Part shown: positions 1 through 43,520 of the stretch, in pieces
Numbering within the stretch: the first letter of the stretch is position 1
How the letters are laid out: every line of letters starts with the position of its first letter
Source of the DNA: a virus
Taxonomy: Duplodnaviria > Caudoviricetes
Length of the DNA: 43,520 bases
Strand: one strand, 5' to 3'
Virus record (IMG/VR): IMGVR_UViG_3300037483_000044
Coordinates: 1 to 43,520 of that record
Notes under the pieces: model-generated
Told to the model about the DNA's origin: nothing
Seen by the model: the letters and a program-made list of their open reading frames with translations, nothing else
Database searches by the model: none
Position numbers and translations under genes: made by a program

Positions 1-138
1 CGTAGCGCGGATTACCCATTTGAAATCGAGGAATGGAAAAAGGAATTAGCTGGGTTCTCCCTTGGAGACCTAGTTGCTGGGTTGCAAACTGTCCAACTTA
101 AGGATTTTAACGACTGGCTAGAACCGGCGGGGTTAGCT
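1..138. repeat. Terminal overlap (left copy) showing the contig is a complete circular genome
   Basis: 1-138 is identical to 43383-43520 except G127 vs A43509. Confidence 0.95.
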
Positions 139-252
139 AAACTCTACCGGTTAAGCGAGATGTTGCAATATTACGTAGACACCGTCACATCGGACCCTAG
201 ATTTCCAGACGAGGAAGCAAAACAATACATTCTGAAAGTTAGGTTACTATGA
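1..252 (+). CDS. 3' part of a hypothetical protein spanning the circular junction (~161 aa in total)
   Basis: Open frame RSADYPFEIEEWKK...YILKVRLL ends at TGA 250-252, overlapping the helicase ATG (ATGA). It continues the frame from GTG 43149. Confidence 0.75.
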   Translation, partial: RSADYPFEIEEWKKELAGFSLGDLVAGLQTVQLKDFNDWLEPAGLAKLYRLSEMLQYYVDTVTSDPRFPDEEAKQYILKVRLL

Positions 253-2219
253 GCGTCTTCTTTGATGAAACCACTAACACTGTAGCGGTCGCCCTAACCG
301 ATGCAGTGCAAAAAAGAGACGCGCTTAAAAAGGGAATCACAGACCAAGAAAACCGAATTAAAGAACTCAACACTGAAATAGAGCGGATTAGACGGGAAGC
401 ACAAGAAAACATTACAGCCTTAAGCACAGAGCGCAGTAAAATTGAAGTGGAGATTTTCGACACGCGCAGAGAAATTCGAGCGATCGAAAAGGAAATTTTA
501 GCACTAGAGCAAAAGCTCCGGTTACTTGAAGATGCAGCACGACGTAAAATGGAGTTTCAAGAAAACCAAATTGAATTTGACCGCATTACCGCGGGACTAA
601 GTTGGAGAGAATGGGCTCTCCCGCACCAAATTGATGGCGCACATTGGATGGCAGAATCCAGAAAGAGTATTCTCGCAGACAAGATGGGGTTAGGTAAAAC
701 ACTAACAGCCCTTATTGCTTGTGACATGCTTAAGGCACAGCGAATTTTAATTGTAGCACCATCTGATGTGGTAAAGAACTTTGAGAAAGAAGTAAGGCGT
801 TGGGCGCCGCATAGGAAAACAGTATTAAGTATGTACAAAATGTCTAAGGGTGAGCGCAATGCTGCATTTGAGTTGTTGCGACTTATTCCCGAAAACAATC
901 TTGTCATACTAATTAACTACGAAGCATGGCGTAAAGATAGTTCACTGATTAACAAACTAATTGAGCTAAGATTTGACACAATCATTTTAGATGAAGCACA
1001 CAACGTAAAGAACACCACTACCTTTGCTTACAAGGGCGTAGAGAAGATTACATTCGCAGAGAATTGTTGTCCTTGGTGCGGTGCGGCGATTATTAGCTAC
1101 AGCGTAGATAGATACAACCATTGTATGCGCTGTAGCGACGACAGTTGTGGGTGGGATACCAGAGATAACGTCGAGTGGGATGCAGGAGATAGGCGCAGTA
1201 TTAAAAATGTATTCCCAATGACAGGCACAACAATTCTCAATAGACCAGATGAACTCTATCCACTACTGCATCTTATTCTACCAGAAATCTTCTATGACCT
1301 AGAAGTATTCCGTGTCTTCTACTGCACTCAGAACAAGTACAATGGCAAGTGGGAATTCGCACCAGGTGCAATGGATAAACTAGCACAGCATCTTAAGGGC
1401 AGGTATGTAATGCGTACCCGCCATGATGCTAACGTCAAGATTCCTAAGCAAGACATCATTGTCCACGAAATTCCGCTACAGGAAGTACAAGAGTTTTATC
1501 CTGGCCAATTCAAGATCATGCAGCAACTCTCTAAGTATGCGCAAATTGTACTGGATTCTGGTAAGAAGTTAACACCAATGGCTGCTATTACGGTTATTCT
1601 ACGTAAGAGACAAGCTAATGTACTTCCGGCTGGAATTGAACTGAAAGATGGAGACGGCAATGTCATATTCTCAGTTGGGGATGAGACAAGCGAATCTGTC
1701 AAAATTGATAAGGCGTTTGAGTTACTTACAGAAATTACAGCAGATGGGCTCACTTTCGGTGAGAGGGCGGTTGTCTTTTCACAATTTAAGGCCCCGCTCC
1801 ATGCCCTATCTGAAAGACTTAACGACGCCGGTATTAGTTCGATCGTATTTGATGGCAGCACACCGGAAAAGATCAGGGAAGAAATTAAGGCGGACTTCGA
1901 CCGCGCAGTAGACGGAGAAAGAAAATGGCAAGTAGTTCTTGCAAATTACAAGGTTGGAGGAGTAGGACTTAACTTTACAGAAGCAACACACATTATCGCT
2001 CTAGATGAAGAATGGAATCCAGGTAAGAACGAACAAGCTTGGGCTCGAATTGACAGAGTAGGTCAGACCGAAGAAACCACCGTACATATTCTCCGTATTA
2101 CGAGTACAGTAGATACTTGGATGGCTGATCTAAACAATAATAAGCGTCAAATTATTCAAGGATTTGAAGTAACCGCTACAGGGATTCTTGAAGCGATGCG
2201 TAATGGAGAGATGATGTGA
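249..2219 (+). CDS. SNF2-family (SF2) DNA helicase/ATPase with N-terminal coiled coil
   Basis: Motif I LADKMGLGKT, motif II ILDEAH, VFSQF, GGVGLNFT, motif VI QAWARIDRVGQ. Confidence 0.92.
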   Translation: MSVFFDETTNTVAVALTDAVQKRDALKKGITDQENRIKELNTEIERIRREAQENITALSTERSKIEVEIFDTRREIRAIEKEILALEQKLRLLEDAARRKMEFQENQIEFDRITAGLSWREWALPHQIDGAHWMAESRKSILADKMGLGKTLTALIACDMLKAQRILIVAPSDVVKNFEKEVRRWAPHRKTVLSMYKMSKGERNAAFELLRLIPENNLVILINYEAWRKDSSLINKLIELRFDTIILDEAHNVKNTTTFAYKGVEKITFAENCCPWCGAAIISYSVDRYNHCMRCSDDSCGWDTRDNVEWDAGDRRSIKNVFPMTGTTILNRPDELYPLLHLILPEIFYDLEVFRVFYCTQNKYNGKWEFAPGAMDKLAQHLKGRYVMRTRHDANVKIPKQDIIVHEIPLQEVQEFYPGQFKIMQQLSKYAQIVLDSGKKLTPMAAITVILRKRQANVLPAGIELKDGDGNVIFSVGDETSESVKIDKAFELLTEITADGLTFGERAVVFSQFKAPLHALSERLNDAGISSIVFDGSTPEKIREEIKADFDRAVDGERKWQVVLANYKVGGVGLNFTEATHIIALDEEWNPGKNEQAWARIDRVGQTEETTVHILRITSTVDTWMADLNNNKRQIIQGFEVTATGILEAMRNGEMM

Positions 2220-2347
2220 AGAAACTTACTGCTGTGGTTCTTATTGGCCTTAGTATTCTTTCAATGTCTAGCTGTAAGCAAGACAAGGATTGCAATCCAG
2301 ACCAGAAAGGTTTCGAGAACTGTACTAAGGGAGGATGTAATTGCTAA
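2216..2347 (+). CDS. Small Cys-rich putative lipoprotein (43 aa)
   Basis: GTG overlaps the helicase stop. MKKLTAVVLIGLSILSMSS-CKQDKDCNPDQKGFENCTKGGCNC has a basic N-terminus, hydrophobic core and lipobox-like Cys. Confidence 0.6.
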   Translation: MKKLTAVVLIGLSILSMSSCKQDKDCNPDQKGFENCTKGGCNC

Positions 2348-2493
2348 ATCCTAAACATGATAAATGGAAGTGTGGTTGTAACGGATGTACAACTTTTCGT
2401 TATGACTACCACTTAACACGTAGACTAATTAAGAAAGAAAACCAAAAGTTGCTTATGGCACAGCTTTCAGGTAAATGGAAGGTGAAATATTAA
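2341..2493 (+). CDS. Small hypothetical protein (50 aa, CGCNGC)
   Basis: TTG start after GGGAGG; translationally coupled to both neighbours. Confidence 0.5.
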   Translation: MLNPKHDKWKCGCNGCTTFRYDYHLTRRLIKKENQKLLMAQLSGKWKVKY

Positions 2494-2633
2494 TGGTGAC
2501 TGTAGTTAATGGTGAACGAATCGGAAAGATCCATAATGATCCCTGTAGCGGAAGTCCTTCTAGAAGGATTCGCAGAGAAGGTAAGAAGTCTGTCCGTCTT
2601 CGTCGCCTTCTAAGAAGTAAAAATAATGCCTAG
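2493..2633 (+). CDS. Small basic hypothetical protein (46 aa)
   Basis: TAATG coupling with the upstream ORF; MVTVVNGERIGKIHNDPCSG... Confidence 0.5.
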   Translation: MVTVVNGERIGKIHNDPCSGSPSRRIRREGKKSVRLRRLLRSKNNA

Positions 2634-2736
2634 ACGTCCAGGTAAACCGGATAGCTGTGTCCCTGTAGCGATGTTTGTTATAGGATGTATTAGCTATCTA
2701 ACTATTGTTGCTGCTTGGGGTTTTAGAATAGTTTAA
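2626..2736 (+). CDS. Small membrane peptide (36 aa)
   Basis: MPRRPGKPDSCVPVAMFVIGCISYLTIVAAWGFRIV has one hydrophobic segment and overlaps the upstream stop. Confidence 0.5.
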   Translation: MPRRPGKPDSCVPVAMFVIGCISYLTIVAAWGFRIV

Positions 2737-2788
2737 CTAAGCACGATCTGCCTCGAACTTGTAAACCTCTTACTGTGGGAGCAGAATT

Positions 2789-2998
2789 ATGAAGCTAAAG
2801 TGTCTAAAGCACGATCGTCGGGTTATTGCTGTTGGAGATAACTTCATTCATCGGACTGGTGATGGAAGTCACTGTGATTCTGCAGCGGCAGTAATCGGAG
2901 GTGATGTGGTCACTCCACTAACCTTAATGACATGCTCAGAAGAGAAAATCACCCGCTACAGAAGTCTGTGCTCTAAAAGGGGTATACCCGAGATGTAA
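2789..2998 (+). CDS. Hypothetical protein (Cys/His-containing)
   Basis: ORF track; GGGAG RBS upstream. Confidence 0.65.
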   Translation: MKLKCLKHDRRVIAVGDNFIHRTGDGSHCDSAAAVIGGDVVTPLTLMTCSEEKITRYRSLCSKRGIPEM

Positions 2999-3018
2999 GT
3001 TCGGGATACTTAAACGAC

Positions 3019-3046
3019 CAACTCGGCTATCAACTCGGCTATCAAC
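3019..3046. repeat. 12-bp tandem repeat CAACTCGGCTAT x2.3
   Basis: Read directly from the sequence, in the intergenic gap. Confidence 0.85.
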
Positions 3047-3109
3047 CGTAAAGTCGCCCTTTAGGCGCAGAGATAACTACAGCCAAATATCCAACTATCA
3101 GAGGAGATT

Positions 3110-3412
3110 ATGATGTGCGATCGCTGCGACAAGGCTAAGACTGAGTACAACAAAGCCGTGGCTGAGTACGTCAAGGCTAAGACTGAGTACAACAAGACTG
3201 ATGCTGAGTACGACAAAGCCGTGTCTAGGTACGTCAAGGCTGATGCTGAGTACGACAAGGCTAAGACTGAGTACGACAAAGCCGTGGCTGAATACTATAA
3301 GCTTGATGCTGAGTACAACAAGGCTGATGCTGAGTACAACAAGGCTGATGCTGAATACGTCAAAGCCGTGGCTGAGTACGACAAAGCCGTGTCTAGGTGC
3401 TCGATTACGTAG
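3110..3412 (+). CDS. Heptad-repeat coiled-coil protein with N-terminal CxxC
   Basis: GAGGAG RBS; about 12 tandem 21-nt units encode EY(N/D/V)KA(VA/KT/DA). Confidence 0.8.
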   Translation: MMCDRCDKAKTEYNKAVAEYVKAKTEYNKTDAEYDKAVSRYVKADAEYDKAKTEYDKAVAEYYKLDAEYNKADAEYNKADAEYVKAVAEYDKAVSRCSIT

Positions 3413-3419
3413 ATGGTAA

Positions 3420-3492
3420 GCGCCGTTAGCTCAGATGGTAGAGCAGCTGACTTTTAATCAGCGGGTCATAGGTTCGAGCCCTATACGGCGCA
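3420..3492 (+). tRNA. tRNA-Lys(UUU)
   Basis: Acceptor GCGCCGT/ACGGCGC, anticodon arm GCTGA-CTTTTAA-TCAGC, GGTTCGAGCC T-arm; no encoded CCA. Confidence 0.95.
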
Positions 3493-3521
3493 CGAATTCA
3501 AAGTCTAGTCAAGGAGTCAAA

Positions 3522-3674
3522 ATGTGTGACAAGTGTCTTGAAACTGGCGCAGAGCTGAACGACACTACGTCTCGATTCGAGACTGCTAGGATCGCGTTCA
3601 ACGAGGCTGTTAATCAACAGCATGAGGCTAGGCTTGCATATGATGCAGCTAAGGCCAAGTGCCAAGACAAGTAA
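3522..3674 (+). CDS. Small coiled-coil protein MCDKC...KCQDK (50 aa)
   Basis: AAGGAG RBS before ATG 3522. The longer track ORF (3435) runs through the tRNA, so the start was moved. Confidence 0.75.
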   Translation: MCDKCLETGAELNDTTSRFETARIAFNEAVNQQHEARLAYDAAKAKCQDK

Positions 3675-4210
3675 CCGGAGAATAGCGAGCGTCCCGAAAT
3701 CCTGACCGGGCAGGTCTGTTATAAAGCGAGTGCCACCCAACTCGAAGAGATGTCAGCAGGCGGTTAAGAGCTCCCTGTATACGAAAGGCAAAACTCTTCG
3801 ACGAGTGTGACAGACGAGAACTTAAGCCCGGTGCGGCAGATAAGTTGACACTAGCCTTTAAAGATAGGTTGTTCCGTTAGTGGGAGCATTAATGTCGGTC
3901 TATCTAGTGTACGCCGTGCCTATTACTTATCTGCGTGAAGTCTCCCAACTATTATAGAGGTAGTTGCCAGTCGCCTCACGGGATGACAACTGGTATAAGT
4001 ATTACTCTTCGGTGTTGTTACACTGACAACTATCGGAGTTTTTGTAAGGGGCAGGCGATATGGAGTAGTGACCAGGATCGCCCTGTAGCGCAGATTAGGT
4101 ATCTAGCGGACAGACAAAAAGAGAGCCGGTTTATTAACTAGCCCGGTTGAAGTCTGGTGAAAAGCCAGAGCCTCTCATAACAAAAAGCCCCCATTAATAA
4201 CCCGATGTCT
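3675..4210 (+). ncRNA. Large structured non-coding RNA, ROOL-like candidate
   Basis: Nested stems 3705-3711/3826-3832, 3714-3722/3807-3815, 3742-3749/3794-3801, 3836-3845/3925-3934 and 3848-3854/3904-3910, plus TCTGG-TGAAAAG-CCAGA. It lies between two tRNAs with no RBS-led ORF. The family call rests on remembered motifs only. Confidence 0.7.
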
Positions 4211-4223
4211 AACAAGGAGTCCA

Positions 4224-4319
4224 ATGATGGGTGATGTCTTTAGTATTAAAACTTCAAGCGTATTTCGTGTAATGAAATCTGCGGACTATGGAGAGCAGTT
4301 TGTGAGGGTTCAAATCTAA
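4224..4319 (+). CDS. Tiny hypothetical protein (31 aa)
   Basis: AAGGAGTCCA-ATG leader, almost identical to the leader of the next gene. Confidence 0.45.
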   Translation: MMGDVFSIKTSSVFRVMKSADYGEQFVRVQI

Positions 4320-4345
4320 ATCGTAATAGCTAAAAAGGAGTCCAA

Positions 4346-4699
4346 ATGTCTGTTGCAGCCATGGACGATATGTGGGATGCTCTACAGTGGGTATACGATA
4401 ATAATAAAATTCCTGCGTACTGTAGGAAGTCTTGGAAAAACATGCTGGACTATAAGGACCAAAAAACTACAAATCGAGCATATGAAGATGCCGAATTCAT
4501 TTACAACTCAGAATTCATTTACGACTCAGATGACACTAACGTCGTTCTTATCTACCGTGCTATTAGAGCTGCTTATATTGCCTTCCATTACTTGTTAGAC
4601 GATACACTGAATCTTAATGCTACTGTCACAGCCCTTGTAAAGGAGCGTACTATGTATGCAATAACTCAATGTGTTAAATTGGGCTACCCAAAATCCTAG
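4346..4699 (+). CDS. Hypothetical protein
   Basis: AAGGAG RBS; 117-aa ORF. Confidence 0.75.
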   Translation: MSVAAMDDMWDALQWVYDNNKIPAYCRKSWKNMLDYKDQKTTNRAYEDAEFIYNSEFIYDSDDTNVVLIYRAIRAAYIAFHYLLDDTLNLNATVTALVKERTMYAITQCVKLGYPKS

Positions 4700-4708
4700 T
4701 AATGCTAT

Positions 4709-4781
4709 TCCCTCATAGCTCAATTGGCAGAGTGAGCGGCTGTTAACCGCTAAGTTGTAGGTTCGAGTCCTACTGAGGGAG
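4709..4781 (+). tRNA. tRNA-Asn(GUU)
   Basis: Acceptor TCCCTCA/TGAGGGA, anticodon arm AGCGG-CTGTTAA-CCGCT, GGTTCGAGTCC T-arm, discriminator G. Confidence 0.95.
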
Positions 4782-4950
4782 CATGTGTGAATCCACTTGT
4801 CCTTACCATCACTATGTGAAGAAATCTAATGGAGAATGGAGATGTATCCATTGTGGAAAAAGGACTATGGGATAGGATAAGGGATTGGTATAGACCAGAG
4901 GAACTTAATCCTGAATTAGATTATGGGGATGGTTACGATGAGGATGAATA

Positions 4951-5373
4951 ATGTTGGAGTACGCTAATGGAGAGCTTATAGTAGATTGGATTGATTATCC
5001 GTCATATTGGCGTAGTAAAATATGTACTTGTGCACATAGTGTATATGGATATTACGGAGAATATCCTGTAACTCTTATTGACGGTAGATGTTCTAAATGT
5101 AGAAAACACAGGAATCATATCCTGCATACTTGTATCTCTTGTAATGAGATTTTTGCTAAGGATTTTAAACATCCAGGATTCGACTGGAAAATGCCAGAAT
5201 GCTGGGAGTGTTTAGAGAGAAATCCTGATTATGTATGCCAGAATTATCCAGAACAAGTTATAGAATATAATATACAACAAGGTAAAGTTCCTTCAAAGAT
5301 TAAAAAAGAATCTGAAATGTTACGCCTAGCCGAAGGACCTTCTGTTTTTTCTTTCTTAAAAGGAATAAAATGA
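4951..5373 (+). CDS. Cys-rich (putative Zn-binding) hypothetical protein
   Basis: CTC, CSKC, CISC and CWEC pairs. Confidence 0.7.
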   Translation: MLEYANGELIVDWIDYPSYWRSKICTCAHSVYGYYGEYPVTLIDGRCSKCRKHRNHILHTCISCNEIFAKDFKHPGFDWKMPECWECLERNPDYVCQNYPEQVIEYNIQQGKVPSKIKKESEMLRLAEGPSVFSFLKGIK

Positions 5374-5723
5374 CTACACGTACACGTACATCAGGTGCTT
5401 CCAAAAAATTACTGGATTATCTCACTATGAATGCTGATCGTCCTATCTTTATAGAAGACCTTGTAAAAGATACAGGGGTTAAGTACAGCACTATATCCAC
5501 TGCTTTTACTAGACTTACTCAACTGTACCCTAATGCAGAAAGAATAGGAAAAGGTATTTATAGATGGAGCAGTAAACCTTCTGGTATACCTGTGACAATA
5601 GCAGATGTTACATCTATTAAGGAGTTCATAGTAAAAGTTCTTGATACAAAAGAAGATGGTACTATGTTAGTATCCGAAGAGGATTCAGAGAGACTATTCG
5701 TAATGAAGCCACTAGAATGGTAA
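5370..5723 (+). CDS. Putative winged-helix DNA-binding protein
   Basis: IEDLVKDTGVKYSTISTAFTRL (HTH-like) followed by wing-like ERIGKGIYRW. Confidence 0.65.
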   Translation: MTTRTRTSGASKKLLDYLTMNADRPIFIEDLVKDTGVKYSTISTAFTRLTQLYPNAERIGKGIYRWSSKPSGIPVTIADVTSIKEFIVKVLDTKEDGTMLVSEEDSERLFVMKPLEW

Positions 5724-5729
5724 TAGGAG

Positions 5730-5936
5730 ATGAAAATGGCTAAGTCTAATAATACAGATAATTTCGCGCTAGCTCTTGGGGACTTTCTTAACGGAATGTC
5801 TGATGTCCAGCTAAGTGACGGGGACATGGGAGAAATTACTGTAACTGATCTAAACCCGCCACGCTTTACTGTAGAGGTTCTCAATTTTACAGATGAGACT
5901 ACTAAGAGTTTTGAAATCACTGTCAGAGAAGTCTAA
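5730..5936 (+). CDS. Acidic hypothetical protein
   Basis: AGGAG RBS; the start may be 5736. Confidence 0.7.
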   Translation: MKMAKSNNTDNFALALGDFLNGMSDVQLSDGDMGEITVTDLNPPRFTVEVLNFTDETTKSFEITVREV

Positions 5937-5950
5937 GTAGCTTACAGGAT

Positions 5951-6020
5951 CGGGCCCGGTCAAGTTTCTCCACCTTGAGGTAAGGGGAGGGATCCGGGGA
6001 GTGGGAGGGTACCCCACATT
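5951..6020 (+). ncRNA. Structured intergenic element, copy 1 (unknown family)
   Basis: CGGGCCCGG...CCGGGGAGTGGGAGGG...TACCCCACATT is shared with 11541-11668; GC-rich island in AT-rich DNA. Confidence 0.55.
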
Positions 6021-6051
6021 TACATCAAAATTTAATGAAAAGGACTATCCA

Positions 6052-6276
6052 ATGCGTCTTAAAAAAAATGACGATGGTTCAGTAACTATTGCTCCAGATG
6101 AAGATAATAAATTAGCTATTGTAGCTGTAGCTGAATATAAAGGAACTACAAACGTTGTAGAGTTCTATGCAGGTGATATTATTTCTGGTCCCGATAAACT
6201 CAAGGTATACATGGGATTTGCTAAATATATTATGGGATGTGTAGATTATCTGCACGCACACGAGTGGGATACCTAA
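6052..6276 (+). CDS. Hypothetical protein
   Basis: AAGGA RBS before ATG 6052 (MRLKKNDDG...). The track start at 6001 lies inside the structured element. Confidence 0.7.
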   Translation: MRLKKNDDGSVTIAPDEDNKLAIVAVAEYKGTTNVVEFYAGDIISGPDKLKVYMGFAKYIMGCVDYLHAHEWDT

Positions 6277-6381
6277 AATGAATAAAAAACTTTCTTGTGG
6301 ACATACTCGGTTTATCGAAACACAACGATTGTACGAGAGATGGCATTTTTGCTTTGAATGCGATGACATGAGGCGAGAAGT

Positions 6382-6582
6382 ATGAAAATTTTGATAGGTC
6401 TGATGCTTTTAATTGCAGGAATTACATCACCTACGCCGGTTCATGTACCTCACGGAATGTATAATACACCTACTGGGTATGCTCCAACTTATAGTTGGGA
6501 TAGGATATTTAATGAGTATACATTAGATGATCCAATAGTAAGATCTTCAAGCAGCAAGGATATTATTGATGGTAACAACTAA
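6382..6582 (+). CDS. Putative secreted/membrane small protein
   Basis: Signal-like N-terminus MKILIGLMLLIAGIT. Confidence 0.6.
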   Translation: MKILIGLMLLIAGITSPTPVHVPHGMYNTPTGYAPTYSWDRIFNEYTLDDPIVRSSSSKDIIDGNN

Positions 6583-6790
6583 AATTGACTATGTTCTTAA
6601 TGTATCTGTTACAAAAAGAGCAACAGATTTCACTACTACTAAAACTGGGTATGGACCTTCCGAGAGAGAAGATGTATCAAAAGGTATAACTATAGTAACT
6701 GAAGTAACTAAGATTGTACAAAAGGCTTCCTCATTAGAGGAAGTTAAGCGTATTGCACTAGGTTTAATACAACTTATTCCAGGAGAGTAA
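6566..6790 (+). CDS. Hypothetical protein
   Basis: ORF in a tightly packed operon. Confidence 0.65.
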   Translation: MMVTTKIDYVLNVSVTKRATDFTTTKTGYGPSEREDVSKGITIVTEVTKIVQKASSLEEVKRIALGLIQLIPGE

Positions 6791-6795
6791 CGTGA

Positions 6796-7176
6796 ATGGG
6801 ATCAAAGGAGACATACTCGGGACTTAGTCGCCGAGATCAGCAATATCTTCGTATAGCCACCTCTGTAGCGCGTACAAGTACGGCACGCCAGAAACATGGA
6901 TCAGTTATTATATCCGGGGGTAGAGTAATCGCTACAGGGGTTAACAAGATGCGAAATGATCCATTAGTTTTAGACGAACTGTCAATTTCAGATGGAGCTA
7001 GTTATCACGCAGAATACGACGCAATGCGTAAGTTAGGTTTTGAAGTACCTTCTAGAGCTACTATTTACGTAGCTCGTGTTAATAAGCAAGGAGTCACAAG
7101 ATTATCCAGACCTTGTGATAAGTGCTGGAAACTTCTGCTAAAGTACGAAATAAAAGAAGTGGTATATACAGTATGA
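6796..7176 (+). CDS. CMP/dCMP-type zinc deaminase
   Basis: KHGSVII...IATGVN, HAE and PCDKC motifs. Confidence 0.88.
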   Translation: MGSKETYSGLSRRDQQYLRIATSVARTSTARQKHGSVIISGGRVIATGVNKMRNDPLVLDELSISDGASYHAEYDAMRKLGFEVPSRATIYVARVNKQGVTRLSRPCDKCWKLLLKYEIKEVVYTV

Positions 7177-7397
7177 GCCTATTAGTTGAAGAAGAACCCA
7201 TTTTTGTATCCATCTTGCTAAATTTATATTCACCTACAAAAACAGACGCAACTAATTATTTGAAAGTTATAGCTGTACCTGCTAGATTAAGAGAGATTGG
7301 AATACTAACAGAATATGAGACAATTGAATTAACAGAAGTACGTTCTTATTTAGAGGATAGAGTTATTGGGATACTAGGAGATTGGTATACCACTTGA
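7173..7397 (+). CDS. Hypothetical protein
   Basis: ATGA coupling with the deaminase stop (MSLLVEEEP...). Confidence 0.65.
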   Translation: MSLLVEEEPIFVSILLNLYSPTKTDATNYLKVIAVPARLREIGILTEYETIELTEVRSYLEDRVIGILGDWYTT

Positions 7398-7422
7398 CAG
7401 GATGTATATGCGGTCATATACT
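7394..7422 (+). promoter_or_regulatory. SigA/sigma70-type promoter upstream of the endolysin
   Basis: TTGACA-17 nt-TATACT. Confidence 0.75.
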
Positions 7423-7544
7423 AGAGGCACATCCCTCAAAATTAGACGAAGAAATGTCAACAGCACTTACCAATCCATGTATTGTACAGATATGTGAATG
7501 TAGTAATTTTGTACTAGATCCTACAGGAGAAGCAAAACCAAGAT

Positions 7545-8414
7545 ATGATATATCCTGAAGCTGAATGGTTACCTGTAACTGGTCTAGAAAATGACCCTAC
7601 AATTGTACCTATAGGTGTCATTCTTCATGTAGATGGAGGTAATTCTTCATCTTTATACGCTTATTTTAACGGATCTAGTGGAGGAATTGAATCCAATTTA
7701 TTCGTTAATAAGAGAGGAGATTGGGAACAATATAGAGATACAACAAGAGAAGCAGATGCACAGTCTGCTGGCAATTCCTGGTTAGAAGGAACAGTTAGAA
7801 AAGGATATATCTCTCTTGAAACTCAAGGATTAGGAATAGGAAAATGGACTTCACTTCAATTTGAAGAAATTGCAAAGTTCTTAGCCTGGTGTCACACAAC
7901 ACATAGTATACCTCTAAAGCTTTGTACTGGTCCAAAGAGTCCTGGTATTGGATACCATAGACAGTTTAATTCTTGGAATCCTGATGGACATATTTGTCCT
8001 GGTGATGAACGTGTTCTACAAGTACCTGCTTTAATAGCCCGTGCACAAGCCATTGTAGATAATCCTAATCCTTTTAGGAGTACAGATATGCCAGTGATTG
8101 TAAATGTTCCAGGTGTGGCTGTATATATCATTGCTGGTTCATACAAGAAACGTATTCCAAGTCAAGCATCTCTAGATGTTTGGCTACAAGTTACAGGTCA
8201 GACTAGACCTGGAACTAATCCATCTACTGACTATAAGGATATGTCGGGTGCAGATATAGCTCTTATTCCTGACTACCCTGTAGCGGGCCCTTTTGCGTCG
8301 GATATTGCAGAGGCAGTAGTAGCTGCGCTACCTGTAGGTAGTGGTCCGTCGCTACAGGACATCAAGGATGCATTCGCAGAAGTGCTCACAGGAACCCATT
8401 TTACCGTTAGCTGA
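7545..8414 (+). CDS. Endolysin, N-acetylmuramoyl-L-alanine amidase (Amidase_2-like)
   Basis: VILHV, ISLET, IGYHR and HICPG Zn-amidase motifs; C-terminal putative binding domain. Confidence 0.85.
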   Translation: MIYPEAEWLPVTGLENDPTIVPIGVILHVDGGNSSSLYAYFNGSSGGIESNLFVNKRGDWEQYRDTTREADAQSAGNSWLEGTVRKGYISLETQGLGIGKWTSLQFEEIAKFLAWCHTTHSIPLKLCTGPKSPGIGYHRQFNSWNPDGHICPGDERVLQVPALIARAQAIVDNPNPFRSTDMPVIVNVPGVAVYIIAGSYKKRIPSQASLDVWLQVTGQTRPGTNPSTDYKDMSGADIALIPDYPVAGPFASDIAEAVVAALPVGSGPSLQDIKDAFAEVLTGTHFTVS

Positions 8415-8447
8415 CTTGACAAGTTAGGTCCCGCGGTGGTCTACTTG

Positions 8448-8571
8448 TACCTGTAAGCCGGTGTGGTGAAGCGGCGCAGGTAGTAGCCCACTTGGCACCC
8501 TTTCTACCTCTGAGGGCAGGGGTAAGGGAAGAGTCCCCGGGATCCAAATGGATTCCGGGGACTCTTTTTTT
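8448..8571 (+). ncRNA. Candidate small RNA between a TTGACA box and a strong terminator
   Basis: TTGACA at 8416-8421, GC-rich hairpin ACCTGT..GCCG/CGGC..GCAGGT, no ORF. Confidence 0.4.
8529..8571 (+). terminator. Intrinsic terminator
   Basis: AAGAGTCCCCGGGATCC-AAAT-GGATTCCGGGGACTCTT followed by a T-run. Confidence 0.9.
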
Positions 8572-8579
8572 GGAGTAGT

Positions 8580-9116
8580 ATGGATTTAACTAAGCATCCT
8601 TGTTTACCTTGTGTACTCGGTACACATTGGGAATGTTCAAGAAAAAAAGAATATAATTGTTGTTGCCAGTTAACTGGACCTTCACTTGTTGAAAATAAAC
8701 GTGGAGGTACTAATAAAGAAGATAACGAAGTAACAGATCCTAAATCTACTGGACGTAAAAGAGCAGCAATTTTATTTCCAATAGAAGAAGGAATGACATG
8801 CGAATGGGAAGGTCTTAAATTTGCAGGAGGAGGATTATACCCTATAGTTGGTTGTACTGGAAATCCTGCAACTAACAGACATCATGGACCAGATAAGAAT
8901 ACACTCAATAATGACAAAGGTAATGTACATAGAATTTGTGCACGTTGTCACAATAGATGGCATACAAGAAATGATCCTGTATACGAGAAATTTTTAGTAA
9001 CTGAAAAATGGCTTAGACATGATTCTGAATCTAAAGCAACACCAGAAGAAATTTTAAAATCAGAAGTTTATTGGAAATCAAATCAACAGGAGAAAATTAA
9101 AGATGTCGAGCACTAA
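8580..9116 (+). CDS. HNH-family nuclease-like protein with Cys-rich N-terminus
   Basis: ATNRHH...NNDKGNVHRICARCHNRWH fits the HNH pattern. Confidence 0.7.
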   Translation: MDLTKHPCLPCVLGTHWECSRKKEYNCCCQLTGPSLVENKRGGTNKEDNEVTDPKSTGRKRAAILFPIEEGMTCEWEGLKFAGGGLYPIVGCTGNPATNRHHGPDKNTLNNDKGNVHRICARCHNRWHTRNDPVYEKFLVTEKWLRHDSESKATPEEILKSEVYWKSNQQEKIKDVEH

Positions 9117-9288
9117 TGAACCAGAGCTAGATCTCTCTATGTTGAGAGATAGAGCAATACAATTCGCTACAAGTGTATCTCATACTTCGATTGAAGATTT
9201 GTTAGTAGATGCCGATAAGATACAATTATATCTCTTAACAGGACAGGTACCTACTAATGAATCCTCTTCCAGTAATAAGTCACTCTGA
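9103..9288 (+). CDS. Hypothetical protein
   Basis: Overlap-coupled small ORF. Confidence 0.6.
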   Translation: MSSTNEPELDLSMLRDRAIQFATSVSHTSIEDLLVDADKIQLYLLTGQVPTNESSSSNKSL

Positions 9289-10126
9289 GGTAGAAACTTT
9301 TGAACTATGTGAACGAAGACATTACTACGCATTTGGAGAAAAATTAAGACGTAAAACTTTGTCTCTCTCTCTACAGAGAGGTATACTAGGACACGAAGTT
9401 TTACACATATATTTCAAGTCTCTACAAGAGACTGGTGATATACACGCAGCTAATAAAACTGCTATGAAGTTTCTTTCTACTAAACTAAATACTTCCTCTA
9501 GAGAAGTATCAATGGAGTTAGCTTTACTATTAGACATGTTTTTTAACACCTTTGCAGATACATTTAAACATTGGAAAATCGGTTTTGTTGAAAAAGAGGC
9601 ACGTTTAGATTTTCCAGACTTTCAATATGCATTTACTTTTGATTTAGGTTATTTTGAGCAAGGACTTTTTAAGATTATAGATTGGAAATTTACTTACGAT
9701 TTCTACGATAGTGATATGCAAAGTTTACTTCCACAAATCCCAAGGTATGTAGGTGCCTTGAGAGCATTAGGTCAATCTGTAACAAAAGGTTCTTATGGCT
9801 TTATTCGCTACAGAAATCTAAAATCAACAGATCCCTACGATAGGTTTGCATTAGTCCCTGTTGATATACCAAATATTAGAATCACAAATTCATTTAGAGA
9901 TTTAGTTAATACAACTAAAAAAATCCTTCCTTTAAAAAAACTTCCGTTACCTGAATGGCGTGACTCAATTTCTAGAACTTCTAATCAATTAGTTTGCAAA
10001 TCTTGCTCGTTTAAGCAATTATGTACAGCAGAGCTTAATGGTTCGACTGGAAAAGTAATACGAAATGAATTTTACGAAATAAACACAACTTATGGATACA
10101 AGGAAGTGTTAAATGGCGATGCCTGA
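9257..10126 (+). CDS. Cas4/RecB-like PD-(D/E)XK exonuclease
   Basis: ISHSE..F.LCERR, GILGHE, FDL, IIDWK and C-terminal CKSC...LC (4-Cys Fe-S pattern). Confidence 0.85.
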   Translation: MNPLPVISHSEVETFELCERRHYYAFGEKLRRKTLSLSLQRGILGHEVLHIYFKSLQETGDIHAANKTAMKFLSTKLNTSSREVSMELALLLDMFFNTFADTFKHWKIGFVEKEARLDFPDFQYAFTFDLGYFEQGLFKIIDWKFTYDFYDSDMQSLLPQIPRYVGALRALGQSVTKGSYGFIRYRNLKSTDPYDRFALVPVDIPNIRITNSFRDLVNTTKKILPLKKLPLPEWRDSISRTSNQLVCKSCSFKQLCTAELNGSTGKVIRNEFYEINTTYGYKEVLNGDA

Positions 10127-11006
10127 TGCAGAAGAACTGCTGCAAGGTTTATACGCTTCTATGCAAGATATAAGTACGGTTCAGCCTAACTTGCGTAGTT
10201 TAATATATGGAGATTCGGGTACAGGTAAAACTGTATGGACTATGCAAGTAGCACAAGCAATCACACCTCCTGATAAAAAGATTGTATATATTGACTACTC
10301 AGAAGGTTTTTCTGTTTTCCGCAATCCTGAATGGCAGCATTTAACTAAACGTGTTAAAAGAATGCAATATCAAGGGCTTTCACAGATTGAAACATTGGCA
10401 TATGCTGTGCAGGCAGGTAAATCTGGCTTTGATGATATAGGTGCTATTATATTAGACGAAGCTACATCTATGGCAGAAGCTGATTTACGTCTAGTCCGAG
10501 CTAAAAATGTTCAACGAGATCCTTCTAAAGATCCTGATGTAGCAGAAGGTCCTGACTATATTGCAGAACAAAATAGATTTGGTAAAACTGCTAATATTCT
10601 TCTAGCTACGAGAGTACATACCATCCTAGTAGCACATTCAAGAACTGATAAAAGAAATGGATTAGACTTCACTGACGCTGCATTCCAGCCTAAACTTTCA
10701 ACAATTATCAAAAGAGATATGAATCTTGTAGGATATTTTACAGCTGATCAACAATCTGTATCGGGTACAGAAGAACCTAAATACATCAGACAACTTCAAG
10801 TACATCCTACAAGAATGATTTCTGCTAAAACTAGAATCTCAGGATTGTCTGTTAAGATTTTAGCTCCTGCACTAATTGATATTGTTGTTGAATATATAAA
10901 TGGACTAAGAGAAGATCAAGAACCTCCGGTGGAGGAAGTAATAGTAGTAGAACCTAGTGAAACTTTAGTTAATGCAGAAGAACCTTCCGCTATTGAAGTA
11001 GAATAG
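10113..11006 (+). CDS. Sak4-like AAA_24 ATPase/recombinase
   Basis: LIYGDSGTGKT, YIDYSEG, IILDEAT and ILVAH; sits between an exonuclease and an SSB. Confidence 0.8.
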   Translation: MAMPDAEELLQGLYASMQDISTVQPNLRSLIYGDSGTGKTVWTMQVAQAITPPDKKIVYIDYSEGFSVFRNPEWQHLTKRVKRMQYQGLSQIETLAYAVQAGKSGFDDIGAIILDEATSMAEADLRLVRAKNVQRDPSKDPDVAEGPDYIAEQNRFGKTANILLATRVHTILVAHSRTDKRNGLDFTDAAFQPKLSTIIKRDMNLVGYFTADQQSVSGTEEPKYIRQLQVHPTRMISAKTRISGLSVKILAPALIDIVVEYINGLREDQEPPVEEVIVVEPSETLVNAEEPSAIEVE

Positions 11007-11017
11007 GATAAACTTTA

Positions 11018-11530
11018 ATGTTTGAAGATAGCCTTTTCGGTGGACTTGATATTGCGTCTGCTTCTGATGATCCCTTTGCTCTACCTGTTGATAGTTACTA
11101 CTGCACTATTACCGGAGCAGTAGTAGCACCTACTAAAAATAATCCAGATAAGTACGGTATTACTTACACTTATACTGTTACAGATGGTTCTTATAGAGGA
11201 CAGTCAATTTCAGATTGGAAAGAAGTACCTTCGCCTGTATCAAAAATGCGTGAGGAAAATGGCTCTGATTGGGAACCAGACAAGGATTATCTACAAAAGC
11301 TTTCTTTCTTAAAGCAGCGTAGTATTTCTTTTGGTATCCCAGAAGACCGTATTAATGAAGTTAAAGCTAGTGATCTACTTGGACTGGATATCGTTGTAAC
11401 ACTCGGAAAGTCTAAATCAACCAAGCCCGATCGTGCAGGTAAAACTGTTATCATTAATATTCATCCGGCAAGTGAAGGAGAAGTTGCCAGTCTTAATGTA
11501 GGCACTTCTTCTGGTAATCCTTTCGCATAA
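11018..11530 (+). CDS. Putative ssDNA-binding protein (DUF669-like)
   Basis: LPVDSYYCTI..., VTDGSYRGQ, DLLG and an aromatic C-terminus (NPFA); follows the Sak4-like gene. Confidence 0.7.
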   Translation: MFEDSLFGGLDIASASDDPFALPVDSYYCTITGAVVAPTKNNPDKYGITYTYTVTDGSYRGQSISDWKEVPSPVSKMREENGSDWEPDKDYLQKLSFLKQRSISFGIPEDRINEVKASDLLGLDIVVTLGKSKSTKPDRAGKTVIINIHPASEGEVASLNVGTSSGNPFA

Positions 11531-11540
11531 AGATATGAAA

Positions 11541-11668
11541 CGGGCCCGGCAAGAGAGCCTCGGATATAGACCAACTCTTGGGTAATAGTCAGCATTGCGC
11601 GGCAGCCGGGGAGTGGGAGGGCGTTCATCTTTCTGATGGAGATGAGAAATTGACTGGTACCCCACATT
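11541..11668 (+). ncRNA. Structured intergenic element, copy 2 (expanded)
   Basis: Same conserved blocks as 5951-6020 with longer internal hairpins (CAAGAG/CTCTTG, TCATCTT/GAGATGA). Confidence 0.55.
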
Positions 11669-11673
11669 AAAAA

Positions 11674-11744
11674 CCCGCTACAGGGGATAAACCTGATACG
11701 TAAACAGGCTATCTTAAATCACTAAAATAGGGCCCTGTAGCGGG
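11674..11744. repeat. Stem-loop closed by a 12-bp perfect inverted repeat made of two genome-wide motif copies
   Basis: CCCGCTACAGGG (11674-11685) / CCCTGTAGCGGG (11733-11744), with an internal CCTG/CAGG hairpin. Confidence 0.85.
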
Positions 11745-11747
11745 CTT

Positions 11748-11821
11748 GTCGGTATATCCCAATTGGCAGAGGAACTCGACTTAAAATCGAGCCAGTGTGG
11801 GTTCGAGTCCCACTACCGACA
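11748..11821 (+). tRNA. tRNA-Leu(UAA), short variable arm
   Basis: Acceptor GTCGGTA/TACCGAC, anticodon arm CTCGA-CTTAAAA-TCGAG, GGTTCGAGTCC T-arm. Confidence 0.93.
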
Positions 11822-11822
11822 C

Positions 11823-11896
11823 GGGCTATTAGCTCAGCAGGTTAGAGCACTTGTCTTATAAACAAGCGGTCTCGGGTTCAAGTCCCGAATAGCCCA
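11823..11896 (+). tRNA. tRNA-Ile(UAU)
   Basis: Acceptor GGGCTAT/ATAGCCC (Ile-type), anticodon arm CTTGT-CTTATAA-ACAAG, GGTTCAAGTCC T-arm. Confidence 0.93.
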
Positions 11897-11924
11897 CTAA
11901 TATTTAAGATAGGAAGGAGGGTGA

Positions 11925-13751
11925 ATGACATTTAGTACCGATCCTGTAGAAGGTCTAAATCAATTTTTTAATGAGATTTGGGGATCGGTTGAAGGTTTCG
12001 TATACTCACCTGTAAAAGATAGTACAAATAACTGGAAGAAATATTTTTTCCCTTGGCCTAGTGGTAAGAGAGTTTTAGTAGATCATGTACTAGCACACTC
12101 TGCTTCTAATAGGGATGTATACTTTTCACCTGTTATTTGGTCTGCACCTAAGTCACCATTGTCTAGAGAAAATATAAAAGGTTCTAATGTTGTATGGGCT
12201 GATTTTGACGGTTCCTATCCGGAGGACTGGACCACCCCACGACAACAGGCTGGCAGCGACGTCCCTGGGGCTGTTCCGGGGCATCCCAGCGTCACAGTAC
12301 AGTCCTCCACAGAGGACCATCAGCATGTATATTGGAAGCTAGATAAACTATCCTCTGATCTACAATTAATTCAAGATATCAATAGAGCTATTGCCTATAC
12401 CTATGGTGCAGATGCAAGTGGTTGGGATATAGAACAAATACTTAGACCACCTTTTACTACAAACTATAAACACGGTACACCTGTACTATTATCCTCATTT
12501 GATCGAACTCATTATTCAATCAGTCAATTTAAATCATTTAAACCTGTTAAACAATTAGTGCGTGAAGTTGATCTATCAAAATTACCTGACCCTGTAGAGG
12601 TTATTGGTAAGTATATCTGGTCAGCCGATACTTTAGATTTGCTTCAAAAATCCAATAAAGAAATTAAAATGGATAGATCCGGTGCAATGATGCGTATTAC
12701 ATACACATCTATAGAACTTGGAATGACTGACCAGGAAGCGTATAGTTTACTTTTCTGGTTAGATGAAAAATGGGAAAAATTTAAGTATCGTGGAGATAGA
12801 CAACGTCGTCTACTCGATATGATTAATAAAGCTAGGCAAAAATATCCACATAAACTAGAAGATCTTACTTTTAGTGGTTTACATAGCGATGAAGCTGCCG
12901 TTACAAATGTTAAGTACATCTATAACTTTAAAGAGTTTATTGAACAACCTCCTCCTGTTCAAGATTGGGTAGTACGTAATTTACTATCCGAACAATCAGT
13001 TAATTTAATTGCAGGACCTCCTAACGTAGGTAAAACACAGTTAATGCTAAACTTTGCTACTCACATAGCTATTAGTAGAGATGTTATAGGGTATACACCT
13101 ACAGGTCGTAGAAAAAATCTATTTCTCTCTCTTGAAATGGGTAGACCTGGACTTTACAGATTAGCTTCTCTAATGAAACTAGCATTTACTCCAGAAGAAA
13201 TCGATATTTTAAGTACAAATTTTTTACTATGTCCATTTGGTGAAGCTATTCCTATCCATCGACCAGAAGGTAGAAAATTTTTAGAGTCTCTTATAGAAGA
13301 ATACAAACCAGAAGGTATCTATATAGACTCTCTTGGTAAAGTTCTTCTTGGTGATCTAAACAACGATGAAAAAGTAAGAGAATTTTTTGCGTATTTGAAC
13401 TATTTAAAACAAAAATATGGCGTCCATTTTATTATAATTCATCATACTAGAAAACCGCAGGATAATAATAAACGTCCACGCGAATTAGGAGACATTTATG
13501 GATCGCAATATATAACAGCTGAGCCCGATACAGTTATGTCTTTATGGCCAGAAGAGAAAAACATTATCTCTGTTAGAGAAGTTAAAAATAGATTTGCTGA
13601 ACAAAAAGAACCTTTCAATATTATGCGTTTAGAACATCTTAGATTTATTAAAGTTACAGATGAGTCTATGCAGATACAAGAGGAGGCTAATGCAATTCGA
13701 CCGAGTACCGCTACCGGGAATAACTCCGGAGAGCTTTTTAAATTCAAGTAA
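11925..13751 (+). CDS. Primase-helicase: RepB'-like primase plus AAA_25/RecA-like helicase
   Basis: DVYFSP, VWADFD, VQSS...HQHVYW, ILRPPFTTNYK; Walker A GPPNVGKT, YIDSL and IIHHTRK. Confidence 0.88.
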   Translation: MTFSTDPVEGLNQFFNEIWGSVEGFVYSPVKDSTNNWKKYFFPWPSGKRVLVDHVLAHSASNRDVYFSPVIWSAPKSPLSRENIKGSNVVWADFDGSYPEDWTTPRQQAGSDVPGAVPGHPSVTVQSSTEDHQHVYWKLDKLSSDLQLIQDINRAIAYTYGADASGWDIEQILRPPFTTNYKHGTPVLLSSFDRTHYSISQFKSFKPVKQLVREVDLSKLPDPVEVIGKYIWSADTLDLLQKSNKEIKMDRSGAMMRITYTSIELGMTDQEAYSLLFWLDEKWEKFKYRGDRQRRLLDMINKARQKYPHKLEDLTFSGLHSDEAAVTNVKYIYNFKEFIEQPPPVQDWVVRNLLSEQSVNLIAGPPNVGKTQLMLNFATHIAISRDVIGYTPTGRRKNLFLSLEMGRPGLYRLASLMKLAFTPEEIDILSTNFLLCPFGEAIPIHRPEGRKFLESLIEEYKPEGIYIDSLGKVLLGDLNNDEKVREFFAYLNYLKQKYGVHFIIIHHTRKPQDNNKRPRELGDIYGSQYITAEPDTVMSLWPEEKNIISVREVKNRFAEQKEPFNIMRLEHLRFIKVTDESMQIQEEANAIRPSTATGNNSGELFKFK

Positions 13752-15483
13752 CTCAATTTCGCTAGAAGATTTTCTGGAAAAAGCTGCCGTAGTACCTGAG
13801 CTAATCTGTGATACCGAGACAAATGGAGAAGATATACGCGATGGACGAGGTTATTGTCAAGGTGTATCTTTAGCGTATATATATCCTGGAATTGGATTAA
13901 TAACTCATTACTTACCTTTTAGACATAAATTTGGGACTAACCTAGATAAAGGTTGGTTAAAACGCTTTAAAGCTATAATAGAATTTAGAGATCATAATCT
14001 GCTGCCTATTATTTACCACAATTCAAAATTTGATATAGTAAGTCTTGAAACACTTGGTATTACTTTTGTAAACAATTTTCATTACTGCACTATGCTAATA
14101 GCTCATCTAGTCAATGAAAACTATTTTTCTAAAGAACTGGATTATTTAACTAAAACGCTTTTACATGATGAAGGTAAGAAAAAAAGTCTTGAATTTGAGA
14201 AAATTAAAAAAGCATTTGGATGGTCTGGTATTCCGTCAGAGATTATGTATTCGTACGCAGCATATGATACAAGTTTAACACTTAGATTATGGGAGTTTCT
14301 TAAACCGCTATTTTTTGCCGAAAGCTTACAAGATTACTGGCAACATAAACTTAAAACAATTAAAGTTGTGCAGTCTATGGAACAACATGGGATTTTAATT
14401 GACGTATCTCTATGTGAAAGAATGTCCGCTGTAGCGGAAGCATGTATGACAGATATTGTAGAAATATTGGAGTTAAATCCTGCCTCTCCAAAAGATATGC
14501 AAACACTGTTAATAGATAGATTAGGTCTACCTATTCTTAAACGAAGTGCAAAAACCAATAAACCTTCATTTGATAAAGAAGTTATGGAACAATATGATGA
14601 AATTTTGGAAAGGCAAGAAAGCACAACAGCCCGTTTTATTCTCGAATATAGAGGATGGCAAAAGTCTAAGTCTAGTAATTATGATCCCTATGTCCAGTTA
14701 CTCTCTCCTGACGGTAGATTACGACCAAATTATAAACTACATGGTACTAAAACGGGAAGATTCTCTTGTGCTAAGCCTAATTTACAACAGATACCCAGAA
14801 TTTCTACAAAACCCTGGAACGGACAAATGAAAAAAGCCTTCGTCGCAGACGAAGGCTGGGAACTATGGGAAGGCGACTATTCACAACTTGAATTTAGACT
14901 TACAGCAGCTATCTCAGGTGAACCTCATTTACTAGAAATATTTGCGGATGACTCACGAGATGTATTCAATGAAATTGCACCAATTATTTCTCTAGTACGT
15001 CAAGACACTAAAACATTTATTTACGCTACAGGGTACGGGGCAGGTATCAACCGAATCCACCATACACTAGGTGTTAGCAAGGAACGTGCTAAATTTATTA
15101 GAGACATGTATTGGCGTAATTATCCTAAAATTAAACTTACTTCTGATCAAGCACGATTTACAGCACTAAAATACAAAAAAGTTAAACTTTGGTCAGGTCG
15201 CTACAGGCATTTTATGTGGCCACAAAGTGAAGCGCACAAAGCTTTTAATTCATGGGTTCAAGGCGGGGCGGCAGATATAGTTGAAAGAACGATGCATCGT
15301 TTATACAATGAGGTAGAATCTCCAGAAGTTCACATGTTACTACAGGTACATGACTCTGTTGTATTCGCAATTCGTACAGATGTACGTGATAAAATTTTAC
15401 CTGAAATTAAAAGAATTATGGAAGATATCCAACCTACTTTTGGTGTAAGATTTAAAGTAGACATTCATCATTGGGGAGAATAA
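13690..15483 (+). CDS. polA: Family A DNA polymerase with 3'-5' exonuclease domain
   Basis: Exo motifs DTET, HNSKFD, YAAYD; TGRFSCAKPNLQQIP, DYSQLEFR, KTFIYATGYG and QVHDS. GAGGAGG RBS precedes ATG 13690. Confidence 0.95.
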   Translation: MQFDRVPLPGITPESFLNSSNSISLEDFLEKAAVVPELICDTETNGEDIRDGRGYCQGVSLAYIYPGIGLITHYLPFRHKFGTNLDKGWLKRFKAIIEFRDHNLLPIIYHNSKFDIVSLETLGITFVNNFHYCTMLIAHLVNENYFSKELDYLTKTLLHDEGKKKSLEFEKIKKAFGWSGIPSEIMYSYAAYDTSLTLRLWEFLKPLFFAESLQDYWQHKLKTIKVVQSMEQHGILIDVSLCERMSAVAEACMTDIVEILELNPASPKDMQTLLIDRLGLPILKRSAKTNKPSFDKEVMEQYDEILERQESTTARFILEYRGWQKSKSSNYDPYVQLLSPDGRLRPNYKLHGTKTGRFSCAKPNLQQIPRISTKPWNGQMKKAFVADEGWELWEGDYSQLEFRLTAAISGEPHLLEIFADDSRDVFNEIAPIISLVRQDTKTFIYATGYGAGINRIHHTLGVSKERAKFIRDMYWRNYPKIKLTSDQARFTALKYKKVKLWSGRYRHFMWPQSEAHKAFNSWVQGGAADIVERTMHRLYNEVESPEVHMLLQVHDSVVFAIRTDVRDKILPEIKRIMEDIQPTFGVRFKVDIHHWGE

Positions 15484-15484
15484 A

Positions 15485-15832
15485 TTGATCACAACGCATG
15501 ATTTTCGTACGAAAGTTAATGCAATGGTTCAACATATACGCGATGCGTATATGAAGCGCAATGCCTACATGCTACAAGGTGAATTTGAAGCTTCTCAAGT
15601 TTTAATGCTTGCAGAAGAAGTTGGTGAGTTTGTAGCAGAATATCGACGTTGTATAGGTATGGCTCGGCGTAAAGGTGATATTAATAACCTTAGAAAAGAA
15701 TTAGCAGATGTTGTTATTAGTGCATACGCTAACGCAGCAGAATTAGGTATTGATTTAGACACAGAAATAGAAATTAAATTAGAAGAAATATTTAGCAGAG
15801 GTTGGAGTGAAGCAGCCCATGACGGAATGTAG
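15485..15832 (+). CDS. MazG-like nucleotide pyrophosphohydrolase
   Basis: LAEEVGE...KELADV...LGIDL. Confidence 0.8.
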   Translation: MITTHDFRTKVNAMVQHIRDAYMKRNAYMLQGEFEASQVLMLAEEVGEFVAEYRRCIGMARRKGDINNLRKELADVVISAYANAAELGIDLDTEIEIKLEEIFSRGWSEAAHDGM

Positions 15833-15891
15833 AGAATGCAGGGATGAGAAACATGTTAATTGTACTACGTATGCATATGACTTGGATTTAG

Positions 15892-16098
15892 ATGACTATG
15901 TCGATTGCAGTTGCACACACCAATAAAACTATAAAATGGTTCTGTCCAAAATGTCTAGACCATACATGGCATTTTCAAGATAATGACTTAAATATGAAGT
16001 GTATTGAATGTAGTAATACATTTAATATAGATGAACTTAGCGCATTCAGAGAAGATCATAAATCTGGTATGCGATTATTTAATGGAAAATGGGGATAA
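15892..16098 (+). CDS. Zn-ribbon small protein
   Basis: CPKC...CIEC. Confidence 0.6.
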   Translation: MTMSIAVAHTNKTIKWFCPKCLDHTWHFQDNDLNMKCIECSNTFNIDELSAFREDHKSGMRLFNGKWG

Positions 16099-16564
16099 GG
16101 TGTCAGATAATGGACTATATATAGCAATAGACCCAGGTGCAGGACGTACTAATTCAATTGGTTGGGCTATATTTCTCAATGATGGTCGTCCTGCGGGCAT
16201 GGGACAACTCACATATGAAGGTTTAGTAGACAAACTCTACAATGAACTAAATAATATCCCTGTAGCGTTAGTTATTTGTGAGGATTATCGTATCCGCAGG
16301 GAAAAGATTTCTTCTCATGTAGGATCTAGAGTTGAAACTATACAAACTATTGGTACTATAAGAGCATGGTGTCAGTTAAAGAATATTAAACTGGAGTTAC
16401 AGAAAAGTAATATACTTAGATTAGCTGAAAAACAATTTGGAATAGCCATGCCTACTGACCATACTCAATCACATCAATATTCTGCTCTACTGCATGGTTT
16501 TTGGTATTTACATAGAATTGGGAAAGCCAAAACTGTACTGGAGCGTGAGCATGATGCCTCATGA
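16031..16564 (+). CDS. RuvC-like Holliday junction resolvase (true start probably about 16082-16100)
   Basis: YIAIDPG...IGWA, VICEDY, IGTIR and C-terminal HQYSA. Confidence 0.75.
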   Translation: MNLAHSEKIINLVCDYLMENGDKVSDNGLYIAIDPGAGRTNSIGWAIFLNDGRPAGMGQLTYEGLVDKLYNELNNIPVALVICEDYRIRREKISSHVGSRVETIQTIGTIRAWCQLKNIKLELQKSNILRLAEKQFGIAMPTDHTQSHQYSALLHGFWYLHRIGKAKTVLEREHDAS

Positions 16565-16829
16565 TACAGAAGACTGTAAAAGTCCTAAAGATCATTGTTT
16601 CTTTCATAATGAAGATGAGCCAATTACAGAAACATCTTATAAAGTATGTGGGGAGTGCTTCCATGTATTTCAAAAGGCAGAAGAACTAATAAAAGAATAT
16701 GAACGAGTTGAAAGTGAAATAAATAAGCCGGGTTTAAAAATTATTGAATTTTTAGATCCACCTGCTAAAGACTCAGTATTTAAAACACTAAGTATTCATT
16801 CTTGTCCATTTTGTAGCCATGATTTCTAA
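16551..16829 (+). CDS. Cys/His-rich hypothetical protein
   Basis: HCFFH, CGECFH and CPFCSHDF; GGAG RBS. Confidence 0.65.
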   Translation: MMPHDTEDCKSPKDHCFFHNEDEPITETSYKVCGECFHVFQKAEELIKEYERVESEINKPGLKIIEFLDPPAKDSVFKTLSIHSCPFCSHDF

Positions 16830-16837
16830 GGATTAAA

Positions 16838-17032
16838 ATGAAACGCACAACTGAAATAATGGCAAAAATAGAAGTACATGCTACAGTAACAGTTGATTTA
16901 AATCATACTGAAATCCAAATAATTGCAGATGTTTTAAATAATTATTTACCAAAAAATTATAAACTAGCTTATGACTTTAAAATTCTAGCACAGCAAATGA
17001 AAGAAGCTCTCGTGGATGAGGGGCTTAAATGA
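16838..17032 (+). CDS. Hypothetical protein
   Basis: AAGGA RBS; coupled to the next gene. Confidence 0.65.
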   Translation: MKRTTEIMAKIEVHATVTVDLNHTEIQIIADVLNNYLPKNYKLAYDFKILAQQMKEALVDEGLK

Positions 17033-17658
17033 AACAGGAAATTAAAATTGCAAGACAGTTACACAAGTTTGCTAAGTTAGCAGAAAAAGCAGGTACAGCA
17101 TTTAAAGTACCTGATCCTACAGAAGTTATAGAGGCAAGTACAAAACAACCAGCTTATTATGAAGCAGAAGCATTACTACTTGCAATAGAAAAACCAGCTA
17201 GATTTATATACAAAATATGCAAGCGTGAAGAATGTAAAGAACCTTTTGGTACTAATTATCGCGGAGTAGCATATTGTTCCGATAATTGTCGTAAGAAGGA
17301 TCTCGCAAAAATTGGAATACGCTGGTCTCCCGAGAAGTCACAAGAGGAACGTTGGGGAGGGGAACCTCCATTGATTGTTCCTCCTTCTGTCGTAAAGCTG
17401 CTAAAAGATTTACTTTCTCAGATTGAGCCCACACAACTATCCTATGTTGATGGAAGTCCTCAGCCCGATCTGTTAGACGATTCCGAAAAAACCAACCTTC
17501 TCTTACAAAGAGACGAACCAATTCTTCCACAACCGACGCAGACATCCTCCGTCTTTCGCTTCGTGACAAACCTCCCCAGATTCCAAACTCATCATGAACA
17601 ATCCCCTCCTCTAGACAAATATTCTGCACAGGACATTTCTGACAATACTTCTTCTTAA
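17029..17658 (+). CDS. Zn-finger-containing hypothetical protein
   Basis: CKREEC..PF......YCSDNCRK; C-terminal part overlaps whiB antisense. Confidence 0.7.
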   Translation: MKQEIKIARQLHKFAKLAEKAGTAFKVPDPTEVIEASTKQPAYYEAEALLLAIEKPARFIYKICKREECKEPFGTNYRGVAYCSDNCRKKDLAKIGIRWSPEKSQEERWGGEPPLIVPPSVVKLLKDLLSQIEPTQLSYVDGSPQPDLLDDSEKTNLLLQRDEPILPQPTQTSSVFRFVTNLPRFQTHHEQSPPLDKYSAQDISDNTSS

Positions 17659-17761
17659 GTCTTAAAGAAGGTCTGCCTGCTGCATAAAATTTCTCTATAT
17701 CTTCTAGCGAGGCAGACGCACAAGCGGCCCGTAGGCGCCACTCTCCATGTGTTATTCCCAT
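17252..17761 (-). CDS. whiB: WhiB-family Fe-S transcription factor with C-terminal extension
   Basis: W...AAC, CQKCPV...CL and FGIWGGLS..ERR are the four-Cys and GIWGG Wbl signatures. Confidence 0.92.
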   Translation of the reverse strand: MGITHGEWRLRAACASASLEDIEKFYAAGRPSLRLKKKYCQKCPVQNICLEEGIVHDEFGIWGGLSRSERRRMSASVVEELVRLFVREGWFFRNRLTDRAEDFHQHRIVVWAQSEKVNLLAALRQKEEQSMEVPLPNVPLVTSRETSVFQFLRDPSYDNYRNNMLLRDN

Positions 17762-17767
17762 GGACAG

Positions 17768-17798
17768 AGTGTACTACCTACGGGCCGCTTGCTGTCAA
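17768..17798 (-). promoter_or_regulatory. Promoter for a probably leaderless whiB transcript
   Basis: On the - strand: TTGACA-19 nt-TACACT-6 nt-ATG, with no RBS. Confidence 0.6.
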
Positions 17799-17992
17799 CT
17801 GCCTGTTGAAATGTCCGATTCGTCTTTATTTTTTGTGGCATACACACCAGTATAAGTAAATATAGCTAAAACTGCCCATGCAACTTTATCCCAAGGTTCA
17901 GGAAATTCACTTACAGATAATCCAGTTAAAACAACTCCTAAAAAGGCAACCCCTGCTTTTCTCGCTACAGTGAGAAATTTAGTCATTGTCAT
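17795..17992 (-). CDS. Putative holin
   Basis: Two TM segments, ARKA.VA N-terminus and GVYATKN C-terminus, as in actinophage holins. Confidence 0.7.
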   Translation of the reverse strand: MTMTKFLTVARKAGVAFLGVVLTGLSVSEFPEPWDKVAWAVLAIFTYTGVYATKNKDESDISTGS

Positions 17993-18270
17993 TTTATAAC
18001 TACAACTCCCTTGCCAATAACAAGGCCTAAAATAGCAATAATAACAGCAGTAATTACTAAGCTTACAACTCTATTACGTTCTAATTCTAGATTTTTAATG
18101 CGCCTATCAATTTGTTCTTGTACTATAGCAAAAGTTTCTTTAGTAACATGCATATCTATACTCTTTTTTATTTCTCTTATATCCTCTTTAAGTTCTATCA
18201 ATCTATTATTAATAGATGAAAGAATAACAGAAGAAAGCCCTGTCTCAGGATCAATAGATGGTGTGTTCAC
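17989..18270 (-). CDS. Coiled-coil plus C-terminal TM membrane protein (lysis-associated)
   Basis: Heptad pattern followed by VVSLVITAVIIAILGLVIG. Confidence 0.7.
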   Translation of the reverse strand: MNTPSIDPETGLSSVILSSINNRLIELKEDIREIKKSIDMHVTKETFAIVQEQIDRRIKNLELERNRVVSLVITAVIIAILGLVIGKGVVVIK

Positions 18271-18992
18271 TTAACTTGAGACATTCTTTTTCGGAAGGCA
18301 TGCATTAACTCTTTTTTAGAAGCATCTCCTCTATTAATAGTATCAGAAGTTGTATGTATATTAGTTACTTTTCTAAGAATCTCAGCTGCTCCTGCCGGAA
18401 CAACCATCTCATCTTTATGTATTTGAGCTATCATATTATGAGGTACTTTTTTTATACCTTGTGCAAAGGAAGGTAGAAATTTTCTATAAGATCCGTGCAT
18501 ATATGTAGTCCATGGGCTAAAATTACGACCACCACTTGAAATACGATAAGCCGCTGTAGCCTGCCTCATTAGATTATTTCGCAAGGCATTGATATCTCGA
18601 TCTCTACCTGTTCCAGTGTCTTTCCTAAGAGTTCTTACCTGGAACATACCGTAACTAGGTCCCCATGTATTATTTTGAAGACCTAAATCACCTTGAATAT
18701 TTGCATTATACCCAGATTCAGCACCAGCTATTCCGTACATAATACGGGCAGCTTGTGGACTAAATCCTGCCTTTTGAAGTACGTCTATTAAGTATTTACC
18801 GGGGCCTCCTTTATACGAGCCAGAAGAAGCACCAGAAGAGTAACTAGCACCACCACCAGATGAATTACTAATAGTAGGTTGTTGTGCTGCTCTTTGACTA
18901 GCTAATTGTTTTGCAAAAGACAAAGCATCGGCACCCATACTATCAATAATTGGAAGGCGGGCTGTAATAGCACTACCCCAAGAACTAGCCAC
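18267..18992 (-). CDS. Virion-associated lytic transglycosylase (SLT-like)
   Basis: IAGAESGYN, SYGMFQV and FSPWTTY motifs. Confidence 0.82.
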   Translation of the reverse strand: MASSWGSAITARLPIIDSMGADALSFAKQLASQRAAQQPTISNSSGGGASYSSGASSGSYKGGPGKYLIDVLQKAGFSPQAARIMYGIAGAESGYNANIQGDLGLQNNTWGPSYGMFQVRTLRKDTGTGRDRDINALRNNLMRQATAAYRISSGGRNFSPWTTYMHGSYRKFLPSFAQGIKKVPHNMIAQIHKDEMVVPAGAAEILRKVTNIHTTSDTINRGDASKKELMHAFRKRMSQVK

Positions 18993-21900
18993 CTTGAGCC
19001 GCCCTTCTTAGCATATCACGTTGTTCAAACTCAGCAGATTTTCTATAATTAGGTTTAGTATAGTTTTTAATACCTAGACCTGTCAAGAAATTCAGTAAAG
19101 CTACTTCATCCATGCCCGGTTCTTGCATACCTCTTCTTACATCTCGTTGTTCTTGGAAACCTGCCAATGGTTCAGTATTTGTGATATTAGCAACATACCC
19201 TAGTCCAGGTATTTGCTGATCCCAATACTCTGCTCCTGTAGGTATATCACCACCTGTACCCAAACTTTGTGCATAATTATTAGGTTTAGCTGACATCAAT
19301 TCTACGGGAATTCTTATACCAGGTGTAAGACTTCCTAGTACATCTCTTCCCGCACCCTCGCTTAAATAAGATGAACCTAAATCACTTACTGGATCACCTG
19401 GATTGATGCCATATAAATTACCCTGGAAAGGTATTTGAGGACCTAATATGTTATCTTGTAGCCATGAAGGAAATAACGTGTGTTCTGGGAAAGGATTTGC
19501 AAGAGAGTCAGGATCAACTCCCATAGTCATTGCCATATTATAAGAAGCCTTAGGCATAACCATAAACCGCCCTGGCTTCATAATAGCCGTTTCTATAACC
19601 AAAGGAATTGCTTTACGGAACCAAGAGTAGAAGGGTATAATTCTACGCATTACTTGACGTTCAAATGCAGTTAAATCTGAGCCATCAGGGTGCCATTTAC
19701 GTACAGTTTTACCTGCTTCTGCTATTGCATCATCTATATTCTTAAAAGAACCTTTTTCTAAACTATCAATAAAATGTGCAATTCTTACCCAGTGATCTCT
19801 TGACTGAGATACACCACCAGCAAATCTTTGTAATTTACCTCCTAAAGGCTTACGTATTGATTTTCCTCCTATATTCATAAAGCGCTGGCCTTCATTAAAA
19901 GCAGTATCTTCCAAAATACTGTAATCAGGTAAAAGTCCTTCTTGGAAAGCTCTACGATATACTTCATCAAAAGATACTTTTGTGGGTTTACCATTTATTT
20001 TAACGACTATATTTTTAAGACTTTGTTCTGCAGCAGGATTGTTGGAAATTAAAGCTTTGAACGAATCCCAATCTTTGTATGAAGAAGCTCTTGTATTAAG
20101 CACTTTAAGTGCTTTTTTGTATACCATTGGATTAGTCACGCCTGCTAGGAAGCTTAGACCCATATCTCCAACGAGATTTCGTACATGGTGGCCAGGGCGA
20201 TATATAGTAACGCCTGCTTTCCACATATGTAGTACCTGGTCGTACAGTCTAATTAGTCCACCTGAATTAAATACAGAATTATTAAGGAATTTATCTAGAT
20301 AAGGTAATTGACGAATAATATCATCTGAATAGTATTTATCAGGATCCATAAAAGGAAATACTGAACTAACTTTTTTAGAGTCTTTGATTTTGGAAAAACC
20401 TGGTTTCGCTGCAGTGGATACCCAAGGATGTCTTGTAGCTGAGATATCTCTACCTACAGTAACTTCAACTGTTGCTCTTTGAACAGCTGCATGCACTCTA
20501 TCTAAAATATCTAAAGGATCTTCTACATCCTTCCACTGACGCCAACTATTAATTTGTTCCCTTAAAGGTACACCTTCTTTAAATCTAAATTGTTTATCAA
20601 CGCCGTAGCGTTCTAATATCCTATTAAGGTGGTCAGAAAAAATACCATTTCTAACTGCAAAGGAACCAGCTTCTCTACGACCTCCTGCAAAAATAACATC
20701 TAATGATTGTTTCATAGATGCCATTAATTGAACCATTCCAATGTCATCGGATGGAATGGTTCCTTGTTGTAGAAGTTTAAAAGCTTCTGCTAGTTTTTTC
20801 TTAGCTAAACCTTGTATCGGAACACCAATTCTAGCTGCATATTCAGTTGCATATTCCTGTGCTTTATTATAGGTAACAGCCATAATGCCCCGGTGCATTC
20901 TCGCAAAGGTTTGCACTACATTATGATCTCTGTGTATCATGTAATGTAAATCTTCGTGGCCATAAGGTGCGTAAAAAGCAGAACCTATATTATCTTTTAA
21001 AGCTACCATTTTATCACTTAATGGAGCATTAGCTTTAAATATACCCATCTGTAGACGGGCAGCCTCTAGATCACTTAAATCGATGTCAAATTCAGGATCC
21101 TTTGTTACTTGAGAAGCTCTAATCTCTTGTTGTTTTACACCAATTTTTCGTGCTGCCTCTTTAGAGGCCCCGGCAAATTTTTTAGCAGTAGTTGCTTCCG
21201 CTAAATCAGCAGCTTCAACACCAGCTGAATGCAATTCACTGTCACCTATTACTTTCGCTGTAGCGAAAGCATCACTAGGTGCTTTTAGTTTTCTTCCTAT
21301 TTCTAACATATCATCTTGACGATTTACTATATCACCGAATATCTCACCCATAGATACATTAGGATCAGTAAACTTTTTAATTACTTTATCTATTACAGTA
21401 GTTGTCATACTTACTACTGATTCACCAATTTTAATAGCTTCTATAGCGTAATTTGCATTTACTCGTTGTAGTATTAAAGGTAGAACATCGCGTATTGCTT
21501 TATCTAATTCTTGTGCAGAAACTAGACCAATGCTCTCCCCTTTATTTGTCATTTGAAACATTTTAACATTAATAGTGCTAGCTAGATCAAGTGAACCCTC
21601 GTGTAGCGCAGCTTGAACATAGTTAGCAGCTGCATCCAGTATCTTTGTAGGATATATATTTTTAGCGTTTCTACCTCTCGTAAAGAGAAATTTTTTAGCT
21701 ACTTTAGAGTCTAATGAGTTCAATACATCCATTAAACTAAGTAGTATACCACTATTATCTGTACCTGCAATAAACTTAACACCTTCTGCTTTTAAAGCAG
21801 CTTCGGCAAAATTCATAGCATCCATAGTACGATTATACATTAAGTCAGGACGTACTTTCAAATGTGCACTTAACTCTTTTCCTTTTAAGCCACCTTTAAA

Positions 21901-24060
21901 AGTATCCTTTCCAGCTTTAGTTGCAATTGCTCTAAACATATCTACTTGTGCATACTTATTCCATCCACGGAGATTACGTGCTACACCCTCTCGTGGGGTT
22001 GGTGAAGTACGTTTAGCCTGTTTTATTGAGGTAATCCAAGGATACTTTTTTAAATCTTGTGGATCTACTAAATTTTTAACTACAGACTCATCTAGTACCA
22101 AACGTACATCATCAATTAACTGTGAAGTAACTTCTGGTAACTTAGTACTAAGTAATCTTGTGTCACCTGCTGCAGCTGCACCTATTATTTGATCTACTGG
22201 TACAACATTATCCCAAACTTGAGGTGTAGCTCTACCTTTAAAACGCTCTATTTTATCAGCAGGGAGCAGAAAATCCTCTAATTTCGGTGTCGAGGCTTTT
22301 TTTGGTCCGGTAATAGCAAAAATTTTCTTAGCTTTTTCCAGTAAATCCTTGGAGTCTTTTGCTCCAACTGAATCGAGGATTTCTTGCCATGCATTACTAG
22401 GAATCAATCCTTTCTCATGCGCTTCAACTATATCTTGTAGTTGTTTAAAGTTACCAGCTAATGTTTTTGTAGCCAGTTCTTTCACACGAGCATTGAAAGA
22501 TGCTTCAGTTCTTGCAGCACGTAGATAATTAATTTCACTACGAGAAAGTCTATCAGAGTGTTGAATAGCCCATGTAATAGATTCAGCAGGGGCTAACCTC
22601 TTAATACTAGTAACAGTTTTAGCAACATCTTCAAATACTGTTTTAGTAGTAGTAATTTTTTTAGTAGGATTTCTAACAAAATCAAAAACACTATCTGTAG
22701 GAGATTTACCTATGCCTAAATCTTTTAAGTATTGTTCAAGAGTAACTGTCTCACCTTTAGCATTTTTTAGTGTAGCTTCTTTGAAATTAGTGGGTATATG
22801 CCCTTTGCTAAGCATATCAGTTGCTTTTTTTAAAGTAAGACCTAGTTCCTCACCTTGTTTATCCGTAACACCTACTAAAGGAACTTTGCTTAAATCACCT
22901 GATGCATGAACTTTATTTACTTCATTATTTATGATTTTTTCTATATCTAATTGGCGTGTAGGATTTTCTCTAGCTACACGTAACATTTCTTCAATTGTAA
23001 AATTACCGATTCTATAAGTAGGGTCTTGCATAATAGCCATTTTAATTGCACGTCTAGCAGACAAAGTAGGCGAAGTCTGTTTAGGCGTAGCCGCTACAGG
23101 GGATAGCGGCACCGTCTCTTCTACCATTTTAGTGACAGGTACTCTTTCTGTAACTGTTTCTTCTACTTGCCTATATAGAGGCGCAACTTCTAAGTTAGGG
23201 TGCTCTAATACAGGAGTGCTACGCACTAAATCAGTCAATTTATTAGCTTGTACTTCATTAGCAAATTGAACAGGATTTAATTTATCTTCTACACCTGTTG
23301 CACCTGCAATAAATCGTGATTTAACAGGGGGAGCTTCTATAGCAAGCATAGGTTGTTTAGGTAGTTTATCTAATATCGCAGTAGCATCTGTTACTTTAGT
23401 GCCTGTTTTTATAACTTTAGCCAAAGATCCAATTGGTAAATAAGCAAGAGGATCCCCTAAAACATCAGAAGTAAATCCTGCGACAGCTTTTGCAGGCTTA
23501 GGTAAATCTTTACCAGGTGCATTAGAATCGTAGAATAATGCTTTAGAAGGAGTTTCTTTATTTTTGCCACTAAGACCTTGCCAGTACGCATTCAATATAA
23601 ATTTAGGGTCTAAGTTAGCACCTTTTGGATTTAAGAATACATTATCATTTCCTACATCTTGCTTAGCTTTAACCTGAGCCTGCATACCACTACCTACAGC
23701 ATACATTGGCCGAGATAGAATATCTATAGCACCCTTGACAGGGCCAGATTCTATTAGAGGTTTTGCCAAAGGATTTATAACACTTATAGGATCTGATAAA
23801 TAAGTCTTTTTTAAGAAATCAAAGAACCCCCCTGTAGCACCAGATTTAGACACATTCCCCGAAATAGTAGGGGTATGTGCCCTCATTGCTTCCATGGCTA
23901 ATTGCATAGCAGTGGGCGCACTCGTACCAATAGCATACGGATTTGAGGCAGCACTAAATGCCGTATTAGCAACTTTATCGTTGTTCATACGGTATGCGTA
24001 AACTGCCATTAACTGCTTAAGATAGTTATTAAGCAGCGGCGCTGGCACAGAGGTAGTCAT
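18985..24060 (-). CDS. Large internal virion / DNA-ejection protein (1691 aa)
   Basis: Size and position after the nozzle; DPLAYL, WKAGVT..RPGHHVRN and IIPFYSW motifs typical of podoviral internal proteins. Confidence 0.7.
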   Translation of the reverse strand: MTTSVPAPLLNNYLKQLMAVYAYRMNNDKVANTAFSAASNPYAIGTSAPTAMQLAMEAMRAHTPTISGNVSKSGATGGFFDFLKKTYLSDPISVINPLAKPLIESGPVKGAIDILSRPMYAVGSGMQAQVKAKQDVGNDNVFLNPKGANLDPKFILNAYWQGLSGKNKETPSKALFYDSNAPGKDLPKPAKAVAGFTSDVLGDPLAYLPIGSLAKVIKTGTKVTDATAILDKLPKQPMLAIEAPPVKSRFIAGATGVEDKLNPVQFANEVQANKLTDLVRSTPVLEHPNLEVAPLYRQVEETVTERVPVTKMVEETVPLSPVAATPKQTSPTLSARRAIKMAIMQDPTYRIGNFTIEEMLRVARENPTRQLDIEKIINNEVNKVHASGDLSKVPLVGVTDKQGEELGLTLKKATDMLSKGHIPTNFKEATLKNAKGETVTLEQYLKDLGIGKSPTDSVFDFVRNPTKKITTTKTVFEDVAKTVTSIKRLAPAESITWAIQHSDRLSRSEINYLRAARTEASFNARVKELATKTLAGNFKQLQDIVEAHEKGLIPSNAWQEILDSVGAKDSKDLLEKAKKIFAITGPKKASTPKLEDFLLPADKIERFKGRATPQVWDNVVPVDQIIGAAAAGDTRLLSTKLPEVTSQLIDDVRLVLDESVVKNLVDPQDLKKYPWITSIKQAKRTSPTPREGVARNLRGWNKYAQVDMFRAIATKAGKDTFKGGLKGKELSAHLKVRPDLMYNRTMDAMNFAEAALKAEGVKFIAGTDNSGILLSLMDVLNSLDSKVAKKFLFTRGRNAKNIYPTKILDAAANYVQAALHEGSLDLASTINVKMFQMTNKGESIGLVSAQELDKAIRDVLPLILQRVNANYAIEAIKIGESVVSMTTTVIDKVIKKFTDPNVSMGEIFGDIVNRQDDMLEIGRKLKAPSDAFATAKVIGDSELHSAGVEAADLAEATTAKKFAGASKEAARKIGVKQQEIRASQVTKDPEFDIDLSDLEAARLQMGIFKANAPLSDKMVALKDNIGSAFYAPYGHEDLHYMIHRDHNVVQTFARMHRGIMAVTYNKAQEYATEYAARIGVPIQGLAKKKLAEAFKLLQQGTIPSDDIGMVQLMASMKQSLDVIFAGGRREAGSFAVRNGIFSDHLNRILERYGVDKQFRFKEGVPLREQINSWRQWKDVEDPLDILDRVHAAVQRATVEVTVGRDISATRHPWVSTAAKPGFSKIKDSKKVSSVFPFMDPDKYYSDDIIRQLPYLDKFLNNSVFNSGGLIRLYDQVLHMWKAGVTIYRPGHHVRNLVGDMGLSFLAGVTNPMVYKKALKVLNTRASSYKDWDSFKALISNNPAAEQSLKNIVVKINGKPTKVSFDEVYRRAFQEGLLPDYSILEDTAFNEGQRFMNIGGKSIRKPLGGKLQRFAGGVSQSRDHWVRIAHFIDSLEKGSFKNIDDAIAEAGKTVRKWHPDGSDLTAFERQVMRRIIPFYSWFRKAIPLVIETAIMKPGRFMVMPKASYNMAMTMGVDPDSLANPFPEHTLFPSWLQDNILGPQIPFQGNLYGINPGDPVSDLGSSYLSEGAGRDVLGSLTPGIRIPVELMSAKPNNYAQSLGTGGDIPTGAEYWDQQIPGLGYVANITNTEPLAGFQEQRDVRRGMQEPGMDEVALLNFLTGLGIKNYTKPNYRKSAEFEQRDMLRRAAQGG

Positions 24061-24069
24061 ATTCCCTAC

Positions 24070-25212
24070 TTAATATCCATATGGAGATTGACCGTAACTT
24101 GATGCAGTATTAGGATTCATCTGATCCCAAATATATGCTACTATAGTTCTTAACTGATCTTCTGGTAATGCAGAAGCCCCTGCTTGCCTGTTCTTTTCTA
24201 AGACTGCATTTATATATTGATAGGGATTATTAGTTTGATTTGGGTCAATAGACATAGCTAAATTAACAGCTTGACTAGCTGCATCATTTCCTGTACCGAA
24301 TAATTTTGCAGCTTCGGCATAAGCCTTATCCATTGGACCCATCATCTGAAATTGCTGATAAGTAGTTGGCTGTGATGCAGTATTTAGTTTTTCTTGTGCA
24401 GCTTCTTTATCTGCATACGATTGGTATAACATACTAGCAAGTTGTTGTTGTTGTGAGGTATAGTTACTAGATAGTTGAGTCATTAAAGTATTTTGTGCAG
24501 CTGCTTGCTGAGATGACACACCTAATTCTTGATTACCTAAATCACTTAATCTGTTACTTAATAAGGCTGCAAGAGCATTTCTACTTTCTATACCTGCTGC
24601 ACCTGCTGCATTTCGTTGTCCTGTGTTGTAATCAAGTGAACTTTTTTGCTGTAAATTAGCAGCATTCTGTGCACCCTGATTACTACTTGTCAATAATCCT
24701 TGTAGAAAAGAAGAATCTTGTGCATTTTGTGCTAATAATCTAGGATCTGACGCAGCTGCACTTATACCTAACTTATCTAATTTAGCCACAACTTCATTAT
24801 TTGCTTGAGTATATGTATTAGCTATTTGTTTTCTACCACCTGTATACGCATTACTAATTCCTGTTTTTTCAGTGTTGTAATCTCTATTAATAGTAGCACT
24901 TTGAGCACCAATATCTTTTTGTAGTGCAGCATACATAGCTTTAAGAGCCGCATTACTGGTTGTAGCATTGCTATTAGCTTGACTACGTAAATTGTTGATA
25001 ATTTGGTGTTGTGGCCCATATACTGAAGATAATTGTTGAGCGGCTAAAGCTGAAAAATCAGGTGCACTCTGTCCTAGAATTGCTTTAAGCAACTCCATAG
25101 GATCCTGGTTATTAGTATAAGGTGCCCGTGTACTAGCCGTGTACTTATCCCATATTGGAGTAGAAGAACCATACCCTGTAGGGGTAGGCATTATTCCATA
25201 TGTCCCGGCCAT
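24070..25212 (-). CDS. Internal virion protein (A/Q/N/S-rich, helical)
   Basis: Composition and synteny. Confidence 0.65.
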   Translation of the reverse strand: MAGTYGIMPTPTGYGSSTPIWDKYTASTRAPYTNNQDPMELLKAILGQSAPDFSALAAQQLSSVYGPQHQIINNLRSQANSNATTSNAALKAMYAALQKDIGAQSATINRDYNTEKTGISNAYTGGRKQIANTYTQANNEVVAKLDKLGISAAASDPRLLAQNAQDSSFLQGLLTSSNQGAQNAANLQQKSSLDYNTGQRNAAGAAGIESRNALAALLSNRLSDLGNQELGVSSQQAAAQNTLMTQLSSNYTSQQQQLASMLYQSYADKEAAQEKLNTASQPTTYQQFQMMGPMDKAYAEAAKLFGTGNDAASQAVNLAMSIDPNQTNNPYQYINAVLEKNRQAGASALPEDQLRTIVAYIWDQMNPNTASSYGQSPYGY

Positions 25213-25214
25213 GA

Positions 25215-25871
25215 TTATAATCCATACTGTGCTGCACGCCGGTTAACAGCATCCTGCTTTGCTTTAGTTGTAGAAAGCTGCTGCTGGTCATTGAAGTTGG
25301 ATAAATCCATATTTAAATTAGCTAGATAATTGGAACGTGCAGTGCTCATATCCGATTGACGACGTGCATAGTCAGATACTAGTCTGTTCATATCTTGACC
25401 ATACACACCAGAGAAATAAAGTCCTCTACTTGCAAAATCATTACCTTGGTCTTCTAAACCTCGTGTTTTTTGTTGACCTAAATCACGTGTACGACCTGTA
25501 TAATCAACATTATACTGATTTTGTGCCTGACCTTGCTGTGCGCGATAGTCAGCCAATGCTTTTTTTAATGCAGATAGTTGAGACTGGTAAGTTGAATCAG
25601 TATTTAGCCAATCGTTAATATTCATAGGAGGCGCAGCGGGAAGTGATGCAGCGCCATAAGAGCCTGTACCGCCTCCTCCTGTAGGATAGCCTCCATATGT
25701 ACCACCACCTGTAGAACTAACAGTACCAGTACGACTAGTTGCTACAGAACGTGCAGGTGTCTTATCAACAAAAGGTGCACCTTGCGATGCGTACGTAGGT
25801 GGTTTATATAAAGTAGTAGGTTTTTTAGGTTTTAGCTGACTTATCTCTCCACCACTGTGTTCACCAGGCAT
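25215..25871 (-). CDS. Internal virion protein
   Basis: Gly-rich linker, ASRGLYFSG and coiled coil; synteny. Confidence 0.65.
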   Translation of the reverse strand: MPGEHSGGEISQLKPKKPTTLYKPPTYASQGAPFVDKTPARSVATSRTGTVSSTGGGTYGGYPTGGGGTGSYGAASLPAAPPMNINDWLNTDSTYQSQLSALKKALADYRAQQGQAQNQYNVDYTGRTRDLGQQKTRGLEDQGNDFASRGLYFSGVYGQDMNRLVSDYARRQSDMSTARSNYLANLNMDLSNFNDQQQLSTTKAKQDAVNRRAAQYGL

Positions 25872-26101
25872 TAGTACACGCTCCTATTAAATGCAGCAGA
25901 ACCATAATTCCCTGAGGCACCTGCTTTTAGTCTTTGTAAAATAGCATTTCTTCTAGCTTGGGTCTGTAAATCGCGTTTTTTATAGCCTAACGGATCTACA
26001 GCACCTGTAGTTGGCATTGATCTACCACTACCGTATGATTTTCTACCAGCAGCGAATGGATTAAATCCTCCTCCACCAGTAGCTACGCCATTATAGGGCA
26101 T
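25871..26101 (-). CDS. Small basic virion-associated protein
   Basis: GGAG RBS; coupled ORF. Confidence 0.65.
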   Translation of the reverse strand: MPYNGVATGGGGFNPFAAGRKSYGSGRSMPTTGAVDPLGYKKRDLQTQARRNAILQRLKAGASGNYGSAAFNRSVY

Positions 26102-26109
26102 GGCGACTC

Positions 26110-27621
26110 CTAGTTAGTAGTCTTTGGAACTTGCTGTTTAACTGCAACTACTGGTGTTATAGAGTATATCCTAGACGGATTAACCCAATCCGTTATCGTA
26201 AAATCTAGTATAAAATAAGCATTTCTAAAACGCATAGATTTCATAAATTTTAGAAATTTTCTGATAGCTCCAATACTACTTACAATTTCATGTACTGATA
26301 TGTCTGTTTCAGAAGGTCTAGCCCATGTATTATTTATTACATCTGCCCAGGTAAAGGACGCCATCTGAGCCCAAGTAACTGTAAAATTATATATAACTGG
26401 TACAGCGTAAGCATCAACAGTACCATTGACCAAAACATCAGCACCCCACCAATACAATTTCTTAAATAGATTAGGACTATTTAAATCGTATATTTTGGTT
26501 TCAATACGTGCATGTACACCTGATTCACTTCTACTTGCTTGAAATCCATCCAAAAAAGTATATGTATGCTCATTACCAACAGCATTAGAATTACTTACAT
26601 ATGACGCTAAAGAACCTGCATTAGCACTATCTGGTGTGTAATAAAACCTCGCTACAGGGCTGGTAAAAGTCCATTGGGACCAAGTTCTCGTAAATAAATA
26701 GAAAATAAAATAATTACCGTAATAAAAAACTACTATTCTATTTCCTACTAATGCTACCCAAATATTAGTTAAATAAGAACCAGCAGCACCTTTAGTAATA
26801 TTATTTCTAATATTAGTTTTATTAAATTGGTAGTTTATCAATTCATATAGAAATCCCCCATGAAAAATATAGAGAATATTTTCGTATTGAGCTATACATC
26901 TAATATCTGCAACACCTATAGTTTTAGATACAGGGTTAATAACACCTTTACTTGGCGATGAATCGTATTGTAGTACGTACGTACCATTTTCTTTGAAGAG
27001 GAATAGATTGCTGCTAAGTGCATAGATATCTACTAATTTTTGTCCATCACCTTTATTAGGGTCTAAAAAATCTGCACCTGCCCACGCTGTACCATCACCG
27101 ATACCTGAAAAGTATAAACGAGAACCATTAACTGTTTCAGATTTTCCTGCTGCAATCCATAAACGTTCCTTGAATATTGCTATAGCAGAGCCTTTAGGCA
27201 TTGACGCTACAGCGGAGAACCCTCCGGATGGGTCCCAAGATCCTCCAGGATTAGCAGAACCAGGTATCGCAGGGATCCACATCTTATCTAGATACTGGAT
27301 TGCACAATCTGCTGCATACGTATTAGTAATAAGATTCCAGGTACCGCTGGATAGATAATATATAGCTGAAGTAGTTGAGCCTATAAGATACACACTACCT
27401 GTTTGTGACCTAAAGTAGCCAAGTAAGTCAATATTTTGACCTGTAATAGGTCCGGTAACACTATCTTGTGTAACGGGAGGTCTTGATATAAGAGTACCAT
27501 CTACATCGAAATCAAAATTTTTACATACAGCTAATTCTGTATCCTTAATAGATGTAGGATCACTAAAATTATTAAGACCACCTGTAAAAGGTCCTAATTT
27601 TAGCATACTACTATTAGCCAT
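26110..27621 (-). CDS. Tail nozzle / tail tube B (P22 gp10-like beta-propeller)
   Basis: FTGGLN...N.DFD..G.LISR N-terminus, IFKERLW, RLYFS and LFLFKE. Confidence 0.75.
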   Translation of the reverse strand: MANSSMLKLGPFTGGLNNFSDPTSIKDTELAVCKNFDFDVDGTLISRPPVTQDSVTGPITGQNIDLLGYFRSQTGSVYLIGSTTSAIYYLSSGTWNLITNTYAADCAIQYLDKMWIPAIPGSANPGGSWDPSGGFSAVASMPKGSAIAIFKERLWIAAGKSETVNGSRLYFSGIGDGTAWAGADFLDPNKGDGQKLVDIYALSSNLFLFKENGTYVLQYDSSPSKGVINPVSKTIGVADIRCIAQYENILYIFHGGFLYELINYQFNKTNIRNNITKGAAGSYLTNIWVALVGNRIVVFYYGNYFIFYLFTRTWSQWTFTSPVARFYYTPDSANAGSLASYVSNSNAVGNEHTYTFLDGFQASRSESGVHARIETKIYDLNSPNLFKKLYWWGADVLVNGTVDAYAVPVIYNFTVTWAQMASFTWADVINNTWARPSETDISVHEIVSSIGAIRKFLKFMKSMRFRNAYFILDFTITDWVNPSRIYSITPVVAVKQQVPKTTN

Positions 27622-28271
27622 TATGCATCCTCCTGCATAACAGTTATTGTAGCATAAAATCGTTCACTTCCATAATCTTGTTCTATTTCATTTAAATCAT
27701 CTGTAAGTTGTTTTTGTTTTACCATAGATCCATTCCAGTCATCGTCTAATTCGTATGCTTGTTGCATGACGTAATTAAGTAATGACTGATAATACACATC
27801 AGGAATAGATAATGTATCACTACCTGTAGTTATTAATACAGGTTGCAATACGCAAAAAAGTTTTATTGTATCAGTTGATGCCTGTGGAGGAGGCCACAGA
27901 AAAACAGAATCGTCCCAATCATACCATAATATAGGAACACCTGATTGAGTTTGAGCAGGATTAGTTTTAGATAAAATTAATTCCTGTACTTCACTGAATT
28001 GACGTTGATCTATAGGTACTTCATTATAGAAAACTGCTTCAATGCTTATTATATTAACACCTGTGAAACTATACTGTGACTGACCACTAACAGAAGGAGT
28101 TGTGGCTGTAGTTTTATTCCACTTATTTTTACGTGCTATTTCTAACTGTCCTTGATTTACCCATCTTATTATGTCAGTATCGGTGATCTGAGCACCTGAT
28201 TCATCACCAAACTGCCTTTTAGCAGCAGTGATTATATCACTGACCAGATGAGTAGCAGGTGCAATAGGCAT
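27621..28271 (-). CDS. Head-tail adaptor / tail tube A
   Basis: IIRWVNQGQ.EI, LWPPP and IPD.Y...L..Y; sits immediately before the nozzle. Confidence 0.75.
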   Translation of the reverse strand: MPIAPATHLVSDIITAAKRQFGDESGAQITDTDIIRWVNQGQLEIARKNKWNKTTATTPSVSGQSQYSFTGVNIISIEAVFYNEVPIDQRQFSEVQELILSKTNPAQTQSGVPILWYDWDDSVFLWPPPQASTDTIKLFCVLQPVLITTGSDTLSIPDVYYQSLLNYVMQQAYELDDDWNGSMVKQKQLTDDLNEIEQDYGSERFYATITVMQEDA

Positions 28272-28280
28272 TTAAATCAC

Positions 28281-28703
28281 CTAACTATATACTTTACCAT
28301 TATGTCTATAATAGTTCTTACCTTTAATAATAGAGGAGGCTAAATCATTAGCTTCTTCACTAGCCTCTAAATTAGCCTTGAGACGTAACACTTCCCTTGC
28401 ATCTTCAATTGCTTTTAGTCGTTGTAGTGGTGCATCGCCATTTCTTGCAACATCATTCATCCAGAGCCAGGCCACTAGTTCTGGATTAACATCAGATTCT
28501 CTTAATTTTCGTACGATGTACGATTTTAAATTAGAAGGAGAATGCTGTATGGCAAATGGAAACTCTTCGTCGAATTCTCTTAAATTAGGAGGAATCCACA
28601 CTAGATTAAGTGTAGAATCGTAGTCATTGATTATTTCAGCAATTCTTCTATGTTCTTCTGATACAAAATGACCTACTAGAGGATCAAAAATATGTGGAGA
28701 CAT
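28281..28703 (-). CDS. Hypothetical protein in the structural module
   Basis: Coupled ORF of 140 aa. Confidence 0.7.
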   Translation of the reverse strand: MSPHIFDPLVGHFVSEEHRRIAEIINDYDSTLNLVWIPPNLREFDEEFPFAIQHSPSNLKSYIVRKLRESDVNPELVAWLWMNDVARNGDAPLQRLKAIEDAREVLRLKANLEASEEANDLASSIIKGKNYYRHNGKVYS

Positions 28704-29080
28704 TAGTTATACCTATCACCAAAAGCCATAACTACAGCATTGGCTGTAGTTGGACCACCTGTAGTTGTAGCTCTAACTCTTAATTGCCTACCTGTAGTTT
28801 GATTCAACACCATACCAGGTCCTATATAAAAACTACTAACACCATTAGCAGATAATGCTGTTGCAGCATTGACAAGAACCCATGTAGTACCGTCAACCGA
28901 TGCTCTTTCTACAGAGAATTGTACTGTAGGTGCCGTTCCACCAGTTAACCCAGATAAAACACAATCTATAGCAACTGTTTCTGAATTTCTAACATCTAAC
29001 GCTACTACAGTAACTGTTCCATTATTTTTAACATCAGTTGGTAACAGTGATGTATTAGCTATCGCATATGTTTCAATCAT
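28703..29080 (-). CDS. Beta-rich structural / decoration protein
   Basis: GGTAPTVQFSVE.....TTW and RQLRVR pattern. Confidence 0.6.
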   Translation of the reverse strand: MIETYAIANTSLLPTDVKNNGTVTVVALDVRNSETVAIDCVLSGLTGGTAPTVQFSVERASVDGTTWVLVNAATALSANGVSSFYIGPGMVLNQTTGRQLRVRATTTGGPTTANAVVMAFGDRYN

Positions 29081-30486
29081 GGAAGTCTCGGCCTTTCATT
29101 ATTTAATGTGTATAAATCATACAGAGTTTTACCGATGCCGTCACTTCCTGTAGCTGCTTTTAGTCTACTATACTCCCTATCAGCTATTGATCCAGTGGTA
29201 TAACCTAAAGCTATCAATTCTTGCATTATAATATCAGCTTTACTTCCAACATATGAAACACCGTCAAAATCAATTACTGCAAAATCAGTAGCTCCTATAG
29301 ATTCTACGTAATCAATATCTAAAGAACCTGTAATTAAATCTACAGCAACAGCATCTGTAGCACCTGTAGAATCTTCAACAACACTGGTCATTGAAAGTTC
29401 TATGTTAAATGTGTCTATAGAACCAATTAAATCTTCAAAACTAGAAACCATACTTAAGAGCATAACTACAGTATCTGTACTACCTGTAGTATCTTCAGTA
29501 ATTACTTCAAAACCACCAGAAAAATCAATAATATTAGTATCGACAAGACCAGTATTATCTTCTACACTGAAATTAAAGTCAGTTTCTAAACCACCATCTG
29601 TAAGACCAGTATCGTCTACTGAGCTTATACCTAAACCTACACTAACTATTATTGTATCTGATGCACCTGCATCATCTTCATTAATCTGTGTTTGAAGTTG
29701 GCTTAAATCTACAACAGCAGTATCTATACTTCCTGTAACATCTGATATAGAAGTTATATGCTCTTGTACTATTACATTAGTATCTACTGCCCCTGTAACA
29801 TCAGTACTTTCTTGAGTTAAGCTAGAACCACCACTAGCAACTTTAATTGAAACAAGTATAGCAATAGGATTAGTTGTCTCGTGTCCAGTATCTCCAACAG
29901 TAACAGTAGTGGATAAGGTTTCAGTTGCTGATAAAGTTTTAGACGATAACCAAGCTGTGTCAACATCACCTGATGTAAAGTGTTGGGGTATAGTACCTAC
30001 ATTAGCAAATCCTCCTGTCCAGGAAGGATTAGATGTATAAGCACTATCCCAACTATAACTAGCCACAAAAGCAAAAGCATACTCAGCAGCTTGTGAGGTA
30101 GAGCCTCCTGCTGTTAAAGTTGCAGTTAAGCCCGAAGCAGGTTTAGTCAATTGACTAATATCAACAGGGGATGTTGTATCAGCATCTGTGAATTCAATTA
30201 CAAATACGCCTGCTGAGTTAGATGCCCCAAAAGCTACTGATACATTATCAGACGAGTTACCTGTAGCAACTCTCCAATACGAACCACCAGCTACCCAGTT
30301 AACATCCCCTGTTAACTTTGTCCAACCCGTTATATTATAATCATCATTACTACCATTTGTACCATACGAGCTATCAGCCCAAACAAAAGCTAATAAAAGA
30401 CGTCCAGAAGTTGCACCACTTACCGTTGCAACTTGAGTAGTAGCAGCAGCAGATGACAAAAAAGTAGTTAGAACACTAAAAGACAT
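29077..30486 (-). CDS. Tail fibre-like protein with acidic repeat stalk
   Basis: S/T/A/G-rich N-terminal beta domain; about 9 repeats of (E/T/S/V)DxxGxxD. Confidence 0.6.
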   Translation of the reverse strand: MSFSVLTTFLSSAAATTQVATVSGATSGRLLLAFVWADSSYGTNGSNDDYNITGWTKLTGDVNWVAGGSYWRVATGNSSDNVSVAFGASNSAGVFVIEFTDADTTSPVDISQLTKPASGLTATLTAGGSTSQAAEYAFAFVASYSWDSAYTSNPSWTGGFANVGTIPQHFTSGDVDTAWLSSKTLSATETLSTTVTVGDTGHETTNPIAILVSIKVASGGSSLTQESTDVTGAVDTNVIVQEHITSISDVTGSIDTAVVDLSQLQTQINEDDAGASDTIIVSVGLGISSVDDTGLTDGGLETDFNFSVEDNTGLVDTNIIDFSGGFEVITEDTTGSTDTVVMLLSMVSSFEDLIGSIDTFNIELSMTSVVEDSTGATDAVAVDLITGSLDIDYVESIGATDFAVIDFDGVSYVGSKADIIMQELIALGYTTGSIADREYSRLKAATGSDGIGKTLYDLYTLNNERPRLP

Positions 30487-30499
30487 GCTCTACCTACTT

Positions 30500-31345
30500 T
30501 CATAAAGAAATGGGAGTTAGATCAGGGACAAATACATTTCCAGATTGAACACCTGGCGATCGTGCATCATTTGCAGGACCAAATAATCCACAATTAGCAT
30601 GGTAGACCCTACCAAAGTGATTGTTTGTAGCAGTTATATTTCCAGATGGTGCGTCTAGATATACTGAGTAGTTACCACCATCAAAATAATTACTATCAAT
30701 CAAAATTGGACCAGCAGCATCACTAATTTCACTACCAACCATAATACAACCGCCGCCTTCTAGCGGTTCATCCACAATATAGTTCCGGGTGAACGTCAAG
30801 TTCCGGCCGGGACCGCCATATCGCTGGATACCATCGCAGTGGGCATCTGGATAAATATTCTGCAATAAATGTATATATGTTCTGTCTACTGTCACATGAT
30901 CATTAGCTCTAACACCATCACCAGCATTCCATAAATCACAACGTAATACAGTAAAACCACCATTATCCCCGTATACAGCTACTTCACCTTTATTGGAACA
31001 ATTAACTTCACAATTTTGAATTATAATATCATCAGCAGAAGGAGTACCTGATGATCTTCCTGCAATAATTATTCCGAAATTATTATCTGCAGTATTTGTA
31101 ATTCTACATCTATCAATTATTACCCCTGTAACATCTGCCGCTACAGTGATTCCTCCTGATACATCCAACAGAGTATACGTACCAGAAGAACTTATTGTAA
31201 AACCTCCTGTAGCGGTCATTTGTCCAAGAGTTACCCCTGCACCTCTCCAACCAACTTTATTGGCATCTGCATTAATATCATCACCTATATTAATAGTAGG
31301 AGGACCTGTATCCCAGACACCTACTCTAATATCGATATTAGCCAT
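30500..31345 (-). CDS. Right-handed beta-helix protein (possible depolymerase / RBP)
   Basis: Repeating IxNC/NxF strands, DG pairs and AHCDGIQ. Confidence 0.65.
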   Translation of the reverse strand: MANIDIRVGVWDTGPPTINIGDDINADANKVGWRGAGVTLGQMTATGGFTISSSGTYTLLDVSGGITVAADVTGVIIDRCRITNTADNNFGIIIAGRSSGTPSADDIIIQNCEVNCSNKGEVAVYGDNGGFTVLRCDLWNAGDGVRANDHVTVDRTYIHLLQNIYPDAHCDGIQRYGGPGRNLTFTRNYIVDEPLEGGGCIMVGSEISDAAGPILIDSNYFDGGNYSVYLDAPSGNITATNNHFGRVYHANCGLFGPANDARSPGVQSGNVFVPDLTPISL

Positions 31346-31912
31346 TTAAGCGCCTAATTGCTTATGCGACCAAGTAATAGCTAAAGTATCAGATGCTGTT
31401 TTATTTTTAGCTGTGAAAGTAATACGCGAAATAGTATTAGCTGCTGTAGATGTAGCATTTGTACCAGCATCGTTAACAATTACAGCTTCAGTAATTGCAC
31501 TATTTGTGGCTTCTCCAGCTGCCCATGTAGTTTTATAAACTGCTGTAACTCCAAGTCCTGCACCAAGATTAGCAATTTGCGGATATGTAGCATCAAAAGC
31601 TTTATTAGATGCACTAATATAAGTAACTAATGCTGCACCAGCACCACTTTTAGCTGCAGCCGTGGTACCTGTACCTAATTTCATACCAGACATAGCAGTA
31701 GGTGCTGAGGGATTAGCAGGTGAAATACCTACTATAAGTTTAGATGCATTATATAGGTCACCTGCATCTGAAATTAAATTATTAACAAACTCTCTTTCTT
31801 TTACATTACCATTTATATCAATTACTTCAATTATAGCAAAACCTTCACCTCCACACGCATCTTTACCTAAAGAAACTTCAATAGAATCCTCAACATTAAT
31901 TTTTTCCTGCAT
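31346..31912 (-). CDS. Structural (fibre-base-like) protein
   Basis: NNLISDAG, MKLGTGTTA, AITEA and KTASDTLAITW pattern, common in phage tail-associated proteins. Confidence 0.7.
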   Translation of the reverse strand: MQEKINVEDSIEVSLGKDACGGEGFAIIEVIDINGNVKEREFVNNLISDAGDLYNASKLIVGISPANPSAPTAMSGMKLGTGTTAAAKSGAGAALVTYISASNKAFDATYPQIANLGAGLGVTAVYKTTWAAGEATNSAITEAVIVNDAGTNATSTAANTISRITFTAKNKTASDTLAITWSHKQLGA

Positions 31913-31923
31913 TTTTTCTCCTA

Positions 31924-31961
31924 AAAATTAAGGGGCCGGGCCAATAAAGACCCGGCCCCTT
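31924..31961 (-). terminator. Intrinsic terminator after the major capsid gene
   Basis: 11-bp stem AAGGGGCCGGG/CCCGGCCCCTT followed by AATTTTT on the - strand. Confidence 0.85.
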
Positions 31962-31981
31962 GAAGCCAAACTATCTATATC

Positions 31982-33190
31982 TTAACCCTCAGTTATATCT
32001 TCAATTCTACCATGCGTATTGCGACGGTGAGTACCAAACTCACAATACTTATACATAGTTGCAGCATAAGCATCGAAAGTTCCTGCAGAAGTAACTACTC
32101 TATTCCACATACTACCGTCACGATCCATGAAGGACCAATCAGCTTCTTGATATATCTTCATCTCACCTTCATTAAGGTAGGTGAGAGTGTTAGGCGGCGC
32201 CATTGTATCAACCACAACAGGTATATCACCTGTATCCGTAGTAAATGCAAGACCACTAAAACCGCCTGTAAACTCTTGGGTATTAGTGAAACGACGTTGC
32301 GAAGTAAGAAGATTGAAATAGGCACGACGAACGCCAAGGTTAGCAAAGATAACTGAAACTTTACCACCTCGAAGACGGATTGCATCCGCCATATTTATCA
32401 TCATACCTTCAGAAATGGCACGGTTAGTGCCACCATTTGCATCAATATTAGAAGTCCACTGTGCATCTGTAATGTTATACAGAGCACCAGAACTTTGTAT
32501 AATAACACCAAGTCCTGTAATTTCTCGCTGAGTAGCTAAAGTTGCAAGACCAACAGAACCCATGCGAACAACAATATCACCAACAGCAGTAGTAATGTTA
32601 GCACCAGAAATAGTCATACCTGTTGCAGTAATAGCAGTAACAGTACGACCTGTAGCTTTCTGGGTTACACCATCAGCAGTATATACATCTACTATCATAC
32701 CCATCTGTAACCAATAATTATGCTTGATTACAAAGGTTGTTGAAGTAACAACAGTAGTAATAGTTGCAACTGCACCTTGACCACTACCATAGACTTGACG
32801 GTTGAAGTCAACTGCAAGGTCACGCTTAAGTCCCTGCATTTCAAGATCAAGTGTTGACACAAAAGATTGAACATTAGTTTTAGCTAGTTCAAAAGTTTGT
32901 CCCGTTAACTGAACAGAGCCATAAAGGTACTTAAGAGATACACGTGCTGCAAGAGTTGTCTGATTACCTGCGGCAGGTAGAGCCTCTAGTTCAGTACGTG
33001 CACCAATACCAGGGTTACGTGCAGTATGAATAGGGAAAACTACATATTTACCACCAGCATCAGCAGCTACACCCTCAGAAGTACGAGTAATGCGCTTAAC
33101 AGTAGTCATTTCATCGTTAAGCTGCATTCGTAATCTTGATTCATAGATTTCTTTAGTAATAGCTGAGATGGTCGTCATTGTGGCGCCCAT
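31982..33190 (-). CDS. Major capsid protein
   Basis: 402 aa between scaffold and terminator; GGKYVVFPIH, YLYGSVQLTGQ, EMQGL..DL and RRNTHGRIEDI. Confidence 0.85.
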   Translation of the reverse strand: MGATMTTISAITKEIYESRLRMQLNDEMTTVKRITRTSEGVAADAGGKYVVFPIHTARNPGIGARTELEALPAAGNQTTLAARVSLKYLYGSVQLTGQTFELAKTNVQSFVSTLDLEMQGLKRDLAVDFNRQVYGSGQGAVATITTVVTSTTFVIKHNYWLQMGMIVDVYTADGVTQKATGRTVTAITATGMTISGANITTAVGDIVVRMGSVGLATLATQREITGLGVIIQSSGALYNITDAQWTSNIDANGGTNRAISEGMMINMADAIRLRGGKVSVIFANLGVRRAYFNLLTSQRRFTNTQEFTGGFSGLAFTTDTGDIPVVVDTMAPPNTLTYLNEGEMKIYQEADWSFMDRDGSMWNRVVTSAGTFDAYAATMYKYCEFGTHRRNTHGRIEDITEG

Positions 33191-33192
33191 TA

Positions 33193-34092
33193 TTACTCCT
33201 TAAAGGCTTGGGACAGCATTTCGCCCATTAGTTTTTTAGCATCTTGCTCACTAAGGGCAGCCGGATTAAATGGAGTTGAAGGCGTTGCACCACTAGGCGC
33301 AAGAACTGGAGGAGCACCATTATTCGCTACAGGAAGCGACCTAATCTTATTGATCTCGGCTTCATACTGAGCAACTGCTTCAGTTATAGCCTTTTCTGGA
33401 TCTGTACCTGTATTAATTTTACCTGATGCTACACCCATGACGTAACCCATACTTGGTTCAATACCCTTAGCTTTAAAAGATTGGTGTACTTTTGAAAGTT
33501 GGGTATCTAGCCAAACTTGGGCAGAACGTTCTTCTTGTTCTTTGGCCTGCTGCATAAGGAACTGTTGCATTTGCTCCTGCTGCTGTGCTAACGCCTGAAA
33601 TCTAGGATCTCTGGTGATGTCAAATTGAGCATCTTGAAATTCACCTAAATCCTGTTCTGGCTGTTGCTGTTGGCCCTGCCCGCTAGGAGGAGCACTAACC
33701 CCAAGATAAGCTGCTAATTCATCGTATAGACGCTGAGGATCTTTTTCTAAAACTCCATAAAGCTGTAAAGCTGCATCTATAGCTTCTGGATCTACCTTTT
33801 TTTCTACAAAAGGCTTATAGGGGTCGTACTGCGAGTGTACCGCCGCAAATCTATCCTGCACTCCCTGATCCCATTTTTGTAAAACAGGACGTATCGTATC
33901 ATGTAACGATTGGGGAATCGCAGATAAAACTTCATTCCATGAGGGATTTCCTACTGGCTGTGCAGTAGGAGACTCTACCACCTGTGGAGAAGGTTCTTGA
34001 GTATCTGGAGCAGGTGAAGAATCTCCTGCACTTATAGCAGCATTAAGCGCTGCTGACATGTCAATCTGTGAATCACCAGTAGGTTCACTCAT
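33193..34092 (-). CDS. Scaffolding protein
   Basis: Acidic, P/Q-rich and helical; directly upstream of the capsid gene. Confidence 0.75.
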   Translation of the reverse strand: MSEPTGDSQIDMSAALNAAISAGDSSPAPDTQEPSPQVVESPTAQPVGNPSWNEVLSAIPQSLHDTIRPVLQKWDQGVQDRFAAVHSQYDPYKPFVEKKVDPEAIDAALQLYGVLEKDPQRLYDELAAYLGVSAPPSGQGQQQQPEQDLGEFQDAQFDITRDPRFQALAQQQEQMQQFLMQQAKEQEERSAQVWLDTQLSKVHQSFKAKGIEPSMGYVMGVASGKINTGTDPEKAITEAVAQYEAEINKIRSLPVANNGAPPVLAPSGATPSTPFNPAALSEQDAKKLMGEMLSQAFKE

Positions 34093-34137
34093 TTTAAATC
34101 TCTCCGCACTGTACCCTAAGGCCCTGGTGCTATACTA

Positions 34138-34407
34138 TTAAATACCAGCAGAGTCACTTGCTAAACGAAGTGCATAAACAAGGTCATTTTTAGTCATAAT
34201 ATCTAAACGTGTTCCAGTAGCAGGAAGTAAAGAATTGAGTGAAGGGGTTCCACCAAAATAACCTGCATTTAAAGCAGTTAAACGTGTACGAAGATCCGCT
34301 ACAGAGTCATAATTAGCTTGTTCCGCTAAAGATGTAGTTGCAGTCCAACCTCTAGCCATACGCTTATCCATGAAACCATATGTAGCATCTAAGTCAATAT
34401 TAGCCAT
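34138..34407 (-). CDS. Small virion-associated hypothetical protein
   Basis: GGGAGG RBS; lies between portal and scaffold. Confidence 0.7.
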   Translation of the reverse strand: MANIDLDATYGFMDKRMARGWTATTSLAEQANYDSVADLRTRLTALNAGYFGGTPSLNSLLPATGTRLDIMTKNDLVYALRLASDSAGI

Positions 34408-36490
34408 TTATTCCTCCCATATCCGGAGGGGCGACCCCGGAAGAATCCAGGGAAGTTGTAGGTAATGGGCCAGAAGACCCATTACCTCCAGTATAATCAG
34501 AAGACGGACCTTGTCCATCAGTTCCTATATTCTGCATAGCAGATTCCATTAACAAAGCAGTATGTGTATTAACATGCTTCTCAAACTCAGCTTGTATTTC
34601 AGGATCTAGTAATTCGTAAGCTTGTGATTTACGGAATCTATTATGTCTATCAATGTGTACCGCATGGTTATCCCATGTATTTACTGGAATTATCGCAGGA
34701 GGATTTAGAGGTTGACCAGTAGCAGTATCAATTTTATTGATATCTTGCCCTGATGCAGCTTCTTGTGCATACTGTTGCTGGTATTGAATAATCTGTTGTG
34801 GGTCTACACGTTTTAACTTTATATTTTCACGCTGTGCTTGAGATTCATCAATTTTCAGCTGTTCGTATAGTTTTTGAACTCCACCCATATCAAGCAGTTT
34901 TAATCCATCTTGAGGATTAATAAAACCCATTTTCATAAGATCCATTAAAAATGCCTGACGTGCACTCTTACTCGTAGGTAAAGCAGAACCACCTTCCATC
35001 CGAATATCAGTGCAGACATCAGAACCTTTAAGCTGTAAGACATCAAAATATCCATCTGTACCAACAACTTTTACAGTTCGCTCAATATCCCAATACTGAG
35101 TAACAAGATATAAAGTTTGCTGGGCTATATCTTCAAAACCACGCTCTACAGAAGAATATGTGTGTGATAAAAGACTGTCATCTTTCTCTTGAAGGTAAGA
35201 GATAGCTGTAGCGGCGGTTACGCCTGGAGGTACACCACCCCTAGAAACCTGGTGCTGGCCTGATATATCTTCTATATCCATTAAAATACGGTCTAATTCC
35301 TGTAAAACATACGGAGGAAGATTTACTAAAGGTAATGGAGTGGGAGGATTAAAACCAGGTCTATACGGAATACCTTGACCTGGTTCAGTTGTAACTTTAC
35401 TAATATCCAATGAACCTTTTACATAAAGTAATTGGGGTTTAGCCATTCTATTTTTAGCTTCTATAATTTGACTACGAGTTCTATTGTACTCTCTCTGTAG
35501 CCCAATTAAATCTGTAATAGTTGATTCCGCATAGAATTTAGCAGAAGGTATATGATCTAATTTAGTAAATGGATATTTACCGTGAGAATAAGGTATTTGT
35601 TCATCAAAATGAACAACTGTATCTCCTACTATATGTATTAAGCCACCTTTAGGTACTAATCTATGGGCACCAGGTTTAGCCCACAATTCCATGCATAATA
35701 CACTATCAGGTTCAGTTTTAGTACTTCCTGCTAGATTTAATACTGAATCTTGTAGAATTTCTTGTGAAGCTACAACATCTGGTTTTATATCAATACCTTG
35801 AAGTTTATTCCCGTATATACGCTGTACTTGTGCAACAGTTTTAGTATATAAATTTAAAACATAAGGTTGATCTTGTATTCCTACGGTACGAAGATCAGGA
35901 ACAAACAAATGGTAAGGAGTAACAGAAGCGTATTTAATATCACCCATAATTTCAGATGTCGGACTTTTTTCATATACAGCATTTGGATCCCACCAAGTTT
36001 TAATAAACCCTGTACCTGTAAGTAGCATCCATAAAGCAGCGTTTTGAAATTCTGTATCTAAATGATTAGTAGAGGAAATTGACTCCCATACTTGTTCTCC
36101 TGCATAAGCAGCAGCTAAGTCTTCATCCTCACTTGATGCAGGTACCACAGATGCATTTGGTTTTTGTGAAGTAACACGTGCTAATTCTGTACGTACTACA
36201 GGCCTAATTCTATTAGATACCTGACGAACACGATAAGGAGGAGCTTTAGGAAGTATTAAACGCCCACCTATATATGCAGGGGCTAACTCTAAATACTGAT
36301 TTCCATAATAAAAAGCAAGATTAAGGTTCCAGTTTAAAATTATCTTCATACGTGCAGATTTCATTTCTTCATAGGTACTCTTTACCCACGCAACTAATTC
36401 AGAAGACTTTTTATTTTGTTGAAATTTAGCCAAGTCCATAGTGCTCAGGGCGGAGGGAGAGTTGTTCAAGGATTGTGTCGTCAATGTCAT
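34400..36490 (-). CDS. Portal protein (P22/podovirus-like)
   Basis: FYYGNQ, NRIRP, GTGFIKTWWD, YPF, DLIGLQREYN, EDISG and TAATAI. Confidence 0.88.
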   Translation of the reverse strand: MTLTTQSLNNSPSALSTMDLAKFQQNKKSSELVAWVKSTYEEMKSARMKIILNWNLNLAFYYGNQYLELAPAYIGGRLILPKAPPYRVRQVSNRIRPVVRTELARVTSQKPNASVVPASSEDEDLAAAYAGEQVWESISSTNHLDTEFQNAALWMLLTGTGFIKTWWDPNAVYEKSPTSEIMGDIKYASVTPYHLFVPDLRTVGIQDQPYVLNLYTKTVAQVQRIYGNKLQGIDIKPDVVASQEILQDSVLNLAGSTKTEPDSVLCMELWAKPGAHRLVPKGGLIHIVGDTVVHFDEQIPYSHGKYPFTKLDHIPSAKFYAESTITDLIGLQREYNRTRSQIIEAKNRMAKPQLLYVKGSLDISKVTTEPGQGIPYRPGFNPPTPLPLVNLPPYVLQELDRILMDIEDISGQHQVSRGGVPPGVTAATAISYLQEKDDSLLSHTYSSVERGFEDIAQQTLYLVTQYWDIERTVKVVGTDGYFDVLQLKGSDVCTDIRMEGGSALPTSKSARQAFLMDLMKMGFINPQDGLKLLDMGGVQKLYEQLKIDESQAQRENIKLKRVDPQQIIQYQQQYAQEAASGQDINKIDTATGQPLNPPAIIPVNTWDNHAVHIDRHNRFRKSQAYELLDPEIQAEFEKHVNTHTALLMESAMQNIGTDGQGPSSDYTGGNGSSGPLPTTSLDSSGVAPPDMGGING

Positions 36491-36770
36491 CTATCCTCCC
36501 ATCTCTTACTAATCTAGCGTATTCTCCAGCATCAGAGGGATCTATTTCCTCATCAGAAACTGAAGATTGTGGATTCATTGCTTGTATTGCTTGAAACGCT
36601 AGCGGATCCTTCGTCGACACTATCCCTATCAACTTGTCTACTATCTTCACATGATCCTGGTTTAAGTTCGTCAGTATTGATAGTTGTTTGTTGTGTTGAC
36701 TGTTCAAGTACAAAACCGTCGTTACGAAACTTAGATATAATAGTATGACGCAAAGAAGCAAAAGATTCAT
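36426..36770 (-). CDS. Membrane protein (N-terminal TM)
   Basis: MNLLLLCVILLYLSFVTTVLYL; AGGA RBS; overlaps both neighbours. Confidence 0.6.
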   Translation of the reverse strand: MNLLLLCVILLYLSFVTTVLYLNSQHNKQLSILTNLNQDHVKIVDKLIGIVSTKDPLAFQAIQAMNPQSSVSDEEIDPSDAGEYARLVRDGRIDDIDDTILEQLSLRPEHYGLG

Positions 36771-37059
36771 TAGTAGTTCCTAAAAAGTCCATAATAGACT
36801 GATAAGCTGCCTCAACCCCAGCAGTAGCCGCTTTCAATTCATCTGTAACTTTAAAAAGAGTCGCTACAGGGACATAATCTATCTTTGTAGCGGCTTCTTC
36901 CATACATGTTATACAAAAGAAAACACCACCATAATACTCAAGCTCCATTTTAAAATCTATAACAGGTCGATCCACTGCGCCACAAACTGCACATTTACCT
37001 GGGAAAGAAGGGGGCAATTGTAGAATTTGAAAACGTGACTGTGCAGGATTAGTTGTCAT
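36553..37059 (-). CDS. Zn-finger hypothetical protein
   Basis: PGKCAVCG...FCITC. Confidence 0.65.
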   Translation of the reverse strand: MTTNPAQSRFQILQLPPSFPGKCAVCGAVDRPVIDFKMELEYYGGVFFCITCMEEAATKIDYVPVATLFKVTDELKAATAGVEAAYQSIMDFLGTTNESFASLRHTIISKFRNDGFVLEQSTQQTTINTDELKPGSCEDSRQVDRDSVDEGSASVSSNTSNESTIFSF

Positions 37060-37244
37060 TACTTATCCTTTTTGGTAGATTCCTTTACCTCTGCTTTGAA
37101 TCCTAGAGACACATAATTGGGAGTTCTACCTTCCATTTCTGCATACTTCTTTTCCTTGGTTAATAGTTCAAGCTCGTCCAAGTAAGGTCCTCCCTGACGA
37201 CCTTCTACATTATCAAACTCTGTGTATTTCATTAGAAATCCCAC
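37059..37244 (-). CDS. Hypothetical protein
   Basis: Coupled ORF after the terminase. Confidence 0.6.
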   Translation of the reverse strand: MGFLMKYTEFDNVEGRQGGPYLDELELLTKEKKYAEMEGRTPNYVSLGFKAEVKESTKKDK

Positions 37245-38749
37245 TCCATTGGATTAGTTCCTAGTTGCCATTTAGTATCTGGCTGTGATGCGACGTACAT
37301 TTTAGCAAGAACCTCGTTGTATGAGGTAATACCATCACTCTTAGGAATTACTAGATTTGATACTGATTCTAACTCAGGTGTGAGATCAGGCATAAAAGTG
37401 AAGAAATACCTTGCGGCATCGGCCGCGTGATCATCCTTTTTATGGATCTGGTCATGTGCGTTGTTATCGAACTGCGCTTTCTTAGAAGCATAAGTTTTCC
37501 ATCTAAGTCTTTCCATTTCTCTAATAAGATTAACGCAGTTTTCAGTAATTAGCCAATATGGTTTGCCTGTTTTTGGATTAATTTTTAAATATGACGATAC
37601 CTGGTTAACACCGGATAGTACATCATTATTTCCCGGTGTAATAAAGACACCATACTTTGAGTATTCACCAGCGATAGAGGTCCCGGTAACTCCTTGACGT
37701 TGTTGAGTTGCGGGATCTCCAATACAAACATCTGGTTCTCGTCCAAACTGTTTGTCCATGTCAAGAACAATCTGTGCATGTTGTTTCACAGTCATCTCAG
37801 ATGCATAGTGTTCTGCAAAAGTTATAATAGTGCCATTACTAGATACAGCGTGCCATAGCCAAGCTGTAGGGTTATTGAATCCATGATCCATGCTACGATA
37901 CCATTCCCACTCCTGCAACGATTTTGGCGCTACAGGGGAAATAACATGTATCTTTCTATCAAAGTTCTTGTATACCTTGCCACCTAGCTGAACAAACTGT
38001 CCTTTTTCCCGTGCCTTGCGTTCGTCAGGATCAAGATTACCAATAATTCTGTCAATGGCTTCTGGATTAAGATATGGATTTTCATGTATATCTACTTCAA
38101 TAACTTGGATATGAGGATTTCCATTTAACCCTGCATTATATATACCATCAAAAATCCAAGTCATTCCCTCTACAGGAGTTAATGTCAACCATATGTCACC
38201 ATCAGTATCTACCAAACGAAGCATATTTTCATCGTAAATGTGCTTGGGTGGTTCCTCATCAAAGTGCACAAAATGCCTACTAGTTCCTGCGTGAGCACCT
38301 AAATCTTGTTCATATGTTAACATATCCAAGGTTGAACCATTAGCTAAAGTTAATTCTTTTGCATCTGAGTTATAGGATCTTTCCCACGAACCACGCTTTA
38401 ATAGGCTTGGCGGAATCCATTGTTTAAATTTTGGAATTAAAATTTGTCCTATACCATGTGCATAATCTGTAGTTACTACTCTACCTCTTACTGGAGCCTC
38501 GGGTACTCTCTTATTGGGGTGCTCACCTTTAAGGTAGTAAATGTCCTCTACAACTCCACCAACAGTTTTCCCGGACCGGTTACCACCTATGTAAAGTCTA
38601 GTTTTAGCTGTTGATTCATGGAAAATTTTCTGTTTTGTATGAGGTACATATGCAAGAATATTAGGTTCTCTTGCAGTTATTTTTAGCTTCTCACCTACAG
38701 TACGCAGCATTTCAGCTTGCGTTATATCAACAGTCGTTCGTCTAGCCAT
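37232..38749 (-). CDS. terL: Terminase large subunit
   Basis: PHTKQ..FH, GGNRSGKT, VHFDEEP, LTLTP, SMDHGFNNPTA, IGDPA and KKDDHAADA.RY. Confidence 0.95.
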   Translation of the reverse strand: MARRTTVDITQAEMLRTVGEKLKITAREPNILAYVPHTKQKIFHESTAKTRLYIGGNRSGKTVGGVVEDIYYLKGEHPNKRVPEAPVRGRVVTTDYAHGIGQILIPKFKQWIPPSLLKRGSWERSYNSDAKELTLANGSTLDMLTYEQDLGAHAGTSRHFVHFDEEPPKHIYDENMLRLVDTDGDIWLTLTPVEGMTWIFDGIYNAGLNGNPHIQVIEVDIHENPYLNPEAIDRIIGNLDPDERKAREKGQFVQLGGKVYKNFDRKIHVISPVAPKSLQEWEWYRSMDHGFNNPTAWLWHAVSSNGTIITFAEHYASEMTVKQHAQIVLDMDKQFGREPDVCIGDPATQQRQGVTGTSIAGEYSKYGVFITPGNNDVLSGVNQVSSYLKINPKTGKPYWLITENCVNLIREMERLRWKTYASKKAQFDNNAHDQIHKKDDHAADAARYFFTFMPDLTPELESVSNLVIPKSDGITSYNEVLAKMYVASQPDTKWQLGTNPMEWDF

Positions 38750-38758
38750 ATTATTACC

Positions 38759-39067
38759 TTAAGCAGTAGTATTGTCTGTTGCACCTAATACTACTAGTGC
38801 AGCACATACGGAGGCTAATGCTGCATTACCTCCTTTAGCACCAGTTAATGTTACTCCATCTAGTAATTGAACTGAGTTGCTTCCATCATGAGTATGATTT
38901 CCTGCTGAAGCTTGAGCACTAGAAATACCAATAGAATGATGATGGGAGTCTTTAGCTACGTCTAGATCATCATTTCTATGAAAAGTTGTTACTACTCTTG
39001 GATCAACTACATTAGATCCCTTGGTTTTTTGGTCTAAATAAGGATCTACTAAAATTGGATCTGGCAT
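38759..39067 (-). CDS. Small structural protein (fibre-associated)
   Basis: SHHHSIG...ASAGNHTHDG metal-binding fibre-type motif. Confidence 0.6.
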   Translation of the reverse strand: MPDPILVDPYLDQKTKGSNVVDPRVVTTFHRNDDLDVAKDSHHHSIGISSAQASAGNHTHDGSNSVQLLDGVTLTGAKGGNAALASVCAALVVLGATDNTTA

Positions 39068-39711
39068 TATATCACCATATCTATAGTAAGATACGTTGGT
39101 ACTGTTGAAGAAGCACCACTACCTATAGTTCCACCGCCTGTAAAAAGATTCAAAGTACCTACGATAGTTTTAGAACCAGCCGCAGCACTATCATATTCAC
39201 CATGGATAGCTGCTCCATAGCCACCTGTAGTAAGGGGTGACGCAAAATTATTGGAAGCTAGTTGTGTACCAGAAACATTGTCTTCTCTAATACTAATGAT
39301 TGCAGTTGCATTTGCTGCAGTGGCAATTATACGTGAATGATAATTGATAAGATACTTTTTACTATTTAGTGCTGTAAAAGTGACCGTATCTACAATGGTT
39401 TCCGAGGAGACAGAAGCACTATTTGTAATACGCTTTGCTTGAGCAATACGTAAAATAGTACCTTTTCCACCAATGAATTGCCATGTAGCTCCATCGTAAC
39501 AATAAACTAAATTGGTATCTGTTTCATATATAGTTAATCCACTATATAGAGATCCTCCACTTGGACGTGTTGAACTAGTGCATATTGTTAAACCAGCCGC
39601 AGCATCTATCTTATCGTAATTTTGATCTAGATCTACGTCAACATCTACTGCGTCAGTGTTCGCTGGCTTGAATAACTTTAACCTGGTTGTTAGTGTTCCC
39701 ATTATTACCAC
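39067..39711 (-). CDS. Minor tail / receptor-binding-like protein
   Basis: TTRLKLFKP...NYDKID, CTSSTRPS and G..IYETDT....YDG.TW, as in actinophage minor tail proteins. Confidence 0.7.
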   Translation of the reverse strand: MVIMGTLTTRLKLFKPANTDAVDVDVDLDQNYDKIDAAAGLTICTSSTRPSGGSLYSGLTIYETDTNLVYCYDGATWQFIGGKGTILRIAQAKRITNSASVSSETIVDTVTFTALNSKKYLINYHSRIIATAANATAIISIREDNVSGTQLASNNFASPLTTGGYGAAIHGEYDSAAAGSKTIVGTLNLFTGGGTIGSGASSTVPTYLTIDMVI

Positions 39712-40354
39712 CTAATGCGGTGTTGGCCAACATTTGTACCTCAGCACCAATCTTAGCTAAAGTGCTTGGGTCTGTCACGTGCTTTGTAATTATCTCTACT
39801 ATCCTAGATAATACTGCCATTACGTCCATGGCATTCTTACTATTGGGATCCCACCTCTGTGTTATCTCATAGTAAAACTTAATTGCGTTCATATCGCCTT
39901 TTTCAGCTGTCTGTAGCAATGCTTGCTGAATCATTGGCGCGTGTTCTTCCAGCTGGTCCGCCGATAAAGAAGCTACCATGGATCGAAACTCTGGATTCTT
40001 CATCCACGCTGTCCATGTTACGTAACTGTACCCAAGATTCTTTAATTTCTTGGCTAAACCCCCCGCTACAGTGGGGTCTAACACGTGTGCTAAAACGTAC
40101 ATTTGTTCTGCACTAAGTCTGTTCGGTCTAATCCACGGTACCCCACGGGACAAAATTCCATGCTTAAAATCCGCGTGGTCCAGTATTTTAGCTAATTGAA
40201 GTGGATTTTCAAACATATCTCTGTGCTCATTAAATATCTCGTCTATCTTAGGGATTCTTCTCTTTTTAAGATAGAACATATATACATAATTAACTAGGTC
40301 TGTTACACATAATGCTAAATCTTTTTTCGAGGTCTGCAATTGAAGGCACCCCAC
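39653..40354 (-). CDS. Putative terminase small subunit / HTH protein (start uncertain)
   Basis: LKNLGYSYVTWTAWMKNPEF HTH and A..GDMNAIKFY pattern; upstream of terL. Confidence 0.55.
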   Translation of the reverse strand: MGCLQLQTSKKDLALCVTDLVNYVYMFYLKKRRIPKIDEIFNEHRDMFENPLQLAKILDHADFKHGILSRGVPWIRPNRLSAEQMYVLAHVLDPTVAGGLAKKLKNLGYSYVTWTAWMKNPEFRSMVASLSADQLEEHAPMIQQALLQTAEKGDMNAIKFYYEITQRWDPNSKNAMDVMAVLSRIVEIITKHVTDPSTLAKIGAEVQMLANTALGGNNGNTNNQVKVIQASEH

Positions 40355-40781
40355 AATCTAATAGTGCTTCTTTGAGCAAGAACGGCAATGCAGTATTGGT
40401 AGATAGTTCATATGCTTGTATGATACTCTGTTGTATCTTCACTGTCCTGCAGTATTCTATTAAGCTATTTCCAATTACTACTTGACGATAACACTTATGT
40501 GGGTGTTCTGGACAGGAGAAATAGTTACGCAAAAAGTATTCAGTTCGCGGAAAGAAAAGAGCCGCTACAGGGGCTCGTTCATTGCGAATCCAGACATGAT
40601 ATGTATCTAACAGAGAAATATCTGATAAGTAAATAGAAAGAGTGGTTTCTAATTTAGGAGATGGAGTTGAGTAAAGTCCTTGTTCAACGCGAAGAACGTA
40701 GTTCCGCGACAGGGATGATTCTTTAGCTAATCGAGCTTGAGTTAGACCAGCTTGGAGTCTCAGTTTCTTGTATGGGTTCAT
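40290..40781 (-). CDS. XRE-family HTH transcriptional regulator
   Basis: LRLQAGLTQARLAKESSLSRNYVLRVEQG, plus a second degenerate HTH in the C-terminal half. Confidence 0.8.
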   Translation of the reverse strand: MNPYKKLRLQAGLTQARLAKESSLSRNYVLRVEQGLYSTPSPKLETTLSIYLSDISLLDTYHVWIRNERAPVAALFFPRTEYFLRNYFSCPEHPHKCYRQVVIGNSLIEYCRTVKIQQSIIQAYELSTNTALPFLLKEALLDCGVPSIADLEKRFSIMCNRPS

Positions 40782-40833
40782 ACGACTAGTATATCGGTAG
40801 ATCGAGATGAGTAAAGTAGTATACTAAGTATCT

Positions 40834-40907
40834 AGTATACTAACTTAATTTTTTATAGAAATAAACTAAGTATACTAACTTAATTTTTTATAGAAATAAA
40901 CTAAGTA
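40834..40907. repeat. AT-rich 35-bp tandem direct repeat x2
   Basis: AGTATACTAACTTAATTTTTTATAGAAATAAACTA at 40834-40868 and 40869-40903. Confidence 0.9.
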
Positions 40908-40953
40908 CCTATCTATGGAAACAACTGCGCGTTTCAAGCCTGTACAACATGAC

Positions 40954-40981
40954 TTGACATTATGCGCACTCGGAGTAAGAT
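40954..40981 (+). promoter_or_regulatory. SigA-type early promoter (cassette 1)
   Basis: TTGACA-16 nt-TAAGAT, preceded by TGGAAACAACTGC. Confidence 0.65.
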
Positions 40982-41028
40982 TCTCCTTGTAAGTGAAAGC
41001 CCAGCCCTCAGAAGATACGGAGCTACTC

Positions 41029-41406
41029 ATGATTACCAAGGCACGCGCGCAGGAACTTCACGCCAAGGGTCACGAAGATCTGCGCAGGAACTTCTACGAT
41101 CCCAAGTCGTTCGGTGAACTCTGCAAGAAAATGGTCACAACTCTCACTTCCGATGAGTACACCATGTGGGGAGGCGGAGCCGTCTGTGAGTCCGCGGAAC
41201 ACTCGGTGATGTTCCAGATGGTCGTCACGATCACTCTCACCTCGGTCTACCAGAATGTGAAGGGCGAGGAACTCCCGGAGTTCTCCGGGGATGTGGTGGA
41301 GGACGCCCCCGATCCGGACGCTCAGCCAGGCACTGACGACGTTCTGCTGGCACAGCTGCGCGAGATCGTCGGAGACGACTTCATCCTGGGAGATGACACG
41401 GACTAG
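41029..41406 (+). CDS. GC-rich early hypothetical protein with acidic tail
   Basis: GGAG RBS before ATG 41029; high GC3 codon usage. Confidence 0.8.
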   Translation: MITKARAQELHAKGHEDLRRNFYDPKSFGELCKKMVTTLTSDEYTMWGGGAVCESAEHSVMFQMVVTITLTSVYQNVKGEELPEFSGDVVEDAPDPDAQPGTDDVLLAQLREIVGDDFILGDDTD

Positions 41407-41419
41407 TTCTGAGGGCTAG

Positions 41420-41457
41420 GCAGGAAATCCCCTGGATCTCTCCAGGGGATTTCCTGT
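41420..41457 (+). terminator. Long hairpin terminator
   Basis: GCAGGAAATCCCCTGGA-TCTC-TCCAGGGGATTTCCTGT. Confidence 0.8.
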
Positions 41458-41603
41458 GTCCCGAAGGCCTGCCTGGAAACAACTGCCGTCACAATGCCGT
41501 CAAGCCGCGCACAATGCCTATCCCTGGACTTGCATTAACACTCTATCTGTGATTGACTATGTCTAAGCAAGCCACCCACTACCCAGACCAAGAGGAGTAC
41601 ACC

Positions 41604-42341
41604 GTGTCTGACACGACCGACTACACCGTCCCCATGCGAGAGCTTGTCTCTCAACTCATTCGGGAGAACAACGACCGGGCCGACCGGCTTCGTTCCGCCG
41701 GTAATTCTGCTGCACTTCTCGCAGAAGTCCGCGATGAGAAGGAAACCGAGGATGTCAACATCCTGGACTACCGAGAGATGCGAGAGAAGGCTCTCGCAGA
41801 AGTTCTTTCCTGGGAGAAGGATATCGAGGAATACATTCGGAATGCTGGACTCGTCGATGCCCCGACTGTGGATGTCGAGAAGGAAACCGCAGCTTGGAAG
41901 GCACAGCACTCAACTGTCAAGAACATGATGGCTGTTCTGACTTCTCTCGCGGGAGATGACGGAACGCGGGAACTTCCCGAGATCAAGGGGATTCCTGGCA
42001 AGTCCGGAACTACTAGCGGAAATAGTGGAGGTACTGGTATCACTCGTCCGCGATTCCAGAGCATCCGCTACAGCGTGGCAGGTTCCGACAAGTGGACTGA
42101 GGTTTTCCAAGTCGATGAGAAGGATGATGGTACCAGGGAACAGAAAACCTCTCTCACCATTCTGGCGCTCGCACTCAACAAAACATATAAATCGAATGTT
42201 TCGGCATCCGATCTACACGGTCCTCTCTTCGAGGAAGCCGGAACCAAGGATCTGAAATCTCTCAAGGGAAAGCCTGTCGCGTTCGCTTTCTCCGTGGGAG
42301 ATGTCAATGTCATCGTGGAGGCCACCCCACGTGTTGACTAA
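41604..42341 (+). CDS. GC-rich early hypothetical protein (coiled coil, Gly linker, C-terminal domain)
   Basis: GAGGAG RBS before GTG 41604; high GC3 codon usage. Confidence 0.8.
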   Translation: MSDTTDYTVPMRELVSQLIRENNDRADRLRSAGNSAALLAEVRDEKETEDVNILDYREMREKALAEVLSWEKDIEEYIRNAGLVDAPTVDVEKETAAWKAQHSTVKNMMAVLTSLAGDDGTRELPEIKGIPGKSGTTSGNSGGTGITRPRFQSIRYSVAGSDKWTEVFQVDEKDDGTREQKTSLTILALALNKTYKSNVSASDLHGPLFEEAGTKDLKSLKGKPVAFAFSVGDVNVIVEATPRVD

Positions 42342-42346
42342 TCCCT

Positions 42347-42390
42347 AGGAAATATCCCCTAGTCTTTCATTAGACTAGGGGATATTTTCT
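42347..42390 (+). terminator. Long hairpin terminator
   Basis: AGGAAATATCCCCTAGTCT-TTCATT-AGACTAGGGGATATTTTCT. Confidence 0.85.
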
Positions 42391-42470
42391 TGCCTAAAAA
42401 TCTTAGTCCACCGCATGGAAACAATGCCGGCGATATGTCCGTTGTATACCATATGTCCGAAATCTGCCTA

Positions 42471-42500
42471 TTGACAGCTTACCCCCACATCTGCTACTAT
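42471..42500 (+). promoter_or_regulatory. SigA-type promoter (cassette 3)
   Basis: TTGACA-18 nt-TACTAT with an extended TG; TGGAAACAATGCC upstream. Confidence 0.7.
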
Positions 42501-42665
42501 TGCATTAGTTCGAGCGGCACCGTGTAATGACATGTGGTTAGTGAATATAACTTTGGCATGGCTTTAGGACTAATATAACCAACATATTAAAACTGTAGAG
42601 TTCTGTTCCGCTACAGGGAATCTGTAGCCATCACGTTTTAATAGGCCATAACCAGAGGAGTGAGA

Positions 42666-42821
42666 ATGTCCAAGCCACGTGTTTATAAGGAAATCCTGAC
42701 CTATAACGATCTCTGGCCTCGTTGGGTTGGAGTTAATCAATATGGTCAGATGGGTTTCTTCAACTGCTGGAAGGATGCACTTAATTATGCCGTCGAAATA
42801 ACCATCTTTCTTAAACGTTGA
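42666..42821 (+). CDS. Small hypothetical protein (51 aa)
   Basis: GAGGAG RBS; MSKPRVYKEILTYNDLWPRW...FNCWKDALNYA. Confidence 0.7.
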   Translation: MSKPRVYKEILTYNDLWPRWVGVNQYGQMGFFNCWKDALNYAVEITIFLKR

Positions 42822-42984
42822 GGGACTAACTAAAAATCATTTTGTGTATACCACATTGATTTCTAAAAAGTCCTTATTTACCTTATGCGTTTTATGTCCC
42901 AGATGTCCGATATGTCCAATTCTAGAAGATGAGAGCTTGTTACGGGACGGAGTCCCTCCACTAGCTCTCATCTTTTCGGTTTCG

Positions 42985-43107
42985 CGTTATCACAGAAGTA
43001 ACGTTGGATCATGCTCTGACCAGGCACGTTACCCATGCAGTAACGCTCATCTCTCAATGATCATGGTAATGACCTCCAAAAAGATCAACGTTACTCTCAC
43101 AGTAACG
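42985..43107. promoter_or_regulatory. Three dyad sites CGTTAY-N7-GTAACG
   Basis: 42985-43003, 43027-43045 and 43089-43107. Confidence 0.7.
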
Positions 43108-43148
43108 AACGGACATTCAGGACATCTCTCACATATAAGACAGTAGGT

Positions 43149-43520
43149 GTGTTTTATTTGGTTATCGTTGAACCTAAAGAATTATTCGATTTCTTCTCCA
43201 CTGTAGCGCATGGGTTGTTCTCCTACGAAGCAGAAGAATCATTGTCACTACCAAGGAACTCTTTACGTCGTCACTTAGCTAAACCAGGGTTTAGGCAACT
43301 ACCAGACAAAAGGTACTGTCTAAACACAGATTCCTTTGAGCAATTTTGTGTACTTCAAGGGTACGCTGTCGTTAAACGTGTTCGTAGCGCGGATTACCCA
43401 TTTGAAATCGAGGAATGGAAAAAGGAATTAGCTGGGTTCTCCCTTGGAGACCTAGTTGCTGGGTTGCAAACTGTCCAACTTAAGGATTTTAACGACTGGC
43501 TAGAACCGACGGGGTTAGCT
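43149..43520 (+). CDS. 5' part of the junction-spanning hypothetical protein (start uncertain)
   Basis: Open frame VFYLVIVEPKELFDFF... continues into 1-252. Confidence 0.7.
   Translation, partial: MFYLVIVEPKELFDFFSTVAHGLFSYEAEESLSLPRNSLRRHLAKPGFRQLPDKRYCLNTDSFEQFCVLQGYAVVKRVRSADYPFEIEEWKKELAGFSLGDLVAGLQTVQLKDFNDWLEPTGLA
43383..43520. repeat. Terminal overlap (right copy)
   Basis: Matches 1-138 with one mismatch. Confidence 0.95.

What the first reader, a model, noticed from the sequence alone, without database searches (positions are those of the whole stretch)
280..43208. Genome-wide motif (CC)CTGTAGCG: at least 36 copies on both strands, inside and between genes
Seen: exact CTGTAGCG starts at 280, 1130, 2543, 2663, 4083, 6863, 8278, 11735, 14429, 16260, 21258, 31207, 35206 and 43201. 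The reverse complement CGCTACAG starts at 1474, 2174, 2954, 6930, 8350, 9806, 11676, 15024, 15199, 17963, 23092, 26650, 27205, 31139, 33325, 34297, 36862, 37928, 40064, 40563, 42066 and 42609. Sixteen extend to the 10-mer CCCTGTAGCG (hand count, may miss some). A rough expectation at ~38% GC is under one 8-mer copy. The motif is read in different frames (PVA, ATG, RYR, PCS, SLQ), so it is selected as nucleic acid, not as peptide. Mean spacing is about 1.2 kb, with a 13:4 orientation bias right of 17.9 kb. Established: RepB'-type primases (RSF1010) prime at specific ssi sequences; TAGCG(T/A) is the CS-6 box of rolling-circle ssoA origins; cluster A mycobacteriophages scatter 'stoperator' repressor sites. 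Inference: these are dispersed recognition sites for a phage protein. Options are lagging-strand priming sites for the RepB'-like primase (Okazaki-scale spacing), stoperator-like sites for the XRE/wHTH protein, or Chi-like/packaging signals.
Basis: partly seen in the sequence, partly recalled or inferred. Interest (0 to 1): 0.9.

Follow-up and report, generated by a model that had tools for sequence, protein, structure and literature searches.

The report
Genome-wide phage primase start signal
This phage genome carries 36 copies of one eight-letter DNA word on both strands where about one is expected, related words mark most phages that share its primase-helicase gene, and the word is likely where that enzyme starts new DNA strands.

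Summary
The window is a whole podovirus genome related to Microbacterium phage Shocker and Arthrobacter phage Jasmine. Its gene at 11925-13751 folds as a RepB'-like primase (catalytic domain plus helix bundle) fused to a RepA-like helicase. Three close relatives carry the same word (37-56 copies) at mostly different positions. A word with a [C/G]TGT core is the top 7-mer in 51 of 59 loci with this primase and in 2 of 53 random viral loci. It follows the primase into siphoviruses of Serratia, Pseudomonas and Gordonia, not the host, capsid, TerS, XRE or wHTH. The core fits the priming registers published for RepB' and pRN1. Best reading: dispersed single-strand priming sites, primer starting with A on the T of CTG. 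No binding or priming has been tested. No hairpin and no origin-type strand switch were found, and two primase-bearing phages lack the word. No paper in ten searches describes it. Earlier agents of this scan reached the same reading on other phages.

The parts
280..43208 (+). 14 copies of CTGTAGCG starting at 280, 1130, 2543, 2663, 4083, 6863, 8278, 11735, 14429, 16260, 21258, 31207, 35206, 43201
1474..42616 (-). 22 copies (CGCTACAG on +) starting at 1474, 2174, 2954, 6930, 8350, 9806, 11676, 15024, 15199, 17963, 23092, 26650, 27205, 31139, 33325, 34297, 36862, 37928, 40064, 40563, 42066, 42609. The full signal is about 12 nt: C-rich at -3 to -1 (C 2.0, 3.1, 2.3-fold), G/A at +1
   Evidence: 183 sites pooled from four genomes
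6863..6937 (.). opposed pair of sites 67 bp apart in the deaminase gene; both sites conserved in G002, one in G001
8278..8357 (.). opposed pair of sites 72 bp apart
11676..11742 (.). opposed intergenic pair 59 bp apart, just upstream of two tRNA genes and the primase gene
31139..31214 (.). opposed pair of sites 68 bp apart
11925..13751 (+). 608-aa primase-helicase (PHROG 3123), the proposed reader of the word
11937..12554 (+). RepB'-like AEP catalytic domain (residues about 5-210); D/E93, D95, H134, D163, R174 conserved in 55 of 55 rows
   Evidence: (Z 17.5 to 3h20, 18.3 to 6zp9)
12570..12860 (+). helix-bundle domain (residues about 216-312); K285, R289 invariant; F/Y286 varies with the word's fifth base (a lead only)
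12909..13670 (+). SF4 helicase domain, best match RSF1010 RepA
   Evidence: Z 26.3, rmsd 2.1, 224 aligned
13660..15483 (+). family A DNA polymerase, the likely extender of the primers; travels with the primase
9257..11530 (+). PD-(D/E)XK exonuclease, Sak4-like ATPase and a 170-aa acidic-tailed protein (SSB-like by position only, no family hit); co-travelling module, rival reader
40290..40781 (-). XRE-type HTH protein (considered as reader, disfavoured)
39653..40354 (-). terminase small subunit-like protein (considered as reader, disfavoured)
5370..5723 (+).

Best explanation
The 36 copies of (C)C-N-CTGTAGCG-(R) are most likely single-strand priming sites read by the phage's own RepB'-like primase-helicase (11925-13751). 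Shown: the word, its selection at silent codon positions, the enzyme's predicted fold, and that words with a [C/G]TGT core go with this primase across hosts and virion types. Inferred by analogy with RepB' and pRN1: the RepA-type helicase ring moves along the displaced strand; the helix bundle holds the 3' part (GTAGCG); the primer starts with (d)ATP opposite the T of CTG, adds G opposite the C, and runs into the C-rich 5' flank, giving a G-rich primer that the phage family A polymerase extends. Inferred: because forks cross the genome in both directions from no fixed point (recombination-driven or concatemer replication), both strands need sites, one per 1.5-3 kb per strand plus weaker CTGTAG sites. 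Selection would act on density, so sites turn over. Unlike RSF1010, no hairpin and no unique origin site is involved.
For: Fold: residues 1-312 match RepB' first in Foldseek (3h20, E 4.9e-11) and at Z 17.5, rmsd 2.9, 175 aligned; the helicase matches RepA. Identical word in G001, G002, G003 (54, 37, 56 copies), CTGTGGCG in G005. Sister words: Shocker CTGTAAAG 45/1.8, Jasmine CTGTGG 101/16, DS1 CTGTCG 116/28, ctEqG8 CTGTAG 98/28; Serbin GTGTGG 62/14, BigChungus GTGTGG 76/27, Finny GTGTGGCC 40/3.2; Amigo GTGTGC 95/25, Jojan60 CTGTGC 91/36; PMBT14 GTGTGG 74/16.5, fetched after the pattern was set. Top 7-mer has the core in 51 of 59 primase loci and 2 of 53 random viral loci. Only the primase N-terminus and PolA are detected across nearly all word-bearing genomes (Finny's primase by HMM only). 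Five phages without this primase have no strong such word, including LP-037 and ctLwi270 (PolA) and Fury and Hawkeye (Sak4-like gene, other primase). Register: RepB' starts with dATP on T32 of G31-T32-G33 (PMC8567376); the pRN1 NMR template reads C1 T2 G3 T4 G5, primer initiation lies 5' of GTG, dGTP pairs with C1, and the helix bundle reads GTG (PMC13469122, PMC2965215); NrS-1 uses GTGG/GTGA (PMC8718748). Asymmetric C-rich 5' flank; position 1 tolerates G in G001 and G002 (11/0.5, 7/0.4). Same-strand pairs under 100 bp are depleted (2 vs 9.3, p 0.005) and opposite-strand pairs are not, as fits a strand-specific signal. Where the peptide is identical the site is kept in 36 of 56 directional comparisons against 75 of 822 background tripeptides.
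Against: No biochemical test. Satis (primase plus PolA) and Pan2 (primase, no PolA detected) show no such word, and 8 of 59 loci have another top 7-mer. The loci are related and partly near-duplicates, and the core criterion was set after seeing the first genomes. Other replication genes (PolA, exonuclease, Sak4, SF2 helicase) travel with the primase. There is no strand switch of the kind a fixed origin would give. Characterised relatives read a triplet (pRN1) or a 40-nt hairpin (RepB'), not a free 8-mer; S-2L, the closest fold, shows no such word. The F/Y286 covariation does not beat a clade-pair null (at least 20 of 151 pairs score as high). Whole-strand evenness is significant on only 2 of 8 strands, and short-range depletion is absent in the five other podoviruses under 100 bp.
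Confidence: 0.78

Rival explanations
1. The word is a loading or restart site for the same primase-helicase (or for PolA), recognised on double-stranded or forked DNA, and is not the primer start. Opposed pairs would be small bidirectional origins.
For: Everything that ties the word to this gene. Opposite-strand pairs 50-79 bp apart: 13 against about 3 expected in four genomes.
Against: The core matches template-side priming registers of RepB' and pRN1; the C-rich flank lies only on the side a primer would cover; 155 of 183 sites are unpaired.
Confidence: 0.08
2. The word is a Chi-like signal that stops or modulates the phage's own PD-(D/E)XK exonuclease and Sak4 recombination system.
For: Exonuclease and Sak4-like genes sit in the same module in the word-bearing phages (annotations). 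Chi sites are asymmetric dispersed octamers (recalled).
Against: Fury (Cas4 exonuclease and Sak4-like gene annotated) and Hawkeye (Sak4-like hit) have other primases and lack the core word (ranks 154 and 25). The window's exonuclease and Sak4 are not detected in most word-bearing siphoviruses while the primase domain is. Only two such controls were tested.
Confidence: 0.06
3. The word is a stoperator-like operator for the XRE or wHTH protein that silences transcription genome-wide.
For: An XRE homolog is present in 4 of 4 complete close relatives. Sense copies outnumber antisense 19 to 12.
Against: wHTH in only 1 of 5 relatives. XRE falls to 30% identity with an unchanged word and is not detected in Shocker, Jasmine, ctEqG8 or any siphovirus. 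Orientation to transcription is not significant (p 0.28). Positions are not conserved (4 of 23, 3 of 21, 2 of 20). No integrase among 65 ORFs scanned.
Confidence: 0.03
4. The word is read by a host protein (host Chi, host DnaG, ssoA CS-6).
For: It contains CTG, the E. coli DnaG triplet (recalled), and 18 of 36 copies extend to AGCGG, the B. subtilis Chi (recalled).
Against: Jasmine and Amigo infect the same strain and have different words (CTGTGG, GTGTGC); GTGTGG is shared by phages of Serratia, Pseudomonas, Gordonia, Microbacterium and Mycobacterium. GTAGCG outside the full word is not enriched in the window (8 vs 10.5). The host of this phage is unknown and was not examined.
Confidence: 0.03
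5. The word is a packaging signal for TerS/TerL.
For: TerS homologs are found in all 8 close podoviruses compared.
Against: Sister words occur in siphoviruses where no TerS, capsid or portal homolog is detected; ctLwi270 has the capsid and portal but not the primase and only a weak CTGTGC excess (55 vs 31-33).
Confidence: 0.02

Closest known systems
RSF1010 (IncQ) RepB' primase with ssiA/ssiB, and RepA helicase
   Same: Same two-domain primase fold, helicase closest to RepA, [C/G]TG core where RepB' starts on the T of GTG (PMC8567376).
   Different: RepB' uses one 40-nt hairpin site per strand for leading-strand-only replication. Here there are dozens of short sites per genome, no hairpin across or 5' of them, primase and helicase are one chain, and a phage PolA is adjacent.
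pRN1 ORF904 primase (GTG read by the helix bundle)
   Same: Helix-bundle domain (Z 7.2, a middling score). The NMR template C1-T2-G3-T4-G5 has the family's core (PMC13469122).
   Different: pRN1 needs only GTG. Here the enriched word is 6-9 nt and differs between lineages (GTA, GTG, GTC plus extensions).
Phage NrS-1 primase-polymerase sites (TTTGGTTA; GTGG/GTGA)
   Same: Phage AEP with helix bundle, 8-nt recognition reported (PMC8718748, PMC10250227).
   Different: Distant fold match (Z 5.5). The 8-mer is proposed there as an origin site; the passages read report no genome-wide enrichment.
T7 gp4 primase-helicase with gp5 PolA (recalled)
   Same: Primase fused to an SF4 helicase beside a family A polymerase; primes at sequence-specific sites.
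   Different: T7 uses a DnaG-type primase with a zinc finger and a GTC triplet; here an AEP and a much longer word.
Cyanophage S-2L PrimPol
   Same: Closest catalytic-domain fold (Z 18.3). Its authors found no primase activity and asked for the triggering template (PMC8065100).
   Different: S-2L has no PolA, is not hit by this family's HMM, and shows no [C/G]TGT word.
Cluster A mycobacteriophage stoperators (recalled)
   Same: Asymmetric word, 20-40 copies, inside and between genes.
   Different: Stoperators are 13 bp, oriented with transcription and go with a repressor. This word is on both strands and goes with the primase.

Membership tests
RepB'-like AEP primase (protein 11925-12860) | RepB'-type catalytic alpha/beta domain | tested here: met
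   Foldseek 3h20 E 4.9e-11, 3h25 E 1.4e-8; VIA Z 17.5, rmsd 2.9, 175 aligned; model pLDDT 93
RepB'-like AEP primase (protein 11925-12860) | three catalytic acidic residues and the nucleotide-binding arginine (RepB' D77, D78, D134, R145) | tested here: met
   D/E93, D95, D163, R174 conserved in 55 of 55 rows; D163-R174 spacing equals D134-R145; assignment by motif and spacing, not by residue-level superposition
RepB'-like AEP primase (protein 11925-12860) | C-terminal helix-bundle domain | tested here: met
   helical domain 216-312; Foldseek alignment spans 321 columns of full-length RepB'; pRN1 bundle Z 7.2, PriX Z 5.9, both middling
RepB'-like AEP primase (protein 11925-12860) | de novo primer synthesis | not testable with these tools
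   needs purified protein
IncQ ssiA/ssiB initiation signals | 40-nt element with a hairpin 5' of the start triplet | tested here: not met
   30 nt 5' of the sites fold like random genome 30-mers in four genomes; no fold across the word beyond flank shuffles, z -1.2 to 0.4
IncQ ssiA/ssiB initiation signals | one copy per strand inside oriV | tested here: not met
   14 and 22 copies spread over the genome
IncQ ssiA/ssiB initiation signals | primer starts on the T of a GTG triplet | tested here: inconclusive
   family core is [C/G]TG; the start position itself cannot be tested here
AEP primase recognition site (pRN1/NrS-1 type) | short asymmetric word on the template, read by the helix bundle, primer started at its 5' side | tested here: inconclusive
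   asymmetry, 5' C-rich flank and co-occurrence met; helix-bundle covariation not significant; priming untested
Stoperator | oriented with transcription | tested here: not met
   19 sense, 12 antisense, p 0.28
Stoperator | goes with a cognate repressor | tested here: not met
   wHTH in 1 of 5 relatives; XRE not detected in 9 of the 14 word-bearing genomes compared
ssoA CS-6 box | TAGCG(T/A) in the loop of a large hairpin, one per plasmid (recalled) | tested here: not met
   next base T/A in 14 of 36; no hairpin; relatives lose TAGCG
Host Chi site | word is set by the host | tested here: not met
   two phages of one strain differ; one word is shared across five host genera

The most novel reading that the evidence does not exclude
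This primase family has a changeable 6-9 nt recognition code in its helix bundle that co-evolves with a genome-wide word. Each phage lineage writes its own priming grid through silent codons, so its replisome primes its own DNA but hardly the host's or a competitor's. Opposed pairs 50-80 bp apart act as dispersed ssiA/ssiB-like mini-origins in place of a single origin. Primase specificity could then be read from k-mer counts and re-programmed.
Probability: 0.25. Interest if true: 0.85.

Novelty: new variant of a known kind. Interest (0 to 1): 0.68.

Why it matters
Primase recognition sites have been found one enzyme at a time by screening oligonucleotides, and some enzymes (S-2L PrimPol) still have none. 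If this reading holds, a wide family of phage RepB'-RepA fusions has long recognition words that can be read from the genome. That gives a ready template for each enzyme, natural variants (GTA, GTG, GTC, 3' extensions) to work out how the helix bundle reads DNA, and cultured test phages (Shocker, Jasmine, Amigo, Serbin, PMBT14). It also shows a replication signal shaping codon and amino-acid choice across a genome, which matters for recoding phages, and it explains genes often mis-annotated as RecA-like recombinases.

Tried and rejected
Hairpin around the word: several window sites look like stem-loops, but folding is no better than with permuted flanks in 13 of 14 genomes (Amigo z -2.1). An ssi-like hairpin 5' of the word: none. 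A strand switch marking an origin: none in nine genomes binned or the four. Position-specific operators: sites turn over. wHTH, XRE, TerS, capsid as reader. CS-6 and host Chi. A residue code: F/Y286 separates C from A/G at the fifth base (Y in 9 of 9 C-type and 3 of 3 CTGTAA rows; F in 22 of 25 CTGTAG rows) and held in 11 further C-type loci. Those 11 fall in an already counted clade (8 of them were placed in that tree) and random clade pairs score as well, so it is a lead only. S-2L as a test of generality: no such word. Sequence search of the PDB with the N-terminus found nothing. A scan of metagenome contigs with the alignment did not run. The RSF1010 ssi sequence could not be obtained, so bases beyond G33 were not compared. 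Literature searches listed no paper on these words; PMC9206674 and PMC11724360 passages were irrelevant.


Full report
1. The observation. Every coordinate is exact: 14 CTGTAGCG on +, 22 on -, 16 extended to CCCTGTAGCG. Markov expectations are 0.7-3.0 copies; at order 2 the expectation is 0.98 and p is about 1e-42. It is the top 8-mer, and single-base variants have 0-7 copies. 31 of 36 copies lie in ORFs; 1000 synonymous-codon shuffles give 1.6 on average and 7 at most. The word is read in five different frames, so it is kept as DNA. The 13:4 bias in the right arm (p 0.049, after the fact) mostly reflects sense-strand xVA codons; overall 22:14 is not significant. After masking the 8-mer, CTGTAG is still about twice expected (59 vs 31) but GTAGCG is not (8 vs 10.5).

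2. The genome. The last 138 bases repeat the first 138, so the window is one whole circularly permuted phage genome. It has a P22-like portal, an SU10-type capsid, TerL and TerS on -, and on + an SNF2 helicase, PD-(D/E)XK exonuclease, Sak4-like ATPase, a 608-aa primase-helicase and a family A polymerase; no integrase was hit among 65 ORFs. The nearest named phages are Microbacterium phage Shocker, Arthrobacter phages Jasmine and Adat, Cellulosimicrobium phage DS1 and ctEqG8.

3. The candidate reader. A model of residues 1-312 (pLDDT 93) matches RSF1010 RepB' first in Foldseek (E 4.9e-11). In a wide structural search it matches the S-2L AEP domain (Z 18.3) and RepB' (Z 17.5), well above the next rows (Z 9.7); the helical part resembles the pRN1 helix bundle (Z 7.2, middling). 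The C-terminal domain is closest to RSF1010 RepA (Z 26.3; HMM E 2.8e-10). D/E93, D95, H134, D163 and R174 are conserved in 55 of 55 rows. So the protein is a RepB'-like primase fused to a RepA-like helicase. Activity is untested.

4. Relatives have their own words with one core. G001, G002 and G003 (primase N-terminus 70, 62, 48% identical) carry 54, 37 and 56 copies of the same 8-mer; G005 carries CTGTGGCG 27 times. Shocker has CTGTAAAG (45 vs 1.8), Jasmine CTGTGG (101 vs 16), DS1 CTGTCG (116 vs 28), ctEqG8 CTGTAG (98 vs 28). Of 80 IMG/VR loci with this primase, 59 hold at least 10 kb. In 51 of those 59 the top 7-mer contains [C/G]TGT or starts with TGT, and in 57 it is in the top three. Of 120 loci drawn with an unrelated 14-mer, 53 hold at least 10 kb; 2 of 53 meet the same test and 12 in the top three; 8.9% of all 7-mers would (homopolymer words excluded). 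The primase loci are related, some are near-duplicates, and the criterion was fixed. On a quick primase tree the words form clades, with A-to-G changes at base 5 in at least three places and A-to-C in two or three.

5. The word follows the primase, not host or virion. Siphoviruses with a distant homolog of the N-terminal domain have GTGTGG (Serbin on Serratia, BigChungus on Gordonia, NoShow on Mycobacterium, PMBT14 on Pseudomonas), GTGTGGCC (Finny), GTGTGC (Amigo) or CTGTGC (Jojan60). Amigo and Jasmine share a host strain and differ in word. Under an order-3 model a [C/G]TGT hexamer ranks first in 11 of 14 named primase-bearing genomes (window included; Adat left out as a near-copy of Jasmine), third in Finny, and nowhere near the top in Satis and Pan2 (for genomes over 50 kb only 49.9 kb was read). 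In five phages where the family HMM finds no homolog the best ranks are 3 (ctLwi270, weak: 55 vs 31), 22 (LP-037), 25 (Hawkeye), 154 (Fury) and 192 (S-2L). In a tblastn table of 20 window proteins against 16 genomes, only the primase N-terminus and PolA are found across nearly all word-bearing genomes; the wHTH is in one, XRE in five, TerS, portal and capsid only in podoviruses (wHTH confirmed). PolA is also in word-less ctLwi270 and LP-037. Fury has a Cas4 exonuclease and Sak4-like gene with another primase.

6. Anatomy of the site. Over 183 sites in four genomes, C is enriched 2.0, 3.1 and 2.3-fold at -3, -2 and -1 with A depleted, and G 2.1-fold at +1. Position 1 accepts G in G001 and G002, as it does across the family. 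There is no hairpin across the word or 5' of it, and no strand switch along the genome. Positions turn over: 4 of 23, 3 of 21 and 2 of 20 alignable window sites are kept in G001, G002 and G003. Where the peptide is identical the word is kept in 36 of 56 directional comparisons, against 75 of 822 background tripeptides. Same-strand pairs under 100 bp are rare (2 vs 9.3, p 0.005) and opposite-strand pairs common (18 vs 9.1, p 0.01) in these four genomes; five siphoviruses also show same-strand depletion under 200 bp (7 vs 24), five other podoviruses do not under 100 bp; six control word sets gave 4-22 same-strand pairs. I ran after reading earlier notes on even spacing; the close-pair pattern was already visible. 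The opposed pairs cluster at 50-79 bp, which I cannot explain.

7. Mechanism. From the papers: RepB' starts a 10-12 nt DNA primer with dATP on T32 of G31-T32-G33, with C at 30 and 28, and needs its helix bundle (PMC8567376; parts 1-3 of 5 read: introduction, results, discussion). pRN1 primes immediately 5' of GTG, which the helix bundle reads; the NMR template is C1-T2-G3-T4-G5-C6-T7 with dGTP paired to C1 (PMC13469122, introduction and passages; PMC2965215, passages). NrS-1 primes 5' of GTGG/GTGA or TTTGGTTA (PMC8718748, passages). Laid on that register, the family's words read [C/G]-T, then GTN, then a lineage-specific tail. Inferred: on the unwound strand the bundle holds GTAGCG, the primer starts A then G opposite T2 and C1, and runs over the C-rich flank; PolA extends it. 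Mean spacing per strand is 2.0-3.1 kb here and 1.5-3.2 kb in the relatives, in the range of Okazaki pieces (recalled). Use of both strands everywhere suggests forks in both directions without one fixed origin (inference). An 8-mer would be rare in a host chromosome, so the word could also confine priming to phage DNA (inference; host unknown).

8. What speaks against it. Nothing is shown biochemically. Satis and Pan2 lack the word, as do some loci. The replication genes travel together, and only two exonuclease/Sak4 controls were tested. The best covarying residue, F/Y286 in the invariant K285-R289 loop of the bundle, is the top column of 585, but at least 20 of 151 random clade pairs score as high. 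Characterised relatives read a triplet or a hairpin, not a free 8-mer.

9. Known or new. It works like a primase recognition site (RepB', pRN1, NrS-1, T7) but is not an ssi element: hairpin and uniqueness fail. Ten searches of the open library listed no paper on these words; I saw listings and abstract starts, and passages of PMC10250227, PMC8065100, PMC4434180, PMC13037366, PMC12205980, PMC11724360 and PMC9206674. I did not see Geibel 2009, Zhu 2017, Boudet 2019, Kazlauskas 2018 or the Arthrobacter and Microbacterium phage surveys, and read no supplements; a description there cannot be excluded. Stoperator, Chi, CS-6, DnaG and T7 details are recalled. Earlier agents of this scan reported the same reading for CTGTAG, GGTGTGGA, TGTG-type and CTGTGGGCA words on other phages; these are unchecked notes, read after my reading was formed, and are not counted as evidence.

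10. Verdict. A real, strongly selected genome-wide signal; most likely the priming site of a RepB'-RepA fusion primase (0.78); a new variant of a known kind; interest 0.68.

Noticed in passing
window 6863/6930, 8278/8350, 11676/11735, 31139/31207; G001, G002, G003: Opposite-strand copies 50-79 bp apart are in excess (13 vs about 3; two are orthologous duplicates), while same-strand pairs under 90 bp are absent (0 vs about 9). Paired sites are more often position-conserved (14 of 45 vs 40 of 292 directional comparisons). Found after the fact; only partly seen in other relatives.
   Followed up: partly
L060, L075, L079, L080, L084-L089 (primase gene): [quoted passage not shown] L078, L082, L083 show only the first part.
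   Followed up: partly
L001 (Shocker), L041, L059: Two words coexist: CTGTAAAG and (CC)CTGTCG; Shocker also has TACCCTAA (15 copies). Possibly a specificity change in progress.
   Followed up: no
L231 (Mycobacterium phage Hawkeye): A different dispersed word, CTGGCGGA (32 vs 4.0), in a phage with another primase/polymerase.
   Followed up: no
window 40834-40903: Perfect 35-bp tandem duplication, very AT-rich, at the divergence point between the two transcription arms next to the XRE gene; candidate operator or origin.
   Followed up: no
window 42345-42390: 19-bp inverted repeat (95%) after the 262-aa ORF, near a TTGACA-18-TACTAT promoter-like site at 42471.
   Followed up: no
window 3110-3412: 100-aa ORF made of 7-residue (21-bp) repeats.
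   Followed up: no
window 3420-3493, 4709-4782, 11748-11897: Four tRNA genes: Lys(TTT), Asn(GTT), Leu(TAA), and one called Ile with anticodon TAT, which is rare in bacteria (recalled).
   Followed up: no
L007, L008, L009, L091, L228 primase genes: Homologs of this primase-helicase are annotated in GenBank as 'RecA-like DNA recombinase' or 'DNA recombinase' in many phages.
   Followed up: yes
window G000 as a whole: GC is 39% although the cultured relatives infect high-GC Actinobacteria; the host is unknown.
   Followed up: no

Follow-up and report, generated by a model that had tools for sequence, protein, structure and literature searches.

We propose that the structured RNA lying at about positions 3701-4192 on the + strand of the window (the whole 43,520-nt stretch of DNA analysed here, which is an entire 43.5-kb virus record) is a two-part cassette of ~490 nt, in which an enlarged pistol-type ribozyme (3701-3936) would be followed by a separate folded phage RNA (3936-4192). 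With a probability of roughly 0.65 we expect that an early transcript spans this cassette, that the ribozyme cuts it at 3935/3936, and that a folded 257-nt RNA is released with a 5'-OH. The initial annotation had seen here a highly structured + strand RNA, and had offered two identities for it, a divergent ROOL or a new large RNA class. The RNA is genuine, with a conserved structure and covariation among its homologues, and it is uncatalogued, Rfam having no match on 3600-4350 at E<=10; the strand was also rightly chosen (fold z -2.71 and 0/100 shuffles as good for the + strand, against z -1.86 and 2/100 for the - strand). Its length has to be reduced from the ~530 nt first given to about 490 nt by the bounds above, and the idea of a new large class holds as far as the RNA is uncatalogued and structured, but overlooks the pistol-type core in the 5' half and a cleavage site predicted midway along it. 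The features are as follows, in window coordinates.

3420..3493, + strand: tRNA-Lys(UUU), context.
3522..3674, + strand: 50-codon ORF with an AAGGAG ribosome-binding site, the upstream neighbour, without a PHROG match.
3701..3936, + strand: whole putative enlarged pistol-type ribozyme domain, from descriptor match and covariation.
3702..3713, + strand: pistol P1, 3702-3704 with 3711-3713, G5 being 3704; 6-nt loop 3705-3710.
3714..3820, + strand: inserted domain in place of the short P1-P2 linker, made up of a helix (3714-3720 with 3809-3815), a conserved single strand (3721-3734), a variable hairpin (3735-3808) and a conserved GAGAA (3816-3820).
3821..3835, + strand: catalytic strand, with N28 at 3821 (C), U29 at 3822, A31 at 3824, A32 at 3825 and G33 at 3826.
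3827-3832, + strand: pseudoknot strand, pairing with loop 3705-3710, then G40-C41-G42 at 3833-3835.
3836..3934, + strand: pistol P3, a long variable arm.
3935..3936, + strand: predicted cleavage site, G53 (3935)/U54 (3936); G55 (3937) pairs with 3821.
3936..4192, + strand: predicted released structured RNA, 257 nt, without an Rfam family.
3940..3993, + strand: its 5' module, with stem 3940-3946/3980-3987 and inner stem 3957-3960/3974-3977.
3967-3971 with 3989-3993, + strand: possible pseudoknot, weakly supported.
4008..4037, + strand: hairpin; its loop 4021-4025 complements loop 4066-4070, giving a kissing pair.
4048..4191, + strand: 3' domain, closing stem 4048-4052 with 4187-4191.
4054-4082 and 4083-4113: two hairpins inside the 3' domain, the first bearing kissing loop 4066-4070.
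4121-4125 with 4172-4176, + strand: stem closing a sub-domain inside the 3' domain.
4224..4699, + strand: two small RBS-led ORFs of 31 and 117 codons (4224-4319, 4346-4699), context.
4709..4782, + strand: tRNA-Asn(GUU), which is next to the predicted released RNA in 5/5 phages.

Homologues were sought through capsid relatives, which led to 80 viral loci; the records behind 48 of these were searched by blastn, and real matches were obtained in G001, G003, G007 and G012 (4/22 near-complete records), a fifth match being merely 17 nt long. A model of the 5' half found it in 3/48 records and one of the 3' half in 4/48. The 5' model had 0 hits in 36 further records (32 fragments, Shocker, Jasmine, DS1 and one uncultured podovirus) and 0 in 151 genomes from the phylum of a Nocardioides genome, and neither half was found in G005 (capsid 61%, 90% complete). 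Two of the 38 loci returned by a metagenome pattern scan were real, namely L010, with the 5' half in two copies, and L032. The comparisons below therefore draw on five phages (the window, G001, G003, G007 and G012) and two metagenome contigs (L010 and L032), with seven copies of the 5' module (window, G007, G003, G012, two in L010, one in L032). Contigs of sequencing run X1, possibly the run from which the window comes, contain the window plus a second homologue whose letters are identical to G007; no RNA run was listed as holding the sequence. Elsewhere the searches added little: blastn of the region gave just two chance 33-nt matches against phages and 0 against plasmids, and the L010 and L032 RNAs had 0 matches against phages; one pattern scan gave a single chance match inside a coding region, another returned three known phages and nothing further, two (one of them in genome_contigs) were empty, and two more gave 13 matches (3 known, 10 chance) and 10 matches (3 known, 7 chance). 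The helicase as a single query found 0 relatives, and an Rfam scan of six homologue loci at E<=1 reported tRNAs only.

As described in the available text of PMC4604425, PMC6154101, PMC6795133 and PMC7027511, pistol ribozymes have three stems, a 6-bp pseudoknot from the P1 loop to the P2-P3 junction, U29, a purine at 32, G33, G40, C41 and G42, and a two-base GU junction at which the RNA is cut; bases are numbered here as in env25, following PMC6154101, PMC6795133 and PMC7027511. The window RNA has in common with the class (RF02679; Harris et al. 2015, PMC4604425, in the parts available) P1 with its 6-nt loop, the 6-bp pseudoknot, P3, the 28-55 pair, U29, purine 32, G33, G40-C41-G42, the GU junction and the phage context. 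These features are retained among the homologues: the 3 bp of P1 are paired in 7/7 copies, with one U-A to C-G change, and so are the 6 bp of the pseudoknot, 3/6 of which are doubly changed, while G5 (3704), U29, A31, A32, G33, G40, C41 and G42 are invariant in 7/7. All six complete copies have P3 with a base stem of 6-12 bp and a GU immediately 3' of it, and the 28-55 pair beside the cut is C-G in five copies and A-U in L032. Taken over P1, the pseudoknot and the insert helix, 126/126 cells are paired and 7/18 pairs are doubly changed, with 0/500 shuffles as high; since the covariation rests on 7 related sequences for the 5' module and 6 for the 3' RNA, shuffle counts here and below are not probabilities.

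The pistol features compared here were taken from papers; G5 and A31 are further positions regarded as conserved in pistols, and G5 was seen in 14/14 control descriptor matches. A descriptor assembled from pistol features, with gap limits set after the window was seen, so that its controls show specificity and not a blind discovery rate, matches 6/7 copies of the 5' module (window, G007, G003, G012, the second L010 copy and L032) and 14/20 loci called Pistol by Rfam, these loci being taken from a pattern scan. It has one site in the whole window, gave 0 matches in 3.2 Mb (265 other, partly redundant loci) and matched 0/5000 shuffles. The copy that fails it, the first of L010, has a one-base junction. 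The two L010 copies are ribozyme-like and stand in tandem at 913-1255; the first has a 4-bp P2, and its P3 holds a hairpin resembling a tRNA T-arm (about 1022-1038).

The helices picked out in the initial annotation fare differently once homologues are aligned; its 19 quoted words were all (19/19) found where they had been placed. ACCGGGC/GCCCGGT, GTCTGTT/GACAGAC, GCAGATAAGT/ACTTATCTGC and GTTGTTA/TGACAAC are retained through compensatory changes; the first of these keeps its pairing, but instead of a plain nested stem is best read as a pseudoknot that engages the loop of a hairpin of 3 bp. TCGAAGAG/CTCTTCGA and ACACTAG/CTAGTGT stand as window-specific helices within length-variable arms. In both homologues aligning there an A-C interrupts the helix CAACTA/TAGTTG, and TTTTTGT/ACAAAAA is not kept in homologues, the real closing stem of the 3' domain being GGGGC 4048-4052 with GCCCC 4187-4191.

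We regard the 5' half as a pistol-type core, a variant that would work like a pistol and for which cleavage is predicted, and not as a canonical member, because it departs from the class in two defining features and escapes the Rfam model. The P1-P2 linker is 60-106 nt long here as compared to 8-11 nt in 14 canonical pistol loci, and P2 has one contiguous Watson-Crick pair in 5/6 copies as compared to 3-6 bp in 14 canonical pistols; beyond the single pair those five copies have purine mismatches, then one to three more pairs, and G012 has a P2 of 4 bp. P1 is 3-4 bp here and 4-8 in canonical loci, P3 spans 38-101 nt in the six complete copies and 18-33 in canonical pistols, and the pseudoknot letters differ. 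The AAA strand at 3723-3725 (AAA in 6/7 copies, AA in 7/7) lies ~7 nt farther from P1 than in canonical pistols, where AAA directly follows P1. Rfam RF02679 (Pistol, 34.5 bits) has no match on the region at E<=10, whereas the same model gave 22 matches in 20 control loci. A control search for pistols in 151 Bacillota genomes found none. Because this variant is invisible to Rfam, catalogues may understate both the variety of pistols and their reach, which here likely extends to phages of actinobacteria; the setting named in the available text of the pistol papers is Firmicutes. Neither a pistol with a large linker insert nor a pistol releasing a phage RNA was found in the largely open-access literature searched; non-cleaving motifs described by Weinberg in 2015 and 2017 may bear on the novelty of the variant.

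The inserted domain is itself conserved. Its helix is paired in 7/7 copies with 2 doubly changed pairs, and the domain has 24 invariant positions around a variable hairpin that ranges from 28 to 74 nt across six copies. These departures invite the view that the fold has lost catalysis and persists as the 5' structural domain of one ~490-nt modular scaffold or cage of the ROOL/GOLLD kind. A P2 reduced to one pair in 5/6 copies, and a large conserved insert where pistols carry a short linker, would fit this view, and the tRNA surroundings, modular halves and kissing loops recall GOLLD and ROOL as the available text of PMC12286853 describes them. The catalytic bases and the GU step are nevertheless all invariant, which a dead fold would not need, and the halves are swapped exactly at the predicted cut; we consider a loss of catalysis unlikely.

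For an active ribozyme, the inserted domain might prop up or gate the weak P2, and the conserved insert beside it is a candidate for natural regulation of cleavage. One could go further and speculate that this is a natural allosteric pistol, the insert sensing an ion, a metabolite or a protein of phage or host and so completing a P2 that is otherwise too weak, with the kissing-loop RNA released on signal only. We hold this to be rather unlikely; if true, phages would gain their first regulated self-cleaving RNA, in parallel to glmS, and the freed RNA would found a small class of its own, with assembly by way of the kissing loop as a possibility. Two 7-mers found in the ribozyme (3809-3815 and 3826-3832) recur in the 3' RNA at window positions 4109-4115 and 4141-4147, and these second copies could offer alternative pairing or be the relic of an old duplication.

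The 3' RNA has covariation of its own, as has the 5' module. Over 29 pairs it is 86.9% paired, with 13/29 doubly changed and 0/500 shuffles as high, in a count made on six rows, one of which is G012's poorly aligned second copy. In hairpin 4054-4082, 6/9 pairs are doubly changed, and in the closing stem and in stem 4121-4125/4172-4176 the letters change and pairing is kept in homologues; sub-domain 4121-4176 is reduced to a hairpin in G001 and missing in G007. The module at 3940-3993, with three sequences and 2 doubly changed pairs, is not significant (55/500 shuffles as high). The kissing loops 4021-4025 and 4066-4070 are complementary in 5/5 phages. In G003 four of the five bases are changed in each loop and five of the five pairs are kept, with three double changes; this compensation belongs to a single lineage, and the chance of a 5-bp match is about 0.017. 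A second, diverged copy of the 3' domain is present in G012 (L124 1180-1392, - strand), where it separates the first copy from tRNA-Asn; its letters are new, its topology is unchanged.

Pistol chemistry, according to PMC4604425, PMC7027511 and PMC6795133, proceeds by attack of the 2'-O within the GU step, G40 serving as the base and Mg2+ being bound at G33, and leaves a 2',3'-cyclic phosphate and a 5'-OH. By analogy, a self-cut between G3935 and U3936 would set the 5' end of the 257-nt RNA. Its 3' end might be made in G007, G003 and G012 by host RNase P cutting before the directly following tRNA-Asn, and in the window by trimming to the closing stem. We picture the freed RNA as a stable trans-acting scaffold held by its kissing loop; the most likely role we can tentatively suggest for it, possible but well short of probable, is to bind proteins as a scaffold or decoy, perhaps as an oligomer if the loops kiss between molecules.

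The relation of the cassette to tRNA genes varies among the phages. The tRNA-Asn comes directly after the RNA in G007, G003 and G012, about 4-25 nt past the closing stem, and the stretch between the predicted cut and this tRNA measures 186 nt in G007, 264 in G003 and 494 in G012, where the second 3'-domain copy is included. In the window tRNA-Asn lies 773 nt past the predicted cut and 517 nt past the RNA, with two intervening ORFs (those of 4224..4699) that are missing at that place in three relatives. The location between tRNAs given by the initial annotation is thus right in that the RNA is near tRNA-Lys and tRNA-Asn, but it is not directly between them, ORF 3522-3674 and the ORFs 4224-4319 and 4346-4699 intervening. 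In G001 the 3' RNA is found without the ribozyme, and tRNA-Asn stands upstream in the ribozyme's place; in L010 and L032, conversely, the ribozyme heads a different RNA, common to both contigs. These swaps fit a device that would make a 5' end.

Alternatively, an active cut might merely punctuate the early transcript, the 3' structure then being a cis-acting stabilising leader for tRNA-Asn or for the small ORFs. The short step from closing stem to tRNA-Asn in G007, G003 and G012 (about 4-25 nt, as above) would suit such a leader, and ribozymes of bacteria have been proposed to process polycistronic transcripts (PMC6765202). Against this, the structure comes after the tRNA in G001 and 517 nt before it in the window, with helices and kissing loop still kept, and G012 has its second, diverged copy of the 3' domain, so that we find the leader distinctly unlikely. 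Theta ribozymes (HDV-like, PMC10879173, in the parts available) resemble the window ribozyme in being self-cleaving RNAs beside phage tRNAs and in being proposed to define an RNA end; they are, however, another class and occur at tRNA 3' trailers, whereas here the predicted cut lies 186-773 nt upstream of tRNA-Asn and would free another RNA.

The biological roles of most genomic self-cleaving ribozymes are unknown, according to the available text of PMC6765202. If the release of a folded RNA is the correct reading, the cassette would give the pistol class a concrete and directly testable job, with one base step and one product, and the natural swaps, of a tRNA for the ribozyme and of another RNA behind it, point to a function in making ends. 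Some of the "large ornate" phage RNAs might likewise prove to be chains of ribozyme and passenger. Neither the predicted freed RNA of 257 nt nor the different RNA that follows the ribozyme in L010 and L032 is catalogued. This second passenger RNA, of ~290-310 nt (L010 1352-1640; L032 1625-1937, - strand), is without an Rfam match, and in 15/56 of its predicted pairs both bases are changed from one contig to the other. After it, L032 has a 426-codon ORF (340-1620, - strand) whose product, judged by eye, resembles family 2 glycosyltransferases. In G001, further folded elements flank tRNA-Asn (L123 about 1002-1140 and 1213-1280), and words of these elements recur in the variable insert hairpin of G007.

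The proposal of a divergent ROOL draws on size and on the phage and tRNA context, and 2/6 of the words quoted for it match true ROOL at 0-1 mismatch in generic motifs, with two more at 1-2. The ROOL model (RF03087, 99.1 bits) is nevertheless silent on the region at E<=10, and its control, the ROOL of Ligilactobacillus salivarius, scores 130.4 bits; nhmmer gave 0 matches against true ROOL, and shared 7- and 8-mers are at background level. The topology differs as well, as the ROOL consensus pairs its 5' with its 3' end, whereas the halves of the window RNA each close locally and occur apart. Membership in the ROOL family is very improbable on this evidence. The window RNA is like ROOL (RF03087) and GOLLD (RF02032), as described in the available text of PMC12286853 and PMC5737381, in being a large structured phage RNA near tRNAs with kissing loops and variable arms, and its 5' and 3' parts are independent, as in GOLLD. 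It differs in its internal ribozyme core. ROOL and GOLLD are oligomeric (PMC12286853), as the freed RNA may perhaps be. The GOLLD model RF02032, which covers a conserved 3' region, had 0/5 records at E<=10 and nothing by cmscan; a control for true GOLLD gave 0/151 Bacillota genomes.

Other identities were considered and set aside. One candidate was the raiA motif. A comparison with 107 pattern-picked raiA-like sequences from 120 loci, 3 of them checked against Rfam, gave 24/118 overlapping 10-mers at p<=0.05; the summed 10-mer test lay within shuffles (14 and 5 of 60), ROOL scored as high, and the profile search was null. RF03072 itself had no match on the region, with 2/2 positive controls over cut-off, and against the motif as described in the available parts of PMC12968392 and PMC10861870 the window RNA has a few common words of 9-10 nt, but in the wrong order. 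Group II intron domain 5/6 (RF00029) was found in 0/5 records at E<=10, controls being over cut-off in 5/14; the AG of the supposed AGC triad helix sits in a stem that covaries, and G007 and G001 lack this part. A likeness to T-box stem I, seen by eye, was dropped, as the distal loop is not conserved.

It might also be asked whether the region is coding, with incidental folding, as a GTG ORF at 3935-4141 is open for 68 codons in the window and for 56 in G003. It runs for just 6 codons in G007 and 5 in G012, however, has no PHROG match, and has no RBS, as the initial annotation had remarked of this RNA in general; its GTG is the ribozyme's GU step plus G55, and the covariation is strong. A coding region is scarcely credible here.

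The window carries genes for a helicase, exonuclease, primase-helicase, DNA polymerase, portal, terminase and capsid, and the RNA region sits amid small + strand genes downstream of the helicase. The cassette would be transcribed together with this early small-gene operon; no + strand terminator was found between the predicted cut and tRNA-Asn, and a promoter scan gave no signal above chance. The nearest cultured relatives are Arthrobacter phages Jasmine and Adat, Microbacterium phage Shocker and Cellulosimicrobium phage DS1, with identity to the phages of these three genera of 42-44% for the capsid and 36-44% for the DNA polymerase (11/11 matches at E<=1e-60). Because the nearest cultured relatives by capsid and polymerase are phages of Actinomycetota, the host of the window phage is likely actinobacterial, which agrees with the "actinophage" of the initial annotation.

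Several minor observations were made elsewhere in the window. The 100-codon ORF at 3110-3412 is built of a 7-residue repeat (KA.AEY.) and starts with CDRC, which the CDKC start of ORF 3522-3674 resembles. At 11748-11897, tRNA-Leu(UAA) and tRNA-Ile(UAU) stand back to back with a spacer of 0. The 10-mer CYCTGTAGCG has 18 sites in the window, from 2174 to 42618 and both within and between genes, one of them at 4081-4090, as compared to 0.12 expected and a maximum of 1 over 100 shuffles. It is common, too, in G001, G003, G005, G007 and G012 and absent in Shocker and two more distant relatives, and is perhaps a clade-wide dispersed site for a DNA-binding protein.

Follow-up and report, generated by a model that had tools for sequence, protein, structure and literature searches.

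Host-like codon usage in two cassette genes of a low-GC actinophage relative and its probable link to a phage-borne tRNA-Leu(UAA)

Two explanations are debated for why phages carry tRNA genes, namely codon compensation and escape from nucleases of the host. Codon classes in T4 have reportedly been described by Cowe and Sharp. Compensation by tRNA genes has been described in the cyanomyoviruses Syn9, S-RSM4 and S-PM2, which are AT-rich phages of GC-richer hosts (PMC3152331), and a tRNA set with a deletion phenotype has been described in T4 (PMC4810235). Early and late codon classes have been reported in phages (PMC5683454), including the Shigella phage Sf14 (PMC12482277). In the bldA system of Streptomyces, the codon UUA is exceptionally rare and the functional tRNA is withheld early (PMC10732093). 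Host-ward selection in a low-GC actinophage is already in print for Patience (PMC4324244). The Streptomyces BE phages Coruscant and Mildred21 have GC-rich terminal repeats (PMC8612146, PMC7650747), and the Arthrobacter phage Jasmine (cluster AV) carries an Lsr2-like gene inside its terminal repeat (PMC5513430), which is 1330 bp long. A literature search, mainly in the main texts of openly available papers, found no earlier report of the pattern described here for this phage family.

The window, i.e. the whole stretch of DNA that was analysed, is a complete phage genome of 43,520 bases with a 138-base overlap between its ends and a GC content of 39.3%. The replication arm occupies the + strand, beginning at 41029, passing the window start and reaching 17658, and the structural arm occupies the - strand from 40781 to 17795. 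The best annotated matches of the terminase are those of the Arthrobacter phages Brad, Adat and Jasmine (43%), the Cellulosimicrobium phage DS1 (42%) and the Microbacterium phage Shocker (39%), and by sequence comparison the window is a relative of the actinobacterial podovirus Jasmine. The endolysin has 20 matches, comprising 18 Streptomyces and 2 Brevibacterium phage records, with the best at approximately 30% identity to Streptomyces phages. Judged from the nearest isolates, the host is probably GC-rich and actinobacterial. A second related phage contig of 38.7 kb, in which short portal and terminase parts match, is present in the same run (X1).

Two cassette genes on the + strand open the replication arm: gene 1 (41029..41406, 125 aa) and gene 2 (41604..42341, 245 aa). 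Their codon bias is best explained by codon compensation with a timing constraint, to which a probability of roughly two in three is assigned. Host-type promoters in a probable terminal repeat would make the cassette genes the first to be read, at a stage when the only tRNAs at hand would be those of the host, and these genes would therefore keep host-like codons without TTA or ATA. The phage tRNA-Leu(UAA) and tRNA-Ile(UAU) would then lift the cost of these codons, allowing later genes to drift to TTA and ATA. The result would be a graded rate effect arising from AT mutation pressure and relaxed selection, and not a switch. We infer both the expression order and the cost that TTA would carry in the absence of the phage tRNA.

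A preliminary description of this DNA had reported that the two genes lack TTA and ATA, contain few AAA codons and are GC-richer than the rest of the genome, and each of these statements is confirmed. Gene 1 (125 codons) contains TTA at 0 of 10 Leu, ATA at 0 of 4 Ile and AAA at 1 of 6 Lys positions, with a GC content of 0.58 and a GC3 of 0.74, and the corresponding values for gene 2 (245 codons) are 0/20, 0/10, 4/17, 0.54 and 0.58. Pooled over 370 codons, the counts are 0/30, 0/14 and 5/23, whereas the other 54 genes, a set that leaves out the capsid gene, have TTA 404/1012 (40%), ATA 287/799 (36%), AAA 533/752 (71%) and a GC3 of 0.24 (Fisher p = 3e-7, 0.002 and 2e-6 for TTA, ATA and AAA, respectively). 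The avoidance of TTA and ATA is therefore real, but it is not special to these codons. Codons for which the phage has no tRNA are also avoided, including GTA (0/31 compared with 47% elsewhere, p = 4e-9), AGA (0/19), TTT (0/10), CAT (0/5) and CTA (1/30), so the bias is mostly one of general host-like coding. A general UA-dinucleotide (nuclease) effect was considered and rejected. TA at codon positions 2-3 occurs once compared with 13.6 expected; across codon junctions it occurs 10 times vs 21 expected in the window, but 297 times vs 278 in 12 pooled orthologues. Since the junctions of the pooled orthologues are not depleted, the effect lies mainly at the codon level, with some residual in the window.

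Replication and structural genes had been described as heavy users of TTA and ATA, which holds for the overall shares but not for every gene. The SNF2-type helicase (249..2219, + strand; TTA 9/55, ATA 3/55), the first large gene past the cassettes, belongs to an intermediate codon class and is the most depleted gene of the window by p-value (TTA plus ATA 12 vs 41.7 expected). Depletion is also found in the gene at 11018 (1 vs 8.3) and in the major capsid protein gene (31982..33190, - strand; TTA 4/25, ATA 6/26, GC3 0.24; 10 vs 19.3), which served as the control for an assumed high late expression. The HTH gene, the first of the divergent structural arm (40290..40781, - strand), has TTA at 6 of 22 Leu positions. 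Along the 26 genes of the + arm, GC3 drops with gene order (rho -0.67) and TTA plus ATA climbs (rho +0.61). TTA use in the replication genes (65/168) does not differ from that in the virion genes (132/322), and there is no step at the tRNA-Leu gene, with 53/147 (36%) upstream and 60/161 downstream. The gene crossing the window ends, two places past the cassettes, has TTA at 7 of 23 Leu positions, and TTA is the commonest Leu codon of this phage.

Genes 1 and 2 are each flanked, all on the + strand, by an exact TGGAAACAA box with a sigma-70-like site on the 5' side and by a long hairpin on the 3' side. In cassette 1, the box (40916-40924) and the promoter-like site TTGACA-16-TAAGAT (40954-40981; similar layout in the relatives G001-G004) precede gene 1, which is followed by a perfect 16-bp hairpin and likely terminator (41421..41456; -33 kcal/mol for 41415-41465). 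Cassette 2 contains a box (41474-41482), a promoter-like site TTGCAT-17-TTGACT with a non-canonical -10 (41530-41558) and, past gene 2, a 19-bp hairpin that is again a likely terminator (42347..42390; -30 kcal/mol for 42342-42398). At the place of the cassette 2 promoter, G001 has TTGCAT-17-TTTACT and G002-G004 have TTGAC(A/T)-17-TA(G/A)TGT. In cassette 3, a third box (42416-42424) and the promoter-like site TTGACA-18-TACTAT (42471-42500) start the remaining replication arm. Taken alone, the promoter scan (4 sites vs 3.6) and the box scan (14 one-mismatch boxes vs 13.5) are at chance level; all three exact TGGAAACAA boxes fall in the cassettes, and the layout recurs in G001-G004.

The stretch 40878..43446 has a raised depth of 25.1 compared with 14.4 for its 35.7-kb neighbour, i.e. 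1.74-fold (run X1, possibly the source sample; a single value for each contig), and the cassettes probably lie in a direct terminal repeat of approximately 2 kb inside this stretch. In Jasmine, the slot of gene 2 is occupied by the Lsr2-like gene. A gene in a terminal repeat would enter the cell first, whichever end leads. No RNA polymerase was recognised among the 38 window proteins scanned, so the cassettes are likely transcribed by the host polymerase. The 1691-aa protein was scanned with DxDGD-type patterns as a candidate virion RNA polymerase and rejected, since two such patterns gave zero matches. Because the cassettes have a host-promoter-type layout within a likely terminal repeat, genes 1 and 2 are likely read first. 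The earlier proposal that the first-expressed genes are tuned to the host tRNA pool finds partial support in the host-like codons, the cassette anatomy and the bias shared with relatives. The timing itself is predicted from the anatomy and the depth step.

Two further repeats are present in this region. An inverted repeat of 15 bp with one mismatch (40999-41013/41407-41421) would pair the 5' and 3' UTRs of gene 1 around the whole open reading frame, and this pairing is present in the predicted fold. It was rejected as a family trait, as the pairing extends over 15 bp in gene 1 and only 6-8 bp in gene 2 and eight orthologues. An exact 35-bp tandem duplicate (40834-40903), AT-rich and partly palindromic, lies between the divergent arms and adjoins the depth step; it possibly lies near a genome end or represents an origin or operator.

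Gene 1 is an orphan that contains no TTA, ATA, GTA or AGA. The search for homologues returned only the self match, with no PHROG family, no Pfam match at the cut-off and none among the fetched loci. Its slot in relatives is occupied by unrelated genes, which are mostly TTA-free in G001-G004 and G010 (TTA 1/46 Leu in 7 open reading frames). Gene 2 is a conserved family gene. The family comprises 210 clusters at 50% identity, with orthologues in 13 of the 31 genomes examined (the window counted), and the orthologue adjoins the divergent HTH gene in all genomes in which the latter was detected (10 of 13). All 13 orthologues rank first or second in GC3 among open reading frames of at least 150 codons, and combined they contain two TTA and no ATA codons. 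At E 0.001, an orthologue was absent from 27 of the 34 contigs screened, including 8 of the 11 near-complete ones, and these belong mostly to a distant clade without the tRNA. A tblastn search of gene 2 against annotated phages gave no match, although a profile search finds the DS1 orthologue.

The alternative offered in the preliminary description, recent horizontal acquisition from a GC-rich donor, is extremely unlikely as an account of the bias. It would suit gene 1, whose GC3 of 0.74, orphan status and slot filled by unrelated genes in relatives make acquisition possible for that gene, and a block transfer has been proposed for the GC-richer terminal repeat of the Streptomyces BE phages (PMC8612146). 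For gene 2, recent acquisition is ruled against by orthologues that share both slot and bias, being poor in TTA and ATA in 12 relatives as the preliminary description had suggested checking, and by a GC3 that shifts with the genome from 0.42 to 0.74. The finding named beforehand as telling against early tuning, close GC-rich homologues elsewhere together with absence from relatives, was not made for gene 2: a scan of bacterial genomes found no full-length homologue and one partial match of 42 residues among 101 candidate stretches.

The model of the gene 2 product (129-sequence alignment, mean pLDDT 89, pTM 0.47) contains four N-terminal helices, a flexible linker in which P149-R150 is nearly invariant, and an alpha/beta C-domain. 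Residues 47-128 resemble the Lsr2-like protein gp58 of Jasmine (probability 66%, E 6e-5), the C-terminal end of which is annotated as an Lsr2-type domain. The Lsr2 C-terminal DNA-binding domain carries an RGR motif. No Pfam match placing gene 2 in Lsr2 was found at E 0.05, the Lsr2 C-terminal motif pattern had 0 matches among the stored gene 2 family proteins, and by these tests the product is not an Lsr2 member. Foldseek found nothing in PDB at E 0.001, whether with the complete model or with the C-domain by itself, and the VIA structure search gave no Z of at least 5, the best (Z 4.3, rmsd 3.1, 65 aligned residues) being an unrelated lectin. A viral structure library gave one match at E 0.001, a 253-aa protein equal in length to the DS1 orthologue, and ESM Atlas gave no usable match for gene 1 or gene 2. 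The modelled protein most likely oligomerises, binds DNA and carries an exchanged C-domain, and it would act on the incoming AT-rich genome; this putative role is drawn from its position, N-domain and basic motif.

Four tRNA genes are present on the + strand of the window: tRNA-Lys(UUU) (3420..3493), tRNA-Asn(GUU) (4709..4782), tRNA-Leu(UAA) (11748..11822; 75 nt with a short variable arm), which lies a short way 5' of the primase-helicase gene, and tRNA-Ile(UAU) (11823..11897), which directly abuts the tRNA-Leu gene. The phage tRNAs match abundant codons, with TTA, ATA and AAA accounting for 40%, 36% and 71% of the codons of their amino acids, respectively; tRNA-Asn(GUU) has no simple fit, as AAC makes up only 22% of Asn codons. 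The UAU anticodon in tRNA-Ile is normally avoided by bacteria. The tRNA-Ile(UAU) of G002 differs from the window copy except in the anticodon arm, and Coruscant also carries one. The tRNA-Leu(UAA) gene was found in 11 of the 31 genomes and lies just upstream of the primase gene in all 11. Forms of 74-75 nt and of 83-92 nt, unlike in sequence, are scattered among sister branches; in the sister genome G001, an 83-nt long-arm tRNA-Leu of unlike sequence occupies the same site as in the window. Since the two unlike forms are mixed over the tree, repeated replacement of the gene with retention of the anticodon is likely.

Long non-coding stretches lie at 11530-11748, before tRNA-Leu, and at 3674-4346, between tRNA-Lys and the next clear gene. 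Directly 5' of tRNA-Lys, 3110-3412 encodes a 100-aa low-complexity repeat protein with AEYDKA/TEYNKA-like units (GC3 0.64, AAA 5/16). The word CTGTAGCG occurs 36 times in the window compared with approximately one expected, on either strand, within genes as well as in intergenic DNA, and often with CC before it. Its sites include 280, 1130, 2543, 11676, 11735, 40563 and 42609, of which 11676 and 11735 are two opposed copies in the non-coding stretch before tRNA-Leu. Over-represented words in relatives are CTGTAGCG in G001, G002 and G003, CTGTGGCG in G004, CTGTGGGA in Jasmine, CTGTCGCT in DS1 and CTGTAAAG in Shocker (45 vs 0.1 expected); G011 and G030 are rich in TGGTGGTG. The dispersed word is possibly a primase recognition site.

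In the 11 carriers of tRNA-Leu(UAA), TTA rises from 1/185 Leu codons (0.5%) in the cassette to 26/474 (5.5%) in the helicase gene, 328/1614 (20%) in four replication genes and 1019/3231 (32%) in six virion genes, while CTA over the same four steps is 5, 17, 19 and 11%. With three fragments that lack the tRNA site included, TTA is lower in cassette than in late genes in 12 of 12 genomes, in helicase than in middle genes in 9 of 9, and in middle than in late genes in 11 of 12. A binomial model of 131 genes that adjusts for genome, GC3 and the use of other rare codons gives an order effect on TTA of +0.79 (quasi-p 2e-14), or +0.77 without the cassette, and of -0.24 on CTA. The relative records include several fragments, and their open reading frames were called by a simple script. 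In the 16 genomes without the tRNA, which are mostly one clade probably infecting other hosts, so that pooled p-values overstate independence, virion-gene TTA is 267/5264 (5%). Helicase TTA is lower than late TTA in only 1 of 12 of them, where the helicase matches may not be true orthologues. Capsid TTA is 1/417 in 15 of these genomes, Shocker being left out as it has no capsid match. The tRNA-free clade (G007, G009, G011, G030, G033 and kin) favours CTA (188/417 capsid Leu codons in 15 genomes), and this strong preference suggests different hosts.

Among genomes of matched GC3, the 6 with the tRNA have a median TTA share of 0.24 and the 10 without it one of 0.06. The genome G027, which is nested among carriers and has its tRNA site covered but no tRNA there, has 4% TTA, and Jasmine, also without tRNA-Leu(UAA), has 2%. 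The window and G002, which are the two carriers of tRNA-Ile(UAU), are the only genomes with more than 30% ATA; the fragment G015, the record of which does not cover the tRNA site, has 19-21%. The claim that later genes depend on the phage tRNA-Leu(UAA) and tRNA-Ile(UAU) is thus supported insofar as TTA tracks the presence of tRNA-Leu(UAA), but most of the cassette bias concerns codons for which there is no phage tRNA. Jasmine and DS1 have a similar bias in the cassette slot without tRNA-Leu(UAA), and the cassette codons alone therefore say nothing about the tRNA.

The phage tRNAs may instead stand in for host tRNAs lost to defence nucleases or shut-off, with codon use following, as has been proposed for mycobacteriophages (PMC10264068) and for Sf14 (PMC12482277). 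The recurrence of tRNA-Asn(GUU), tRNA-Lys(UUU) and tRNA-Gln(UUG) in the phage family is in line with this proposal, and so is the minority share of AAC among the Asn codons of the window. One to four tRNAs are, however, too few for a whole pool, and a single constant tRNA matches a single codon with a specific gradient; as the explanation of the bias, replacement is very unlikely. It and compensation with a timing constraint are not exclusive and can both hold.

It is unlikely that expression level is the sole cause, with the cassette genes being the most highly expressed and keeping optimal host codons at any time. The capsid and SSB-like genes are likewise depleted of TTA, ATA and AGA, so expression level contributes, and codon selection in highly expressed genes has been described in the low-GC mycobacteriophage Patience (PMC4324244). 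In 12 genomes (DS1 left out), TTA makes up 2/230 Leu codons in the gene 2 orthologue compared with 43/356 in the capsid gene and is lower in 12 of 12, whereas CTA is 5% vs 6% and ACA, TCA, CCA and CAA are about equal. Among 29 A/T-ending codons tested, TTA has the lowest cassette/capsid ratio. With TTA at approximately one-tenth of its capsid level and other rare codons similar, abundance contributes but is insufficient alone. Moreover, capsid TTA moves from 43/356 with the tRNA to 1/417 without it, while the cassette gene stays near zero throughout; the scaffold genes have 41% TTA but 6.5% CTA; and the helicase, which is unlikely to be abundant, is TTA-poor yet not CTA-poor. The late TTA:CTA ratio of approximately 2.8 would roughly correspond to AT-biased mutation under relaxed selection, which belongs to compensation with a timing constraint.

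The preliminary description had also proposed a tRNA-gated programme analogous to bldA control, in which later mRNAs would stay untranslated until the phage tRNA builds up, thereby ordering the infection. TTA positions of the bldA type show a start-proximal bias, and hosts would keep their own UUA reader, which would count against such a gate. The early-to-late gradient is specific to TTA, all 11 carriers have the tRNA at one and the same site, and 2 of 11 genes show some grouping of TTA into aligned columns (p = 0.014 for capsid and 0.006 for Sak), but this mild clustering can come from shared descent. TTA is neither rare nor confined to a few genes, making up 40% of Leu codons (404/1012); the first 30 codons are not enriched in it (25/78 vs 305/752, p = 0.18); no column is invariant, the maximum being 6 of 13 genomes; it is already used at 7/23 two genes past the cassettes and at 36% upstream of the tRNA; and Jasmine and DS1 keep the gene order without tRNA-Leu(UAA) or TTA. 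The bldA-like gate is accordingly very unlikely. In a related checkpoint reading, a TTA-free nucleoid-protein-like factor with a new C-domain would be made first from host promoters in the terminal repeat, expression of the replication arm would then supply tRNA-Leu(UAA), and virion proteins, with approximately one-third of Leu on TTA, would appear in quantity only once the tRNA accumulates, the family having kept the checkpoint while swapping the tRNA gene several times. This reading is speculative and improbable.

The codon pattern represents no new regulatory system. The family is a clean natural experiment, with one tRNA, one codon, carriers and non-carriers, CTA as a control and a four-step gradient along the likely programme. 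Like the AT-rich phages that compensate, the window keeps a low GC content and tRNAs for A-ending codons, with Leu(UAA) and Asn(GUU) included. Unlike them, it has a 43-kb podovirus-type genome, the family carries one to four tRNAs, an Ile(UAU) is included, and the link can be followed for individual codons between carriers and non-carriers of one family. As in phages with early and late codon classes, early genes fit the host pool and late genes a phage or altered pool; here, in contrast, the timing is deduced from anatomy, and the gradient has four steps and is TTA-specific against CTA. The bldA system shares the identical codon and tRNA and early-acting genes without TTA, but TTA is evenly spread in the window, where no other Leu codon is as common, and the tRNA is phage-borne.

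Jasmine and DS1 share the gene order, a terminase 42-43% identical and, in the gene 2 slot, the GC3-richest or joint-richest gene. They differ in having no tRNA-Leu(UAA) and almost no TTA, and the Jasmine protein ends in an Lsr2 DNA-binding domain whereas gene 2 has another C-domain. The Streptomyces BE phages are likewise low-GC actinophages with host-like terminal-repeat genes, among which is an Lsr2-like gene. In Coruscant (48% GC), GC3 is 0.73 in 22 terminal-repeat genes compared with 0.43-0.49 elsewhere. Its terminal-repeat genes shun all A-ending codons counted, with CTA 4/161, GTA 7/170 and AGA 2/147, compared with 138/553, 176/651 and 170/423 in virion genes. Unlike the window, Coruscant avoids TTA throughout (6/1088 Leu codons in 36 genes for replication and the virion) despite a tRNA-Leu(UAA), so the early-gene effect may be general and the licence to use TTA is not automatic. 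The BE terminal-repeat genes have been published as a block transfer (PMC8612146), and the Coruscant pattern fits early-gene adaptation as well. This raises the possibility that the GC-rich genes in the terminal repeats of low-GC actinophages, which have been published as horizontal block transfers, are instead early genes held to host codons. Compensation, early and late codon classes and host-ward selection have all been published before, and the present family is an unusually clean instance of them.
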